Positions 1 through 62,967 are shown, counted from the first letter of the whole stretch. The stretch: 62,967 bases of DNA, filler included, from Reclinomonas americana ATCC 50394 (GCA_048213135.1; 6 parts of 2 records of this genome joined end to end with filler, not necessarily neighbours in it), one strand, 5' to 3'. The notes: a model not told the origin generated them from the letters alone. Numbers and translations are program-made.

Positions 1-130
<130 letters not shown>

Positions 131-155
131 TGATGACAGCACAAAAAACACAAAC

Positions 156-3100
156 CGTCACCGACGACGTGGACGACGACGAGGAAGAGCCAGAGCCGGA
201 GCCCGACGACTGGAAGATGCGACGCGACGCGATAGAACGCGATGCCGTCGTGGTCGTGCTGTTGGTGAACACATCCTTCATGTACGACAACTCGGGCGAG
301 TAAATGCCCGTCGTGCCGCCCGAATAGCTGCGCATCATGGTGATTTCACAAACAGCCACCGCACTGGCCGTCGTGGCTGTGCAATTTTTGGTTGCGGTGT
401 GTGAGTGACAAGACGTGCTTTCGCGATGATGGAAATGACACAAACCAGTGGCACGGCAGCTAATGTCACCAGCGCCGATGCCGGACGACGGATAGCGGGC
501 CACAATAGCACTGCTGTCGATACCCGACGAGGTGAGACTGGAGCCCGAGGTGTTTGCCAGCGTGCCTGGCTTGAGGACGAGAATGTCGCCGGTAGACGGG
601 TCGAGCACAACCTCGTACTGGTTCTGCCGACACGCCTCGTCGCACACCTCGTTCTCGTTCACCACCGTCGAACACTCGCAAATCGACGAGACAGGATTGA
701 TGGTGCCAGAGCCACTTGCACAACTCTGAACACAAAGACATCAGGAGGCGCAGTGAGAGTCAACATTCGCACTTGCGCGCACATGCATTTTCACACGACG
801 GACCTTGTTGCAGTCCGATGCACATAGACCAGTCGAGTTTCGCAGCTCGCCATTCGTGCAACGTGGCAGCACAATGGCCTCGCAGTCCAGCGTACTGTCT
901 TGCGTACTGACTGTGAACGAATCTGAAATGAACCGATACCCACGCTCACAGATGCACGAGCCGTCGCTCTTTTGGTACACACTGCGGCACATCGATTTCC
1001 AACATGTGAGCACCTTGCCTGGCAGCAAAAAATCGCACAGCAAACAGACCGATGCGCGCCAATGCACGAGCAGATAGAGGCGCCAGCGACGGATGTGGAG
1101 CTGGAGCCGCACGGGAAGCACGACGTCTGACCGGTGCGATCGTTATATGTACCCGACTGGCACAGGGTGCAGTTCGAAGCCGCCCTGTACGACATCATGA
1201 TGATGAGAGACGATGACTTATTTGTCTTGCACCTACTAAAATGTACACAAGACGCAACATCAGGCGCTTGCTGGCACCAAATGTGCCTGCCGGGCAACCA
1301 ACAGCGTAGGCCGAGCCCTCTGGGCAGTAATAGCCCACAGGGCATTCGTATCCGTTCTGCGTCTGGTTGTTGGTGGGACGGATCGATGTGGCGCCCTCCT
1401 GGCACACGTAGCCGGCCGCACACAACCTGCCGGACAAAGGGAGAGTAAGCGACGGGCACTCGAAATTAATGAATGGAAGAGCGTAATGTCAACGCAACGT
1501 GCACGAGGTACGATCGCTGACAATGCCAGCAGAGCCAGCGGGGCACGGGCCGCACGTGTCGGCAAAGGACGTCTGTGGCGAGTTCTCCACCATGTAGTAG
1601 CCGTACGGGCACAAGGTCGATGTTGACGATCCCTCGGGACAGTAGCTGCCAGTTGCGCACTTGAAGGGCGATCGACTGCCCTGCGGACAGAACCATCCCG
1701 CGGGACAAATTGTCGGAGAGGCCGAGAGCTGCGAGGGATGAGGAACGTAAGAGAGAGTACCAACTTGCGGAGTCATGTGCGACAAAGATTCCAACCTCAG
1801 GACAGTAGTAGCCGGACGGACACACAAGTGCGGCAGCAGACGACTGCGGGCAGTAGGTGCCTGCCGAGCACTTGTTCTTCTGAATGGAGCCGGCAGGGCA
1901 CTGGTAGCCACCAGGGCATGTGGTGCAGTCGGTCTGGTATCGACATGGAAGAATGGTGCGGAGTTAGCACGATGTGGAACGCGAAAAAAGAAAAACAGAG
2001 GAGTCGCACCTGCTCGCCACCACGTGTGGCCGCACGGTAGGAACCGCCAGCACACACGTAGGGTTCAATGGTGCCCGAAGGACAGAAGTGGCCAGGTGGG
2101 CATGGGTAAATCGTCGGTCTGGTAAGATAGAAGAAGACGGTGCGTGAGGATTTCCAAACTGCACCAAGTACGTGGTGCCGCAAACAAGACGCAACGACGA
2201 CATGCCCTCCAACGGGCAGTAGTACGTCTTGCGGCACGAGAGGCAGGTGGTGATGTTGACAGCGCCAACTGTTGGCGAGTACGTACCAGCAGGGCAAGTC
2301 TGTGGGGGGAAGCAGCAGTGAGAAAAACATTTGCGGTCGACCGGAGGAATCTGCGTGCACAAAGTACCATGGCATCCGACGCCAGCGGGCAATACTGTCC
2401 CGGAGGGCAGGCGCGTGGAATCGGATCACCAGGCAGACAAATGTATCCAGGCGGGCACGGACCACATTGCGACAACTGATAGCCACCAGTGGTGACCAGC
2501 ACAGTTCCCGACGGGCACGGCACTGGCTCCTGTTGGATTGGATTGAAGAAAACGGGCGAGTGAGTGAGCGACTGAGGTCACATGGCTTGTCACGTTCCGC
2601 ACGCAGACGCAACAGTGGTGCCCTCAGGGCAGTAGTGGCTGAGCGGGCACGGGCCTCCGCGGAAGTCAAACACCGGCGGATCGCGACGCGGCTCGTTGGT
2701 GAAGCACACAAAGCCAGCGGCGCAGTTGCCGATCAGAGAACCGCCGTTGCAGTACTTGCCAGCCGGGCAGCCAATGCAAGCACCCTGACTCTGCAGGTTG
2801 GGAGCCGTTCCGTACGTGCCATTGGCGCACAGCGCAGGGGCGCCGGAGCCAGCCACGCAGAACGAGCCAATCGGACAGTCGACTGGAGCAGTGGCGCCCG
2901 TGTCGCAGTAAGAGCCGGCCGGGCACTGCAAGCACGAAGCCTGGTTCGCCTGCGGCTGGTATGTACCAGCAGCGCAGGGGATGGCCGAGTCTGTGCCTCC
3001 AGGGCAGTAGTAGCCAGGGTTGCAATGGAACGCCGGTGGGTTCGCCACAGTCTGTCCAGCCGGGCAGTAGAAGCCAGGCGCGCAGTTGAAGTCAGGAAGC

Positions 3101-6100
3101 GACAGACCAGGAGCCACGCAAGCCTTGCCGCCCGTGCAAGTAACGCAGTCGGTGGCGGCACGGCCAGGAGCCGATGTCGACGGCAAGTAGGTGCCCGGAG
3201 AGCACTGCACGACACACCATCGTGTCAGTCAGTCCTGCATTCTTCGAAAGGGGGGAGAGAGACACGGTCGATTTTCAACTCACCGCCACCGGGGCCACGG
3301 TTCCCTGCAAACAATAGTGTCCGTTCGGGCATGGGCCGGTGGCAGGGTACAAGCCATTCGGTGACATGTTGTTCGGACTCGCCGTTGTCGAGCGCTACAA
3401 GTATCGAGTCATTTCGCTGCCGAACGCAAACACAAGAGGGGCTACAGCGACGACGCAACTCCAGCGCAGAAGAACCCAGCGGCGCACGGTCCGGTGACAG
3501 TGGTGCGACCGAACGAGTTGCAGTACGAGCCAGCCGGGCAGTCAGTGCACTGATCGACCGACAGCAGACCAGTGAGGGTGGACAAAGTGCCTGGTGGGCA
3601 CGGCTGTTCGCGAACAAGGAAAGGCGAAGAAAGCAAAACATGAGCAACGGATAGGAGCGACCTGTGAAGTTCTGCGTCGAATACGCACCGATGGCGAGCT
3701 GTTGCCACCAGCGCAGTAGTAGCCGGCCGGGCATGTCAGCGGTGTTGTCATGGCCGAGTTCGGGCAGTACTTGCCGGCCGGGCACGACAAACATGTCGAC
3801 TGCTGGGTGTTCGGTTGGTAGGTACCTGTGCGGCGGCCAATCGTGAGAACAAGGGTAGAGACGCACAGATAAACAACAGGAGACAAACCAGCAGTGCAAG
3901 CCCTCTCGACTCCACTTGCCGCCGGGCAGAAATAACCGGCAGGGCAAGGGTAGCCATCGGGGTCGCCAGCAGGCGTCGGTGTCCGTGAGGTATCCGAGCA
4001 CACGAAACCAGGCTGGAATCAAAATGTGAGTGCACACACACAACAAGAAATAGAAAATGATACACAACGTCGCAGTCTTTGGGTGTGCCAGACGAGTCGC
4101 AGTACTTGCCGTAGAAGCAGTGCTGGCAGCTCGACGACGACTGATTGCCTGTGACACCCGCCATAGTCAGTTTCATATGCAGCAGGACAGACACAGCAGC
4201 TTGTGGTGATCGAACCGGTAGAGTTGCTGAAGGTTCCTGGTGCGCACGGTTGCGGCACAATGCTACCAGACGGGCAATATGTGTTCACGGGGCAAATGTC
4301 ACCTGAGGGGAAAAAAACACAAGAATGTGAGAGCACTGCACGTCACACATCTCGGCGCCGACAAACAATCATACCAGTCGTGTGGTCTGTGGGTGTCGGG
4401 CTACGTGCACCACCGACGCAGTAGTAGCCAGGAGAACAGAAGGCCGTGGGATTCGTGAGTCCAGTTTGCTCGCAGTACTGACCAGCCGGGCACGCTTTGC
4501 AAGCGGCCACCGCAACAGTATTGGTAACATTGCTGTGCGAGTGGCGCAGAGGTGAGTTCGAGTAGGAGACGAACTATATAGGGGCGAGCAGAGGCGCAAC
4601 TTGAAAGTGCCAAGACCGCACGGGAACTGGTTGAAACGCAGAGTTCCAGCCGGGCAGTAATAGCCAGTGGGGCAGTCGCGCAGAATTGGGTACGGCGCCG
4701 CGTTGCCATCGCTAGCCGACAGGTCAGTGCAATAGTAGCCAGCAGTGCACTGCTTGCATGTCGACTGTCCGGCCGTGTCTTGGTAGGTGCCGTCCGCGCA
4801 TTTCTGCACACAGGAAGAGAAGCATCATCAGTGCAACGGAACTCTCTCTCTCTCTCTCACACACTCGCTCTCGCACACAGACGCAACAACAGGCGCTGCG
4901 GTGCCAGCCGGGCAGTAGTAGCCAATGGGGCAGAGTGCGGGTGTCGCGGTGGACGAGCCGGCAGCACAAATATAGCCAGCGTAGCACGTTCCAGAAGGTG
5001 CCGGCAAGCCAGTGGCGCCGCAGAACGAGCCAGCCGGGCAACTGAGGCAGTTCAACAACTCCACGTTGCCGGTCGTGGCCGAATACGTTCCCAACGGGCA
5101 CGGCGTGGGTGTTTGTGAGTTCTGTGGGCAGTAGTTGCCTGTAGCGCACAACGAGGTGTCAGCGGGCAGGTCGCATCTTTTGCAGGAGGAAGGAAAACAC
5201 ATATGTACCGATTGTGCACAGCAAAGCAATGTTGATACCCTGCGACTGGCCTCCCGGACAGTAGTAACCCGGTGGACAAATGTCGGTGGGCGCCAAGTTG
5301 CCAGAGCCGGCGCAGAACGAGCCTGGAGTGCACGGCGTCTCGGAAGTCGAGCCAGCTGGGCAGTAGTATCCCGGACGGCAAATGTTGCCCATGACACCGT
5401 CGGTGGGGTTTTCCACGTTGGAGCGACCCGAGCAGTAGTAGCCACCGCGGCACACATCAGTCCACGTCGACAGTCCGTTCGTGGCGCAGTACTTGCCACC
5501 CGGGCAAGCCAAGCAGTCGGACAACTGATCGCGCAATGAATGGTCGAGTGAACAAACGAGCACCCTGTGTCATATGCAAACACACAGAGAAACACACCTG
5601 GTTGCGCAGCGTCAACGGGTTGTATGTCGTGTTCGGGCAAGCGTACTCGGTGCCGAAGCGCGTGCCAGCCGGGCAGTAGTAGCCAGTCGGGCATGCATTG
5701 GCCATTCCATCGGTGGAGCCAGTCGGGCAGAAGTACGAGGGTGGGCACGTTTGGCATGTCGACTGCTGCAACTGGTCGTTGTACTGGCCAGCAGGGCACG
5801 GAAGCGGGGTGCTTGCGCCGGTGGGACAGTAGTTGCCGATCGTGCACCGATTTCCAGTGGTGCCATCCATCGGGTTTGCCACAGCAGCACGACCGGCACA
5901 GTAGAAGCCCGCGGCGCAGTTGCCTGAGGTAAGCGACATTAGCAAGCTATGCAAATACCGGGAGAACAAAAAAACCAAGTGAGAACGCACCTGAAACAGC
6001 AGTTCGCAAAACGCCGTCGCAGTACTGGCCGGCCGGGCAATCCTGGCAGTCGGTGCTCAGCGCCAGACCAGGGACGCTGCTGAATGTGCCAGGCGGGCAC

Positions 6101-6468
6101 GGCGCCGGATTCTACGCGAAAATAGGTGAGTACCCATATCCACACTTGGATTGTGCACACATATGAAAGAACAAACCCCGGTTGTCGGTCCGCAATAGTA
6201 ACCCTGAGGGCACGGTCCACCCGTACCCGCCATAATCACCGTGCCAATGTTGTCCTTGGCACCCGACAGGCAATAGTAGCCCGACGAGCAGTCGCCGTCC
6301 GGTGCGGTGAGACCAGAGACGCTGCAGTACTTGCCTGCAGTGCAGAAAGTGCACTGCGATGAGAGCGACAGTCCAGTCGATGAACTGAATGTGCCAGCTG
6401 TGTGTGCGAGAGAGAGTCACAAAGCGTGAGATCCTAGTCGTCGCGCCAAATACATGTCGAGTCAATCA

Positions 6469-6521
<53 letters not shown>

Positions 6522-9500
6522 GGGCACGGCTGCATGTTGGTGGTGGTGGTGCCGAGTGGACAGTACTTGCCGGCGAGACACGGCAGTGGATTGGTCGTGT
6601 TGCGTGGACAGTAGTAGCCAGCCGGGCAGCTCAAGCATGACGCTTGCTCTGCAGTCGGCAAACGTTGAGCATTCATATTCAACACACACGCACGCATGCA
6701 CTTTTGAGCAGCGGGAAAAACGCAACGAGTCAGTGGCTGGTACGTGCCCTCGGCACAACCCTGCGGCGCGTCGGAGCCAGTTGGGCAGTAGTATCCAGCC
6801 GGGCACACGCCGCCACGAGCATCGTTCGGTGGAGTGGCAGTGTCGCTGCCAGCGTTGCAATAGAAGCCGGCTTGGCACGGAGTGGCTGCACACACACACA
6901 AAGGCGTACTCAGCACACAAACATGCACACGTACACAATTGCATGGGGGCACACTACTCACCAGCTGCCGCAAGGCCAGTGGTGCCGCAGTAGTATCCCG
7001 GACGGCAGGTAACGCAGTCGGTGACAACCTTGGCACCCTTGGAGGGATTGTAGGTCTTTTGTGGACACGCAATCGGGGTGGCTGTGGTGTTCGGGCAGAA
7101 GTAGCCTGGTGGACACTCGTCGCCAGCCGTGCTAAAGGCACAAACAAAGGACGAACGTGAGCGAGGTTTGGGGAGGAGGGGGGGGAATAATAGACAAGCT
7201 TGACGGAGCGCAACTCCATGACAGGGCTCGGCGTCGTGGAGCGACCACTGCAATAGTAACCGGCAAAGCAAGCACCAGTGACGTCGGTCTGCGCGGTCCT
7301 CGTGCAGTAGTATCCAGGTGTGCAGTCAACGCAAGCCGACAGTGCCGATTGCGAGGCCTGTGGCGAGAACGACGAGGAGCTTGAGAATCACCAACCAGAC
7401 ACAAGTGAGAGCAGGAAGAAGTCACAGTGGGAAAAACAAACCAGCGAGTTGAATGTACCGCGAGGGCACGCTGTTGGCACTGAAGCGCCCAGTGGACAGT
7501 AGAAACCGGCTGGACAAGCTGCAAAGTTGGTGTTGCCAAGGCCTGGACAATACTTGCCCGCTGGACAAATGATGCAGCTTCCTTGCGCCACCGCAGGCTG
7601 GTAGTACCCAGCGTCGCACGGAATCGGCGTGGATGAGCCCACANNNNNNNNNNNNNNNNNNNNNNNNNNNNNNNNNNNNNNNNNNNNNNNNNNNNNNNNN
7701 NNNNNNNNNNNNNNNNNNNNNNNNNNNNNNNNNNNNNNNNNNNNNNNNNNNNNNNNNNNNNNNNNNNNNNNNNNNNNNNNNNNNNNNNNNNNNNNNNNNN
7801 NNNNNNNNNNNNNNNNNNNNNNNNNNNNNNNNNNNNNNNNNNNNNNNNNNNNNNNNNNNNNNNNNNNNNNNNNNNNNNNNNNNNNNNNTGGGCAGTACGA
7901 GCCGAGCGGACAGTTCTGCGGAGTGCTCGTTCCGCGTGGGCAGTACTTGCCGGCCGGGCACACAGCGCAGTCGGCCGACGAGGTCGCGCCGGTCGTAGCG
8001 CGGTACGTGCCACCTGGGCACGGCTCCTGCAGCGGACCTGAGGATCCAGTCGGGCAGTAGTAGCCAGGTTGACACGGGCCGGTGACAGCAATGGCCGCTG
8101 CATGGACGAAAAACATAAAACGCCAGTGAGTGCGTGGGGGCGAGGAAAGGACGTGGAAACTGGGGAGAGTGGCGTAACCTTCCAGGCAGTACGAGCCAGC
8201 CGTACACGGTGTGCATTGACCCTGAGCGCCAATGCCGGTGGTGGGATTGAAAGTTCCTGGCGGACAGCTAACTGGCGACGGTGTACCGGCCGGGCAATAC
8301 TTGCCCACCGGGCACAGATTCGCAGGCGAAGCAGGCGCAGTCGATCGACCAGCGGCACAGTACATGCCTGGAGAGCACACACGCACACGCAGAAAATTAA
8401 GTTACAAAAAGTGCAGCCAGCCAGAGAGACAAGCAAGCAACAGATGCAACGCACCTGCGGCGCACGTATACGACGCCTTCATGACCGTCAGCGAGGTGGT
8501 GGCCAGCGGACAGTAGTAGCCGGCTGGACACGTAGAACAGACGCCGGCACCATCATCGCTGTACATGCCGACACCGCACGCCACTGGGTCCGAGGTCCCC
8601 GCAATACATGCAGAACCTCCCGGGCAAATGGCGCACGATCCCTGGCCCCACCTGGCAGTGGGAGCTGGAAGGTGTCGGACACGCAATGTCAGCTCACATG
8701 ATCAGCAACAACTAGAGTCAACACGATGATGCAACTGGGATAGCGGGTGTTGGTCACGTTAGTGTACGAGCCCAGCTGGCACGGAATGGCTGCCGGAGAG
8801 CCGCGAGGACAGAAGTTGCCTACTGGGCAGTCGGAGCACTCGACGGCGGCCGTGAGGTCGGTTCGGCTGCTGTAGGTTCCCACAGGGCACTCGAACTGAT
8901 CGGCAAATGTGGTATTCTGCGGGCAATAGTAGCCGGCACGGCACGGTCCGCTGGGAGCCGACATACCGCCGCGGCAGTAGCTGCCAGCGGGGCACGCTGT
9001 GCACTGAGTGGACGACGTGAGCGCGGTGCTCGACGTGTACGTTCCTGTACGCAGCGCAATGAGAAAGACTCATGGGGCGTGCGGTGTGGCAACAAAAAGA
9101 AAACACAAACCCGGAGGGCATGGGAACTCGGAGGCGTAGGTGGTTCGCAGTCCGGTGTATTGCCCAAAAGTGTGACTCGCAGCCAACGAGCCGTTCGGCA
9201 CGCCGGGGCAGAAATGGCCGCTCTGGCAGGCCACCTTGGGCTGCGCGCAGAGACAAACAAAAACACGACATGTAAGTCACACTAAGGGACAGCAACAGTG
9301 CTGCGGAACATTCGTTTCGGCAACGCAACATTGGCAGGTCCGCCAGTTCCTTCGGGGCACGCAAAGCCCTCCCAACACACATTGCAGTCGTCCACCTTGG
9401 TGAGGCTGGTGGAGTCTGTGAAGGTGCCGGCGGGGCATGGCAGTGCTTGCGCGCTGTCGATGGCAGTTGAGTGATTGAGAAGCAGAGACAGGAGGAGTGT

Positions 9501-12500
9501 TCCCGAGACGAAACTTGGATGATCCCAACGGGCAGTAATGGCCGACGCTGCACGGCGCCGAGAATGTGGTCTGACCCACATTCGGGCACGTGAAGCCCGC
9601 CGGACACAGGAGACAGTTGGTGATGGCGGGGGAGCCAGTGCTCGGATTGTACGTTCCGGCCAAGCATTGCGTCGGCGCGCTTGAGCCGGGTGCGCACCAC
9701 GAACCCGCAGGGCACAACTGTGTGTGTGTGTGTGCGTTTGTGTGAGTCAGGTGTGGGGCGTGACGCGATTGACTGTGGAATCAGACCTGGCACGCGGAAA
9801 TGTCGGTCGACCCAGTGTTTGGATTGTAGTAGCCGGCAGGGCACGGGTACTGATTGGACACACTGCGGAGGAGGGGTCTCAGTATACAGACATGGAGCTA
9901 GCAGCACATATCAGCAGCCAGAATCGCAAGCGCAACTAGGTGCCAACGGGGCAATAGAAGCCAGCGGGGCAGGCACGAGGCGGGTTAACAGAGGTGTTCG
10001 ACTTGACAGTCGCCTGCAAACAGTAGTAGCCTTGCGGGCACGGCTGGCACTGGCTGACGCTGGTGAGGCGCGTGGCCATCATGGACGAGGCGCAACCGGA
10101 GACGGCGGACAGATCGTGCATGGTGCCGGCTGGGCACGGGAAGCTGGTGGCGCTCGGCGTTCCCGTCGGGCAGTAATAACCCTACATTTTGAGGCACATG
10201 CGGTGAGTCGGAGCAAAGGAAAAAAAAAAGAGTTAGTCAAAAAAAAATAGGCGACGCAACACTGGCGCAGTAATAAAGAGGATTGCCGCTGCCGTCCACA
10301 GTGCTGGTGATGGCCGAGTACGTTGTGCCTCCCGGGCAGTAAAAGCCGGCAATGCAGGCGATGCACTGGTCGGCAGATTGGAGCGTATCGGCAGCACCGT
10401 ATGTGCCAGGCGGGCAGTCCAGCTGGCGCAGACCATCGGGGCAGTACTTGCCCTGCGAACAGAAGGCAAGGAGACAAAAGTTGAGTAACACATGTGAAGT
10501 TGGGCGGTTGGCAGGAACGGCGACGCAACAATGGCACACTTGTTGGCGGCTGGCGTCGGAGAAGTGGAGCCAGCAGGGCAGGCGTAACCAGGGGAGCACG
10601 AGTAGCACACGGAAGAATTGGCTGACGAGTAGTAGCCAGCAGGGCATTGCACTGGCGGCACCGATGGGTCAGAGCATTGGGAACCCTGAAAGCGGACGCG
10701 AGGACGAGAGTTAGACATGTGTGATTGTGAACGCCGAGATAAGGAGAGACGCATGTGACATACCGCTGTGCAAGAGGTGCAAGAGGTGGCGCCCTGCTCA
10801 TGCATTCGCGCGTGTCAGCAAAATGTGACAAGAACACGATGGAAACGGATGTACAGGGGAGACGCAACAAGAGCCGACCAGCTTCCGACCGGACACCGCA
10901 CCGGCGGCTGCGTCGCATCCGAGCACTGGTAACCGCGAGGGCACTGAGTGCACGAAGTCTGCGCGAAAATGGAAGGGAGGGTGAGCATGATGAGACCAAA
11001 CAGCATCACGAGTGGCACAACGACAGACCGTGCCGCCGAGGGAGTAGTAGCCGCTGGCGCAAGCCTGACCGGCATTCGACGTGCTCGCGCAGAAGTAGCC
11101 GGCAGCGCACGGCGTGCAGGATGTCTGGTAGCGAAAGCGTGTGTGTGTGCGTGTTGAGTACACCACAACATAAACGAGGTACAATTGCTTGCCGTGCAGC
11201 CACCACAACTCACCGCCAATCCCAGCGAATACGTGCCGGCCGCGCAATTTTGCTCGCGAATGGACTTGTTGGAGCACTGGAAGCCAGCAGGGCATGCCGA
11301 GCAAGCCGACTGGCCAACGGCACTGGCGTAGTAGCCGTCGGGGCACACCGTAAGGGTGCGCGAGGTCGTCGACGGGCAGAAGTAGCCAACCGGGCAAGCC
11401 ACGCAAGCGNNNNNNNNNNNNNNNNNNNNGCCAGTGCCGTTGGCGTTCGGGCACGCGTAGCCTGTCACAAATGATTGGGTCAGCGCGCTCATTTCGTCAC
11501 GCGCGCGTGTGTGTTAAACTCACCAGGTGCACATTGCGTGCACGCCGTCTGGCCAGTGGTCGAGTAGTAGCCGGCCGAGCAAGCGACCGGAGCCACACTG
11601 GTGGAGGCGCACGCGGAGCCGGCAGGGCACGTGGTGCACGAAGTGGCGTTGGCCAACGAGTAGGTGCCAGCGGCGCAGGCCACAGGCGTCGACGATGCAG
11701 TGGCGCACATGAAGCCCTGCGTGTGTAGGTGACAAGAGAATGAGAGACACAGACTCGACAACGTCCCCAGCATTTCAATCTCACCGCCGGGCAGCTCTGG
11801 CACGCTGTGGAACCAGGAAGCGACCAAGTGCCAGCAGTGGTGCAAGCAGCGGGTGCAACGGCGGCTGAGGCGCACGAGGAACCTGCCGGGCACTGTGTGC
11901 AAGCCGTGGATCCAGCCAGCGCGTACCAACCGCTTGCACAAGCCACACGCGCCAATGTTGTCGGGCACTCGAAACCAGCATTACAGGTGGAGCACGCCGA
12001 CGCTGTAGGAGAGAAGAGGCAAGACGGGAGAAGGGGCGTTAGGCACGGGGAGACGGTGAACGTGCAATGCACGCACTCACATCCAGCTGTGGCGAACTGC
12101 CCGGCAGTGCAGGTGGTGACGGTGCCGTTGGCGGCGCAAGCCGTGCCGGCTGCGCAGGTCAAGCACGAGGTGGAGCCAGCAGGGGAGTACTTGTCTGCAT
12201 ATTGTAATGTGAGTGGCGGCGCAGTCTCAAACAGAGTAAACAAACAAACAATTTTACGCACTACCACCGCAGGGAAGTGGAGAAGATGACGCTGATGCAC
12301 AAGACGAATTGGCCGGGCACTGGGTGCACGCCGTGGCGCTTCCGAGGCTGTAGTATCCAGAGGCACAGGCCTGCACAAATTAGCCACCGACCGCGAGTGA
12401 GTTGCTGAGCACAGGAGAAAACTGCAATCGATCGATAGCTGCGATTCACGCACCACTCTGTCAAGAGTAGGATCTGGGCAATAGTAGCCTTGAGGACACG

Positions 12501-14485
12501 CGGTGCAGCTCGTAGACCCGGTGCCCGTCGTGTACTGCCCGTTGCTGCAGGTGGTGCACGAAGTCGCGCCGGCCGCCGAGAAAGTGCCACGCGGGCACAG
12601 CACCGGCGACGAGGTTGCAGTGGCGCAGTATGAACCGGCGGGACACTGCGTGCAACCGGCGCCCACCACGGCTGCGCACAAAGTGTGAGGGAAGGGAAAG
12701 AGGCGGGAAAGGAGGAAGGAGAGCACCAAGGGAGATGCACGCACTTCCGTAGAAGCCGGCAGAGCAGGCCTGGCAGCCGGAGCGGTTGGCAATGTTCGTC
12801 TGACCGGCCGGGCATGGCTGTGGGGCGGCGCACAGTGAATGCGAGAAGGGAAAAGAGAAAGAGAGGAGAACACAAAGAGGTGCGACGAACCGAACACGCA
12901 CTGGCGCCAGCGCCACTGTAGTAATTAGCGGCGCACGTGGTGACACCGGTGCCGTTGGTGTTGGGAGCGTAGCTACCGGCGGCGGTGACGGTGCAGGAGG
13001 TTTGACTGCCTGTGCTGTAGGTGCCGAGCGTGCATGTCTGGAAAACAAGTAAGATGGCATGGGACAATAACAACGAGATGGACCGACGAAGACGAAACGA
13101 CCGGGGCGACGGTGGCGTCGTTGCAAGACGAGCCGGCAGGGCACGCCTTGCAAGTAGACCCCAACACGTCTGCACACAATACGAGTGAGACAAACAGCAG
13201 CGGATGCACAAACTGGCGAACAGGAGAGATGCACCATTGTAAGTGCCGGCAGCACAAACGCTGCATCCCGAGTTGTCGGCGAGACTGGTTTGACCCTTGG
13301 GACACGCCTACTCGAGACAATGGAATGAGACTCCATGCAAACGCACAACATGTGGCTCCCGATATCCACCGCTCTCACCGTGCAAGTCAATTGGCCAACG
13401 GGCGACGAGTAGCCGACGCTGCAACGGGCGCGACCCGTTCCGTCAACATTCGGGCACTGGTAACCGGCCTCGCAGGTGATGCATGAGGAAGCGCCGGCCA
13501 GTGAGTACTCCGAGGCAGAGCTGTGCACACATGCATGATCAGTGACGGAGACAGTATGCGAGAGTGCAAGTGCTGCGCCAACGCAACTTGCAGGCCACTG
13601 GCGCGACAGCAGGATTCGCGCACGAGAAGCCAGCCGGGCACGTGCGGCAGACACCATCGCCCAGCGCACTGTACTGACCCGCCGTGCACGCCGTCGGTGT
13701 GCGAGACGGGAGAGGGCAAGAGAATCCTGCCGGGCATTGCACGCAGGCCGACGAGGCCGACGGTGCGTAGCTGCCAGACGCGCACTGCTGCGGCGACTGG
13801 GCGGGATTGGCACACGAGGCACCGGCGTCGCACACTGTGCATCCAGAGGCGCCAGCCACCGAGTACGTGCCAGCGGCGCAAGCCTGCGTGCCATCATAGT
13901 CAGAGAAGGAGGGATGAACAACAACAATGTAGATCACGGCGTACCGAGCAAGTACGCGAGCCACCGGCTTGGAAAGTGCCGGCAGCACACTGACCGGTGA
14001 CGGCCGAGCTGCTGCACTGTGAGCCGGCAGGGCACAAAGTGCAGGTGCTCGCACCCGCCGCCGAGTACGATGTGACGGGGCAGGCCTGTGGGAGGAGGTG
14101 AGGAACGGGGGTGGGGGAAGGGAGAGAAAGAGACAGACGGGGAGAGCAACGTACCGTGCAGGTACCGTCACCTGCAGCCGCAAACTCGCCAGCGTTGCAA
14201 AGCGTAATGGTGCCAGTGACTGTACACGAGCGTCCGGCCGGGCAAGTGGTGCAGGACGTCGCGCCGCCCAGAGAATACTGCACAGCGAGGTGAGCCACGC
14301 TGTGAAGACACTTACACATCTTGCCTCTACAATCACGAAACTGTGCCCAGTGAGCAGCTAACACAATCCGTGTCAACCTGGGCGCCAGTCGACGAGTACG
14401 CCGTGCCGGCGGCGCACGGAGTGGCCGCTGAGCTGTTGGCCAGGCAACTGTAGAGGGCGAAGAAGGGAGAGTGGTGTGAGACAAG

Positions 14486-14541
<56 letters not shown>

Positions 14542-15365
14542 ACGAAGAGTCGTTGTCGTGTCGTCGGTGTAGTTCGAGGCGAGTGAACNNNNNNNNNNNN
14601 NNNNNNNNAGAGAGAGAGAGAGAGTGGGGGGGGAGAGAAGGAGAGAGAGAAGATGATGAGAGACTAGTCTTGGGACTGAAAAAGCGATCAGACTGATTCA
14701 AAGACAGTCACGCACACACACACAAGTACGCACACATACACACACGCGCACACACACAACCAAGAGAGAGGAATGCGCCCAAGTCGTCGCCTTTGATGAC
14801 TTTAGGCGCGACTTATCTGTCTCGTAACTTTCATTAACTATACTCGCTCTCTCTCTCTCATACACAACACGCATAACGCACAAGGAAGAGAATGAGAGAC
14901 GAGCCTGCTACTGAGGGAGCGATCAATCTCTGTATCACATGGGCAATCGATCGAGCGCAGAAGCCTGACGCATTGACACGGCGCTTGTGCGGCCAGAGCT
15001 CTTCTCTCTGTCTGTCTTCCTTTTTCATACATCCTTCTCTTTCTTGCTGTGTCTCTCTGTGTTGCTGCTCTCTCACGCTCTCCGTTCTGCTTTCTTGTTT
15101 GCTCCACGCACCTTGCTCGTGATCCCTCAGTGAATGAGAGAGAGAGAGAGCAACGAAAGTGAAATAAGAGCCTGTGTGACGTGAGAGCGTCTCTCTTTTG
15201 CACTGCCTGAATCACCGAGCAGCAAAGCTCTTGTCTTTCGCTCTCTCTCTCTCTCTCTCTCTCTCNNNNNNNNNNNNNNNNNNNNNNNNNNNNNNNNNNN
15301 NNNNNNNNNTTAATTAATTAANNNNNNNNNNNNNNNNNNNNNNNNNNNNNNNNNNNNNNNNNNNN

Positions 15366-15404
<39 letters not shown>

Positions 15405-15643
15405 AGTGTCTCTCTGTGTCTAAGTACACACACCCTTCTCCCTCCCACCCTCCCCCCCCAACGCAACTAGTGACCCGACGGACACGTGACACACGCCCCA
15501 CTCGTCGCATCAAAGTACGTGCCGGCCGCACAGTTCGGCCCACACGTTGTCGCCGACACCAATTGAACCGACAACAACACCACCATCATCAAAGTCACAA
15601 TGAATGATGATGACAATACGCGACTGCTTTTTCTCTTTTCCAT
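156..15643 (-). CDS. Giant secreted/surface cysteine-rich protein with tandem GCC2/GCC3 (ephrin-receptor-like, CPxGxYC) repeats; dozens of short introns; 3' end runs off the window
   Basis: The first exon encodes a signal peptide (MEKRKSSRVLSSSFIVTLMMVVLLSVQLVSA-TTCGPNCAAGTYFD). Hand-spliced GT-AG exons give a continuous array of CPAGYYCPxG...PxxCxxGTY...CxxCPAG units. The repeats end near 700, followed by non-repetitive exons (QNQYEVVLDPSTGDILVLKPG; SYSGGTTGIYSPEL). Confidence 0.93.
15266..15365. other. Artificial scaffold linker (N-TTAATTAATTAA-N, 100 nt)
   Basis: A 12-mer with stops in all six frames, centred in Ns. The identical structure occurs five times in the window. Confidence 0.95.
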
Positions 15644-17341
15644 GCGATCTCCTCGTCGACTAGTGGAGACTGCAAGCATTTTCGTCGCCTGCGCGCTGTG
15701 TGCCGTCAATGGGCACAAAACGTGCGTCATGGCGGCTCACTCTTGCGCGCGCTTTTTTCAATCACTCTCTCTCTCTCTCTGTTCTGACTGTCTTTCTTTT
15801 TTCTAGTCTAGTGTGTTGTGTGTGTGTGGGAGGGGGGCGAGTGTGCACAAAGACACACGCACACGCACACGCACACACACTCTTCGCGGTGAGATCAGAA
15901 AAAATCGGTTGTTGGGCGGCTGTGTCGGTCCATCGGACACGTGACCAATCGACTTCAAGCAAAGCAGAGAGAAACGGATTGGCTGCAACTGGCGGGCTCG
16001 CTCGTTGGCTGATCGGGTGGTGCGGGAAGCAGGTGGTGAAAGGGCGGCGAGAGGTGATGCAAGATCACATGTGTTCGAATTCGTTCTTCTCTGAGACAGG
16101 CATGGAGAAACGACCTGTTTGCAGTGGGCAGATGATGCGCTGCGTCAAGCACGGCGATCGAAGGAGGAGGAGGGGAAGGAGGGGGATTTTGATGACCGTT
16201 TTAACGGTATTTCAAATTTGCCGGCGAATTCGCGATCGAAGCGCGAAGCACGGAGGAATGTCACAGACTGGCAACATGTGAATGAGCAGACGGAGTATTG
16301 TCGCCATTCTGCAAGTGCAGCCCCCTGCGGATCATGATATTTTCGAACCACTCGAATTCCGAATCCGATGCGATTGCAAAGCAGATCGCCCTCCTCCGAC
16401 TCGTCGAAGCTACGTGAGCGAATGCATTCACAAGCAACCTGCCGCTGGGGTAAGGAATGGCATTCGCGATCAGGTTCTGCAGTTGCACACGCTCAGACTT
16501 GATCGCGATCGCAGTTGCCCCCTTGCGAACGAACCGTTGCCGTCGTCCACGAGCCGATTCGGACTGCTGTAAATGGCACGGCACGGTGCACCTCGAAGCA
16601 CTCCAGTCTGCACATGTGACGTTTGCTGGCGATTGCGGGGAACGAGCATGCAGAATTCGAAGCGAAAACCAATGTGTTCAGGATCACATTGATATCGCTG
16701 TGATCCCTTGTCCGTGGTTGGGTTTTCCGAGAGAATCCCTCGCAACAGCACCAGCTGGAGTCGCCAGCCGAGCGCGCACCAGCCTCGAATGACCGGTGAT
16801 CGCGAATTCGAACACGCTCCGCACCGGATCGCGATCAATCCTTCGCACACTGCCAGTGCCGCACGTGTGCACTCGCATGCTGACCACCACCACCACCACC
16901 ACCACCACCACCACCACCACAACACACGTACATGGGCCAGCACCTGTCCGCCCACACAGAGCGAGTCGATCCCCCCTTTTGGTCTTCGCACACTCCACGA
17001 GCTTTTTTCCGTCCACTCACGGAAGCAGAGAATCTGCCGTGAGGGGAACGCTCACTCCCACTCGCTTACGCAAGCACCTCCCAGCGACCCCCCATTCCGC
17101 AGTCTCCGGGGGTCGATGTCGACGTCCGCGCGGCCGCTCACCACACCAATTCGCCTGCCAAATCCGTCGCTCGCCCAAAACCTCCGATCCATCTATCACA
17201 CCCAGTGCACGCGCGCGCACACTGCACTCCACGCACCACTCGCCCAACTTCACAACCACCTCACCCATTATTCGAACACCGTCCTGTTTCGCAAGTTTCT
17301 GTGACGCACACGCAGACGCGCGACACTCACGACACACATCG

Positions 17342-18794
17342 ATGAGCTCCGCCTCTTCGGATGACCAGCCGCCACCGCAGAAGCGGTCGCGCCAAGCACG
17401 GAAAGCATGCGCACATTGCCGAGTTGCGTCGCGCAAACGCGTGTTTATGCGCATGCCCAACACACACTCACTCGCACACACGCCATAGGCCTCACACTTA
17501 TCGTGCTCTGACGAACGCCCGTGTCACCGCTGTGTGGCACACGGACACGGTACGCACAAGAGACACACACACACTCTTTCTCTCACGTCACTCACTGTCA
17601 CACAGAGTGCGTCGACGTTCCAATGACACTGCACTGGGTGCAGTCGCACTTGACCCCGCCACCCACGCGCAAACGAGCTGACAATGCACCGCTGTACACG
17701 TCACTGCGCGGAGAGGAGCACAACAGCAACGGGCACGCGAGGTCGGTCACAGGCAAGCGCTCAAGAGAGGAGGACGATGGTGCTGGCGATGAGACTGTGG
17801 AGGTATCTCTCGTTCTCTCTCTTTTCTCTCTCCCTCTGCTCAGCGGGCTTATGTGTACAGCAGCAGCAGCAGCAGCAGCCTGGACCACCACCGCAACCAC
17901 CGCAGCCGTCGACCGCAGCGGTGGCGGCCACTAGTGCAGTTCCTCTGTTGCGACCCCCGCCTGTGCCTTCATCGGCAATCGCAGCTGCAGCCGCGGCCGC
18001 AGCAGCAGCGGCGGCGGCAAATGCGGCAGCTGCTGTTGCACCGCCCATGGTGCCGGTGATGAGATGGTCGGAGCATGCACCAGTACCGGCACTGGGAGCG
18101 GAGCAGCACTTGTTGGAGTCGCAGCAGCAGCAGCAGCTGGCGTTGCGCGGGTCGATGGATCGCATGGCGAATGCGGCTGCGGTGTATGTGTCGCCGGCGG
18201 AGTCGTTGGTGATGCGGCTGGGTGGATCGTGTTGGGGCGAGCATGTGACGGCGGCCGATGCAATGGCCACGGCGCTCGATCGGCAGGTGCGTTTGCGTGT
18301 GCGGGAATGTCTGTGCGGTTGTGCAGAAGCTGATTGGATGGTGGCGGCGGCTGCAGGTGGCGCTCATGTTGTACTCGGCGGTGAATCTGCCGGTGTGTCT
18401 CGTGTCGTCGACGAATCCGGGCGAGATTCTGGCCTGCAACCGCGCGCTATGTGAGCTGCTGGAGATCTCGCGCGAGGAGATTATGCGTGATCGCATGGTG
18501 TTTCGCACGTTTGTGGCCCCCGAGGACATTCCCACGCACCTGAAGATGATTGCCGAGTTCATGATTGGCCGCGTGATTATCCCGCACCGCAAGCGCCTCA
18601 TCACCTATCGCACTCGACGCATCGTCGATTGCGTCTTCAATGCCTCCTCCTTCCGCGCCCTGCCGCCATTACCGGCGAAACCCGGTGACACGCCAGCCAC
18701 CGTGCCGCCCGTGGTTGCCCCCTCACCCAATTCCGCACTCACCGCCAACGAGATTGATCGAGTTCTCATTCTCCACCTGACGCCCCTCGTCTGA
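17342..18794 (+). CDS. Zn(II)2Cys6 transcription factor with C-terminal PAS-like domain (Ert1/Rds2/Gsm1-AcuK/AcuM type), 5 exons
   Basis: Spliced RKACAHCR|ASHLSCSDERPCHRCVAHGH|ECVD has six Cys. A Q/A/P-rich linker follows, then PAS-like NLPVCLVSSTNPGEILACNRALCELLEISREEI. Confidence 0.88.
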
Positions 18795-19017
18795 GGAGCG
18801 AGCGACCGAGGTGTATGTAGAAATGACGCGGGGTAGATGGAGTGAGCGAGGGAGGGAGGGAGGGAGGGTGCGGGAGGGAGGGAGGAATATATGTAACATG
18901 AAATAAATCATTCGCACGTGTGCGGTAAGGGGGGAGGGAGGGGAGGGAGAGCGAGGGGAGAGGGAAGGTGAGGTCTTCAGAGTGTCGTTGTTGTTGTCGT
19001 TGACTGACGCCAACAAG

Positions 19018-19790
19018 ATGACAACAAGAGCTCGCTGGAGACGGCTGCTGAAGTACCGCGACCTGATGGGCGCAAGCAGAAGCGCGTCGTCTTCTGTGGT
19101 CGTGCAGGTGCAGGAGGCACAGGTGACGAAAGGGCTGGTTGTGGAGCTCACCGTGGCGCACCCGAAGGGCGAGGAGGCACTGCGCAAGTTGGCGAAGTAT
19201 GCCGAACGCACATTGGAGTGGCGTGGTAACGTAACGTGCCGATTGTTGTCACCCAAGTTGGATCGTGTGCACAGATAGGCATTGAGAGCGGCCAGCTGCG
19301 CCGAGAGGTGCACCGGTGGACAGGTACTGCGCACGCGACGTTCGCTTTTCGCTGTGCCGGTGGCTCAACCAGAGCCAAGCAAACAATCTCCCACCCGCAG
19401 CCTCAGGGCAATTGGAATCATCGCGTCGCTACTGCAGCACCCAGCTTCAACGAGTTCAGCATGAGGCCAACACGCGTTTGATTGGCTTTGCTGTTGGAGA
19501 AGAGATTGTGTGTCTTGTTGGAGTGTCAAGGCCATTGTCGGCAAGAGATTTGTGGGCGTTTATCGCATTATTGGAATGTGGTGCACGAAGTTTGTCGTTT
19601 TATTTGTTGTTTCACACGATGGTGCACATGGATCCAAATCTGGATCCTCATTATTTTCTCTCCCAGAATCGCCAACATCGCCTTGCAGCTTCCTCTCGCA
19701 CTATTCCCGAGTCTCACAGCCTTCGCACGCGTGTTGTCGAGCATCGGCGCGGCAAACATTTCCGTCTACGGTCTACGGTGCTCTGATTGC
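19018..19790 (+). CDS. Possible hypothetical multi-exon gene
   Basis: Coding-like ORF (MTTRARWRRLLKYRDL...PKGEEALRKLAKYAERTLEW) with plausible GT-AG sites downstream. No recognisable motif, and the exon chain is unresolved. Confidence 0.3.
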
Positions 19791-20333
19791 TCGCGGACCC
19801 TCGGAGTCCGATCGCGCAACTCCGAGATCAATCAACGTGTTCGAGTCCATTCGCGCTTCCACGCAGCAAGTGCGCACATACAACGCGGCTTTCTTTCGGG
19901 CCACCTCCGTGCACACACCTCCGCGCCCTCATTTCCCCTATCGGAGCCCGTTCCTCCGAGCACTCCTTTGTTTGAGTTGCGCATTTGAATATGACAGAGA
20001 GTGAGCAACTGCAGCAGCAGCACAAGAGTGCATTCTCGCCAGTGCTACGTGCAAGTGCTGCCTCACGCACGCCTCCACAGTTGCTGCATCACTTGTGTTG
20101 TGTGTGTGTGTGTGGGAGAGAGAGAGAGACTGGGAGTAAGTGCATCAGTGTCGCACTCTCGTAGGCGTCGCTTTAGGCGACGTAGGCGTCCACTTATCCT
20201 TCGCCTTGGTCACTGAGACAGTCTCACGCACTCACTCACTCTCTCTCCCTCTCTCACACATTCTCTCTCTTCTCCCTCCACTCACTCACTCCCCCCTCTC
20301 TCTCCCTCACGCAGAGATCGCGTTGTCTTAATC

Positions 20334-22671
20334 ATGGAGCACACTGGCAAGCATCGACGCGAGGAAGACTCCCCGCCTCCACACAATCATCATCAACACA
20401 ATCACCACCACGAAGATGGCCACGCGTACCACTCGCATGCCAATGGCAATGGCGACGATGCGGGGCCGCAGAAGAAGAGGAGGAAGCAGGTCAAGCGCGC
20501 GTGTCTGCACTGCAGGGTGAGTGCATCCTTCTCCCTCCTTTGCCCTCCCCACCTCTTTCTCACCCCGTCCCCCTCAGAAATCCCACCTCTCCTGCGCGGA
20601 CGAGCGACCTTGCCCCCGATGCAAGCGCATGAACATTGACTGCGTGGACACGGACCCGTCCGAGGCCCTCGGTGCCGGCGGCAGTGCTGCTGCTGCTGCT
20701 GCTGGTGTCTCGGCGTTGTCGCACTCTGGTTCGTCGGCCGCCGGTCGTGCGCAGCAGCCGGTCGGAGCATTTGGAGTGCCCGATGCTGTCGTCAGAGCTG
20801 GTGAGCATTTTCTTTGCTTCTCTCTCTCTCTCTCTCTCCTTACTCTGCTCTCTCCAACTCACACTCGCATTTTGCAGCCATTCACCTGCTGTCGAGCTCA
20901 GGCGTGAGCAACGAAACCCTCAACGCCCTGATGCGCGCCACGGCCGCTGTGGCAGGCTCTGACGGGTCCTCGGCTGCGCCCGGCACATTCTCGCAACCAC
21001 CGCTGGCGATGCCCATGTCACATCAGCAACAGCTTCCGCTGCTGCCGCCGCCACCACCTTCGCATTCGCAATATTCACATGCGGAGAATGGAGCCGCGGT
21101 GTTGGCTGCCGCCGCCGCTGCGGCTGCCGCCGGTGTCAACGGCACTCCGCTGCCGCCCACTGGCGCCTCGTCATCCTCTCTGTCCGCCCGCTTCGCGTTC
21201 GCGCCCAGTAACCCGTCGATGTATCCGTTGCCTGCTGCCTCGGCCGCCAACTCTGCGTGGTCACCCGCCCCGCCACTGCCCGACTCGTACCCACCCACTT
21301 CGTACACGCCCGGCTCCACCACCACCAACACCTCGGGTGGCAGCGGCGGCGATCTGTTCTCCTCGTCGTCACCTGCTGGTGCCGGTGCTGCTGCTGGTGC
21401 GGCCGCCGTCGCCGGTCAGTTGGACGAGGCGCTCTTCCACGAGCGTTTCTCCGACTGGCCAGTGATGGATGGTCTGTTCGACTTTGGCAATGCCGAAGAG
21501 CTGGAACGCATGGACGACATCCACGAGGCGTTGCTGATGAATGGCGGCGGACCCGACGACGACATGGCGTCGGCGGCCGCCGATACAGTGTCGGTGGGCG
21601 TGACGGCGGTGGACGCCTCATTAGCCTCCGGTTCGGCGGCCGATGCAGCATCCTCCTCTTCCTCTTCGTCATCGTCGTCGTCGTCGGCAGCTGCCGCCGC
21701 TGCTGCTGCCGCCGCCGCCGCAGCAGCAGCCGCGAGTGGCGGCGATTTCTCAGCACCGTGTGGTTTCGAGTCTGCTGCGTCATCGCCGGCTGCGGGGGCG
21801 GGTAGCGGAAGCCAGCAGTTTGCGTCGCGCAAACGACTCGGCGTGAAGGAGTCTGCTGCGTGGGTGCTGGAACTGAAGTCGGAGGACCGTGAACGGCTGA
21901 TGCGCACGATCGAGGAGTACAAGAAGTGCGTGCTGGAGGCCTACAATATTCGACGCAAGCTGACCAAGGAGCCGAGCGAGACGCACCGATTGTACTGCGA
22001 GGCGCTGCTGAAGCTGGCGTGTGAAAAGGTGTGCTCTCTCCCACGCTCATCTCACTGTGTGTATGCCCGCTCACTGTTGCATCTCTTGCTAGAAACACGC
22101 CATTCTGCGCGATCCGCGATTCCGACCGTTGCCACTGTGGGGCCGAGCGGTGGAGCAGGCCTATGCCGAGACCAAGAAACTAGAACAAGATGTTGCGTCT
22201 CGTGCTCTCCTCCCCCCCTCCTCTCTCTCCCTCTCGCTCTCCTTGTTGTGCCATCTCAACTCATATCTCCCCTCCCCTCTTTGTGTTCATTCCCAGATTG
22301 CGGTGTTGGCGTGGCACTCGTCAAATGTGCCGTGCATGACGCTGTACGAGTGTGGCTACATCGAAACCTTCAATCCGTCATTTGCCACGCTCTTTGAGTT
22401 GCCGCCGATGAACTCGGAGAATGCCGGCAAGCCGGGCCACCGCAAGCGCTTTGCCGACTTTATCCCGCCGGAGCAAGTGGCCGCACACGTGGAGATGATC
22501 CCCGACGAGCTGATGCAGTCACGCAATACCTTCCGCGGCCGCTTCATGACGCAAGTGTCGCACCGCGAGATCGACTGCCAGTGCATTGTGACGTCGTACA
22601 CCACCGCCGAGGACTCGACCAATCGCCGCATTATCTGGCACCTCCTGCCCATTCAAGAGAGTTTCTCGTAG
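20334..22671 (+). CDS. Second Zn(II)2Cys6-PAS transcription factor (Ert1/AcuK type)
   Basis: KKRRKQVKRACLHCR|KSHLSCADERPCPRCKRMNIDCVD, then an Ala/Ser-rich middle, then C-terminal PAS-like VPCMTLYECGYIETFNPSFATLF...FADFIPPEQ. Confidence 0.9.
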
Positions 22672-22726
22672 TTGCCCCCACAACCCTGTCGAAAAGAGAA
22701 AAAAGTAGTAATATAATCTGCGAGAC

Positions 22727-22992
22727 ATGTCGTTGTTTATGTCGAGAGAGAAAGAGAGGCAGGAGGGGGAAGAGAGACAGGAGTGGGAAGGAGAGAGGGA
22801 GGGAGGGAGGAGATGAAAAGAGTGAGGAGAAGGCTCTCTCTTTCTCTCTCTCTCTCTCTCNNNNNNNNNNNNNNNNNNNNCTCTCTCACACACATGTTGC
22901 ACAGCATCTCTGGTCTCATTGGTGCAGGCAAGACAACACTCGCCATCGCACTCTCAAAGGAACTCGGTGAGTGAGCACACATTCAGAGAGCG

Positions 22993-23040
<48 letters not shown>

Positions 23041-24254
23041 TGAGAGTGAGAGATGAATGTGCACTCACGCGCACGCGCACCCACACGCACTGAGGGAGAG
23101 AAGAGCACGCACTTCCTCTCTTCTCTTTCTCTCTCTCTCTCTCTCTCTTTCACTCTTCTCTCTTCTCACTCTCTGGTCTCCGCAAACACAGGTCTTCCTG
23201 TGTGGCATGAGCCTGTCGCCGACAACGAGTACCTTGCCGACTTTTACGCCGACATGCGCAAGTACGCCTTCCCGATCCAAATCTACCTGCTCAATCGCCG
23301 CTTCCAGCAGCACCAGCAGATTATCTGGTCGGGACGCGGTGGTGTGCAGGATCGCACCATCTACGAGGATGCCATCTTTGCGAAGGTGAGAGGAGAGGAG
23401 AGAGAGAGAGAGCAATCGCAAAGGCGATGCCGTTGACGTTCTTCGCTTTCGCTCACCTCTCTGACGCACTCTACTTTCTCTGTTGACTTATGCTTACCTG
23501 TCTCTCTCGCCTTTCTGCCTCGCTCTCGTGTTCATTTGATTCTGGCGCTGTGTTCTCTCTTCCCTCTCTCTCATCTCTCTCACTGTCAACTTCCTCATTC
23601 TCTGCATTCTCCTTCTCTCCCTCTCTCTCTTTTCTCGCATTCCTCCCTCTTTCCTCTCTCTTCTGTCTCTCTCTCTGTCTCTCTCTTCTGTCTCTCTCTG
23701 CCTCTCCTCCCCTCTTTCTCACCCTGTGCCATTCATTCCAGATGCTGACGGAGAGCGGGCTGATGGAGGAGCGCGACTACCGCACGTACTTGTCGCTGTT
23801 CTCCCACATGTCGAACTTTATGAAGAAGCCGAATGTGATTGTGCACTTGGACCTGAGTCCGGAGGAGTCGCTGGCGCGCATCCACGCCCGAAAACGCGAG
23901 TGCGAGAGCGGCATCAGCATTGAGTATCTGCGCGGCTTGCACCGCTGCTACGAGGCCTTCATCACCGAGATCTCCACCGTGATCCCCGTCATCAAGGTCA
24001 ACTACTCACAGTTCCGCACACCCGAGGAGATGGCGGCGGTCATTCGCCGTGAGTTCTCCAAGATTCACAACATTCGCGAGGTGACGTGGACGGGCGACGA
24101 CGCGGTGTCGCCCACCGTCAACAGCAGTATGCCCGCCGGCAAGGCGCTGTCGGCCAGCTCCTCCGACTCAGGCAACGGGTCGGATTGCGACGATGCCGAG
24201 GACGCCACGGCGGTGACAGTCATGGAGCATGAGCCAGTGGTGCATGCAGAATGA
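22727..24254 (+). CDS. Deoxynucleoside kinase (dNK family)
   Basis: P-loop ISGLIGAGKTT plus EPV, QIYLLNRRF, DRTIYED, the lid region RIHARKRECE and ISIEYL. The start exon MSLFI at 22727 is tentative because the first intron contains an N-gap. Confidence 0.92.
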
Positions 24255-25930
24255 GAGTGGGAGGAGAGTGGAAGAGAAAAAGGAGACGGCGAATGAAATC
24301 AATGTATCTAACACCGGGGCGACGTCGATGCAGTGGAGAGGTTTAGGGAGGTGAGTGGGATTGGGGTGTGAAAGAAGGTGTGCGTTATGTAAAACTCTGT
24401 TTGTGCGTGTTTCAGGAAACTGGTGTTCGTGTCGTGTTTCGCACGCTGCATGACTCGCTCTATTTGCGGAGGATATGATGTCAACATTATCGTGCACCAG
24501 TGCACACTGGCGCCGCAGATGCGCAGAGGGCTGGCTGTTGTTGTGTGATGAGTGTTCGGTTTTTGGTGACCGGACACGAATTGGCCGTCATCAACATCAA
24601 ACATTTGCGTGCCACTGCTGCGGCCGCGGTGGTGGAGTGTCGGCGCCGCCGGGTGGTCAAGGTGAGTCGAGGATGCATCACATGTACGCAGTGGTGTGTC
24701 GCTTTGATGACTTCTGTTTGCCGCGCGTGATCACTCGCTGATTGTTTTCGCATTCAGATCGCACATACGGGGAGTGCCCAGTGAGCGCTTGCGGTGCACT
24801 TGTGTTGACTGTCCACTGGGCGACACTCAGAGTGCCTCCACATGCACAGTGCGTGATGACAAGGGACCTGTGTCCGGATCCGATGTGGTTCGTGACGATG
24901 ATGATGATGATTTTGCAGCACGCACATTCATCACAACAGCACCTGCAGGAAGAGGGACCACGCAACACTGCACCACCCCTGACCAGTGCCAATAGCCACC
25001 GTCGAACACACCGATGGCGACAACGTGCGCGGTGCAGGCCCTCTTTGTGCAACCAACCAACACATTGGCANNNNNNNNNNNNNNNNNNNNNNNNNNNNNN
25101 NNNNNNNNNNNNNNNNNNNNNNNNNNNNNNNNNNNNNNNNNNNNNNNNNNNNNNNNNNNNNNNNNNNNNNNNNNNNNNNNNNNNNNNNNNNNNNNNNNNN
25201 NNNNNNNNNNNNNNNNNNNNNNNNNNNNNNNNNNNNNNNNNNNNNNNNNNNNNNNNNNNNNNNNNNNNNNNNNNNNNNNNNNNNNNNNNNNNNNNNNNNN
25301 NNNNNNNNNNNNNNNNNNNNNNNNNNNNNNNNNNNNNNNNNNNNNNNNNNNNNNNNNNNNNNNNNNNNNNNNNNNNNNNNNNNNNNNNNNNNNNNNNNNN
25401 NNNNNNNNNNNNNNNNNNNNNNNNNNNNNNNNNNNNNNNNNNNNNNNNNNNNNNNNNNNNNNNNNNNNNNNNNNNNNNNNNNNNNNNNNNNNNNNNNNNN
25501 NNNNNNNNNNNNNNNNNNNNNNNNNNNNNNNNNNNNNNNNNNNNNNNNNNNNNNNNNNNNNNNNNNNNNNNNNNNNNNNNNNNNNNNNNNNNNNNNNNNN
25601 NNNNNNNNNNNNNNNNNNNNNNNNNNNNNNNNNNNNNNNNNNNNNNNNNNNNNNNNNNNNNNNNNNNNNNNNNNNNNNNNNNNNNNNNNNNNNNNNNNNN
25701 NNNNNNNNNNNNNNNNNNNNNNNNNNNNNNNNNNNNNNNNNNNNNNNNNNNNNNNNNNNNNNNNNNNNNNNNGACGCGATGAGGTCATGGTTGTTGCTGT
25801 TGTTGCTGTTGTTGATGTGGTTGTTGTTGTTGGTCTTGTTGGGGGTGGTTGTCTCGGCTCACCAAGGGATGCGAAAAACTGATGAAAAGAGTGATGACAG
25901 TGCGAACGAAGGTCATTCGCGTTTTGATGA

Positions 25931-26030
25931 NNNNNNNNNNNNNNNNNNNNNNNNNNNNNNNNNNNNNNNNNNNNTTAATTAATTAANNNNNNNNNNNNNN
26001 NNNNNNNNNNNNNNNNNNNNNNNNNNNNNN
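25931..26030. other. Artificial scaffold linker
   Basis: N-TTAATTAATTAA-N, 100 nt. Confidence 0.95.
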
Positions 26031-26947
26031 GGCGGAATGAGGTGAGAGAGAGAGACACACACACACACATACACACACACACACTCTCTCACACACACGC
26101 ACACACAGGGAGGGAAAGAAAGAGAGAAGAAGAAGAAAGAAGAAGAGAGAAACAGGGAGAAGAGAACGCACACTCACACTCTCCCCTCTCTCACACTCTC
26201 CCATTCTCTCCCTTCTCTCACAAACACTCTCCCCCCTTCTCTCTCTCACTCCCCTTCTATTCCATCCTCTCTCAAGAGAGAGACACAGAAGAGAATACAC
26301 GCACTCACGCTCCCCATTCTCTCCGTCACACTCCCTCTCTCTTTCCCTCTCTCGCGCTCACACACACTCTCCTCCTCCTCACTCTTTCTTGTGTGAGGAG
26401 TACCATTCAGACAATATAGCACGAGCGGTCACTCTTTGCGCACTCTCACTCTCACAGCACTCTCCTTTCGTCGTTTTTTGCGCACGCTTTGGGGTGCTCG
26501 ATCTCCTCTCTCTCACACACACATGCGCTCTCTCATGTGCTCATTCTCCGTCGATTACGACTGGTACTTTGTACACACTACTGATGCACGCCAGTTCATC
26601 TCCTCTCGAACACACGCATTTGAATCTCCTCCTCTTACACTCCTTCTTCCTTTCTCCTTCGCTTTCTCTCTCATCGTTCACTCGCACTGTCTCCAGTGCT
26701 CATTTAACTGCTTTCCTTGATCCCTGTTGCTCATTGCGCACTGTTCCTCCTCTTCCCTTTTCTCTCTCCCTCTCCCCTTTTCCCTCTCTCCCTCCCCTTC
26801 TCTCTCCCACTCCTTGCACCTTCGCATCTACCGCCACCGTGGCTCCCTTCCCTCACACTCGCCACTGTCGTGGTCGCATGCACGACACTTCACGATCCTC
26901 TCCTTGAGCATTTTTTTGGTTTGGTTCCTTACCAACCCCCGATGCAG

Positions 26948-27222
26948 ACACCCATGTTTGGCACTCGCACGGCGCTGATGTGCGGCACCAAGTCGGGGCG
27001 ACTGGCGCTGTTCGATTCGCTCTTTCCCGAGTCACCGTTCGAGACGACCACGTGTGCCGCGCAGTCGGCGCTGCAGGTCCATCGCAGCGCGGTCACGGGA
27101 ACTGCCGTGGCCGCGCCGTCCATGATCTTCACGTGCGGCTGCGACCATCATCTCACGTGTGTGGACGTGTCGAGTGGAAGGCCGGTGGTGCGCGACACGC
27201 TGTCGCCGCCGTCGGCATCCGC
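26948..27222 (+). CDS. Exon of a probable WD40/beta-propeller protein (fragment, cut by gap)
   Basis: A polypyrimidine tract and CAG acceptor precede LMCGTKSGRLALFD...VHRSAVTGTAV...IFTCGCDHHLTCVDV, which is WD40-like. Confidence 0.5.
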
Positions 27223-28509
27223 NNNNNNNNNNNNNNNNNNNNNNNNNNNNNNNNNNNNNNNNNNNNNNNNNNNNNNNNNNNNNNNNNNNNNNNNNNNNNN
27301 NNNNNNNNNNNNNNNNNNNNNNNNNNNNNNNNNNNNNNNNNNNNNNNNNNNNNNNNNNNNNNNNNNNNNNNNNNNNNNNNNNNNNNNNNNNNNNNNNNNN
27401 NNNNNNNNNNNNNNNNNNNNNNNNNNNNNNNNNNNNNNNNNNNNNNNNNNNNNNNNNNNNNNNNNNNNNNNNNNNNNNNNNNNNNNNNNNNNNNNNNNNN
27501 NNNNNNNNNNNNNNNNNNNNNNNNNNNNNNNNNNNNNNNNNNNNNNNNNNNNNNNNNNNNNNNNNNNNNNNNNNNNNNNNNNNNNNNNNNNNNNNNNNNN
27601 NNNNNNNNNNNNNNNNNNNNNNNNNNNNNNNNNNNNNNNNNNNNNNNNNNNNNNNNNNNNNNNNNNNNNNNNNNNNNNNNNNNNNNNNNNNNNNNNNNNN
27701 NNNNNNNNNNNNNNNNNNNNNNNNNNNNNNNNNNNNNNNNNNNNNNNNNNNNNNNNNNNNNNNNNNNNNNNNNNNNNNNNNNNNNNNNNNNNNNNNNNNN
27801 NNNNNTAGGGTGTATCGATATGTGGCGCCAGGTAAGGCGGAAGAAGGGGGAAGGAAGGAGGGGAGAGGGGGAAAGAAGGGGAGGGAGGAGGGAGGGGAAA
27901 GGGGGAGGTGGTGAAATGCTCATTGAGACACGGGTCACACTCTAGACAGCAGCTAGCGCTCGTTGTAGTGGACTCGTCGCTTGGTGAGAGGTTGACAGAC
28001 GTAGAGTCGCGTAGCTGATTTGTTCTGTCGTGATGAGAGGAGGGGAATGAGTGCCAGGTGAAATGGATGGCAGCGGGCTCGATTTCTTACAAATTGAGTC
28101 ACAGCACTGCTCTTCTTTCGCGTGAGTGAGAAGGGGAGTGAGAATGCCTGTGAAAGGCACCACAACTCTCCGTTTCGTCACGATTAATTGGACGAGAGAG
28201 ACGAAGTCACGTGATTCACAGTCACGACACTGCTCTTCTTTCATCGTGAGTGAGAGTGGGGAAAGGAGAGTGCCAGGGAGAAAGGCACCACAATTCTCAG
28301 CGTCTTCACGATTTAATGGGAGAACGGCAAGGTCTCTTGAGTCTCAGCTTCGTCGCTTCATTCTTTGTCGTGAGTAATCTCTCCGTTTGTGTGCGATTGG
28401 GGACAATGGCAAGGTCACTTGATTCACCGTCAGGGCAGTGCTCTCTTTCCTCGTCAGTGAGAGTACTGTGGATAGGCACGACAGTGGTCTTCTTGTTCTC
28501 TCTGAAGAT

Positions 28510-28983
28510 GTTGGATTGAGAATGCCAGCAGAGTCAACGAATGAGATAGCACCACTGTGGACTCTACTTTCCATCCCTTCGCCCTCTCCATATGTCATGT
28601 TGCTCACCCCGGCCTCATCACGTGTAGTGTGGTGCGCCCAAGTCGAGCTTGGTGCCGTCGACGCTGCACTGGAGGCCCTTGACGATCTCCTGTTGCTGCT
28701 CTCTGACGATGCTGACGCCGCCGGTCACGGAGCGGGTGCAGCGCACGAGCAGCAGCAGCAGCAACTGCCTGCCACTTCTTCATCGTCCTCGTCGTCGGTG
28801 TCCTCTGCCGACGGCCACCAGCTGCACATGTATGTGGACGCGGACTTTGACGCAGATGGCGACGAAGACGCGTGGTTCGATGTGTACTACGAGGACCCGC
28901 TGCCGATCATGGTGTTGACGGCGTTTATCCGCGAAGACGCCGAGCTTCGCGTGCTTTCTCTGCGTTATGACAATGCCGCATAG
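28510..28983 (+). CDS. Probable terminal exon of a hypothetical protein (possibly the same gene as 26948-27222)
   Basis: GC-rich open frame ending ...PLPIMVLTAFIREDAELRVLSLRYDNAA*, followed by a T-rich 3' region. The 5' boundary is uncertain. Confidence 0.45.
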   Translation, partial: VGLRMPAESTNEIAPLWTLLSIPSPSPYVMLLTPASSRVVWCAQVELGAVDAALEALDDLLLLLSDDADAAGHGAGAAHEQQQQQLPATSSSSSSSVSSADGHQLHMYVDADFDADGDEDAWFDVYYEDPLPIMVLTAFIREDAELRVLSLRYDNAA

Positions 28984-29140
28984 TTTCATTTCTTCATTTT
29001 TGCTTAATGTGTGTTTTTTTTTGTTGGACTGTACCTAGTAATACATGATTGCGTGTTTTTGTTTGTTTACATTGCATACTCGGTTGTGGAAATTGGGTGG
29101 TACACTTTCCACGTTTCCACGTCTCTCTTCCTCCCAGGGT

Positions 29141-29490
29141 TCACACGCGGCGTGCAATCAGCATCGAGCGTGGGCAGAGACCGGCCTCCTCCAGTGAGAG
29201 GCGTGCATCCGCTCCTGCAAACACTCGCCGCGGCACATTGGTCATGAGCTGGTAGCCCGAGTGGCCCTGGCTGCGCAGCCACGTCTCCACGTCGACCAGC
29301 CGGTCCGCCGGTCTGAAGTTGTGCTTCAGCGTTGTGCCGTTCTCCAGGCGAATCTGCGGTGGGGGAAGGGGAAAGGGTGAGGAGAAGGGGGGGGGGAGCG
29401 AGGGGAAGAGAAGGAGGGAGGTGTTGACGACAAGTGTGCGAGAGAATGAAACCGTGACCCTCGCCCTCACTCACGAAAACTTGCTCAGTA
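29141..29490 (-). CDS. UBX-domain C-terminal exons
   Basis: TEQVF|IRLENGTTLKHNFRPADRLVDV...YQLMTNVPRRVF...SLEEAGLCPRSMLI* matches the UBX pattern (IRLxxG, FPRR-like loop, SLxExGL). Confidence 0.88.
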
Positions 29491-29833
29491 GCTGAAACGG
29501 CTGCCAACGCAAAACGGAGAGAATGAGGAGAGCGAAAGGCGAGTTAGGAAGGAGAGTAAAGGAAGGCAGAGAGCACCTGGGAGAGATGACACACTCATGT
29601 AGGTTCAGTCGTTTTGTAAGGAGAGAAAGATGAGAGAAAGAGGGAGGAGAGAGATAAGAAGGCAAAGTGAATCTGCGAGACATGACATATAAATGTAGAA
29701 GGTTCAGTCGTGCTGCCAGCAGGGTCTTCGTCCTCGCTCGCGAGAAGCTGCTCACTGACTGACGATCACACAAAGAGAAAGAATAGAGCCAGAGGATGAA
29801 GAACACACTAGTTGTACAGAGAGAGCGCGTGGG

Positions 29834-29933
29834 NNNNNNNNNNNNNNNNNNNNNNNNNNNNNNNNNNNNNNNNNNNNTTAATTAATTAANNNNNNNNNNN
29901 NNNNNNNNNNNNNNNNNNNNNNNNNNNNNNNNN
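29834..29933. other. Artificial scaffold linker
   Basis: N-TTAATTAATTAA-N, 100 nt. Confidence 0.95.
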
Positions 29934-29936
29934 CGT

Positions 29937-30012
<76 letters not shown>

Positions 30013-30095
30013 CACAGAGAGGGTGTTGTCTGCGCCGAATTTGAGGCAAGCTCAATTTCAAAACACACACAATCACACACACAGAGAAACGCAAC

Positions 30096-30309
30096 AGCCT
30101 TGAAGTCGACAACAAACAGCTTGGCGCCATCGCGCAACTGATTGAATTGACTCTCCGATGAGATGTGCTTGACAACCTAAGAGAGAGAGAGAGAGAGAAA
30201 AGTGAGACATCTCGCACATTATGACAAAAACGCGCAATGAGAGAAGCAGAGAGTGAGCGTGCGCGCGTGTGTTTATGCAGAGTGTGTGTGCATGTGTGCG
30301 ACTTGCCAT
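30096..30309 (-). CDS. N-terminal exons of a thioredoxin-fold protein (M | VVKHISSESQFNQLRDGAKLFVVDFKA)
   Basis: The 81-nt exon at 30176-30096 is bounded by a TAG acceptor and a GTTGCG donor. It matches thioredoxin beta1-alpha1-beta2 (LVVVDFxA), directly before the expected WCxxC. The ATG at 30309 is followed by GCAAGT, a GC donor. Confidence 0.72.
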
Positions 30310-30404
30310 GTTGTGTGTGCTCGGTGAAAGTGGACAAACGGACAGTTCGGCGACCGCGAGCGTGTGTGATCTGTCCTGCCCGTTGAATTCACTCTTTTGT
30401 CACA
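30310..30404. promoter_or_regulatory. Putative ~95-bp bidirectional promoter/5'UTR region
   Basis: Lies between divergent ATGs at 30309 (-) and 30405 (+), each followed within a few bases by a splice donor. Confidence 0.4.
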
Positions 30405-30561
30405 ATGGCGCACCGCACAGGTGAATACTCACAGAGACAGAGAAAGAGAGAGACAGTGTGTGTGTGTGTGTGTGTGTGAGGGAGAACGAGAAGCTGACAG
30501 CACGCAGACACTCAGAGAAAGGAAGAAAGAAAGAAGAGAGAGAGAGACACACACACACACA

Positions 30562-30609
<48 letters not shown>

Positions 30610-31554
30610 AGAGAGAGAGAGNNNNNNNNNNNNNNNNNNNNNNNNNNNNNNNNNNNNNNNNNNNNNNNNNNNNNNNNNNNNNNNNNNNNNNNNNNNNNNN
30701 NNNNNNNNNNNNNNNNNNNNNNNNNNNNNNNNNNNNNNNNNNNNNNNNNNNNNNNNNNNNNNNNNNNNNNNNNNNNNNNNNNNNNNNNNNNNNNNNNNNN
30801 NNNNNNNNNNNNNNNNNNNNNNNNNNNNNNNNNNNNNNNNNNNNNNNNNNNNNNNNNNNNNNNNNNNNNNNNNNNNNNNNNNNNNNNNNNNNNNNNNNNN
30901 NNNNNNNNNNNNNNNNNNNNNNNNNNNNNNNNNNNNNNNNNNNNNNNNNNNNNNNNNNNNNNNNNNNNNNNNNNNNNNNNNNNNNNNNNNNNNNNNNNNN
31001 NNNNNNNNNNNNNNNNNNNNNNNNNNNNNNNNNNNNNNNNNNNNNNNNNNNNNNNNNNNNNNNNNNNNNNNNNNNNNNNNNNNNNNNNNNNNNNNNNNNN
31101 NNNNNNNNNNNNNNNNNNNNNNNNNNNNNNNNNNNNNNNNNNNNNNNNNNNNNNNNNNNNNNNNNNNNNNNNNNNNNNNNNNNNNNNNNNNNNNNNNNNN
31201 NNNNNNNNNNNNNNNNNNNNNNNNNNNNNNNNNNNNNNNNNNNNNNNNNNNNNNNNNNNNNNNNNNNNNNNNNNNNNNNNNNNNNNNNNNNNNNNNNNNN
31301 NNNNNNNNNNNNNNNNNNNNNNNNNNNNNNNNNNNNNNNNNNNNNNNNNNNNNNNNNNNNNNNNNNNNNNNNNNNNNNNNNNNNNNNNNNNNNNNNNNNN
31401 NNNNNNNNNNNNNNNNNNNNNNNNNNNNNNNNNNNNNNNNNNNNNNNNNNNNNNNNNNNNNNNNNNNNNNNNNNNNNNNNNNNNNNNNNNNNNNNNNNNN
31501 NNNNNNNNNNNNNNNNNNNNNNNNNNNNNNNNNGAGCGAGAGACTGACAACACA

Positions 31555-31591
<37 letters not shown>

Positions 31592-34500
31592 GGAGAGAGA
31601 AAGAGAACGCAGGCAAAGCGAGCAACTGAAAGCGAAAGAGCGAGAGACTATCCTCTGTGTTTTCCTTCCCTTTCCTCACTCTCACTCTCTCTCACTCTTT
31701 CTTCGTTTCCTCAGAGGGCGGTGCGGTATACCAACCTCGCGATGTGTATCGCGGGTCGGAGATGGTTGACACGCACGCTGCGGGAGTGTTGCCGCGGTTT
31801 GCGGCGGCGAATGATTTGCAGCCTTTGCCGCCTGTGCGAGGTGGAGGACGCGAGAACCTCGGCACCAACACGGCGGTGATGACGGAGATTATGGGCAAGG
31901 ATCGCTACAAGTTCTTCAAGAGACCCGTGGTGCCGTACATGCAGGCATTGCCGCCGGAGATGTTGAGTTTTTCTGTTGGGGAAAGAGGGGGAGAAGGGAG
32001 CGAAGCAGAGATGGGAAGAGTGACGTGACAGAAGGGAACCGCACTTGGAAGAGTCACAGCGATCAGTGAGTCACACAGCGCGAGAAGAGGCTGGCAGAGG
32101 CGAGTGGATGAGACTGAGATGCGAATAGTGGCTCTTGGCGTATGACTGTTTGAATCGTGCAGCGAGAGAAGAGGTTGGCAAGAGTGATACTTGGCATACA
32201 GGCGAGGGTAATGAGACTGAGTTGGGAAGAGTGGCATGACGGGAGGCTCTTGGGGAAGCACACTCGAAGGAGTGACAGTGATCAATGAGTCAGTCAAACA
32301 GCGAGAGAAGAGGTTGGCAGAGGCGAGAGGATGAGACTGAGATGCGTACAGTGGCTCTTGGTGCATGACTGTCGGAATCACGCAGCGAGAGAAGAGGTTG
32401 GCGAGAGTGATGTTGGGGTAATTGCACGCACAGTGAGCATTTTGCGTTGGGAATTGTCGCCACCACAAGTGGCTCTTAGTGCCATTGTGAGCAAGAGCAG
32501 CGAATCACGCAGCGAGACACGATGTTGGAAAGCGTGATGTTGGGGCACGCATAGGCGAGGGGAGTGGACTGAGATCCGCAAGTGGCTGTTGGTGCTTCAC
32601 TGTCGGAAGAGTGACAGAGAGCAGCGAATCACACAGCGAGACCAAATGTTGGCAGTAGTGATGCTGGGACACGCAGAGGCGAGGAGAATGAGTCTGTGAG
32701 CGTGAGAGATGGAGGACTGGAGCAAGAGCTTCACATTGCGACTTGCAGTGGTGAAGATTATGAGCTTGTGGAGAATCACTCTTACCAGAAGCATAGATAA
32801 TGAGAACAGTCATGGTTGGCCCGAGTGACTCTTGGGTGCTCACGTGTGAGAGTGCTGGCTAGAAGGCGTGAGACTGACAGTTGTCAACACTCGGGAGACC
32901 TAGTTGTCAGAGAACGAGAGACGACAGCGAGGCCGTTCCACCAACTTGCGAGTGATCTTGCACTTAGAAAGAGTGGTGCGAGGCCAGAGGGAGAGGGAGA
33001 GAGATGAAGTGAGATTGCAGTCTCGTGCGCTCAGACACGTGTACTTTTGATTGATCGTGCCAGTTTCCTTGTTCCTCTCTCTCTCTCTCTNNNNNNNNNN
33101 NNNNNNNNNNNNNNNNNNNNNNNNNNNNNNNNNNNNNNNNNNNNNNNNNNNNNNNNNNNNNNNNNNNNNNNNNNNNNNNNNNNNNNNNNNNNNNNNNNNN
33201 NNNNNNNNNNNNNNNNNNNNNNNNNNNNNNNNNNNNNNNNNNNNNNNNNNNNNNNNNNNNNNNNNNNNNNNNNNNNNNNNNNNNNNNNNNNNNNNNNNNN
33301 NNNNNNNNNNNNNNNNNNNNNNNNNNNNNNNNNNNNNNNNNNNNNNNNNNNNNNNNNNNNNNNNNNNNNNNNNNNNNNNNNNNNNNNNNNNNNNNNNNNN
33401 NNNNNNNNNNNNNNNNNNNNNNNNNNNNNNNNNNNNNNNNNNNNNNNNNNNNNNNNNNNNNNNNNNNNNNNNNNNNNNNNNNNNNNNNNNNNNNNNNNNN
33501 NNNNNNNNNNNNNNNNNNNNNNNNNNNNNNNNNNNNNNNNNNNNNNNNNNNNNNNNNNNNNNNNNNNNNNNNNNNNNNNNNNNNNNNNNNNNNNNNNNNN
33601 NNNNNNNNNNNNNNNNNNNNNNNNNNNNNNNNNNNNNNNNNNNNNNNNNNNNNNNNNNNNNNNNNNNNNNNNNNNNNNNNNNNNNNNNNNNNNNNNNNNN
33701 NNNNNNNNNNNNNNNNNNNNNNNNNNNNNNNNNNNNNNNNNNNNNNNNNNNNNNNNNNNNNNNNNNNNNNNNNNNNNNNNNNNNNNNNNNNNNNNNNNNN
33801 NNNNNNNNNNNNNNNNNNNNNNNNNNNNNNNNNNNNNNNNNNNNNNNNNNNNNNNNNNNNNNNNNNNNNNNNNNNNNNNNNNNNNNNNNNNNNNNNNNNN
33901 NNNNNNNNNNNNNNNNNNNNNNNNNNNNNNNNNNNNNNNNNNNNNNNNNNNNNNNNNNCGCTCCCAAGACACGTCTGGGTCTGTTTACCGACAAGCTGCC
34001 GCCACCGGATCCACAGCCGTTTTTGTTGGAGACGTATGATGGTTTGTGGGGAAGCAGAAGTGGTGGCGGGAACAGAAGTGGTTTCGCAGAGTATGTAGAG
34101 CAAGAGAAGCATCTCTCTCTGTTCTCGAGGGACATGGTGCTAGACTCTAATTGGTGTCTTTCTCTCTCTCTCTCTTACTCTCGCTCTCCTTGGTTGAAGG
34201 GCGTCGTGCAAGACTCTCCTCCTCTCCCTCCCACACACACTGTGTCATCTCGTATTCTTTATCTTGCTGAAGCTGGCGCCACTCAGTCAAATGCAGATAG
34301 TGAGACCTCGAGAACACAGGAAGCCGAGACGCTGACGGAGAACTTTCTCAGTCGTGTGACACGTGGCTTCTCTTGGCCAAGCAAGCAGCGACAAACAGAG
34401 ATAGAGAGTGCACAGAACTCAAGAAGTAGAGACGCCAACAGAGTACTTTCACTCCGCCATGCGACCTCAGCCTCTGTACTGTTCAATGCATGCAGATAGA

Positions 34501-36260
34501 TAGAGAGTGAGACAGCGAGCAACACACAGACGCCGACAGTGCACTTTTACTCCGCCTTTCGACACCTTGGCTTGTTACCCTGTCGAGGCCACTCAAGCAG
34601 AGAGTGAGACAGACATCTGACAGTCACAGCGAGCCACTTGTTTTAGTCTTGCACGCACAGATGTAGGCAGGTCTCTCTCATCGCCCTGAGTTTGATTCCC
34701 CCTTTCCCCCTTCCCCCCTTTCCCTCACTTCCCCCTTCCCCCTTTCCCCTTCATAGGCATCACCGTCCTCGAACAAGCCTCGGCCGTGGCCTCCACGATT
34801 GGCCCGAAGCGTCAGTTTTCGCCGCGCAAGTCCGTGCTCAACGAGACGCGCCGGCGCAAGGTGCAGGAGGAGGTGCAATTTGCGCAGCTGCGACTGGAGG
34901 AGATGCACGCCAAGGCCAATGCCGACCCGGACGAGCACACCGTGTTGGATCTTTACAAGAAGACACCGCGTGTGGTGCGCCCGCCGACACCAACGCTGAC
35001 TGTCGAGTTTCGTTGCAGTGTTGTACGTCAGCCTTTCCTTCTCCTTCTTGCTCACCTCTGTGTGTCGCACAGCGAGGAAATCGAGGAAAAGGTGCAAGCG
35101 GCCGTGCTGCTGCAACGACTACTGCGCGGTCGTGCGGCGCAAAACATGATGTTCGAGGGCAAGGAGCGCAGTTTGGAACTCATCAAGGAGCTGCGTGCCA
35201 CGGAAGACGTCAAGGCCATGGAGCGCGCCATGAACGAGGAGCTGGACAAGGAGCAGAAGGAGAGGCAACAGGTGGGTGTTTGGAGGCGATGCCTATGTGT
35301 GTGTGTTTCCATGCTCACTCGACGTTGCAGCGCATGCTGGTGGACACGATTGTTCACTTGGTCGAGGGCGACATTGTCGGCCGCTCACTGCATTTCTTGT
35401 CAAAAGAGTTGCTGCGGCAACGCGAGACATCGCGTGTTTCACGCTTCGCGGCCATTGCTCGACACACACGAACGCAGCGCGAGGCCGAGGAATCCGGTCG
35501 CCGCCAAATGGAGGAGGTGTGTGTCTGTGCGCGTGCTTTCCTCTCTCTTTTTCACTCTCTCGTTCGCCTTCTTTCTTCTCTCTTGCTGCTTCTCTTTTGC
35601 TCTCCTCTGTGTTTCCCTCAGGCGCTTTCTATCTTTCTCACTCTTTCGTATCTCTCGCTTTCCGCTTGCGCTTTCTTTCTTTCTCTATCTCTCTCTCATC
35701 TGCCTCTCAAGCCGTCCTCTCATTCTGAGTCTCTCTTTCTGTCTGCCTCTCAAGCCCTCCTTTCTGTCTCAGCCTCTCTTTCGTTCCCTTTCTCCCCCTC
35801 CCCCTCCCTCTCTTCTCTCTTTCTCTCTTTCTCTCCCTCCTCCTTCCCTCTCTCCCTGCCTCCCTCCCTCCCCGTCTTCTCACCCACTATCGTGCAGGAA
35901 TTGCGGGCGCGCGAAGACCTGCAGTTCCAGCAAGTCATGGCCGCCGCCGACGAGGCCATCGACTCGTACCTGGACGACATTCTCGTGCGTGCGGTGGACG
36001 AGTCGGCGCACCGCCAGGCCTTCTCCGAGGCCGAAGTCAAGAATGTGTTCCTCGATCGCCAGATCGAGTCACTGGAGAGCGATGTCGACTCGAGCGACGG
36101 CATTATCCGCGATCTGGTCGCCGCTTTCCTCCTGCCCGAAGTGGAGAGGAGTACGGTGCGTGTCGACACGGAGGAGAGTCGCAAGCGATTCGTGCATGCT
36201 GGGCATGGCGAGTTGTACGAGGCTCTGGCCAAGGTCGGCAAGGATCTGGAGACAGCATAG
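30405..36260 (+). CDS. CFAP91: Cilia- and flagella-associated protein 91 (gapped)
   Basis: Motifs GKDRYKFFKRP, VRPPTPTL, AAVLLQRLLRGRAAQNMMFEGKERSLELIKELR, LHFLSKEL, REAEESGRRQ and IIRDLVAAFLLPEVER. The start exon MAHRT is tentative and middle exons are lost in gaps. Confidence 0.9.
32030..32720. repeat. Degenerate intronic tandem repeat (about 100-130 bp units)
   Basis: Recurring cagcgaga(g)aagaggttggc...gagactgagatgcg...agtggctcttgg blocks. Confidence 0.7.
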
Positions 36261-37203
36261 TGGTAGTTGGCGAGATCGGTGGAGAACGGGAGAGCAGCGG
36301 TCCAATGAATTGTGTGTCATGGCTTGTACAAACAAACAGCAGTTCGTTGGGTAAGCTAACGTGACAAATATGTACTCGAGCGCTGTCGTCACCACGGTGG
36401 AGAAAGGAAGATGTGTGAGGGGGGAAAAAAGGAGAGGGAGAGAGAGACACGAGGTGATACATCGTTGCGCAGAAAAGAGAGAATGATCCCAGAGTGTACA
36501 CACACAAGACAAGACAGACAGACAGACAGACAGACACACAAAAGGNNNNNNNNNNNNNNNNNNNNNNNNNNNNNNNNNNNNNNNNNNNNNNNNNNNNNNN
36601 NNNNNNNNNNNNNNNNNNNNNNNNNNNNNNNNNNNNNNNNNNNNNNNNNNNNNNNNNNNNNNNNNNNNNNNNNNNNNNNNNNNNNNNNNNNNNNNNNNNN
36701 NNNNNNNNNNNNNNNNNNNNNNNNNNNNNNNNNNNNNNNNNNNNNNNNNNNNNNNNNNNNNNNNNNNNNNNNNNNNNNNNNNNNNNNNNNNNNNNNNNNN
36801 NNNNNNNNNNNNNNNNNNNNNNNNNNNNNNNNNNNNNNNNNNNNNNNNNNNNNNNNNNNNNNNNNNNNNNNNNNNNNNNNNNNNNNNNNNNNNNNNNNNN
36901 NNNNNNNNNNNNNNNNNNNNNNNNNNNNNNNNNNNNNNNNNNNNNNNNNNNNNNNNNNNNNNNNNNNNNNNNNNNNNNNNNNNNNNNNNNNNNNNNNNNN
37001 NNNNNNNNNNNNNNNNNNNNNNNNNNNNNNNNNNNNNNNNNNNNNNNNNNNNNNNNNNNNNNNNNNNNNNNNNNNNNNNNNNNNNNNNNNNNNNNNNNNN
37101 NNNNNNNNNNNNNNNNNNNNNNCAATCGCTCATCGTCATCGTCCTCCTGCGCAACGCGACCATCATGAATGAGGGGAAGAGGGTTATTCGTGCGACGATT
37201 CTC

Positions 37204-40200
37204 TCACACCTCTTCATCATCAGCTGCAGGGTCGTCTTCCTCATCCGAATCCTCGTCCTCCTCCTCGGTGAACTTCATCTTCACATACACCTCCAGTGTC
37301 ATCCACTTGGCCACCCACTCTGCCAGCTCCGGCGCAGCGTCGTTCAGCACGTAGGTTGACATGGTACCGGCGCCCGATGTTGGCATTTGCTGTGGGTTGC
37401 CGGCGGCGAGGTAGCTGGTGGCGGAGGAGGCGGGGGCGGCGGAGGGGCCTGTGGAAAGGGGAGAGAGGGGAAAGAGGTCAGTCAGGCACATACGCAAAGA
37501 AAATCTCTCGAGAGAGAGCGCGATCATTCCCATTCACGTGCACATTCAAACCACACAGGAACACGAACAGCAAAGAATCAAGCGAAGCACATGCACGCAC
37601 ATACACACAATTGACTCTTCTCAACGAACACGCACGAGCAGCATAGAATCAAGCGAAGCACACCACGTCACATTCACGCACATACACACAATTGACTCTT
37701 CCCAACAGACACATCCAACTCTACAGACGAACACGCGAATGAGCAGCATAGAAAATCAACCAAAGCACACAACCTCACATGCACGCGACGAATTAGCACA
37801 CACAGCAGCCTTTCAACCGTTGCACATGCTCTCTGATCACACTCATTCGCGATCTTCTAGTCCACCGAGGGAGTGGGTGAGTGTGCGAGCTTGAGAGTGA
37901 ATCCTCGAACGAGCAAGACGCACACACGCACACAGTCACTCTCTACTTCCTCACGAGCTAACTCAATTATCTCTCTCTCACTCTCTCACTAACTTGACAT
38001 GTGCTTCCAATCACATCTCTATCATTGGTGAACTGCAAACACATCAAGCCTCTACCACTACTTATCTAGCCATGCACAAAGCTTCGCCCCACATTTCTCC
38101 TCTGAACGCACACACTTTGCTTCGATCAACGCACTTTCTCAGCCTCTCAGGCGCAGTGTTCTCATAGACACATGCACTCCACAACTCTCCAGTTTCTCAT
38201 ATTATCAAGCTCAGCTCTCGGAATGCACACATCACTTTCTCATCGTGTCACGCACGAAGCTCGGCGATCGGTGAATGCACACGCTACCTCCGTCCAGTTG
38301 CTCATCTTCTCATTCTCATGCACTACTCTGCCTTCCTCCACTTTCTCGTCTTCTCATCCACATTTTCCGCCATTCGTTAACACTCCCCGCTCCACATTCT
38401 CATCCTTGAATACACACGAGCTATGGTTTTGGCCGACACATACTCAACATCTCACACACAAAACTCTGCCTTCGGTGAATACACGCTGTTCCTCTCCACT
38501 TCCTAGCATTCTCCTCCTCTCTACCCTCCCCTCCACCCTTCCCTTCTCCCCCTTTCCCCTNNNNNNNNNNNNNNNNNNNNNNNNNNNNNNNNNNNNNNNN
38601 NNNNNNNNNNNNNNNNNNNNNNNNNNNNNNNNNNNNNNNNNNNNNNNNNNNNNNNNNNNNNNNNNNNNNNNNNNNNNNNNNNNNNNNNNNNNNNNNNNNN
38701 NNNNNNNNNNNNNNNNNNNNNNNNNNNNNNNNNNNNNNNNNNNNNNNNNNNNNNNNNNNNNNNNNNNNNNNNNNNNNNNNNNNNNNNNNNNNNNNNNNNN
38801 NNNNNNNNNNNNNNNNNNNNNNNNNNNNNNNNNNNNNNNNNNNNNNNNNNNNNNNNNNNNNNNNNNNNNNNNNNNNNNNNNNNNNNNNNNNNNNNNNNNN
38901 NNNNNNNNNNNNNNNNNNNNNNNNNNNNNNNNNNNNNNNNNNNNNNNNNNNNNNNNNNNNNNNNNNNNNNNNNNNNNNNNNNNNNNNNNNNNNNNNNNNN
39001 NNNNNNNNNNNNNNNNNNNNNNNNNNNNNNNNNNNNNNNNNNNNNNNNNNNNNNNNNNNNNNNNNNNNNNNNNNNNNNNNNNNNNNNNNNNNNNNNNNNN
39101 NNNNNNNNNNNNNNNNNNNNNNNNNNNNNNNNNNNNNNNNNNNNNNNNNNNNNNNNNNNNNNNNNNNNNNNNNNNNNNNNNNNNNNNNNNNNNNNNNNNN
39201 NNNNNNNNNNNNNNNNNNNNNNNNNNNNNNNNNNNNNNNNNNNNNNNNNNNNNNNNNNNNNNNNNNNNNNNNNNNNNNNNNNNNNNNNNNNNNNNNNNNN
39301 NNNNNNNNNNNNNNNNNNNNNNNNNNNNNNNNNNNNNNNNNNNNNNNNNNNNNNNNNNNNNNNNNNNNNNNNNNNNNNNNNNNNNNNNNNNNNNNNNNNN
39401 NNNNNNNNNNNAGAGAGAGAGAGAGAGAAGAGAGAGAGAGAAAAGAGTGGAGAGAGAGACCCTCACCTTGAACGAGCCACCTGGCCTCAATCCTTGATAC
39501 TGACGGTAAATCAGCGCAAGTCGCGGAATGTCGGCATCCTTATACGGCCGTCTCTGCGTCGCCATCTCCCACAACACCACACCAAAACTGCGCCGACAAC
39601 GGAACAGTGAGTACCCTCTTCAACAAGCCAGGGAGTGGATGTGCACACATACACACACCTGTACACATCTACCGGGAAGCTGTAGGTGCCTTCGGAGATT
39701 TCGGGGGCCATGTACTCGATTGTGCCTGCACAATGCAGCCAGTTCAGCGATTCATCCACGCGGACGGTGTATCTCGAGTGATCTCACCAATCATGGTCAT
39801 TGGCTGGCTGCTCGTGTTCTCCTTCATCTTCGACACACCAAAGTCTGTGATCTTGATCGTGTTCTGCTTGGAGATCTGCAGATATCGAGTCAGCAGCATT
39901 CCTCGAAAAACGCACGCACTGCTAAAACTGCCGTCCATTCACCACTGACTTGCACCTCCCCCTGCCCCTCTTCTCACTCTCTCTTTGCGTGTGTTTGACA
40001 CTCACCAGCAAGTTTCCAGTCTTCATATCCCGATGAATGCTCTTCTTGGCGTCATGCAAGTAAATCATGCCAGACACAATGTCGCTGGTCCACTTGAGCA
40101 GCAACGGCAGATCCATCACGAAATCCTTCGAGTGCAAAAAGTTGAAGAGACAGTTCGGGCAGTACTCCATCACAATCGCCAAGTTTGGTGGATCCACACA

Positions 40201-41211
40201 GACACCATAACATTGCACCTACGAATGAAATCACACGGGAGGGGGCAGTTTAGAAATCATCGACTGCATGATGATGATGATGATGACGAGGCGAGTCTCA
40301 ACGATGTTGGGATGCCGCAATGAGGCCAGCAGCACGGTTTCCTTGGTGAGCTCCTCCATGAGAGCCTCCAGCTCGCTCTCTTGCACGACTTTGAAGACTT
40401 TGATGGCCAACTCTTGTCCCTATTCATCCGCACAATCAGTCACGGATGGCGATTATGATGNNNNNNNNNNNNNNNNNNNNNNNNNNNNNNNNNNNNNNNN
40501 NNNNNNNNNNNNNNNNNNNNNNNNNNNNNNNNNNNNNNNNNNNNNNNNNNNNNNNNNNNNACCAAAGATAATGATGATGATGATGATGACGGTAACGCAC
40601 CAGGAAGCGATGACCGCCAACATACACCTATGTGTGTGAGAGAGACACTTATGTGAGATAGAGACAGAGAGAGACAGAGAGTTTCGACATGTCCGCGTAT
40701 GCGCTCTCACCTCGCCATTGGCGCCTGATCGCATGCGCAACACAAGAGCAAAGGGAGACAGCGTGAGCACAGCAGTGACGAGTGTGTGTGCACGCGTGTG
40801 TGTAAGATGTCAGCCATGGCAGCAGAAAACAACCGCACCTTTGCCAATCTGCGCGAAATGGACGACAAAGCAGCACACGAGTGAGTACGCACAGAGAGAG
40901 CGCACACAATGTGTGTGTAAACAGAGAGCGTGTGTGTGTGAGCCGCGTGATGGCAATGAGACACACTTAACACTCACACACTCGCACGCGCGCAAAACGT
41001 GTGCGAATGTGAGCGTTGTCTGCTCCTCTGTGCGTACAATGTGTCTCTCTCTCACACACGCACAAGCACTCACCATTCTGAGATCTGACAAGTCTTCAAA
41101 CTTCAGCGTGAGCAACTCCTCTGTAGCCGGCAGAGGCGAGCCCGAGCCAAACGACAACCGTCGCTCAGAGCCTCCCGCACTGCTGCCCGCAGCAGACGGC
41201 GACAACGCCAT
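37204..41211 (-). CDS. Tyrosine-kinase-like (TKL) protein kinase (gapped; last exon assignment uncertain)
   Basis: Spliced motifs IGKGANGEV, LAIK, LRHPNIVQCYG, HRDMKTGNLL, KITDFG, GTIEYMAPE, DVYSFGVVLWEM and GLRP. An acidic exon at about 37204-37450 may be its C-terminus. Confidence 0.9.
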
Positions 41212-42099
41212 GTGAGTGTGAGTTGTGATGAATGTAGTGAGTGGGAGCGTCGGTTGATCCACGCTCCATCCACTTCACTTCAATTGCAAACATGAAGCTC
41301 GGCGGCACTCTGATCCCCCCCACGTTCCTGCGAAAGCGCGGTCGTGATGGCAAGGGCAAGGCGAACTGCGCAGCGGAGATGTTTGCTGTGATGAAGTTGC
41401 GTGCGTGTGTGTCAGTTTGAAGTGGCCACTTTTCTCTCTCTCTCTTTCTCACTCTCGTGTGTGCGCGCGCAGTTGCTGGAAGAAGAGCAACTTTGACGAT
41501 CTGCGGTGCCAGCCAGAGGCGTCGGCGTTGCGCGATTGTGCAAGTCGAGCAGTTGCGTGTGAGAGAAAGAGATGCATTATGCGTGTGGAGTTGCTCACGC
41601 GTGTGTGCAGGCCACCAAGGCGCCTGTGCCTAACACGCTCAACTAGTTACGCACATGCGCGCGCGTGTGTCTCTCTCACAATGTGTGTGCTCACTCACAA
41701 TGTGTGTGCTCATCCACTGTGTATCTCATTGTGCGCAGTGTTTCGTGCATTGCGCTCGCTCTCTTTTCCACTGCTCTCACTCACTCACTCTTGTGTATCA
41801 CAGCATCTGCAGCGCTTGTTCCGTCGCGGACGCAGGTGAACGTGCATCTGTTTTTTGATCGGTTGGTTTTTTTTGTTGGTGTGGTTCCCCCCACGAGGAG
41901 AAGGCAGGGAAAAGGCAGGGAAAATGAATGCTCGTGCATCGCAGCGCTGCGGGCAGTGGTTCGGTGCAAGTGGGATCTCTCTCTCTCTCTCTCTCTCTCT
42001 GTGTCAGTTTGCATGCGTTGCTCGGACGTCCAGTATGCTGTCAAGGTCGAGGTCTGCCAATGTTCTTCTGCTTTCTTTTGGTATGCTGCAGTCTTTGCC

Positions 42100-42950
42100 T
42101 TGTTGCCACACTTTATGGTCTGCTCTCGTGCGCTGCATGTCGACTCTCTTGCTTCCTTTCGTGCTTTCTCTATCCTTGCCTTGTTGCCTCACCGTGCGGC
42201 CTGCTCTCGTGCCTTGAAGCTGCCCTATTACTTCGTTGTTGCCTCGTTGTGCAATGCTTCTTTGCTTTGCAGCACGCGTGCTCTTCTTTTCATGGCGGTT
42301 CGTTGCGGCCTGCCCTCGTGCACTGCAAGTCAGGCCTCTTCCGTTCGTGTCGCCCTGTTGCTGTGCCGCGTTCTTCTTTGTGTGGCTCTTCGTTGCAGTC
42401 CGTTCTCCTGCATCGCAAGTCAGCAGCCCACTTGCTTCCATTGGCGCTTTCTTGTCCTCGCCTTGTTGCTGTCCTCGTTTTATTCTTTGCAGGGCACTTC
42501 GTTGCCGCTCTCTCGCCTCGTGCACTGCAAGTCAACTCTCTTGCTTCTCATGGCGGACTCCTTCTTCTCGTTTCGCTTCTTTCTTTGCGGTTTATTCTCG
42601 ACCACTGCAAGTCGGCTTCCTTGCTTCCGTTGGTGATTTCTTGATCTTCGCCTTTTGCCTGATGTGGTACCGCGTTGCAATCTGTTCTCCTGCATCGCAA
42701 GTCAGCTTCCTTGTTGCCTCGTTGTGCTGCCTTGCTGCACTCGTGTTCTTCATTGCATGCACGCCATCGCTGTCTGTCTCGTGCCCTGCAAGCTCTTCTT
42801 CTGTATTGCTGCACTCGTGTTCTTGTTGGTGGCACTGCATTGCAGTCTTCTCTTGCCCTCTTGCATTCTTTGGTGCTTCGCTGCGGCCAACTCGTGCTTT
42901 GTTGCTTCGCGTTCTTCTTGCGAACAGCACGTCACTTCTCTGCGGTCTTC
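42100..42950. repeat. Low-complexity degenerate repeat (TGCAAGTCA / GCATCGCAAGTCAGC motifs)
   Basis: The motif gcactgcaagtca / cctgcatcgcaagtcagc recurs in C/T-rich intergenic DNA between the divergent kinase and TRIP4 genes. Confidence 0.5.
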
Positions 42951-43203
42951 TCATGTCATTCCTCGCGCGTCCATCGGTACTTCCAGGTGATGCTCTCGCG
43001 CGATGCAATCGTCGTCGCTTCCACAGCTGCCTTGTGCTGCCTCCTCGACTTCCATGTCGCCAAAGTCGTCTCGATTTCTCGCAGAGGCATCTCCTCGCCT
43101 GATGCAACAGCTCCACCAGCACTTCTAAAGCTTGAGTGCCCCTTCGTTGCAGTCTCGTCGTCCTCTTCATGCGTCCCATCAATCACCTTTCCACACACCT
43201 ACA

Positions 43204-45682
43204 ATGAACGAATTCCGTCAATGGGCCTCCCGCTCTCTCTCCTCCATGTTGGGCCTCGACGCCCTCGACGACGTCATCAACATGCTGGTGAACTTTGAGC
43301 GCGAAGTCGACCTGCGAGAGTACCTGCGAGTTGCGCACAAGTGTGAGAGAGTGAGTGAGTGAGAGGAGAGGCTAATGATAGCTCCCTCTCTTCTGTGTGT
43401 GTGTGTGCAGAACTTCCTCGGCGACTCACGCGACTCTCAAGAGTTCGCCAACGAGTTTGTGCGTCGTCGCAAGCTGCTCAAGAACGCAAGCGCAGTGGGC
43501 ATGAGTGATGTTACGCGCATTCTCTGTCACACAGTCACACTATCACATTCACTCATTTCTCTCACGTGCAACAAAGGATGTTGTCTTGCGTCGTCGCGAG
43601 TCATATGAAGACGACGAGTTCTTTGGTCGTGTGCCTGCCAAGGGCGAGACTCATGCTCAACAGCAGCAACAGTCGGGTGGAAAGAAGGGCGGGAGAGGGG
43701 GAAAACGTGCAGCTGCTGCAGCTGCAGTCGCCGGCATTCCAGAGTTCAAGCCTGTAGCGGGGAGCACACCACAGCCTGCGCCCACTCCTGCTGCTCCTCC
43801 AGCTCAGCCTGNNNNNNNNNNNNNNNNNNNNCGGCTGCTCCTGCTGGGGAGAAGAAGTGGACCAAGGGCAAGAAGACGACGATTGACTTGCGGGATTTGG
43901 ACTTTGCTGTGCTGCTGCCTGGGCGACACAAGTGCGACTGCCAGGCGGCGCAGCATGCGCTGGTGGGCAACTGTTTGAATTGTGGACGCATTGTGTGCAC
44001 GCAGGAGGTCGGTTTCGTCTTCTGTCACTTGTCTACGATTGCGTGTGCTCATGCATGCCACAGCAAGCGGGTCCGTGCATGTTCTGCGGTGAGCTGGTGG
44101 GCATGACGGAGGACGAGATCGAGGAGCGGTTGCGCAAGAACCCCAAGTTGGCGCAGGCGGTGCGCCATCGCGACAAGCTGATTGAGTTTGATCGCACCGC
44201 GGCGAAGCGTACGACCGTGGTCGACGATCACTCGGATTACTACGAGAGTCAGTCGAATGTGTGGCTGAGCGACGCCGAGCGGGCCAAGCTGCGCAAGTTG
44301 GAGAAGGAGCGGGAGGAGGCGAAGCGGAATGCGGAGAAGGAGATTCGCATTGCGTTTGATTTGGCTGGCCGGTGAGGCAAGGGGGAGCAGGCGAAGAGTG
44401 AGCGAGAGAGAGAGAGAGAGTAAGGGAGAGTTAGCTTGTGAGTGAGAGCACTGAGTGCAGTGAGTGAGTGAGTGTGTGAGAGAGGAAGAGAAAGCGAGTA
44501 AGTGAGTGAGAGAGAGAGAGAGTGAGCGTCCTGGTGACAAACTCAGTTCGCAAGGTTCGACAGCTCCTTGAAGCGTACATTTGCCTATCCCCTTTCCCTT
44601 CCAGACGAGTGATTGTTCAAGAGGAGGAGATGAGCGACCTTGACGAGTACTGGGGCACGGGCTCGGCGTCAGGTTCCGGCGCTGCGAGTGGCAGCGGTGG
44701 CGGTGGCAGCAGCAGTGTGCCCGACCGATGGGATCACGACGACGACGACGGCACCGGCCCGAAGCCCGACGAGCCCACCCCCGATCCGTTCGCTCGCCTG
44801 CGCGATGCTTCCAAGGCCGCGGCAGAGGCGGCAGCCGCAGCTGCAGCGGCGGCGGCGGCAGAAGGTGGAGGGGAGGAGGAGGGCGAGGGCGACAAACACA
44901 ACCCAGACACGCAACGCATTCGACCGAGACCTGTCGACTTTGCCGAGGCGGCGCGCGCCGCCATGTCGGAGGACGATCACCGGCGAGCGTCGCGCGTACA
45001 GCACGATCTCGGCGACGAAGGTTTCGACGATCGCGACGATCCGGGCATGTGCCTGAGCATGCACCAGCCGTGGGCCTCGCTGCTGGTGCACGGCGTCAAG
45101 TTGGTGGAGGGACGCAACTGGTTTGGATGTTGCTGTTTTCTACGTGTGCGTGTATGTTGGAGAGCTCATCACCTGCTGTGGTGGTGGTGGTGGTAGGCCC
45201 ACCGAATACCGCGGCCGTTTGTGGATCGCCTCGACTGCAAAGGAGTGCGATCGACAGCTGACGGCACAAATTGTCGCACAGTGCCGCTTGCTGGGTCGCG
45301 ACACGTCGACACTGCCGCGCGATTTGCCGACATCGACGCTGGTCGGCTGTGTCGACGTGATTGACTGCATCACGCGGGAGGAGTACAATGAGAAGGTGCG
45401 TGTGCATCGACGGCTTTTTGAAAGCAAGTTCAGAACTGATCCCCATGCGCAGACGCCAGAGTTGGAGCGCGAGGTCGAGAGCGCGTACGCATTCGTCTGC
45501 GACAATCCACGACCGCTTGCCGGACCGCGAATCAAGATCAGCGGGCATCCCATGATTTGTTGCGTGCCGCGCGTCTACAGTGTGAGACGATGCGTGCCGT
45601 GCTAAAGAAAAATCTCCATGGCACAGATCAACTACCACCGCAGGTGGTGGAGCGCGCACAGCGACAACTGAAGCGCGGATAA
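43204..45682 (+). CDS. TRIP4: Activating signal cointegrator 1 (ASC-1; C2HC5 zinc finger + ASCH domain)
   Basis: CDCQAAQHALVGNCLNCGRIVCTQE|QAGPCMFCG; RDKLIEFDR...RTTVVDDHSDYY; CLSMHQPWASLLVHGVKLVEGRNW|PTEYRGRLWIAS; C-terminus GHPMI|YQLPPQVVERAQRQLKRG*. Confidence 0.96.
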
Positions 45683-45834
45683 GTGGCGCCTGCCTCGACA
45701 TAATGTAGTGCGTCGGAGCAAGCGAGCGACTAAACAGGAGGGGTGGATTGTGGGATTTCTACTATGCTCATGATAACAACAGGGAAGGAAGGAGGGAAGT
45801 GAGGAGGAAGGATGATTACGGTTGCTGTACAGCG

Positions 45835-46951
45835 TTACAGACACAGGTCGTCGACGTTAAAGTCCACGTCGAGATCCATATCCTCAGGCAGCTCCATCGC
45901 CTCCGCTGACAGCAGCGGCGACGCGATTCGTGAGGTCGGTGGTGGACTGGCACACAGGCGCGGTGAGCCGGGCGGTGGCGACAGCAGTGCCGCCGGCTCG
46001 TCGAATCTCTCCGTGATTCCGGTCTTGCGGCGCATGCGGGAAAGACCACTGCGTTGGGAAAGGGTGAGCAAGTGCCAGATAAACACAATAGGTTGCAGCA
46101 CACACGTGCCTCTTGAGTGCGCCAAAGTCGAGCCCATCCAGCACGTGACTCACGGGCTCGTCATCCTCGCTCTTGCCGAAGCGCTTCTCCACACTCGGGA
46201 CTGCGGGTGTTGCTTGGGTGGCCTGGGGGAAGGGACGAGGATGAGAAACAGAGGAAGGAAAGAAGGGGAATGAGGGAGATGAAGTGCACCTTCTTCTTCA
46301 CTGCCGATGCGCCGGCCACTTGGATCTGAATGGTGGCGCCGCTGGTGTTGGTGATGTTGCCGAGGGCGCGTCGGGGTTGAGAGGCTGCACGTATGTGGGG
46401 GGGAGAGATGAGAGAATTGAAGATGGGGCAATGACAGTTGACGGATGATAAAGAGGATGAAATGAGGAAGGAGTGCAAAAAGGGGGAGCACGAGAGAGTT
46501 TAGAAACAATCAGCGACGACGAGAGACCGGCAGAGAGCACGAAAGGTAGAAAGCAACTGCCTCTGGAATGCCGTGGACAGCACGTTGTTTATCTCTTGCT
46601 TGCGCACACAAGGCTTACCAGCTGGCCTGCCAGCTTCTTCAACTGTCTCGCTCTCTTGCCGTTCACTCGCAACTGACTCTGACCTTCTCTCTACAGGCAC
46701 GCCTTGGTGCTCTCTCTCCCTCGTGCAGTTCATCTGCCTGAATGCTCAGTCTCGCTCATTCCCTCCACTCTCTGGTGCTGTTCATCTACGTGCCTGCCTG
46801 TCTCCCCGCAGCTCTCTCTGAGCACACTGAGTCTCTGTCGCAGAACACACCACACCAGGGACTCACACTACATCAATACTTCGTTTCTCTTGCTTCGTTG
46901 CTCTCTCTCTCTCTTGCGTCTCATCTGCTTCTGTCTACCTCAGTGTCGCTT

Positions 46952-46988
<37 letters not shown>

Positions 46989-47476
46989 GCCTACTGACAC
47001 TGCAGGCGCACTTGGACTCACACTGCGCCTCTTCTCTCGTTTCTCTTTCTTCCCTGCTCTCTCTTTTTGTTGCTGTTTGCCTTCTCTCTTCTCCACTCCA
47101 TCATGCCTCTCCTCTCTTTCGTTGTTGCTGTTCATCTGCTTCTCTGCGTGCCTCTCTGTTGCACTCTCGCTATGCCTCTCTTATCTTCTCACACACTCTC
47201 CCTTGCTCTCTTCTCTCTCTCCACATCCATCCCTTCCCCTTTTCTCCCCTTCTCCCCCCTTCTCCTCCCCCTTGCCCCTCCCCTCCACTCACCACTTCCC
47301 AACACCTTCTTGACCGCACTTGACTCCACACCACCACCACCACTCTTCTTCATCACCGCCAGAGGAGTCGACGACGACCCTCCAAACGGCATCTTAACAC
47401 CACCTCCACCTCCACTCGCCTTCCTCAACCCGCCAAACACATTCTCCTTGTGCACACCCGGGTTGTGGAGTTCCAT
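45835..47476 (-). CDS. Small disordered protein with KEN box and D-box (securin-like APC/C substrate)
   Basis: MELHNPGVHKENVF (KEN), RRALGNITN (D-box), VPSVEKRFG, an SP/PxxP-rich segment and an acidic C-terminus. The join between exon 1 and the D-box exon is not uniquely resolved. Confidence 0.55.
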
Positions 47477-47592
47477 TCGTGTGTCTTCTTCTTCTTTGCT
47501 CCTCCAACAGTGCAAAAACTAAACGCGTAACGGGCGAGTGCCACCAAACTTTTCCGAACAACTCAATCGATTTTCCCGCGTTCTCGATCGCG

Positions 47593-49061
47593 ATGACCAG
47601 CAGCAGTGGCATTGTCGCCTTCCAGTCATTCAAGCGCGGCACTCTGCGCACCACACTGCTCGTGCACGGATTGCTCTTTCTTGTCCAGGTGCAGTTGTAT
47701 TGATCACATGCGATTGTGTCTGTCTCTCGCGCTCCCTCACACACACACGCTCTCCCACACACGCACGCGCACAGCTCGTGTTCGCTGCATGGGTGAGTCT
47801 CCCACTCCTGCTGCGTGCTCGGAGAAATCAGACATTGATTGTGGATTCCTGTATTCTCTCCTCGCATGATAGCATGTGATTGGCAAGCTGGCGCTGACCA
47901 CGGGCGCCGATCCACTGTGCTTTGCACTCTATCGTGAAGTCATGGGCACCGCGGTCCTCCTGGCCATGTGCTTGGTCGTCGATCGACACGCCCCACAGCG
48001 TCGCGTTCCTCGTCGCTTTCTCGGCAGGTGCGCTCCAGTCCACCCCGCTTGCCCCTCACAGATTCCCGACCCCACCTCGGCCCTTGCACAGGTCCGGCTG
48101 GCTGCTGATCATATTATGCGGGCTCTTCAGCTTCGGCAACGTGGTCGGCCTCATCGAGGCGCTGAGCATGGCCGAGCCGTTCACCGTGTCGCTCATGCAA
48201 CCGACTATCCCCGTCTACGCCACCATCTTCTCCATTCTGTTTCGCCAGGAGAAGTTCTCGTGGTTGAAGGCGCTCGGTGTGTGCCTGGCCGCCGCCGGCG
48301 CCGTGGTGGTGTCGGTGTTTGCTGCCGATGAAGGGCACACGGCCGATGCGTCGAATCCGACCCTCGGCACCATCATTCTCGTGCTGCAGTGCCTCTCCAT
48401 GGCGCTCCTCATTGTGGTGCAGCGGAAGCCGCTGGAGGCCATGCCACCCACCACGCTCACGTGCTGGTACTACTCGTTTGGCGCGCTGTTCACCGCGGCA
48501 GTGGCGGCGCCCAAGTTCAAGAACGCGGTGTTCTGGACCGACGGTTTCGTGCTGAAGACGTGGCTGGCGCTGCTGTTTGCCGCGCTGGTCGTCACCTGCG
48601 TCTGCTACCTCTCCATCTCGTGGGCCTCGCAGCGCGCCGACGCCTCCACCGTCGCCTCGTGGTGGTCCATGCAGCCGGTGGCCACCGCCGTGCTCTCCGT
48701 CATCATTCTGCACACAGGCATCGACTGGCCGCAGATCCTCGGCGGCGTGCTCGTCATCGCCGGCCTGTTTGTCACCATGTGGGCCAAGCACGTGGAGGCG
48801 CGTCGTGCTGCCGCCCTCCAGGAGGCGCACACGAAGCCGACCAATGCCGCCGCCACCGGCGACGACGACGACGTCGACTACTCCAAGACTGACGAGTTGC
48901 CGCCGTCGGTCGCCGTCTTTGAGAGCGACGCGCTGCTGCCACTCTCGTCTCCACGCGCGGACGGCAGCAACCGCGGTATCTCTGTCGGTCGCGCACCCTC
49001 GGCACGCTCATATCACACCACCTCGGCGCCGACTTCGGCGAGTGTGGTCACCACGTTGTGA
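47593..49061 (+). CDS. EamA/DMT-superfamily transporter (WAT1-like), copy 1
   Basis: About 10 hydrophobic segments and two EamA repeats (DPLCFALYRE; PVYATIFSILFRQEKF; QPVATAVLSVIIL; QILGGVLVIAGL). Confidence 0.93.
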
Positions 49062-49250
49062 CCGCAGCGAATCCTCAATTGCAATCTCCTTTCTTGCTTC
49101 GTTTCGAATTCTTTGCCACAGGCGTAATCGTAACTAATATGCGGTCTTGGTGGCGGGTGGTGGCGGAAAGTGTAACATTACATACTCACACGTCAGTGGA
49201 AGTTGCGCCTGTCCTTGTGCTCTTATCTCTCTGTTTTTTCCGACGCAATC

Positions 49251-50226
49251 ATGCAGCAAATGATGCTGACTGAGATCGCCGACCACCTCGCCGAGCTCAG
49301 CGGCATTGACCCCTCCATGTTCCGCTCACAAGGGCGCATAGTGGCCGAGTGGGTCGACCTGAGCGACACCGATAGCCTGCTGCAGCGCGACGATGGCACC
49401 AAGTTGGTGCACTTTGTCAGACGTTGCGCGCGACAGAGAAAGCACAGAAGGCAAGGCGCACTCTTTGTGACACGCTGCCACACAGATGGAGAGGCAGTGC
49501 ACAATCGATTCGCCATAGAGTGGAAGGCCGCAGGCAAACCCGGCAATCCGTATCGCGAGGCCATGTTCTTGGACCCGGTCAGCCAGCTCTTCTCCCCTCT
49601 TTTCCACTGCCTGCTTGTCTCACACACACAATGCGCGCCACACACAGGAGCTCACCGACGTAGGCATCGAGCAGGCCGCTGCTCTTCGCGACCCACTGAA
49701 AGCCTTTCGCGATCGCCTGCAACTCGTCGTGCTGAGCCCGTTACGACGCGCGACACAGACCGGTCTTGTGGCACTCGGGTGCTCCCTGCGCGACCGCTCG
49801 TGCGACTGGTCGCGTCGCTGTGCGCGTCTTGTCGTGCATCCATGGTGCCGTGAGCAGAGCGGAGTCGGGATTGCGGATAAGCGACAGACGGCCTCGGAGG
49901 CACAGGCCGAGTTTCACGGTTTCGATAGCCTCGAGCTCGACTACGCGCCCGTGTTGCAGCTGGAAGGCGACGAGGACTCGTACTTTCGTGAGGACGAGCG
50001 CGAGAGTAAGCGGCAGTTGGCGCAGCGGGGCTTTGACTTTATGCGCTGGCTGCTGCGGGAGCAGGTGGAGAGGCACGTCGCGGTCTTTACGCACAGCTCG
50101 TGGTTGCTGGCGCTCTTCAATTCGGTGATGGAGACGCGCGATGAGCGGCTGCGTGAGTGGTTTGCCAATGGCGAGATGCGCAGTGTGGCGGTGCGGTGGC
50201 ACGACCCTGAAGGAGAGGAGCAGTGA
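49251..50226 (+). CDS. Histidine phosphatase (phosphoglycerate mutase-like) family protein
   Basis: Splicing restores VHFVR|HGEAVHN (RHG motif). Also DP|ELTDVGIEQA, SPLRRATQT and VAVFTHS. Confidence 0.93.
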
Positions 50227-50271
50227 ACATTGACGGCGGTCCTCCGTCTAATCTGTCCTCGTTTCTCCGAC

Positions 50272-51827
50272 ATGACTGCGCCCTCGAGCAAGGGCGAGGG
50301 CATGTCAGTGGGCGCCACTGTGCTCGTCCACGTGGTGCTCTTGCTTGTACAGGTCTCCATGCCCCCTCACACTGGTCTCTTACGCGCGCACACAACTGAC
50401 ACACACACTCACACAGTTTGCATTTGCTGGATTCGTGAGTGGTGCCCTCGTGCTCCTCTCACTGTGCACTCACGCACGCGCTCACTCATTGTGTGTAACA
50501 GCACGTTCTCGGCAAAGTCGCACTCAATGCTGGTGCTGTCACCCCAGACTCTCTCTTGCCCTCTCTCCTTCTCTCATGCATCGTTCACAGGTGTCGATCC
50601 TCTCTCGTTCGCTATGTATCGCGAGTTCCTTGGAGGCTTCGTGCTGCTCATCATGTCGCTGATCATTGACCGGCGAGCACCGCCACCACGCATCCCCACG
50701 CGCTTCATTGGAAGGTAGGTGCAGGGAGCAAATGAGACTTGTTGTGATCGCCTGGCCTCTCATCGCCTTGTGGCGCGCACAGAGCTGGTTGGTTGTGGAT
50801 TCTCCTCTGTGGCTTCTTCAGCTTCGGCAACGTCGTCGGCTTCATCATTGCGCTCACGTACACGACGGCCTTCAACGCGGCCGTCATGCAGCCGACGATT
50901 CCCGTGTTTGCGACCGTGTTGTCGGTGCTGTTGCGACAGGAGCGATTCTCGTGGCTCAAGGCGCTGGGAGTGGTGCTGTCGACAGGTGGGGCCGTGGTCG
51001 TGTCAGTGTTCTCGTCGGAGAGCGGCTCGAGTCAGGCCTCCAATCCCGTGCTCGGCAATGTGATCCTGGTCGGGCAGTGCCTGTCCATGTCGGCGCTGCT
51101 GGTCACGCAGCGGCGACCGTTGCAGCTCATGCCGCCGACCACGGTCACGTTTTGGTACTATAGCACGGGAGCGGTGCTGACGCTGATTGCGGCCTCGCCG
51201 CGCTTTGGCAACAATGATTTTTGGTCGCACGGTTTCGATACGGAGACGTGGCTGGCGCTGCTGTACGCCACGTTGGTGGCCACCTGTTTCACGTATGTGG
51301 CCATTAGCTGGGCCTCGCAGCGCGTGGAGGCCTCCACCGTGTCGTCGTGGTGGACGATGCAGCCGGTCGGCACCGCCATTCTGTCGGTGATTGTGTTGCA
51401 CACGACCATTCGCTGGCCGCAGATTCTCGGCGGCCTGCTGGTGGTCAGTGGCCTGCTCGTCACCATGTGGGCGAAGCGTGTCGATGCGCGACGTGCCAAG
51501 CAGCAGCAGGAGCTGCTGTCGCAGGCCACTCTCGGTGGCAACGCGGTCACCACCACCGGCCCTGGATCGCCCTTTAATGATGACGACGACGAGGATGATG
51601 ATGACGACGGTGTCGACGGTGACGGTGCCGATGGCGACGATGCGGCCGAGGCGGTGGAGGACTTTGCCGGCGGCATCAACAGCAAGAAGAGAAGGGGCGG
51701 TGAGAGGAGAGCAGCGGCCGCACGGCGGCGGCAGGCCGCCAGCGCCGCCGACGAGAGCAGATCACTGCTCGGTCACGCGCCTGCGAAGAGCACGGAGGCG
51801 CCCACATCACCCACTAATGCTGTGTAG
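50272..51827 (+). CDS. EamA/DMT-superfamily transporter (WAT1-like), copy 2
   Basis: Clear paralog of 47593-49061, with shared intron positions including an 18-nt second exon. Confidence 0.93.
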
Positions 51828-51904
51828 TAAAATCGAGAAGAGAAGCAATATAGGCAAGACTAGGATTTGTACAAGAGCAAAGCTTGCGCTGCCGACCGCA
51901 CACA

Positions 51905-53760
51905 CTACACGCGATGCAGGCGGTAGAGCCAGTCGGTGATGAGGGAGCTCATACCGAGACCCTCGGGTCCGTACGGCGCGCCAGTGTCGGGATTGTACTG
52001 CTCCGACACACCCGACAGCTCGTACAGCGACAGCCAGCGGTCCATGAACTCGTTTGCCACGTCAGTGTAGCCGTGGCGCACCAGGCCCTGAGCAGGCGGA
52101 GTGATTGAGAAAGAGAGAAGGAGAGGAGGACGCGTGGATGGCACAGGAGTGAGAACGCAACTTCCATCACAAACCAGTTGGGGAAGCCCCTGTTTCGGCA
52201 CGTGGTTTTTGAGACAAGCGACACGGAAAGGAAGGAGAAAGGGAGTGAGAGACATACCACACAGGCCCACGCCACATCAAGTCAATGGTGAACACGGGCT
52301 GGAACTCGGCCGTGTCTGCCGAAACACTCGGCAGCGGGAAGCGGCGCCAGAACTTGGCGGGGTTGGTGATTTGCGAGTGCACAATCGAGTCTGCTCCAGC
52401 GAGGCAAGTGAGTGAGTGACCTGCGCGGATTTCTCTTGAAAACGCGTGAGTGCACGCACCCTGAATGTCCTGCGGCAGGCTCTCCAGCATGAGCGGGAAG
52501 AGCGACTGCACGGCCTCCACGTTCGAGCGTGCCTCCGAACCGTCCTTGGCGCGGTACAGCGAGATGAAGCGCTTCAGCTGCGGGTCCCAGCACTTTTTGA
52601 TAATGGCCTGCTCCGCCACGCCCTGCACCGACACCCAAGTGTGAGAGAGCAGGCGGTGATGATGATGATGATGAGCAACCGACCTGCGCGGCCTTGCACT
52701 CGGCGTACGTGGTCGAGTCGCCCACAAACTTGGCCACCTCCGCCAGCACTCCCCAGCCGGCAGCGTAGACCGCGTTCACGCCCACATCCTTCACCACAAA
52801 CCATCCGTCAATCAAGTCAAAAGGCGCCTTGGTGCGGTGCAGGATCTCGTGCTGGTCCCAATGATACCGCATGGTGTAGTCGACGCAAAGCTCGACAAAC
52901 TTCGGGTACAGCTCCAGCAGCGTCGGCTTTGGGTTGCGCACGTTGTACGCCGGATCGTACAGTGGCGACGCATCGAGACCGCTCTCCCACGAGTGCAAAA
53001 TCGAGACGAGGCCGTCGCCGTCTACATCGCGCGTCGCTGCGCAGAGAGAGAGAGAGCGAAGGAATCAGCAACAGCAAGAAAAAGAAAGAAAGAGAGAGGG
53101 ACGCCTGCAACGCAACTCTTCCACCAGCGCCAATAGCGCACCAGCGGGTACAGGAACTCGCGCGCCAGCTGCTGCTGCATGGACGGGTTCTCGGCGGTGG
53201 CATTGAGAATGGCACGCAGCGAGAACGCCAACACCGGCATTTGCGTCAGCGGCGTCATCTTGTCGTTGCCATACTGCAAATCATCCTCAATGATCAACTC
53301 GCGACTCTGCGGTCCCCAGAAGATGATCTCCGGAATGCGTCTGCATAGAAGTGAGCAGGTGGATGATCGGCGTGTCTCCACAGACAGAGTGCTCACCCGT
53401 CGGGCTGCTGCATCTGCAGCATGGTGCGCATGGAGAGGATTGAGTTGGTCACATTACGGTGCGACCTATGCAACAAATGAGCATGTGGCGCCGGAAGAAC
53501 GACACAGAGGCGCAGAGAGTCACACCAAGAGATCATGTGCGATCCGTCGTCCCACAGCCACTGAAACGCCCCGTACTTGCCAAGAGAAGGCCGGAAAAAG
53601 TGAAAGTTGAGTCCCCCTGATGGAACAACAACATCAACGACTGGTGGTGTGCACACGCAGAGAGAGAATCAATCAACGCAACACTTCTCGCCCTCGCACA
53701 AGTGCGACTGGAGGTACCCGTAGCACTTCTCGACGACCTGCTGCGCAGAGGAGAGGCCGG
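51905..53760 (-). CDS. Glycoside hydrolase of the GH63 / MGH1-like (mannosyl-/glucosylglycerate hydrolase-like) type; 5' end in gap
   Basis: Motifs YGAFQWLWD, TQMPV, RDVDGDGLVSILHSWESGLDASP, MWRGPVWGFPNW and EQYNPDTG. Confidence 0.88.
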
Positions 53761-53860
53761 NNNNNNNNNNNNNNNNNNNNNNNNNNNNNNNNNNNNNNNN
53801 NNNNTTAATTAATTAANNNNNNNNNNNNNNNNNNNNNNNNNNNNNNNNNNNNNNNNNNNN
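53761..53860. other. Artificial scaffold linker
   Basis: N-TTAATTAATTAA-N, 100 nt. Confidence 0.95.
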
Positions 53861-54411
53861 TGACCCGACACAGGCCGCCGCCGATCACACCGTGTTCCTG
53901 TCGTGCTCTGGTCGCACCCTCGTGCACCCACTCGACCCCAACGCTGCCGACTTGTTCCTCATCATCACGTCGATCCACACGGTGAACAGTGGTGCGTCGG
54001 GCGCCAATGCCGCCCACATGCCGGCGTCTTCCGCCGGCATGCCATGACGACGAACGACGTGGTTCCTTTCCTTTGTTTATTGCCCGCGATGCCGTTACCG
54101 TATGGGCGGCACGTATCCATGTTTTTCTATGTGTCTGTTTTGCGAGAAAGAAAAGATAGGAGTCGATCAACGCACGGGCGGAGCTCGAGGTGTGATGATT
54201 GCAATTTGATGGGTTAGTTCTGACTCGAGCTGAAAAAGGCAATGCTTTCCGGAGTGTCTCTTACCGTGAGGAGCGGCAGAGATGCTTTTTGCTCATAAAC
54301 ATGCTCGTGTGTGAAGTGTGTGGCACCCAGAGACGATAATTGTTTGTTGTTGTTGTTGAGAATAATGAAATGAATTTCGATCGTATGCGTTTCAAAAAAT
54401 CCACGACACTT

Positions 54412-57347
54412 TTACGAGGACTTGCCCTTCTTCTTCTTCTCCTCTCCCGGAGTCGTTGACGCCGTGGTCATGCGCATTGCCAGTGCACCGAACCACGCCA
54501 GACAGGCCACGGCATAGACACGCGCAACGAGTGCAAGATGCGCCGGCAACTCCGTGTCCCCGAATGCAAATCCACTCATGAGAAGCGCGTGCGGGAACAG
54601 CAGCGTCAGCACCAGTCGCGCCACCTCCAGCAGTGCCCACGGACTCAGACGCGAGAAGGTGATGTTGTCCTCGCCGATCTTGCCAATGGTGGTGAGGATC
54701 CACACCTGTTGTTTTCTTCATCGGTCATGCCAAAAGAAGAACGAAGAAATCAATGTCCTCCGCCCTCGCACAACGCAACGCAGTAGGCGGCCTTGCTGAG
54801 GAATCCCAAAGTGTCGAGTGGGAAGATGCTGATGGGCAGGAACACCAGCACCGACGCCACGTACTGCGCAAAGGCGTACACCTTGAGTGGGCCGGCAGGT
54901 CGCGGATTGAAAACCGGGCTCTGACGAGCAAGGAGAGTTGAGCAGTGTGTGGAACATGTCTTTGTGTGAATGAATGCGTCACACACCTTGCTGGGGTCGA
55001 CCTCCGGCGCGCCGTAGGGGTGCGCCGGATCCAGCGGGTTCCAGGCCGGGCCGCGGAACATGACTGGCGAGGACAGGAACATCAAAAAGGAGAGAGGGAA
55101 TGAGGGGAAGAGAGAGACAAACCGCCGAGTTTCTGCCACCAGTGCGGCAGCGAGAGCACTTGCTTGAAGATGCCGGCAAAGTGCTCAAACTGCGTCCACA
55201 ATGGATCGTAGGTGGTGATGGGGTGCACCAGGCCGTACACCACTTGCTCGCCCTCCGGCTCAAACGACTTGTACATGCGGTCGAAAATGATCAGCACGCC
55301 ACCGTAGTTGCGGTCCAAGTAGCGTGGCTGGATGATGGGGGAGAAGGGAACGGGGGAAAGGGGGAGTGAGCGTGGGGGAGGGAGAAAAGAATGCACAAAG
55401 AGTGATGCAGAAGAAGAGATGGAAAACACAAGAAGAGGAGTAACGGCAACAAGTGCAACGTGAACCACCGCCAGAGCGATAACGTGAAGGAGGAACACTG
55501 AGAACAACACCAAGATGGAGGAGGCGGAGGAGGAGGAGGCGGAGGAGAAGGAGGAGGAGGAGAAGAAGAAGAAAAGAAGAAAAGAAGTAGAGGGAGCACA
55601 GGGAGAATGAGAAGATGGAGAAGAAAATAGAGGAGGAGGACAGGAAGAAGGAGAAGAGATGACACTATGACGGAGAGAAGAAGAGGTGGACGGAGAAGAC
55701 AGGAAGAAGATTTCAGCAGCAAGGACAACAACAGAGTGACACCCAGAAGGAAGATGACGAGGAGGAGAAGAAGGAGGAGAAGGCGAGGGAGAAAAAGATG
55801 AAGGAGAAGAAAAGAGAGGAGGAGAACGGGAAGAACGAGAAGAAGATGCCACAATGACGGAGGGAAGAGGAGACAAGAAGACAAGAAGAGGAATACCAGC
55901 AACAAGGGCAACAAGCACCATCGCCAGAGAGCCAACATGAACAAGGAACAAGAAGAAGAACAACAACAACAACTAGGAGGAGGAGGAGGAGGAGAAGAAG
56001 TAGAAGAAGAAGAACAACAACAACAACAACAACAACGACGCCGACGACAAGAACAAGTGGAAGAAGAGGAAAAAGAAGAAGAAGCAACACCAACAACAGC
56101 AGCAGCGACAACAACAACGAGGGAAGAGGAGCAACAATGAGAGGAGATGAGCTCACGCAACATTCCTCCCGTGATGCACGCGATGATGCGACGGCGTGTT
56201 CAACCACCACTCGATCCACCACGGCAGCCGATCCACCGCCTGCGTATGAATCCAAAACCTACCGATCCGCAGCGGTAAGCTCACCAGCCAGCAAAGGGAA
56301 AGAAACCCTTCACATGAGCGACTCACTGGTAAATCAAGTTGATCTGGCTGTGCAGCACAAAGAGACTCGGGTGGATGAACGTGGCCAGCGGCAAGTAGAA
56401 CTGAGCGCACGCAAGCAAGTGGGTGAGCAGCCCACGAATGAGGAGAGGAGAGGAGAGGAGAGAAGGGAAAAGAAGAGAAGGGAAGAGAAGAGAAGGGAAG
56501 AGAAGAGAAGGGAGAGAGAGAAGGAGAGAGAGAGAAGGGAAGAGAAGAGAAGGGAGAAGGACAGAGGGAAGAGATGAGAAGGTGAGAGACGAGGAAATGA
56601 AAGGAAGAGACGAGGGAGAAGAGATGAGGTGAGGAGAGGAGAGAAGTGTAGAAGAGGAGAAAAAAAGGAGAAGAGAGAGCAGAAAAGAGGAGAGGAGGCG
56701 AGAAGATGAGAAAAGAAGAAAAGGGAAGAGAAGGGAAGGGAAGAGAAGAAAAGTAGAGATGAGAGGAGGGGAGAAGAGATGAAGAGAGATGATGACCGGG
56801 AAGAAATGAAGATACAGGAGGAGGAGAAGAAGAGAAGAGGAGAAGAGAAGAGGAGAGGAGAAGAGGAGAGGAGAAGAGATGAAGACGAAGAGAAGAGAAG
56901 CGCGGAGAAGAGATGACGAGAGATGAGAATGGAAGAGAAGAGGAGAGAAGAGGAGAGAAGAGAGGAGAAGAAGTAGAAGAAGTAGCGCAAGCTCATGTCA
57001 CTGCTGTCTCCCTCTTGCGCACCATGAATCCAAAGAGACCCTGCGTGGCACCCTGACGCAGCGCCGTCGTCAGGTTATACTCCTCCGACGAGTGATGCGT
57101 AATATGCGCGCCCCATCCCAGATTGCACTCGTGCGTCGCCCGATGCAACCAGTAATACGAGTGATCCACCAGCAGTGCGACCACCACATGCGCCACCCAT
57201 CCCGCATTCTCCAGCGACCAGTAATGCGCAAAACGCGCGTAACGAAACACCGCCGCAAAGGTCATTACGTTGACAAAGTTGACACACAGTTTGCCGAGAA
57301 GCTGCTGCACCATGCCCGCTGTCAACGACGAGAACGAGTCGTTCAAC
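54412..57347 (-). CDS. AGMO: Alkylglycerol monooxygenase-like fatty acid hydroxylase; 5' end in gap
   Basis: His boxes YYWLHRATHE, AHITHHSSEEYNLTTALRQ and FWIHT...NTPSHHRVHHGRN. Also DRNYGGVLIIFDRM, VYGLVHP and FRGPAW, plus C-terminal TM helices. Confidence 0.9.
55330..56990. repeat. Long purine-rich (GA/GAA/GGA) low-complexity tracts forming two AGMO introns
   Basis: The plus strand is almost purely A/G at about 55330-56150 and 56440-56990, flanking short exons. Confidence 0.8.
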
Positions 57348-57509
57348 CTGTGACATGTGAGCGCGAGAGTGAGCGAGTGAGTGAGTGGCAGGAGGAGAGT
57401 GAGTGAGTGAGTGAGTGTGTGTATGTGTCTGCAGTGAACGAGTGAGCGAGTGATTGCGTGTCTCCCTTGCATCTCTGTCTCTTTCTTGTCTCGTGTGCAT
57501 ACATGCATG

Positions 57510-57603
<94 letters not shown>

Positions 57604-57611
57604 CGTTCGTT

Positions 57612-57711
57612 NNNNNNNNNNNNNNNNNNNNNNNNNNNNNNNNNNNNNNNNNNNNTTAATTAATTAANNNNNNNNNNNNNNNNNNNNNNNNNNNNNNNNN
57701 NNNNNNNNNNN
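57612..57711. other. Artificial scaffold linker
   Basis: N-TTAATTAATTAA-N, 100 nt. Confidence 0.95.
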
Positions 57712-60090
57712 GCAGCACCGTCATCGGAGATCGACTCCGAGGTCGAGGATGACGTACTGGCCGTGGCGCCGCATTCGTTGCGCAGTATTCCATTTGTGAC
57801 GGATGAAAAGAAAAAGGTGACGGCTACGACGACGCATAGGCGATCGCCTTCGCATGGAACGCAGTTGCTAATGGGCAAGTCGCCACCTCCACCGCCTGCC
57901 GCTGCTGCTTTGGGGAATCAGAAGGGTGTGTCGTTTGCGGTACATAAGCGATCGCCGTCGATGGGAGGTGCGGTGCCGAAGGTGTGGGCGGCGGATTATG
58001 TAGAGGCGGAGCTGGGCTCGTTTCTGGCACCCGTGGGGAAGGCGCAGTCGTCACCGAATGTGCCGCTCACGAATAGTTTTGTGGATGCGCCGCCGTTGGT
58101 GCGCGATACGCTGCGTGGGGGCAATAATGGTACGGCGGCGCGCATGTTGCGATTAGCGCTGGCCAGTGCCGGCAACTCCCCTGCTCCTGCTGCTGCTACT
58201 GCTGCGACAACGGCAACCACTGCGCCAAGCAGCAACGGAAACTCGCCACGGACGGCCCGTGCGCAACACAATGTCACGATTCGACCACCGATGCCTGTCG
58301 ACACGGTCGAGCCGCTGCAGTCGCCGCTGTCTGCCATGCCTCCACGTGTCGAGTTGCGTCGGCCGACGTGCGGACTCTATTTTTGTGTGTGTATATATCG
58401 CATCTCACTCTCCATTGTCGTGCAGACGGCAGCGAAGACCATCGGTGCGATCGCCGCCGAGTATGCCCGACGATGATGATGTGCCGATCCGGCGCTTCCA
58501 CTCGGACGCGGTGGTGTCTGCGCGGGGTGTGGCTGCAGCTGGCAGAGCAATGCCTGTCGAGCGGCTGCCGGTGGTGGTGGCCGAGACGGAGGAGAACAGG
58601 AGACATTCGGCCAATGCGCAGCTCGAGCCCATCTCGCCCGACAGTCCCGATGCGCAGCCTGCACTCGGTGTTGTTGCCGCCTCTGCCGCCGGTGGCGGTG
58701 GGAGCGCGTCGGCATCGGGGGTAGCGCGGCGACACTCGACCGACTGCATCGTGCTGACCAAGGTGCAATTGGTGACGGAGAGCAAGAATGTGCGCATGTA
58801 CAAGGCGTGTGTGGGTGAAACCGGCGATCTGGCGTCGCTCAAGGTGTACAAGAGAGTGGCGTTGTCACCCGAGGTGCGTACTTGTGTGTGAAAAATGCGC
58901 CCCCCATGCTGGTACTCAGGCGCTTGCAGGTGTGGAGTCGGCCAGAGCCGCTGGGGTCGAGCGAGGGCGCGGAGACATTCCTGGCGCTCCACGTACCCAC
59001 CAATCAGACGCTGCTGGTGCATCATCTGCAGTGGGGCGAGGATGAGCAGGAGGTGGACGGGAGAGTGATGGGTACGTTATCATGCAGTCTGTTTTCCGCA
59101 CGAAAACGCCAGGATGGGCTGAAGGTGAATGTGCGTGCAGGCGAGGTGGTGGAAGCGGTGAAGCGGAGAGCCATGTTGGAGCACCCGTCGGTGACACGCT
59201 GCTTGTTTTGCGACTTTGGACCGCGCCATCTGACGGTGGCGAGTGAGCATGTTCCAGGTGTGCTGGCTGCGCTGTGATTCGTCTGGCCGCCTTTCTGCGT
59301 TCGCGTGTTGATTGATTGATTTTTGCAGGTGGCCGCTCGCTGTTCTCGCTCATCAAGGAAACCAAGGGGCCACTGCCGCTTGCCACCATGGCGCGGTACA
59401 CGCGCGACCTCATCGACATTCTTCACTACCTCCACTCGCCCTACCGCGGTGGCGGAGTCGGGCATTTCGACTTGAAGAGCAGCAATGTGACGGTGGTGGG
59501 TGGCAAGTGTCGACTCGGCGGCTTTGCCAGTGCTCCAATACGTTGCGTCGATGAGGGGCGGAGAGGGCAAAGGGGGGAGAGAGAAATGGAGAGACATGAT
59601 TTTTTTTATCCATTTCCTGATGCTCACTGGGATGCGCACAGGGAAACTGTCGGCACCCCACTACCTCCAATCACTGGCCGACGAACCATGCTCCTCGGTT
59701 CGCTACTTTCCCCCAGAAGCGATTCGTGACGACGCCTGTGATTTGTTGCGTGCGCCTCCCTCCCCATCACCGGTCTTGTGCTGGAAGAATGATAATGACA
59801 CATGCCAATGCAGGGCGGCCGACATTTGGGCTCTCGGTTGCCTGCTGGTGGAGATGAGTACAGGACAGCCGCCTTACGGCACCTCCGCGAAACCCGTTCA
59901 GCTCTTCTTCCGCATCGGCTGTGGCGACCTGCCGGTGCCGGACGATCGCAGCGCCCCGCATCTCGGCGAGCACGGACGCGACCTGGTGAGAAGATGTCTT
60001 GCCGTGTCCTCCAGCGACCGGCCACCGGCCTCTGCTCTCCTCGACCACCCGTTCCTCGCCGCCGCTTCTGCCGCGGTTGGGCGGCACTAA
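57712..60090 (+). CDS. STE/MAP3K-like kinase-fold protein with degenerate motifs (probable pseudokinase); 5' end in gap
   Basis: Long S/P-rich N-terminal region, then ASLKVYK, LEHPSV, EHVPG|GRSL, HFDLKSSN, RLGGFA, YFPPE, ADIWALGCLLVEMSTGQPPY and RPPASALLDHPF. Confidence 0.85.
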
Positions 60091-60355
60091 ATAATTATGC
60101 TGCAGCTGCGGGGTGAAGGTGGCCATGGATAAGGAGTGTATATTTGTTGGAAATGTTATGGCAACGGAGGCAGTCATTCTCTTTCGAGCCCAGGTGCTTT
60201 CCTCTCTGCGTGTACCGTCTCTGCATTGTTTGCTGGTCAACTGCATGGCACTTAAGTGGCCGGCGCCCAACGTCGGCTGACACAAGGGACACTCTTTCCG
60301 ACGTACTCTCTCGCGCAATCACACAACCTCTCACTCACACACACTCTCGTGCACC

Positions 60356-61468
60356 ATGTCCACTGCTCCTCCTCCTGTCTTCCTCCGCCAGCATGTGCTG
60401 GAGGGGCACATTGGACGGGTACACGCTGTCGCCGTGACTCCCGACGGTCAGCACATTGTGAGCGGAGGTGACGACATGATGGTGCGCGTGTGGTCACTTG
60501 CGACTGGAAAGGAAGTGCGGCGGCTGGAAGGACATACCTCATGGATAACAGCCGTCGCAGTGACTCCCGATGGACAGCACGTTGTGAGTGGGAGTCACGA
60601 CAAATCAGTGCGGGTGTGGTCGTTGGCGAGTGGAGAACAAGTGCGACGGTTTACCGAACGCTCCAAAGAAGTGAACTGTGTCGCCATCACACCTGATGGT
60701 CAGTGCATCGTCGGTGGGAGCAATGACAAGACTGCACGAGTGTGGTCGGTGGCCAGTGGGAAAATCGTACGACGATTGGAGGGCCATAGAGATGGCGTGA
60801 AATGTGTTGCTGTCACTCCCGATGGTCATCATGTTGTGACTGGGAGCGGGTATCCTGGCACGACGGCGCGGGTGTGGTCACTGGCCAGTGGGGAAGAAGT
60901 GAGGTGCTTGGAGGGTCACAGGGGTGTGGTGAGCTGTGTTGAAATCACTCCTTGTGGACAGCATGTTGTGACGGGGAGTTGCTATCCAGACAGGACTGTG
61001 CGGGTGTGGTCACTGGCGAGTGGAGAGGAGATACGACGATTGGAGGGACACGAGCGTGGGGTGCGTTCAGTCGCCGTTACTCCCAATGGCCAGCACATCG
61101 TGAGTGGAAGCGAAGATAACAGCATACGAGTGTGGTCGCTGGCGAGCGGGCAGGAAGTGCTGCGGCTGAAGGGACACGCTCACTGGGTGTGCTCAGTTGC
61201 CGTTTCTCTCGACGGCCAACACATCGTGAGTGCGGGCTACGACAAGACGGTGCAAGTGTGGTCCACTCCGCGCGGCCTCGCTCTGCAGGAGCTGCACGTA
61301 GCGCGCTCAGCAATGCTGGCTGTGCGGGAGATGCAGCAACAGGAGGAGGAGGGGGAAGAGATGATGGACTCACGATGCCTGCCGGATATGGTGCTGCGGT
61401 GCTTCATCGTCGAGGAGGCGGCCGTCGTCGTGCATCGATTGTTTGTCGACCCCGAGATGCATTTGTGA
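60356..61468 (+). CDS. Intronless WD40 protein, seven highly regular repeats plus short C-terminal tail
   Basis: Seven copies of LEGHxxxVxxVAVTPDGQHxVSGSxDxxVRVWSLASG in a single 370-aa ORF. Confidence 0.95.
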   Translation: MSTAPPPVFLRQHVLEGHIGRVHAVAVTPDGQHIVSGGDDMMVRVWSLATGKEVRRLEGHTSWITAVAVTPDGQHVVSGSHDKSVRVWSLASGEQVRRFTERSKEVNCVAITPDGQCIVGGSNDKTARVWSVASGKIVRRLEGHRDGVKCVAVTPDGHHVVTGSGYPGTTARVWSLASGEEVRCLEGHRGVVSCVEITPCGQHVVTGSCYPDRTVRVWSLASGEEIRRLEGHERGVRSVAVTPNGQHIVSGSEDNSIRVWSLASGQEVLRLKGHAHWVCSVAVSLDGQHIVSAGYDKTVQVWSTPRGLALQELHVARSAMLAVREMQQQEEEGEEMMDSRCLPDMVLRCFIVEEAAVVVHRLFVDPEMHL

Positions 61469-61615
61469 GTCGGTCGTCATGAGAGGCTGAGGGCGCAGCA
61501 AACAACAACAACAAATCCATCCACCAACAAACAAGCAGCAGTTGTCTTGATGACGAAGTTCAACCGTATCCAAAACATCAACATAGACACCAATTTTTAG
61601 GCAGCAGCAGGGTCC

Positions 61616-61646
<31 letters not shown>

Positions 61647-61826
61647 CGCTCTCGGAGGTTCGAACAAGTCGAGATCTGCGATCTTCACCGCATAAGCGTG
61701 GCTGACGCACAGACGCATAGCGTTTTCTGCGATTATACACGGCACATTGAATTCGGGAAAAGTGTCAGATCGCGTAATGTATGCTCCAATCCTCGTCTAT
61801 CACGTACCATCGACATCTCGGAAGAG

Positions 61827-62664
61827 AAGCATTGGTCGCGTTCGGAATTCAAATTCGTGTGCATACACAGCTGCAACATGTTGACCCGGACCAGCTTGTG
61901 TGTAGATTGCATGAATCCAAGGTGCGGCGGTCGTCAAGACGAGCTTGCATTTGCTGCTGTCGTGTTCGACATCCATGGATCCAAATATTGATCACGACGG
62001 TTTTCGTCCGTCGCAGCGCACAACAACTTCGGCGAGTCTCCGCCGCACGCACACACAAGCATGCTCTCCTTCCTCAACGCGCGCTCTCTCATGGGCGCCA
62101 CTGCTGCTGCAGCTCCATCGCCCGCTGCTCACAGTACTAGTCATCATCACGGCATGAACGGCCCGCGTTTCTCTCGCATGTCTCTCGCCATGATTGCTCT
62201 GTGGATCGCCAGCACGAGCTCTCTGAACAAAGTATGCTTCTGCATATGTGCAAGAACATGCAACTGGCCCGCTGCGGGGCCCGGAAATTTAAAAGCATTG
62301 GTCGCGTTCGGAATTCAAATTCGTGTGCATACACAGCTGCAACATGTCGACCGGGACCTGCTTGTGTGTCAATTGCTCGCATACTATTGGAAGCGGTCGT
62401 CCAGCCGAGCTTGCATTTGCTGCTGTCGTGTTCGACATCCAAATATTGATCACGACGGTTTTCGTCCGTCGCAGCGCACAACAACTCCGGCGAGTCTCCG
62501 CGACACGCACACACACAATGCTGTCCTTCCTCAACGCGCGCTCTCTCATGGGCGCCACCACTGCTGCAGCTCCATCGCCCTCTCCAGCTGCTCACCACCA
62601 TCACGGCATGAACGGCCCGCGTTTCTCTCGCATGTCTCTCGCCATGATTGCTCTGTGGATCGCC
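61827..62664. repeat. Tandem duplication of a ~380-bp unit (61827-62210 and 62293-62664)
   Basis: Both copies run from aagcattggtcgcgttcggaattcaaattcg to atgattgctctgtggatcgcc, with scattered substitutions and indels. Confidence 0.92.
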
Positions 62665-62967
62665 TGCATGAGCATTCACCAGTCAGACGCCGCCATTGGC
62701 ACCATCCAAACCGTCGCGCATGAGCTGTTGCACATCAACAGTTGCGTCTCTCTCTATGTGACACACACAATGTTTTTCGCGCCTTTTTTTCCTTCGTTGG
62801 TGTGTGTCTCACGCGTGGATGATTGTCGGGCGATGCTCGGCGTGTGTTGTTTCCCTGGCGTGTTTGTTTGTTTTTCGCGTGCGTGATTGTGTGCATTTCT
62901 GCGTGCATTGTTGATTGTGTGCATTGATTTGTGATTGTTTGTGACTGATTGCTTGCTTGCCTTTCGT

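Follow-up and report, generated by a model that had tools for sequence, protein, structure and literature searches.

A second 5' splice-site form, H/GTTGCGT, beside the usual G/GTnnGT in a 63-kb window

Introns in the window, meaning the whole 63-kb stretch of DNA analysed here, begin with two donor forms. Beside the usual G/GTnnGT (the slash marks the exon-intron boundary), which comprises GTGCGT, GTGAGT, GTACGT, GTTTGT and others, about a third of the introns start with H/GTTGCGT, where H is A, C or T. In full, the second form reads H/GTT(G or T)CGT, a narrow class in which +3 must be T. The class is very probably real and abundant, and both forms are best explained as heading ordinary major-type GT-AG introns. 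We give roughly even chances to U1 (and/or U6) pairing displaced by one base, as modelled below, being its cause; the class would be an abundant form, seemingly not described before, of a mechanism known as a rarity. If general, it would turn a mammalian rarity into a routine way of marking introns in a GC-rich protist-like genome. The evidence comes from this one window; a single gene contains 15 of the 28 sites first listed, the supported sites being spread over at least seven different genes.

The sequence-only reading had placed about 28 intron starts at GTTGCG. The motif is present at all 28 coordinates on the given strand, preceded by A (11), T (12) or C (5) and never by G, and donor use was independently supported at 22 of them. 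GTTGCG occurs 66 times on both strands of the window. GTTGCGT has 32 occurrences, whereas 100 dinucleotide shuffles of the window averaged 10.86 ± 2.96 and none attained 32; in the window it follows G in 0 of the 32 cases (2.0 expected), A in 11 (2.1 expected) and T in 15 (3.3 expected).

Spliced protein alignment, with cross-species homologues as queries and only GT/GC..AG introns allowed, recovered all four class donors tested, in two unrelated genes. The best named homologue of the first, a GH63 gene, is from Pelomyxa schiedti, at only 48% identity; in the second, the HHGRN/PRY junction proposed earlier is recovered as HHGRN/PRYLDRNYGG.

52088..52161, minus strand: intron, GH63/MGH1-like gene; donor a/GTTGCGTT, 74 nt, phase 0; 16/22 homologues
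53037..53116, minus strand: intron, GH63 gene; donor a/GTTGCGTT, 80 nt, phase 1; 20/22 homologues, Viterbi
53617..53682, minus strand: intron, GH63 gene; donor t/GTTGCGTT, 66 nt, phase 1; 17/22 homologues
55328..56161, minus strand: intron, fatty-acid-hydroxylase-family gene; donor t/GTTGCGTG, 834 nt, phase 0; 46/47 homologues

At three further sites, splicing restores a conserved motif (RHG at 49423, Zn2Cys6 at 17423, kinase at 59542). The catalytic R/HG proposed at 49423 is regained as FVRHGEAVHN, while read-through gives no motif and Pfam places His_Phos_1 on the downstream ORF. The Zn-cluster proposed at 17423 emerges as CAHCR/ASHLSCSDERPCHRC, which we take to be Zn2Cys6-type spacing; a Pfam search with this gene product gave no match. 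The 59542 donor was picked by one of seven distant homologues and its acceptor by four of the seven.

17423..17488, plus strand: intron; donor a/GTTGCGTC, 66 nt, phase 0
49423..49485, plus strand: intron, His_Phos_1 gene; donor c/GTTGCGCG, 63 nt, phase 1
59542..59641, plus strand: intron, kinase gene; donor c/GTTGCGTC, 100 nt, phase 1; in frame with HFDLKSSN...FPPEAIRDD

A Viterbi gene finder, supplied with GT..AG as its only splice rule, chose GTTGCG as its top donor hexamer (12/68, chance p = 1e-12) and adds 12 sites. The 3459 junction, GFFCAG/RSTT, agrees with the repeat pattern G.YC.GRS elsewhere in the same gene; at 9329, one Viterbi result instead took 9380 with the acceptor unchanged.

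1185..1258, minus strand: intron, giant Cys-repeat gene; donor t/GTTGCGTC, 74 nt; Viterbi, top paralogue vote 5/19
1427..1498, minus strand: intron; donor c/GTTGCGTT, 72 nt; Viterbi
2530..2613, minus strand: intron; donor t/GTTGCGTC, 84 nt; Viterbi
3395..3459, minus strand: intron; donor a/GTTGCGTC, 65 nt; Viterbi
4533..4600, minus strand: intron; donor a/GTTGCGCC, 68 nt; Viterbi, paralogue vote 4/19
7132..7214, minus strand: intron; donor a/GTTGCGCT, 83 nt; Viterbi
9241..9329, minus strand: intron; donor t/GTTGCGTT, 89 nt; Viterbi
9863..9936, minus strand: intron; donor a/GTTGCGCT, 74 nt; Viterbi, paralogue vote 5/18
10182..10260, minus strand: intron; donor t/GTTGCGTC, 79 nt; Viterbi
10453..10529, minus strand: intron; donor t/GTTGCGTC, 77 nt; Viterbi, paralogue vote 4/18
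13521..13587, minus strand: intron; donor a/GTTGCGTT, 67 nt; Viterbi
54706..54779, minus strand: intron; donor c/GTTGCGTT, 74 nt; one Viterbi result only, homologues divergent here

Paralogue peptide votes support another three. The Viterbi finder preferred the in-frame neighbour 4890 to 4887 with an identical acceptor, stayed in frame through the 6726 intron and absorbed the 10868 intron into one of 216 nt.

4804..4887, minus strand: intron; donor t/GTTGCGTC, 84 nt; vote 9/19
6649..6726, minus strand: intron; donor c/GTTGCGTT, 78 nt; vote 7/19
10794..10868, minus strand: intron; donor t/GTTGCGTC; acceptor 10794 or 10797, votes 3+3/18

The remaining six have the motif, in most cases with an open frame across the junction. 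At 43330 only phase 0 is open, yielding REYLR/NFLGDSRDSQEF, and a Pfam TRI4_N match ends one residue short of the exon end; a homologue search with this TRIP4/ASC-1-like gene gave none for the spliced test. The Viterbi finder shared the acceptors at 22192 and 58353, choosing a different donor at the former and 58348, 5 nt upstream, at the latter.

15461..15467, minus strand: listed donor, GTTGCGT motif alone; intron enters N gap
22192..22296, plus strand: listed intron; donor t/GTTGCGTC, 105 nt; open frame over junction only
30089..30095, minus strand: listed donor, GTTGCGT motif alone; gap-ridden region, intron enters assembly gap
43330..43410, plus strand: listed intron, TRIP4/ASC-1-like gene; donor a/GTTGCGCA, 81 nt; open frame
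45559..45626, plus strand: listed intron, TRIP4-like gene, perhaps its last; donor t/GTTGCGTG, 68 nt; phase 1 gives ...GHPMI/YQLPPQVVERAQRQLKRG and stop, open frame only
58353..58425, plus strand: listed intron, N-terminal part of kinase gene; donor a/GTTGCGTC, 73 nt; two phases open

The list is likely to have missed at least two class donors, at 41396 and 59745, and the sequence offers further candidates at 2195, 41552, 49202 and 62741. Splicing at 41396 gives CAAEMFAVM/NC, a Cx9C, followed by CQPEASALRDC, in an ORF carrying Pfam CHCH. The 59745 donor restores AADIWALGCLLVEM, and five of the seven homologues picked its acceptor. The 2195 donor could replace the Viterbi choices 2159 and 2171 without a change of frame, all three sharing acceptor 2119.

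2119..2195, minus strand: likely intron; donor c/GTTGCGTC, 77 nt; sequence context
41396..41472, plus strand: intron, CHCH-domain gene; donor a/GTTGCGTG, 77 nt; twin Cx9C restored
41552..41610, plus strand: candidate intron; donor a/GTTGCGTG, 59 nt; only context and a frame open up to a stop
49202..49256, plus strand: candidate intron, located upstream of the probable ATG of the His_Phos gene; donor a/GTTGCGCC, 55 nt; context only
59745..59813, plus strand: intron; donor t/GTTGCGTG, 69 nt; joins DDACD/LAADIWALGCLLVEMSTGQPPYG
62741..62747, plus strand: candidate donor near window end; a/GTTGCGTC; motif and pyrimidine-rich downstream sequence only

H/GTTTCGT is a minor variant donor of the class, found at 9514, 14341 and probably 13098. 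G/GTTTGT donors are present in the window too.

9454..9514, minus strand: intron, variant donor a/GTTTCGTC, 61 nt; Viterbi
13038..13098, minus strand: probable intron, variant donor c/GTTTCGTC, 61 nt; an in-frame option where Viterbi placed the 46-nt intron 13083-13038
14278..14341, minus strand: intron, variant donor a/GTTTCGTG, 64 nt; Viterbi

Introns of the class resemble ordinary ones in length, CAG/TAG ends, CTCAC-like branch motif, pyrimidine content and GC, which argues for the same spliceosome type; comparing acceptor and branch motifs between the donor classes, a check suggested with the sequence-only reading, thus revealed no difference in the window. The cut falls 5' of the class G: at 49423, GT..AG gives RHG, where a one-base displacement at both ends produces FVRRGE (RRG), and GT..AG is the better fit for 29 of the 47 fatty-acid-hydroxylase homologues, the one-base-shifted alternative for 15. 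That there is no distinct class, but an artefact of hand-splicing or a repeat/introner family starting with GTTGCG, is largely refuted and very improbable. The six sites lacking independent support and the 15 in one repetitive gene would fit it, but homology backs all four sites tested with it, in two unrelated genes, and support extends to at least seven genes. A repeat family was rejected as the source, intron bodies being no more alike within the class (mean local score 6.6) than between classes (6.8) or among canonical introns (7.0).

The two forms differ in the base that precedes the donor. A -1 G was found at 0/10 GTTGCG donors against 22/33 other donors (p = 1.8e-4), and in the homology set at 0/4 against 7/8 (p = 0.010), bearing out the claims that G never precedes GTTGCG and that ordinary donors mostly follow it (16/18 GTnnG(T or A) donors in the Viterbi set). 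Over 34 sites, the -1 base is A in 15, T in 13, C in 6 and G in none, unlike the canonical -2 pattern. When donors within the window are split by the -1 base, as had been proposed, G stands at +5 in 24/29 introns with -1 G against 3/26 with -1 H, and at +6 in 2/29 against 17/26. GTTGCGT is GGTGCGT, the canonical -1 to +6, with a single G to T change; H/GTGCGT is rare in the window. Only T is enriched at +3 (GTTGCGT 3.2x expected; GTAGCGT 0.76x, GTCGCGT 1.25x, GTGGCGT 0.82x), and +4/+5 are confined to GC (or TC), whereas canonical donors also include GTGAGT, GTTTGT and others; GTTGAGT (0.80x) and GTTACGT (0.53x) are not enriched in the window.

In the explanation we prefer, U1 snRNA would read GUUGCGU one base off its usual register. 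The intron's G+1 would pair with U1 C9, normally the partner of the exonic G-1, U+2 would be left over opposite C8, and U+3, G+4, C+5, G+6 and U+7 would pair in place of the usual +2 to +6, the catalytic core still cleaving at the sole GU. The standard U1 5' end is ACUUACCU, with the pairing box ACUUAC. In a nearest-neighbour model, it gave a mean of -1.1 kcal/mol on the class against -6.8 on canonical donors, while the variant boxes ACGUAC and ACGCAC gave -5.0 and -7.0 on the class, mostly in the shifted register. With ACGUAC, G+1 paired with C9 in 19 of 34 duplexes and with C8 in 2, and was unpaired in 13. The organism's U1 probably has a box with G in the fifth position, either ACGUAC or ACGCAC in place of ACUUAC, which would explain the obligatory C at +5, and a single such U1 has acceptable modelled energies for both donor classes. 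Of the two mechanisms put forward earlier, a displaced register or a variant U1/U6, these energies make the variant U1 the more likely half.

A bulged register would account for the same sequence with G+1 and U+2 on C8 and A7, one U (+2 or +3) bulging, and GCGU at +4 to +7 pairing as +3 to +6. Bulges of one nucleotide at +2/+3 have been validated in human 5' splice sites (PMC4856993; this and the other sources are cited from their accessible parts). It is nevertheless fairly unlikely: an extra pair with C9 should make -1 G preferred, but it is seen at 0/34 sites; GTAGCGT, GTCGCGT and GTGGCGT, with another base bulged, show no enrichment; and G+1 lies on C8 in just 2/34 duplexfold models, with ACGUAC or ACGCAC. 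At +3, enrichment of T alone is easier to reconcile with a pairing U, as in the shifted register, than with a bulge of any base, although with two adjacent U, either of which may bulge, the requirement is not decisive.

The displaced register as a routine mechanism would account for the -1/+5/+6 pattern and the +3 T; a plain shift does not by itself predict the confinement of +4/+5 to GC/TC or the complete absence of -1 G. A plain shift would yield GTTGAGT and GTTACGT in proportion to GTGAGT and GTACGT, with which the window counts disagree. Also against it are the -1 bases, which do not follow canonical -2, and the 13 of 34 ACGUAC duplexes with G+1 unpaired. The missing -1 G is best taken to reflect compensation and mutational entropy: with an exonic G present, the looser canonical motif would win, and with it absent, the intron would have to supply the G itself. 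As -1 faces U10 in the shifted register, where G could wobble, thermodynamics alone leaves the zero unexplained; H/GTGCGT would be at least as stable in the canonical register, yet is rare, so a factor beyond duplex stability has to be assumed, for example a protein that touches the G facing C9.

These same features, the absent -1 G and a +5 C stricter than standard U1 thermodynamics would give, could point to recognition mainly without U1 pairing, by U6/U5/Prp8 or a UUGCGU-binding protein, any likeness to a displaced canonical site being incidental; Tan et al. cite cleavage sites fixed by U6, not U1 (PMC4856993). We regard this as distinctly unlikely, since the exact one-base relation to G/GTGCGT and the way G+5/T+6 give place to G+6/T+7 depending on the -1 base suggest a common reader in two registers, and U6 ACAGA would pair with GUUGCGU less well than with canonical forms, reasoning from a published pairing scheme (bioRxiv 10.1101/2022.06.08.495308). 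A dedicated paralogue, a second U1 (or U6) complementary to GUUGCGU in its 5' end or ACAGAGA region so that two major-type specificities coexist, would suit a class that is very narrow (7 nt), unlike the degenerate canonical one, and that the standard U1 5' end is modelled to pair with poorly. U1 variants co-evolve with donors in Archamoebae, and Physarum is said to have standard and modified U1s (same preprint). Even so, this is unlikely: no snRNA gene was found within the 63-kb window, a paralogue with the usual CCU still beside its pairing box would once more prefer -1 G, and one G5 U1 already suits both classes in modelled energies.

Among known systems, the displaced register comes closest to mammalian GUUAAGU-type donors (Roca & Krainer 2009, cited in PMC4856993), which likewise have GU plus an extra U, the usual +5/+6 G/U moved to +6/+7, a proposed G+1:C9 pair and a cut that remains at GU. 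The mammalian type has AA at +4/+5, whereas the window class has GC or TC and strictly excludes -1 G. Shifted and bulged U1 registers were both validated in human cells, where validated non-canonical registers together make up 1.5% of 5' splice sites (PMC4856993); the window class heads about a third of introns, its register being modelled. With +2/+3 bulges (Roca et al. 2012, in PMC4856993; 68 predicted in human, 54 after curation, Tan et al. 2016, Table 3), the class shares a one-nucleotide offset between GU and pairing block, but displays neither the expected benefit of -1 G nor a free choice of bulged base. Archamoebae resemble it in U-rich or C-containing +3/+4, a +7 preference and a U1 position-5 change that makes C at +4 (in the window, also the shifted +5) Watson-Crick: Entamoeba has donors GUUUGU(U) and a co-evolved U1 AACAAAC (ACAAAC), and Mastigamoeba balamuthi a candidate U1 ACGUAC with EST donors 'GUGCGC' (bioRxiv 10.1101/2022.06.08.495308). 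The accessible part of that preprint describes a single consensus per species and no second class displaced by one base. Finally, as in the 'seesaw' of ordinary 5' splice sites, in which -1 G and +5 G compensate (PMC8283771), exon-side and intron-side guanines trade off; the seesaw is a graded loss of one pair, whereas the window class would switch register and have a discrete motif of its own.

GTTGCG stands at all 28 intron starts that the sequence-only reading had proposed, each on the strand named there, and the last exon base is A at 11 of them, T at 12, C at 5 and G at none. We refer to such donors as the GTTGCG class (H|GTTGCGT, where H is A, C or T at the last exon position, -1) and to G|GTnnGT donors as canonical. 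The window, 62,967 bases with 22 N gaps, has short introns and ~58% G+C where it is gene-rich, and its genes were placed as follows.

Genes placed by Pfam on stop-to-stop ORFs.
1-15.5 kb, minus strand: giant Cys-rich repeat gene (Ephrin_rec_like)
41.3-41.8 kb, plus strand: CHCH protein
43.1-45.7 kb, plus strand: TRIP4/ASC-1-like gene
47.9-49.1 kb (47898-49058) and 50.7-51.8 kb (50748-51824), plus strand: two EamA transporters
49.2-50.2 kb, plus strand: His_Phos_1 gene
51.9-53.8 kb, minus strand: GH63/MGH1-like hydrolase
54.7-57.6 kb, minus strand: fatty-acid-hydroxylase-family gene
57.7-60.1 kb, plus strand: protein kinase gene
60.3-61.5 kb, plus strand: WD40 protein gene

The giant gene (1-15600, minus strand), which holds 15 of the 28 sites, follows a CP.G.YC... 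repeat pattern with weak-to-moderate Ephrin_rec_like matches that shift frame. More than 4,000 codons were recovered piecewise, with ~46 short introns; the gene leaves the window at its start and is interrupted by four gaps. The EamA-family transporters are paralogues on both sides of the His_Phos_1 gene, each one long open frame, and the WD40 gene carries a 132-base tandem repeat (60725-61095, plus strand; 2.1-2.5 copies, ~72% identity) that represents recently duplicated WD blades. Few convincing genes could be placed between 24000 and 41000, where N runs of 577-912 bases lower the apparent G+C and (GA)n, (CA)n and CT-rich arrays are many. At 23008-23166, plant and animal miRNA-precursor models match on both strands (best 43 bits against a threshold of 80), and a long inverted repeat or a hairpin of low complexity is the likeliest explanation. 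The gaps at 15266-15365, 25931-26030, 29834-29933, 53761-53860 and 57612-57711 each consist of the all-frame stop linker TTAATTAATTAA between two runs of 44 N and are scaffold joins, not sized gaps.

The use of GTTGCG as a donor was recovered by a Viterbi gene finder supplied with codon log-odds, at most an acceptor matrix, and GT as its sole knowledge of donors. GTTGCG topped its list of donor hexamers (12 of the 68 introns predicted; 12 of 63 with the acceptor model), and at least 12 GTTGCG among 68 donors drawn randomly from the 7,480 GT sites, 66 of which are GTTGCG, has p = 1e-12. Each run recovered 12 of the 28 sites, and both together 13 different ones. The gene finder performed well in the giant gene alone; in other genes many introns were overlooked or wrongly placed. 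Given just the giant gene, it predicted 43 introns, ten of them starting with GTTGCG. Exon peptides of the giant gene were also aligned across each listed site, a noisy paralogue vote in which the listed intron came top or joint top at 1258, 2613, 4600, 4887 (9/19), 6726 (7/19), 9936, 10260 and 13587. The listed donor at 10868 was top if both acceptors were summed (3+3 of 18), and the listed introns at 3459 and 10529 were the best voted at the site itself.

Homologues from other species were aligned with a protein-to-DNA spliced aligner written for this analysis, which uses GT/GC...AG, an intron penalty and BLOSUM62 and nothing else about splice sites. With 22 homologues, eight introns were placed in the GH63 gene, whose closest named homologue is from Pelomyxa schiedti (48% identity). 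The listed donors were picked by 17 (53682), 20 (53116) and 16 (52161) of the 22, and the other five donors are GTGTGA, GTGAGC, GTCGGT, GTGCGT and GTATGT, with G before each. For the fatty-acid-hydroxylase gene, we used the 47 proteins of 250-560 residues among the best 60 of 150 matches. The introns 57022-56401 (g|GTGCGC), 56326-56259 (a|GTGAGT) and 56161-55328 (t|GTTGCGTG) were placed by 46 of the 47, and 55122-55064 (g|GTTTGT) by 27. All four listed sites testable by cross-species homology (53682, 53116, 52161 and 56161) were confirmed. Two introns of the hydroxylase gene, 56401-57022 (622 nt) and 55328-56161 (834 nt), both on the minus strand, are unusually long next to the ~70 nt found elsewhere, and the former contains a 530-base purine-rich (GAGGA)n-like array (TRF 56440-56980).

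The seven kinase homologues (~41% identity) were too distant, and both GTTGCG donors of the kinase gene were picked by only one of them. Removal of 59542-59641 and 59745-59813 yields HFDLKSSN...FPPEAIRDDACD|LAADIWALGCLLVEMSTGQPPYG; the frame left by a competing GC donor lacks these motifs. The motifs invoked at two further sites were restored as proposed: splicing out 49423-49485 gives FVRHGEAVHN, with the RHG motif of histidine phosphatases, and splicing out 17423-17488 gives CAHCR|ASHLSCSDERPCHRC, with the spacing of the Zn2Cys6 type. Altogether, 22 of the 28 listed donors gained independent support. The introns of 15467 and 30095 enter scaffold joins, and for 22192, 43330, 45559 and 58353 the evidence consists of open-frame checks; at 58353 the gene finder favoured a donor 5 nt upstream. 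A search for TRIP4 homologues and PDB sequence searches with two TRIP4 exon ORFs found none, a metagenome scan with one GH63 exon found no relative, and Pfam at E<=1 on the ORFs flanking 17423, 22192, 45559 and 58353 added nothing.

GTTGCG occurs 66 times on both strands of the window, and 38 of these copies are unlisted. The longer word GTTGCGT has 32 copies against 10.86 ± 2.96 in dinucleotide-preserving shuffles, none of 100 shuffles reaching 32, and is 3.2-fold above the second-order Markov expectation. Among the 16 GTTNNGT words it is the sole strongly enriched one, with GTTTCGT second (1.8-fold). The class accounts for 4 of 12 homology-supported introns and ~16 of the ~46 introns of the giant gene, frequencies that come from one 63-kb window in which a single gene holds over half of the sites.

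Further members were found among the unlisted copies. Splicing at 41396 restores a twin Cx9C (CAAEMFAVM|NC...CQPEASALRDC) and splicing at 59745 a kinase subdomain, while 2195 is an in-frame alternative to the gene finder's donor with a more typical intron length; 41552, 49202 and 62741 are candidate donors. With the 28 listed sites, these six make a compiled set of 34; motifs support 41396 and 59745, and the other four (2195, 41552, 49202 and 62741) count as unverified candidates. By context, the eight unlisted copies preceded by G lie inside exons or antisense to genes. H|GTTTCGT serves as a minor variant donor at 9514 and 14341 and probably also at 13098. A g|GTTTCGT at 44012 was considered as an exception to the absence of G at -1 and rejected, because the reading frame requires g|GTCGGT at 44008.

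The choice between the two donor forms would obey a clean rule set by the last exon base: the canonical form after exons ending in G, and GTTGCGT after those ending in A, C or T. In the donor-agnostic set from the giant gene, G precedes none of 10 GTTGCG donors versus 22 of 33 others (Fisher p = 1.8e-4) and 16 of 18 GTnnG[TA] donors (p = 5e-6), and in the homology set none of 4 versus 7 of 8 (p = 0.010). The sequence-only reading had predicted that G would sit at +5 after an exonic G and at +6 otherwise. Within the window, with both sets pooled, this held: of the 29 introns preceded by G, 24 carry G at +5 and 2 at +6, and of the 26 preceded by A, C or T, 3 carry it at +5 and 17 at +6. The 32 copies of GTTGCGT are preceded by G 0 times (2.0 expected), A 11 (2.1), C 6 (2.6) and T 15 (3.3). 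G precedes GT generally at 19.8%, which gives p = 5.6e-4 for its absence from all 34 compiled sites. Canonical-register donors of the H|GTGCGT type are rare (a|GTGAGT at 56326, a|GTGCGT at 12744). Canonical-register G|GTTTGT donors are frequent (55064-55122, 6112-6176, 7358-7441 and 9045-9110, minus strand), and G always precedes them.

As the compiled sites were chosen by the word GTTGCG, positions +3 to +6 are fixed by selection; +7, a free observation, is T in 28 and C in 6, and -1 is A in 15, T in 13 and C in 6. T is obligatory at +3, GTAGCGT, GTCGCGT and GTGGCGT standing at 0.76, 1.25 and 0.82 times expectation. A bulged register, with one U at +2/+3 looped out, would keep the canonical pairs at -1, +1 and +2 and let any base bulge, but -1 is G in 0 of 34 sites and enrichment at +3 is seen for T only. 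The idea that canonical donor words in general have shifted counterparts was rejected, GTTGAGT, GTTACGT and GTTAAGT being without enrichment.

The comparison of acceptors and branch motifs between the classes, proposed along with the sites, was run, and the 3' halves of GTTGCG and canonical introns proved alike. Median intron length is 74 nt in the GTTGCG class and 69 nt in the canonical one, pyrimidine fraction (0.65) and G+C (0.52) are the same in both, branch motifs are CTCAC-like (YTNAY type) in both, and the 3' end is CAG or TAG in every supported intron. Removal of the supported GTTGCG introns restores frame and homology, as expected of GT-AG spliceosomal introns, and the class is of the U2 (major) type. 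U12-type introns have the extended donor /RTATCCTT and the branch TCCTTAAC; membership in this minor type was rejected, the donor being GTTGCGT and the 3' halves being those of the major class. Nor is the class an introner or transposon-derived family, since intron bodies are no more alike within it than between classes (231, 253 and 506 pairs). A one-base displacement of both intron ends (TT...GN) was likewise rejected: the shift turns RHG into RRG at 49423 and is worse with most hydroxylase homologues (worse in 29, better in 15 and equal in 3 of 47). At the GH63 junction it was uninformative (16 homologues: 7 better, 5 worse, 4 equal). Cleavage is 5' of the G.

GTTGCGT is one letter apart from GGTGCGT, the canonical -1 to +6. 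In the simplest reading, one common reader would bind both donor forms, with the intron's G+1 replacing the exon's G-1. The sites show the pattern of a shifted register, in which U1 pairs one base into the intron with G+1 on U1 C9: GU, U at +3 and a pairing block displaced by one (G+6, U+7). They fit the sequence definition of shifted-register sites; the pairing itself was modelled with assumed U1 ends. Rfam on the window returned nothing at gathering score and, at E<=1, sub-threshold miRNA-like matches and no snRNA. The standard U1 5' end is ACUUACCU. Pairing with assumed U1 5' ends was modelled with ViennaRNA duplexfold on the 34 sites, pseudouridines and proteins being ignored.

Modelled duplex energies with assumed U1 5' ends.
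U1 AUACUUACCUG (printed in PMC4856993): GTTGCG class mean -1.1 kcal/mol; canonical -6.8
U1 ACGUAC box: GTTGCG class -5.0 kcal/mol; canonical -8.0; G+1 on C9 in 19/34, on C8 in 2, unpaired in 13
U1 ACGCAC box: GTTGCG class mean -7.0 kcal/mol; canonical -9.0

The shifted register is predicted for 19-20 of the 34 sites if ACGUAC or ACGCAC is assumed; for the standard end the modelled energy comes close to zero (-1.1 kcal/mol). Among the 16 options for U1 positions 5-6, G at 5 with C or U at 6 would suit both classes best, and the concrete prediction is that the U1 5' end of this organism has G at position 5. Pairing alone would tolerate or favour G at -1 in either register and leaves the complete lack of G there unexplained. 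In the canonical register, H|GTGCGT ought to equal or exceed the shifted form in stability, yet few such donors occur. These two points suggest that a G opposite U1 C9 is all but required, perhaps because a protein reads it. Where the exon ends in G, introns may drift toward the far more degenerate canonical motif, which would account for the strict 7-nt form being found in 0 of ~55 such introns.

Other readers than one common U1 may be at work: a dedicated snRNA paralogue may recognise the class, or recognition may go mainly through U6 or a protein. In the widest form of the proposal, there would be two major-type donor codes, with a U1/U6 paralogue matched to GUUGCGU in charge of those introns, a third of the total, whose preceding exon base is not G. 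Another version would have one U1 that takes the G opposite C9 as an obligatory anchor, with the spliceosome cutting 3' or 5' of that G. That recognition and cleavage are in either way uncoupled by one base, routinely and genome-wide, we regard as unlikely. If general, the donor rule would offer a natural system for how the binding register of U1 (and U6) sets the cleavage site and for why a G beside the cut is so strongly needed. In such a genome, gene finders and splice-site scorers that rely on a single position-weight matrix with G at +5 would mis-score a third of donors.

To our knowledge, U1 registers other than the canonical one have been described only as rare exceptions in mammals, and no account of a GUUGCGU donor class emerged from a literature search judged mostly from search listings. 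What makes the class interesting is its frequency in this window (~1 intron in 3) together with the clean -1 rule. Among the Archamoebae, a candidate U1 with ACGUAC is reported for Mastigamoeba balamuthi, and Entamoeba combines a U1 ACAAAC with GUUUGU donors (bioRxiv 10.1101/2022.06.08.495308). The accessible part of that work describes no second donor class, unlike the situation here, and GUUUGU is a near-universal donor in Entamoeba, whereas G|GTTTGT is one of many canonical forms in this window. In human, all validated non-canonical registers together make up 1.5% of 5' splice sites, with +2/+3 bulges at a few dozen, according to PMC4856993. Shifted-register sites are, by the same source, rare in human, whereas the GTTGCG class takes about one third of the introns in this window.
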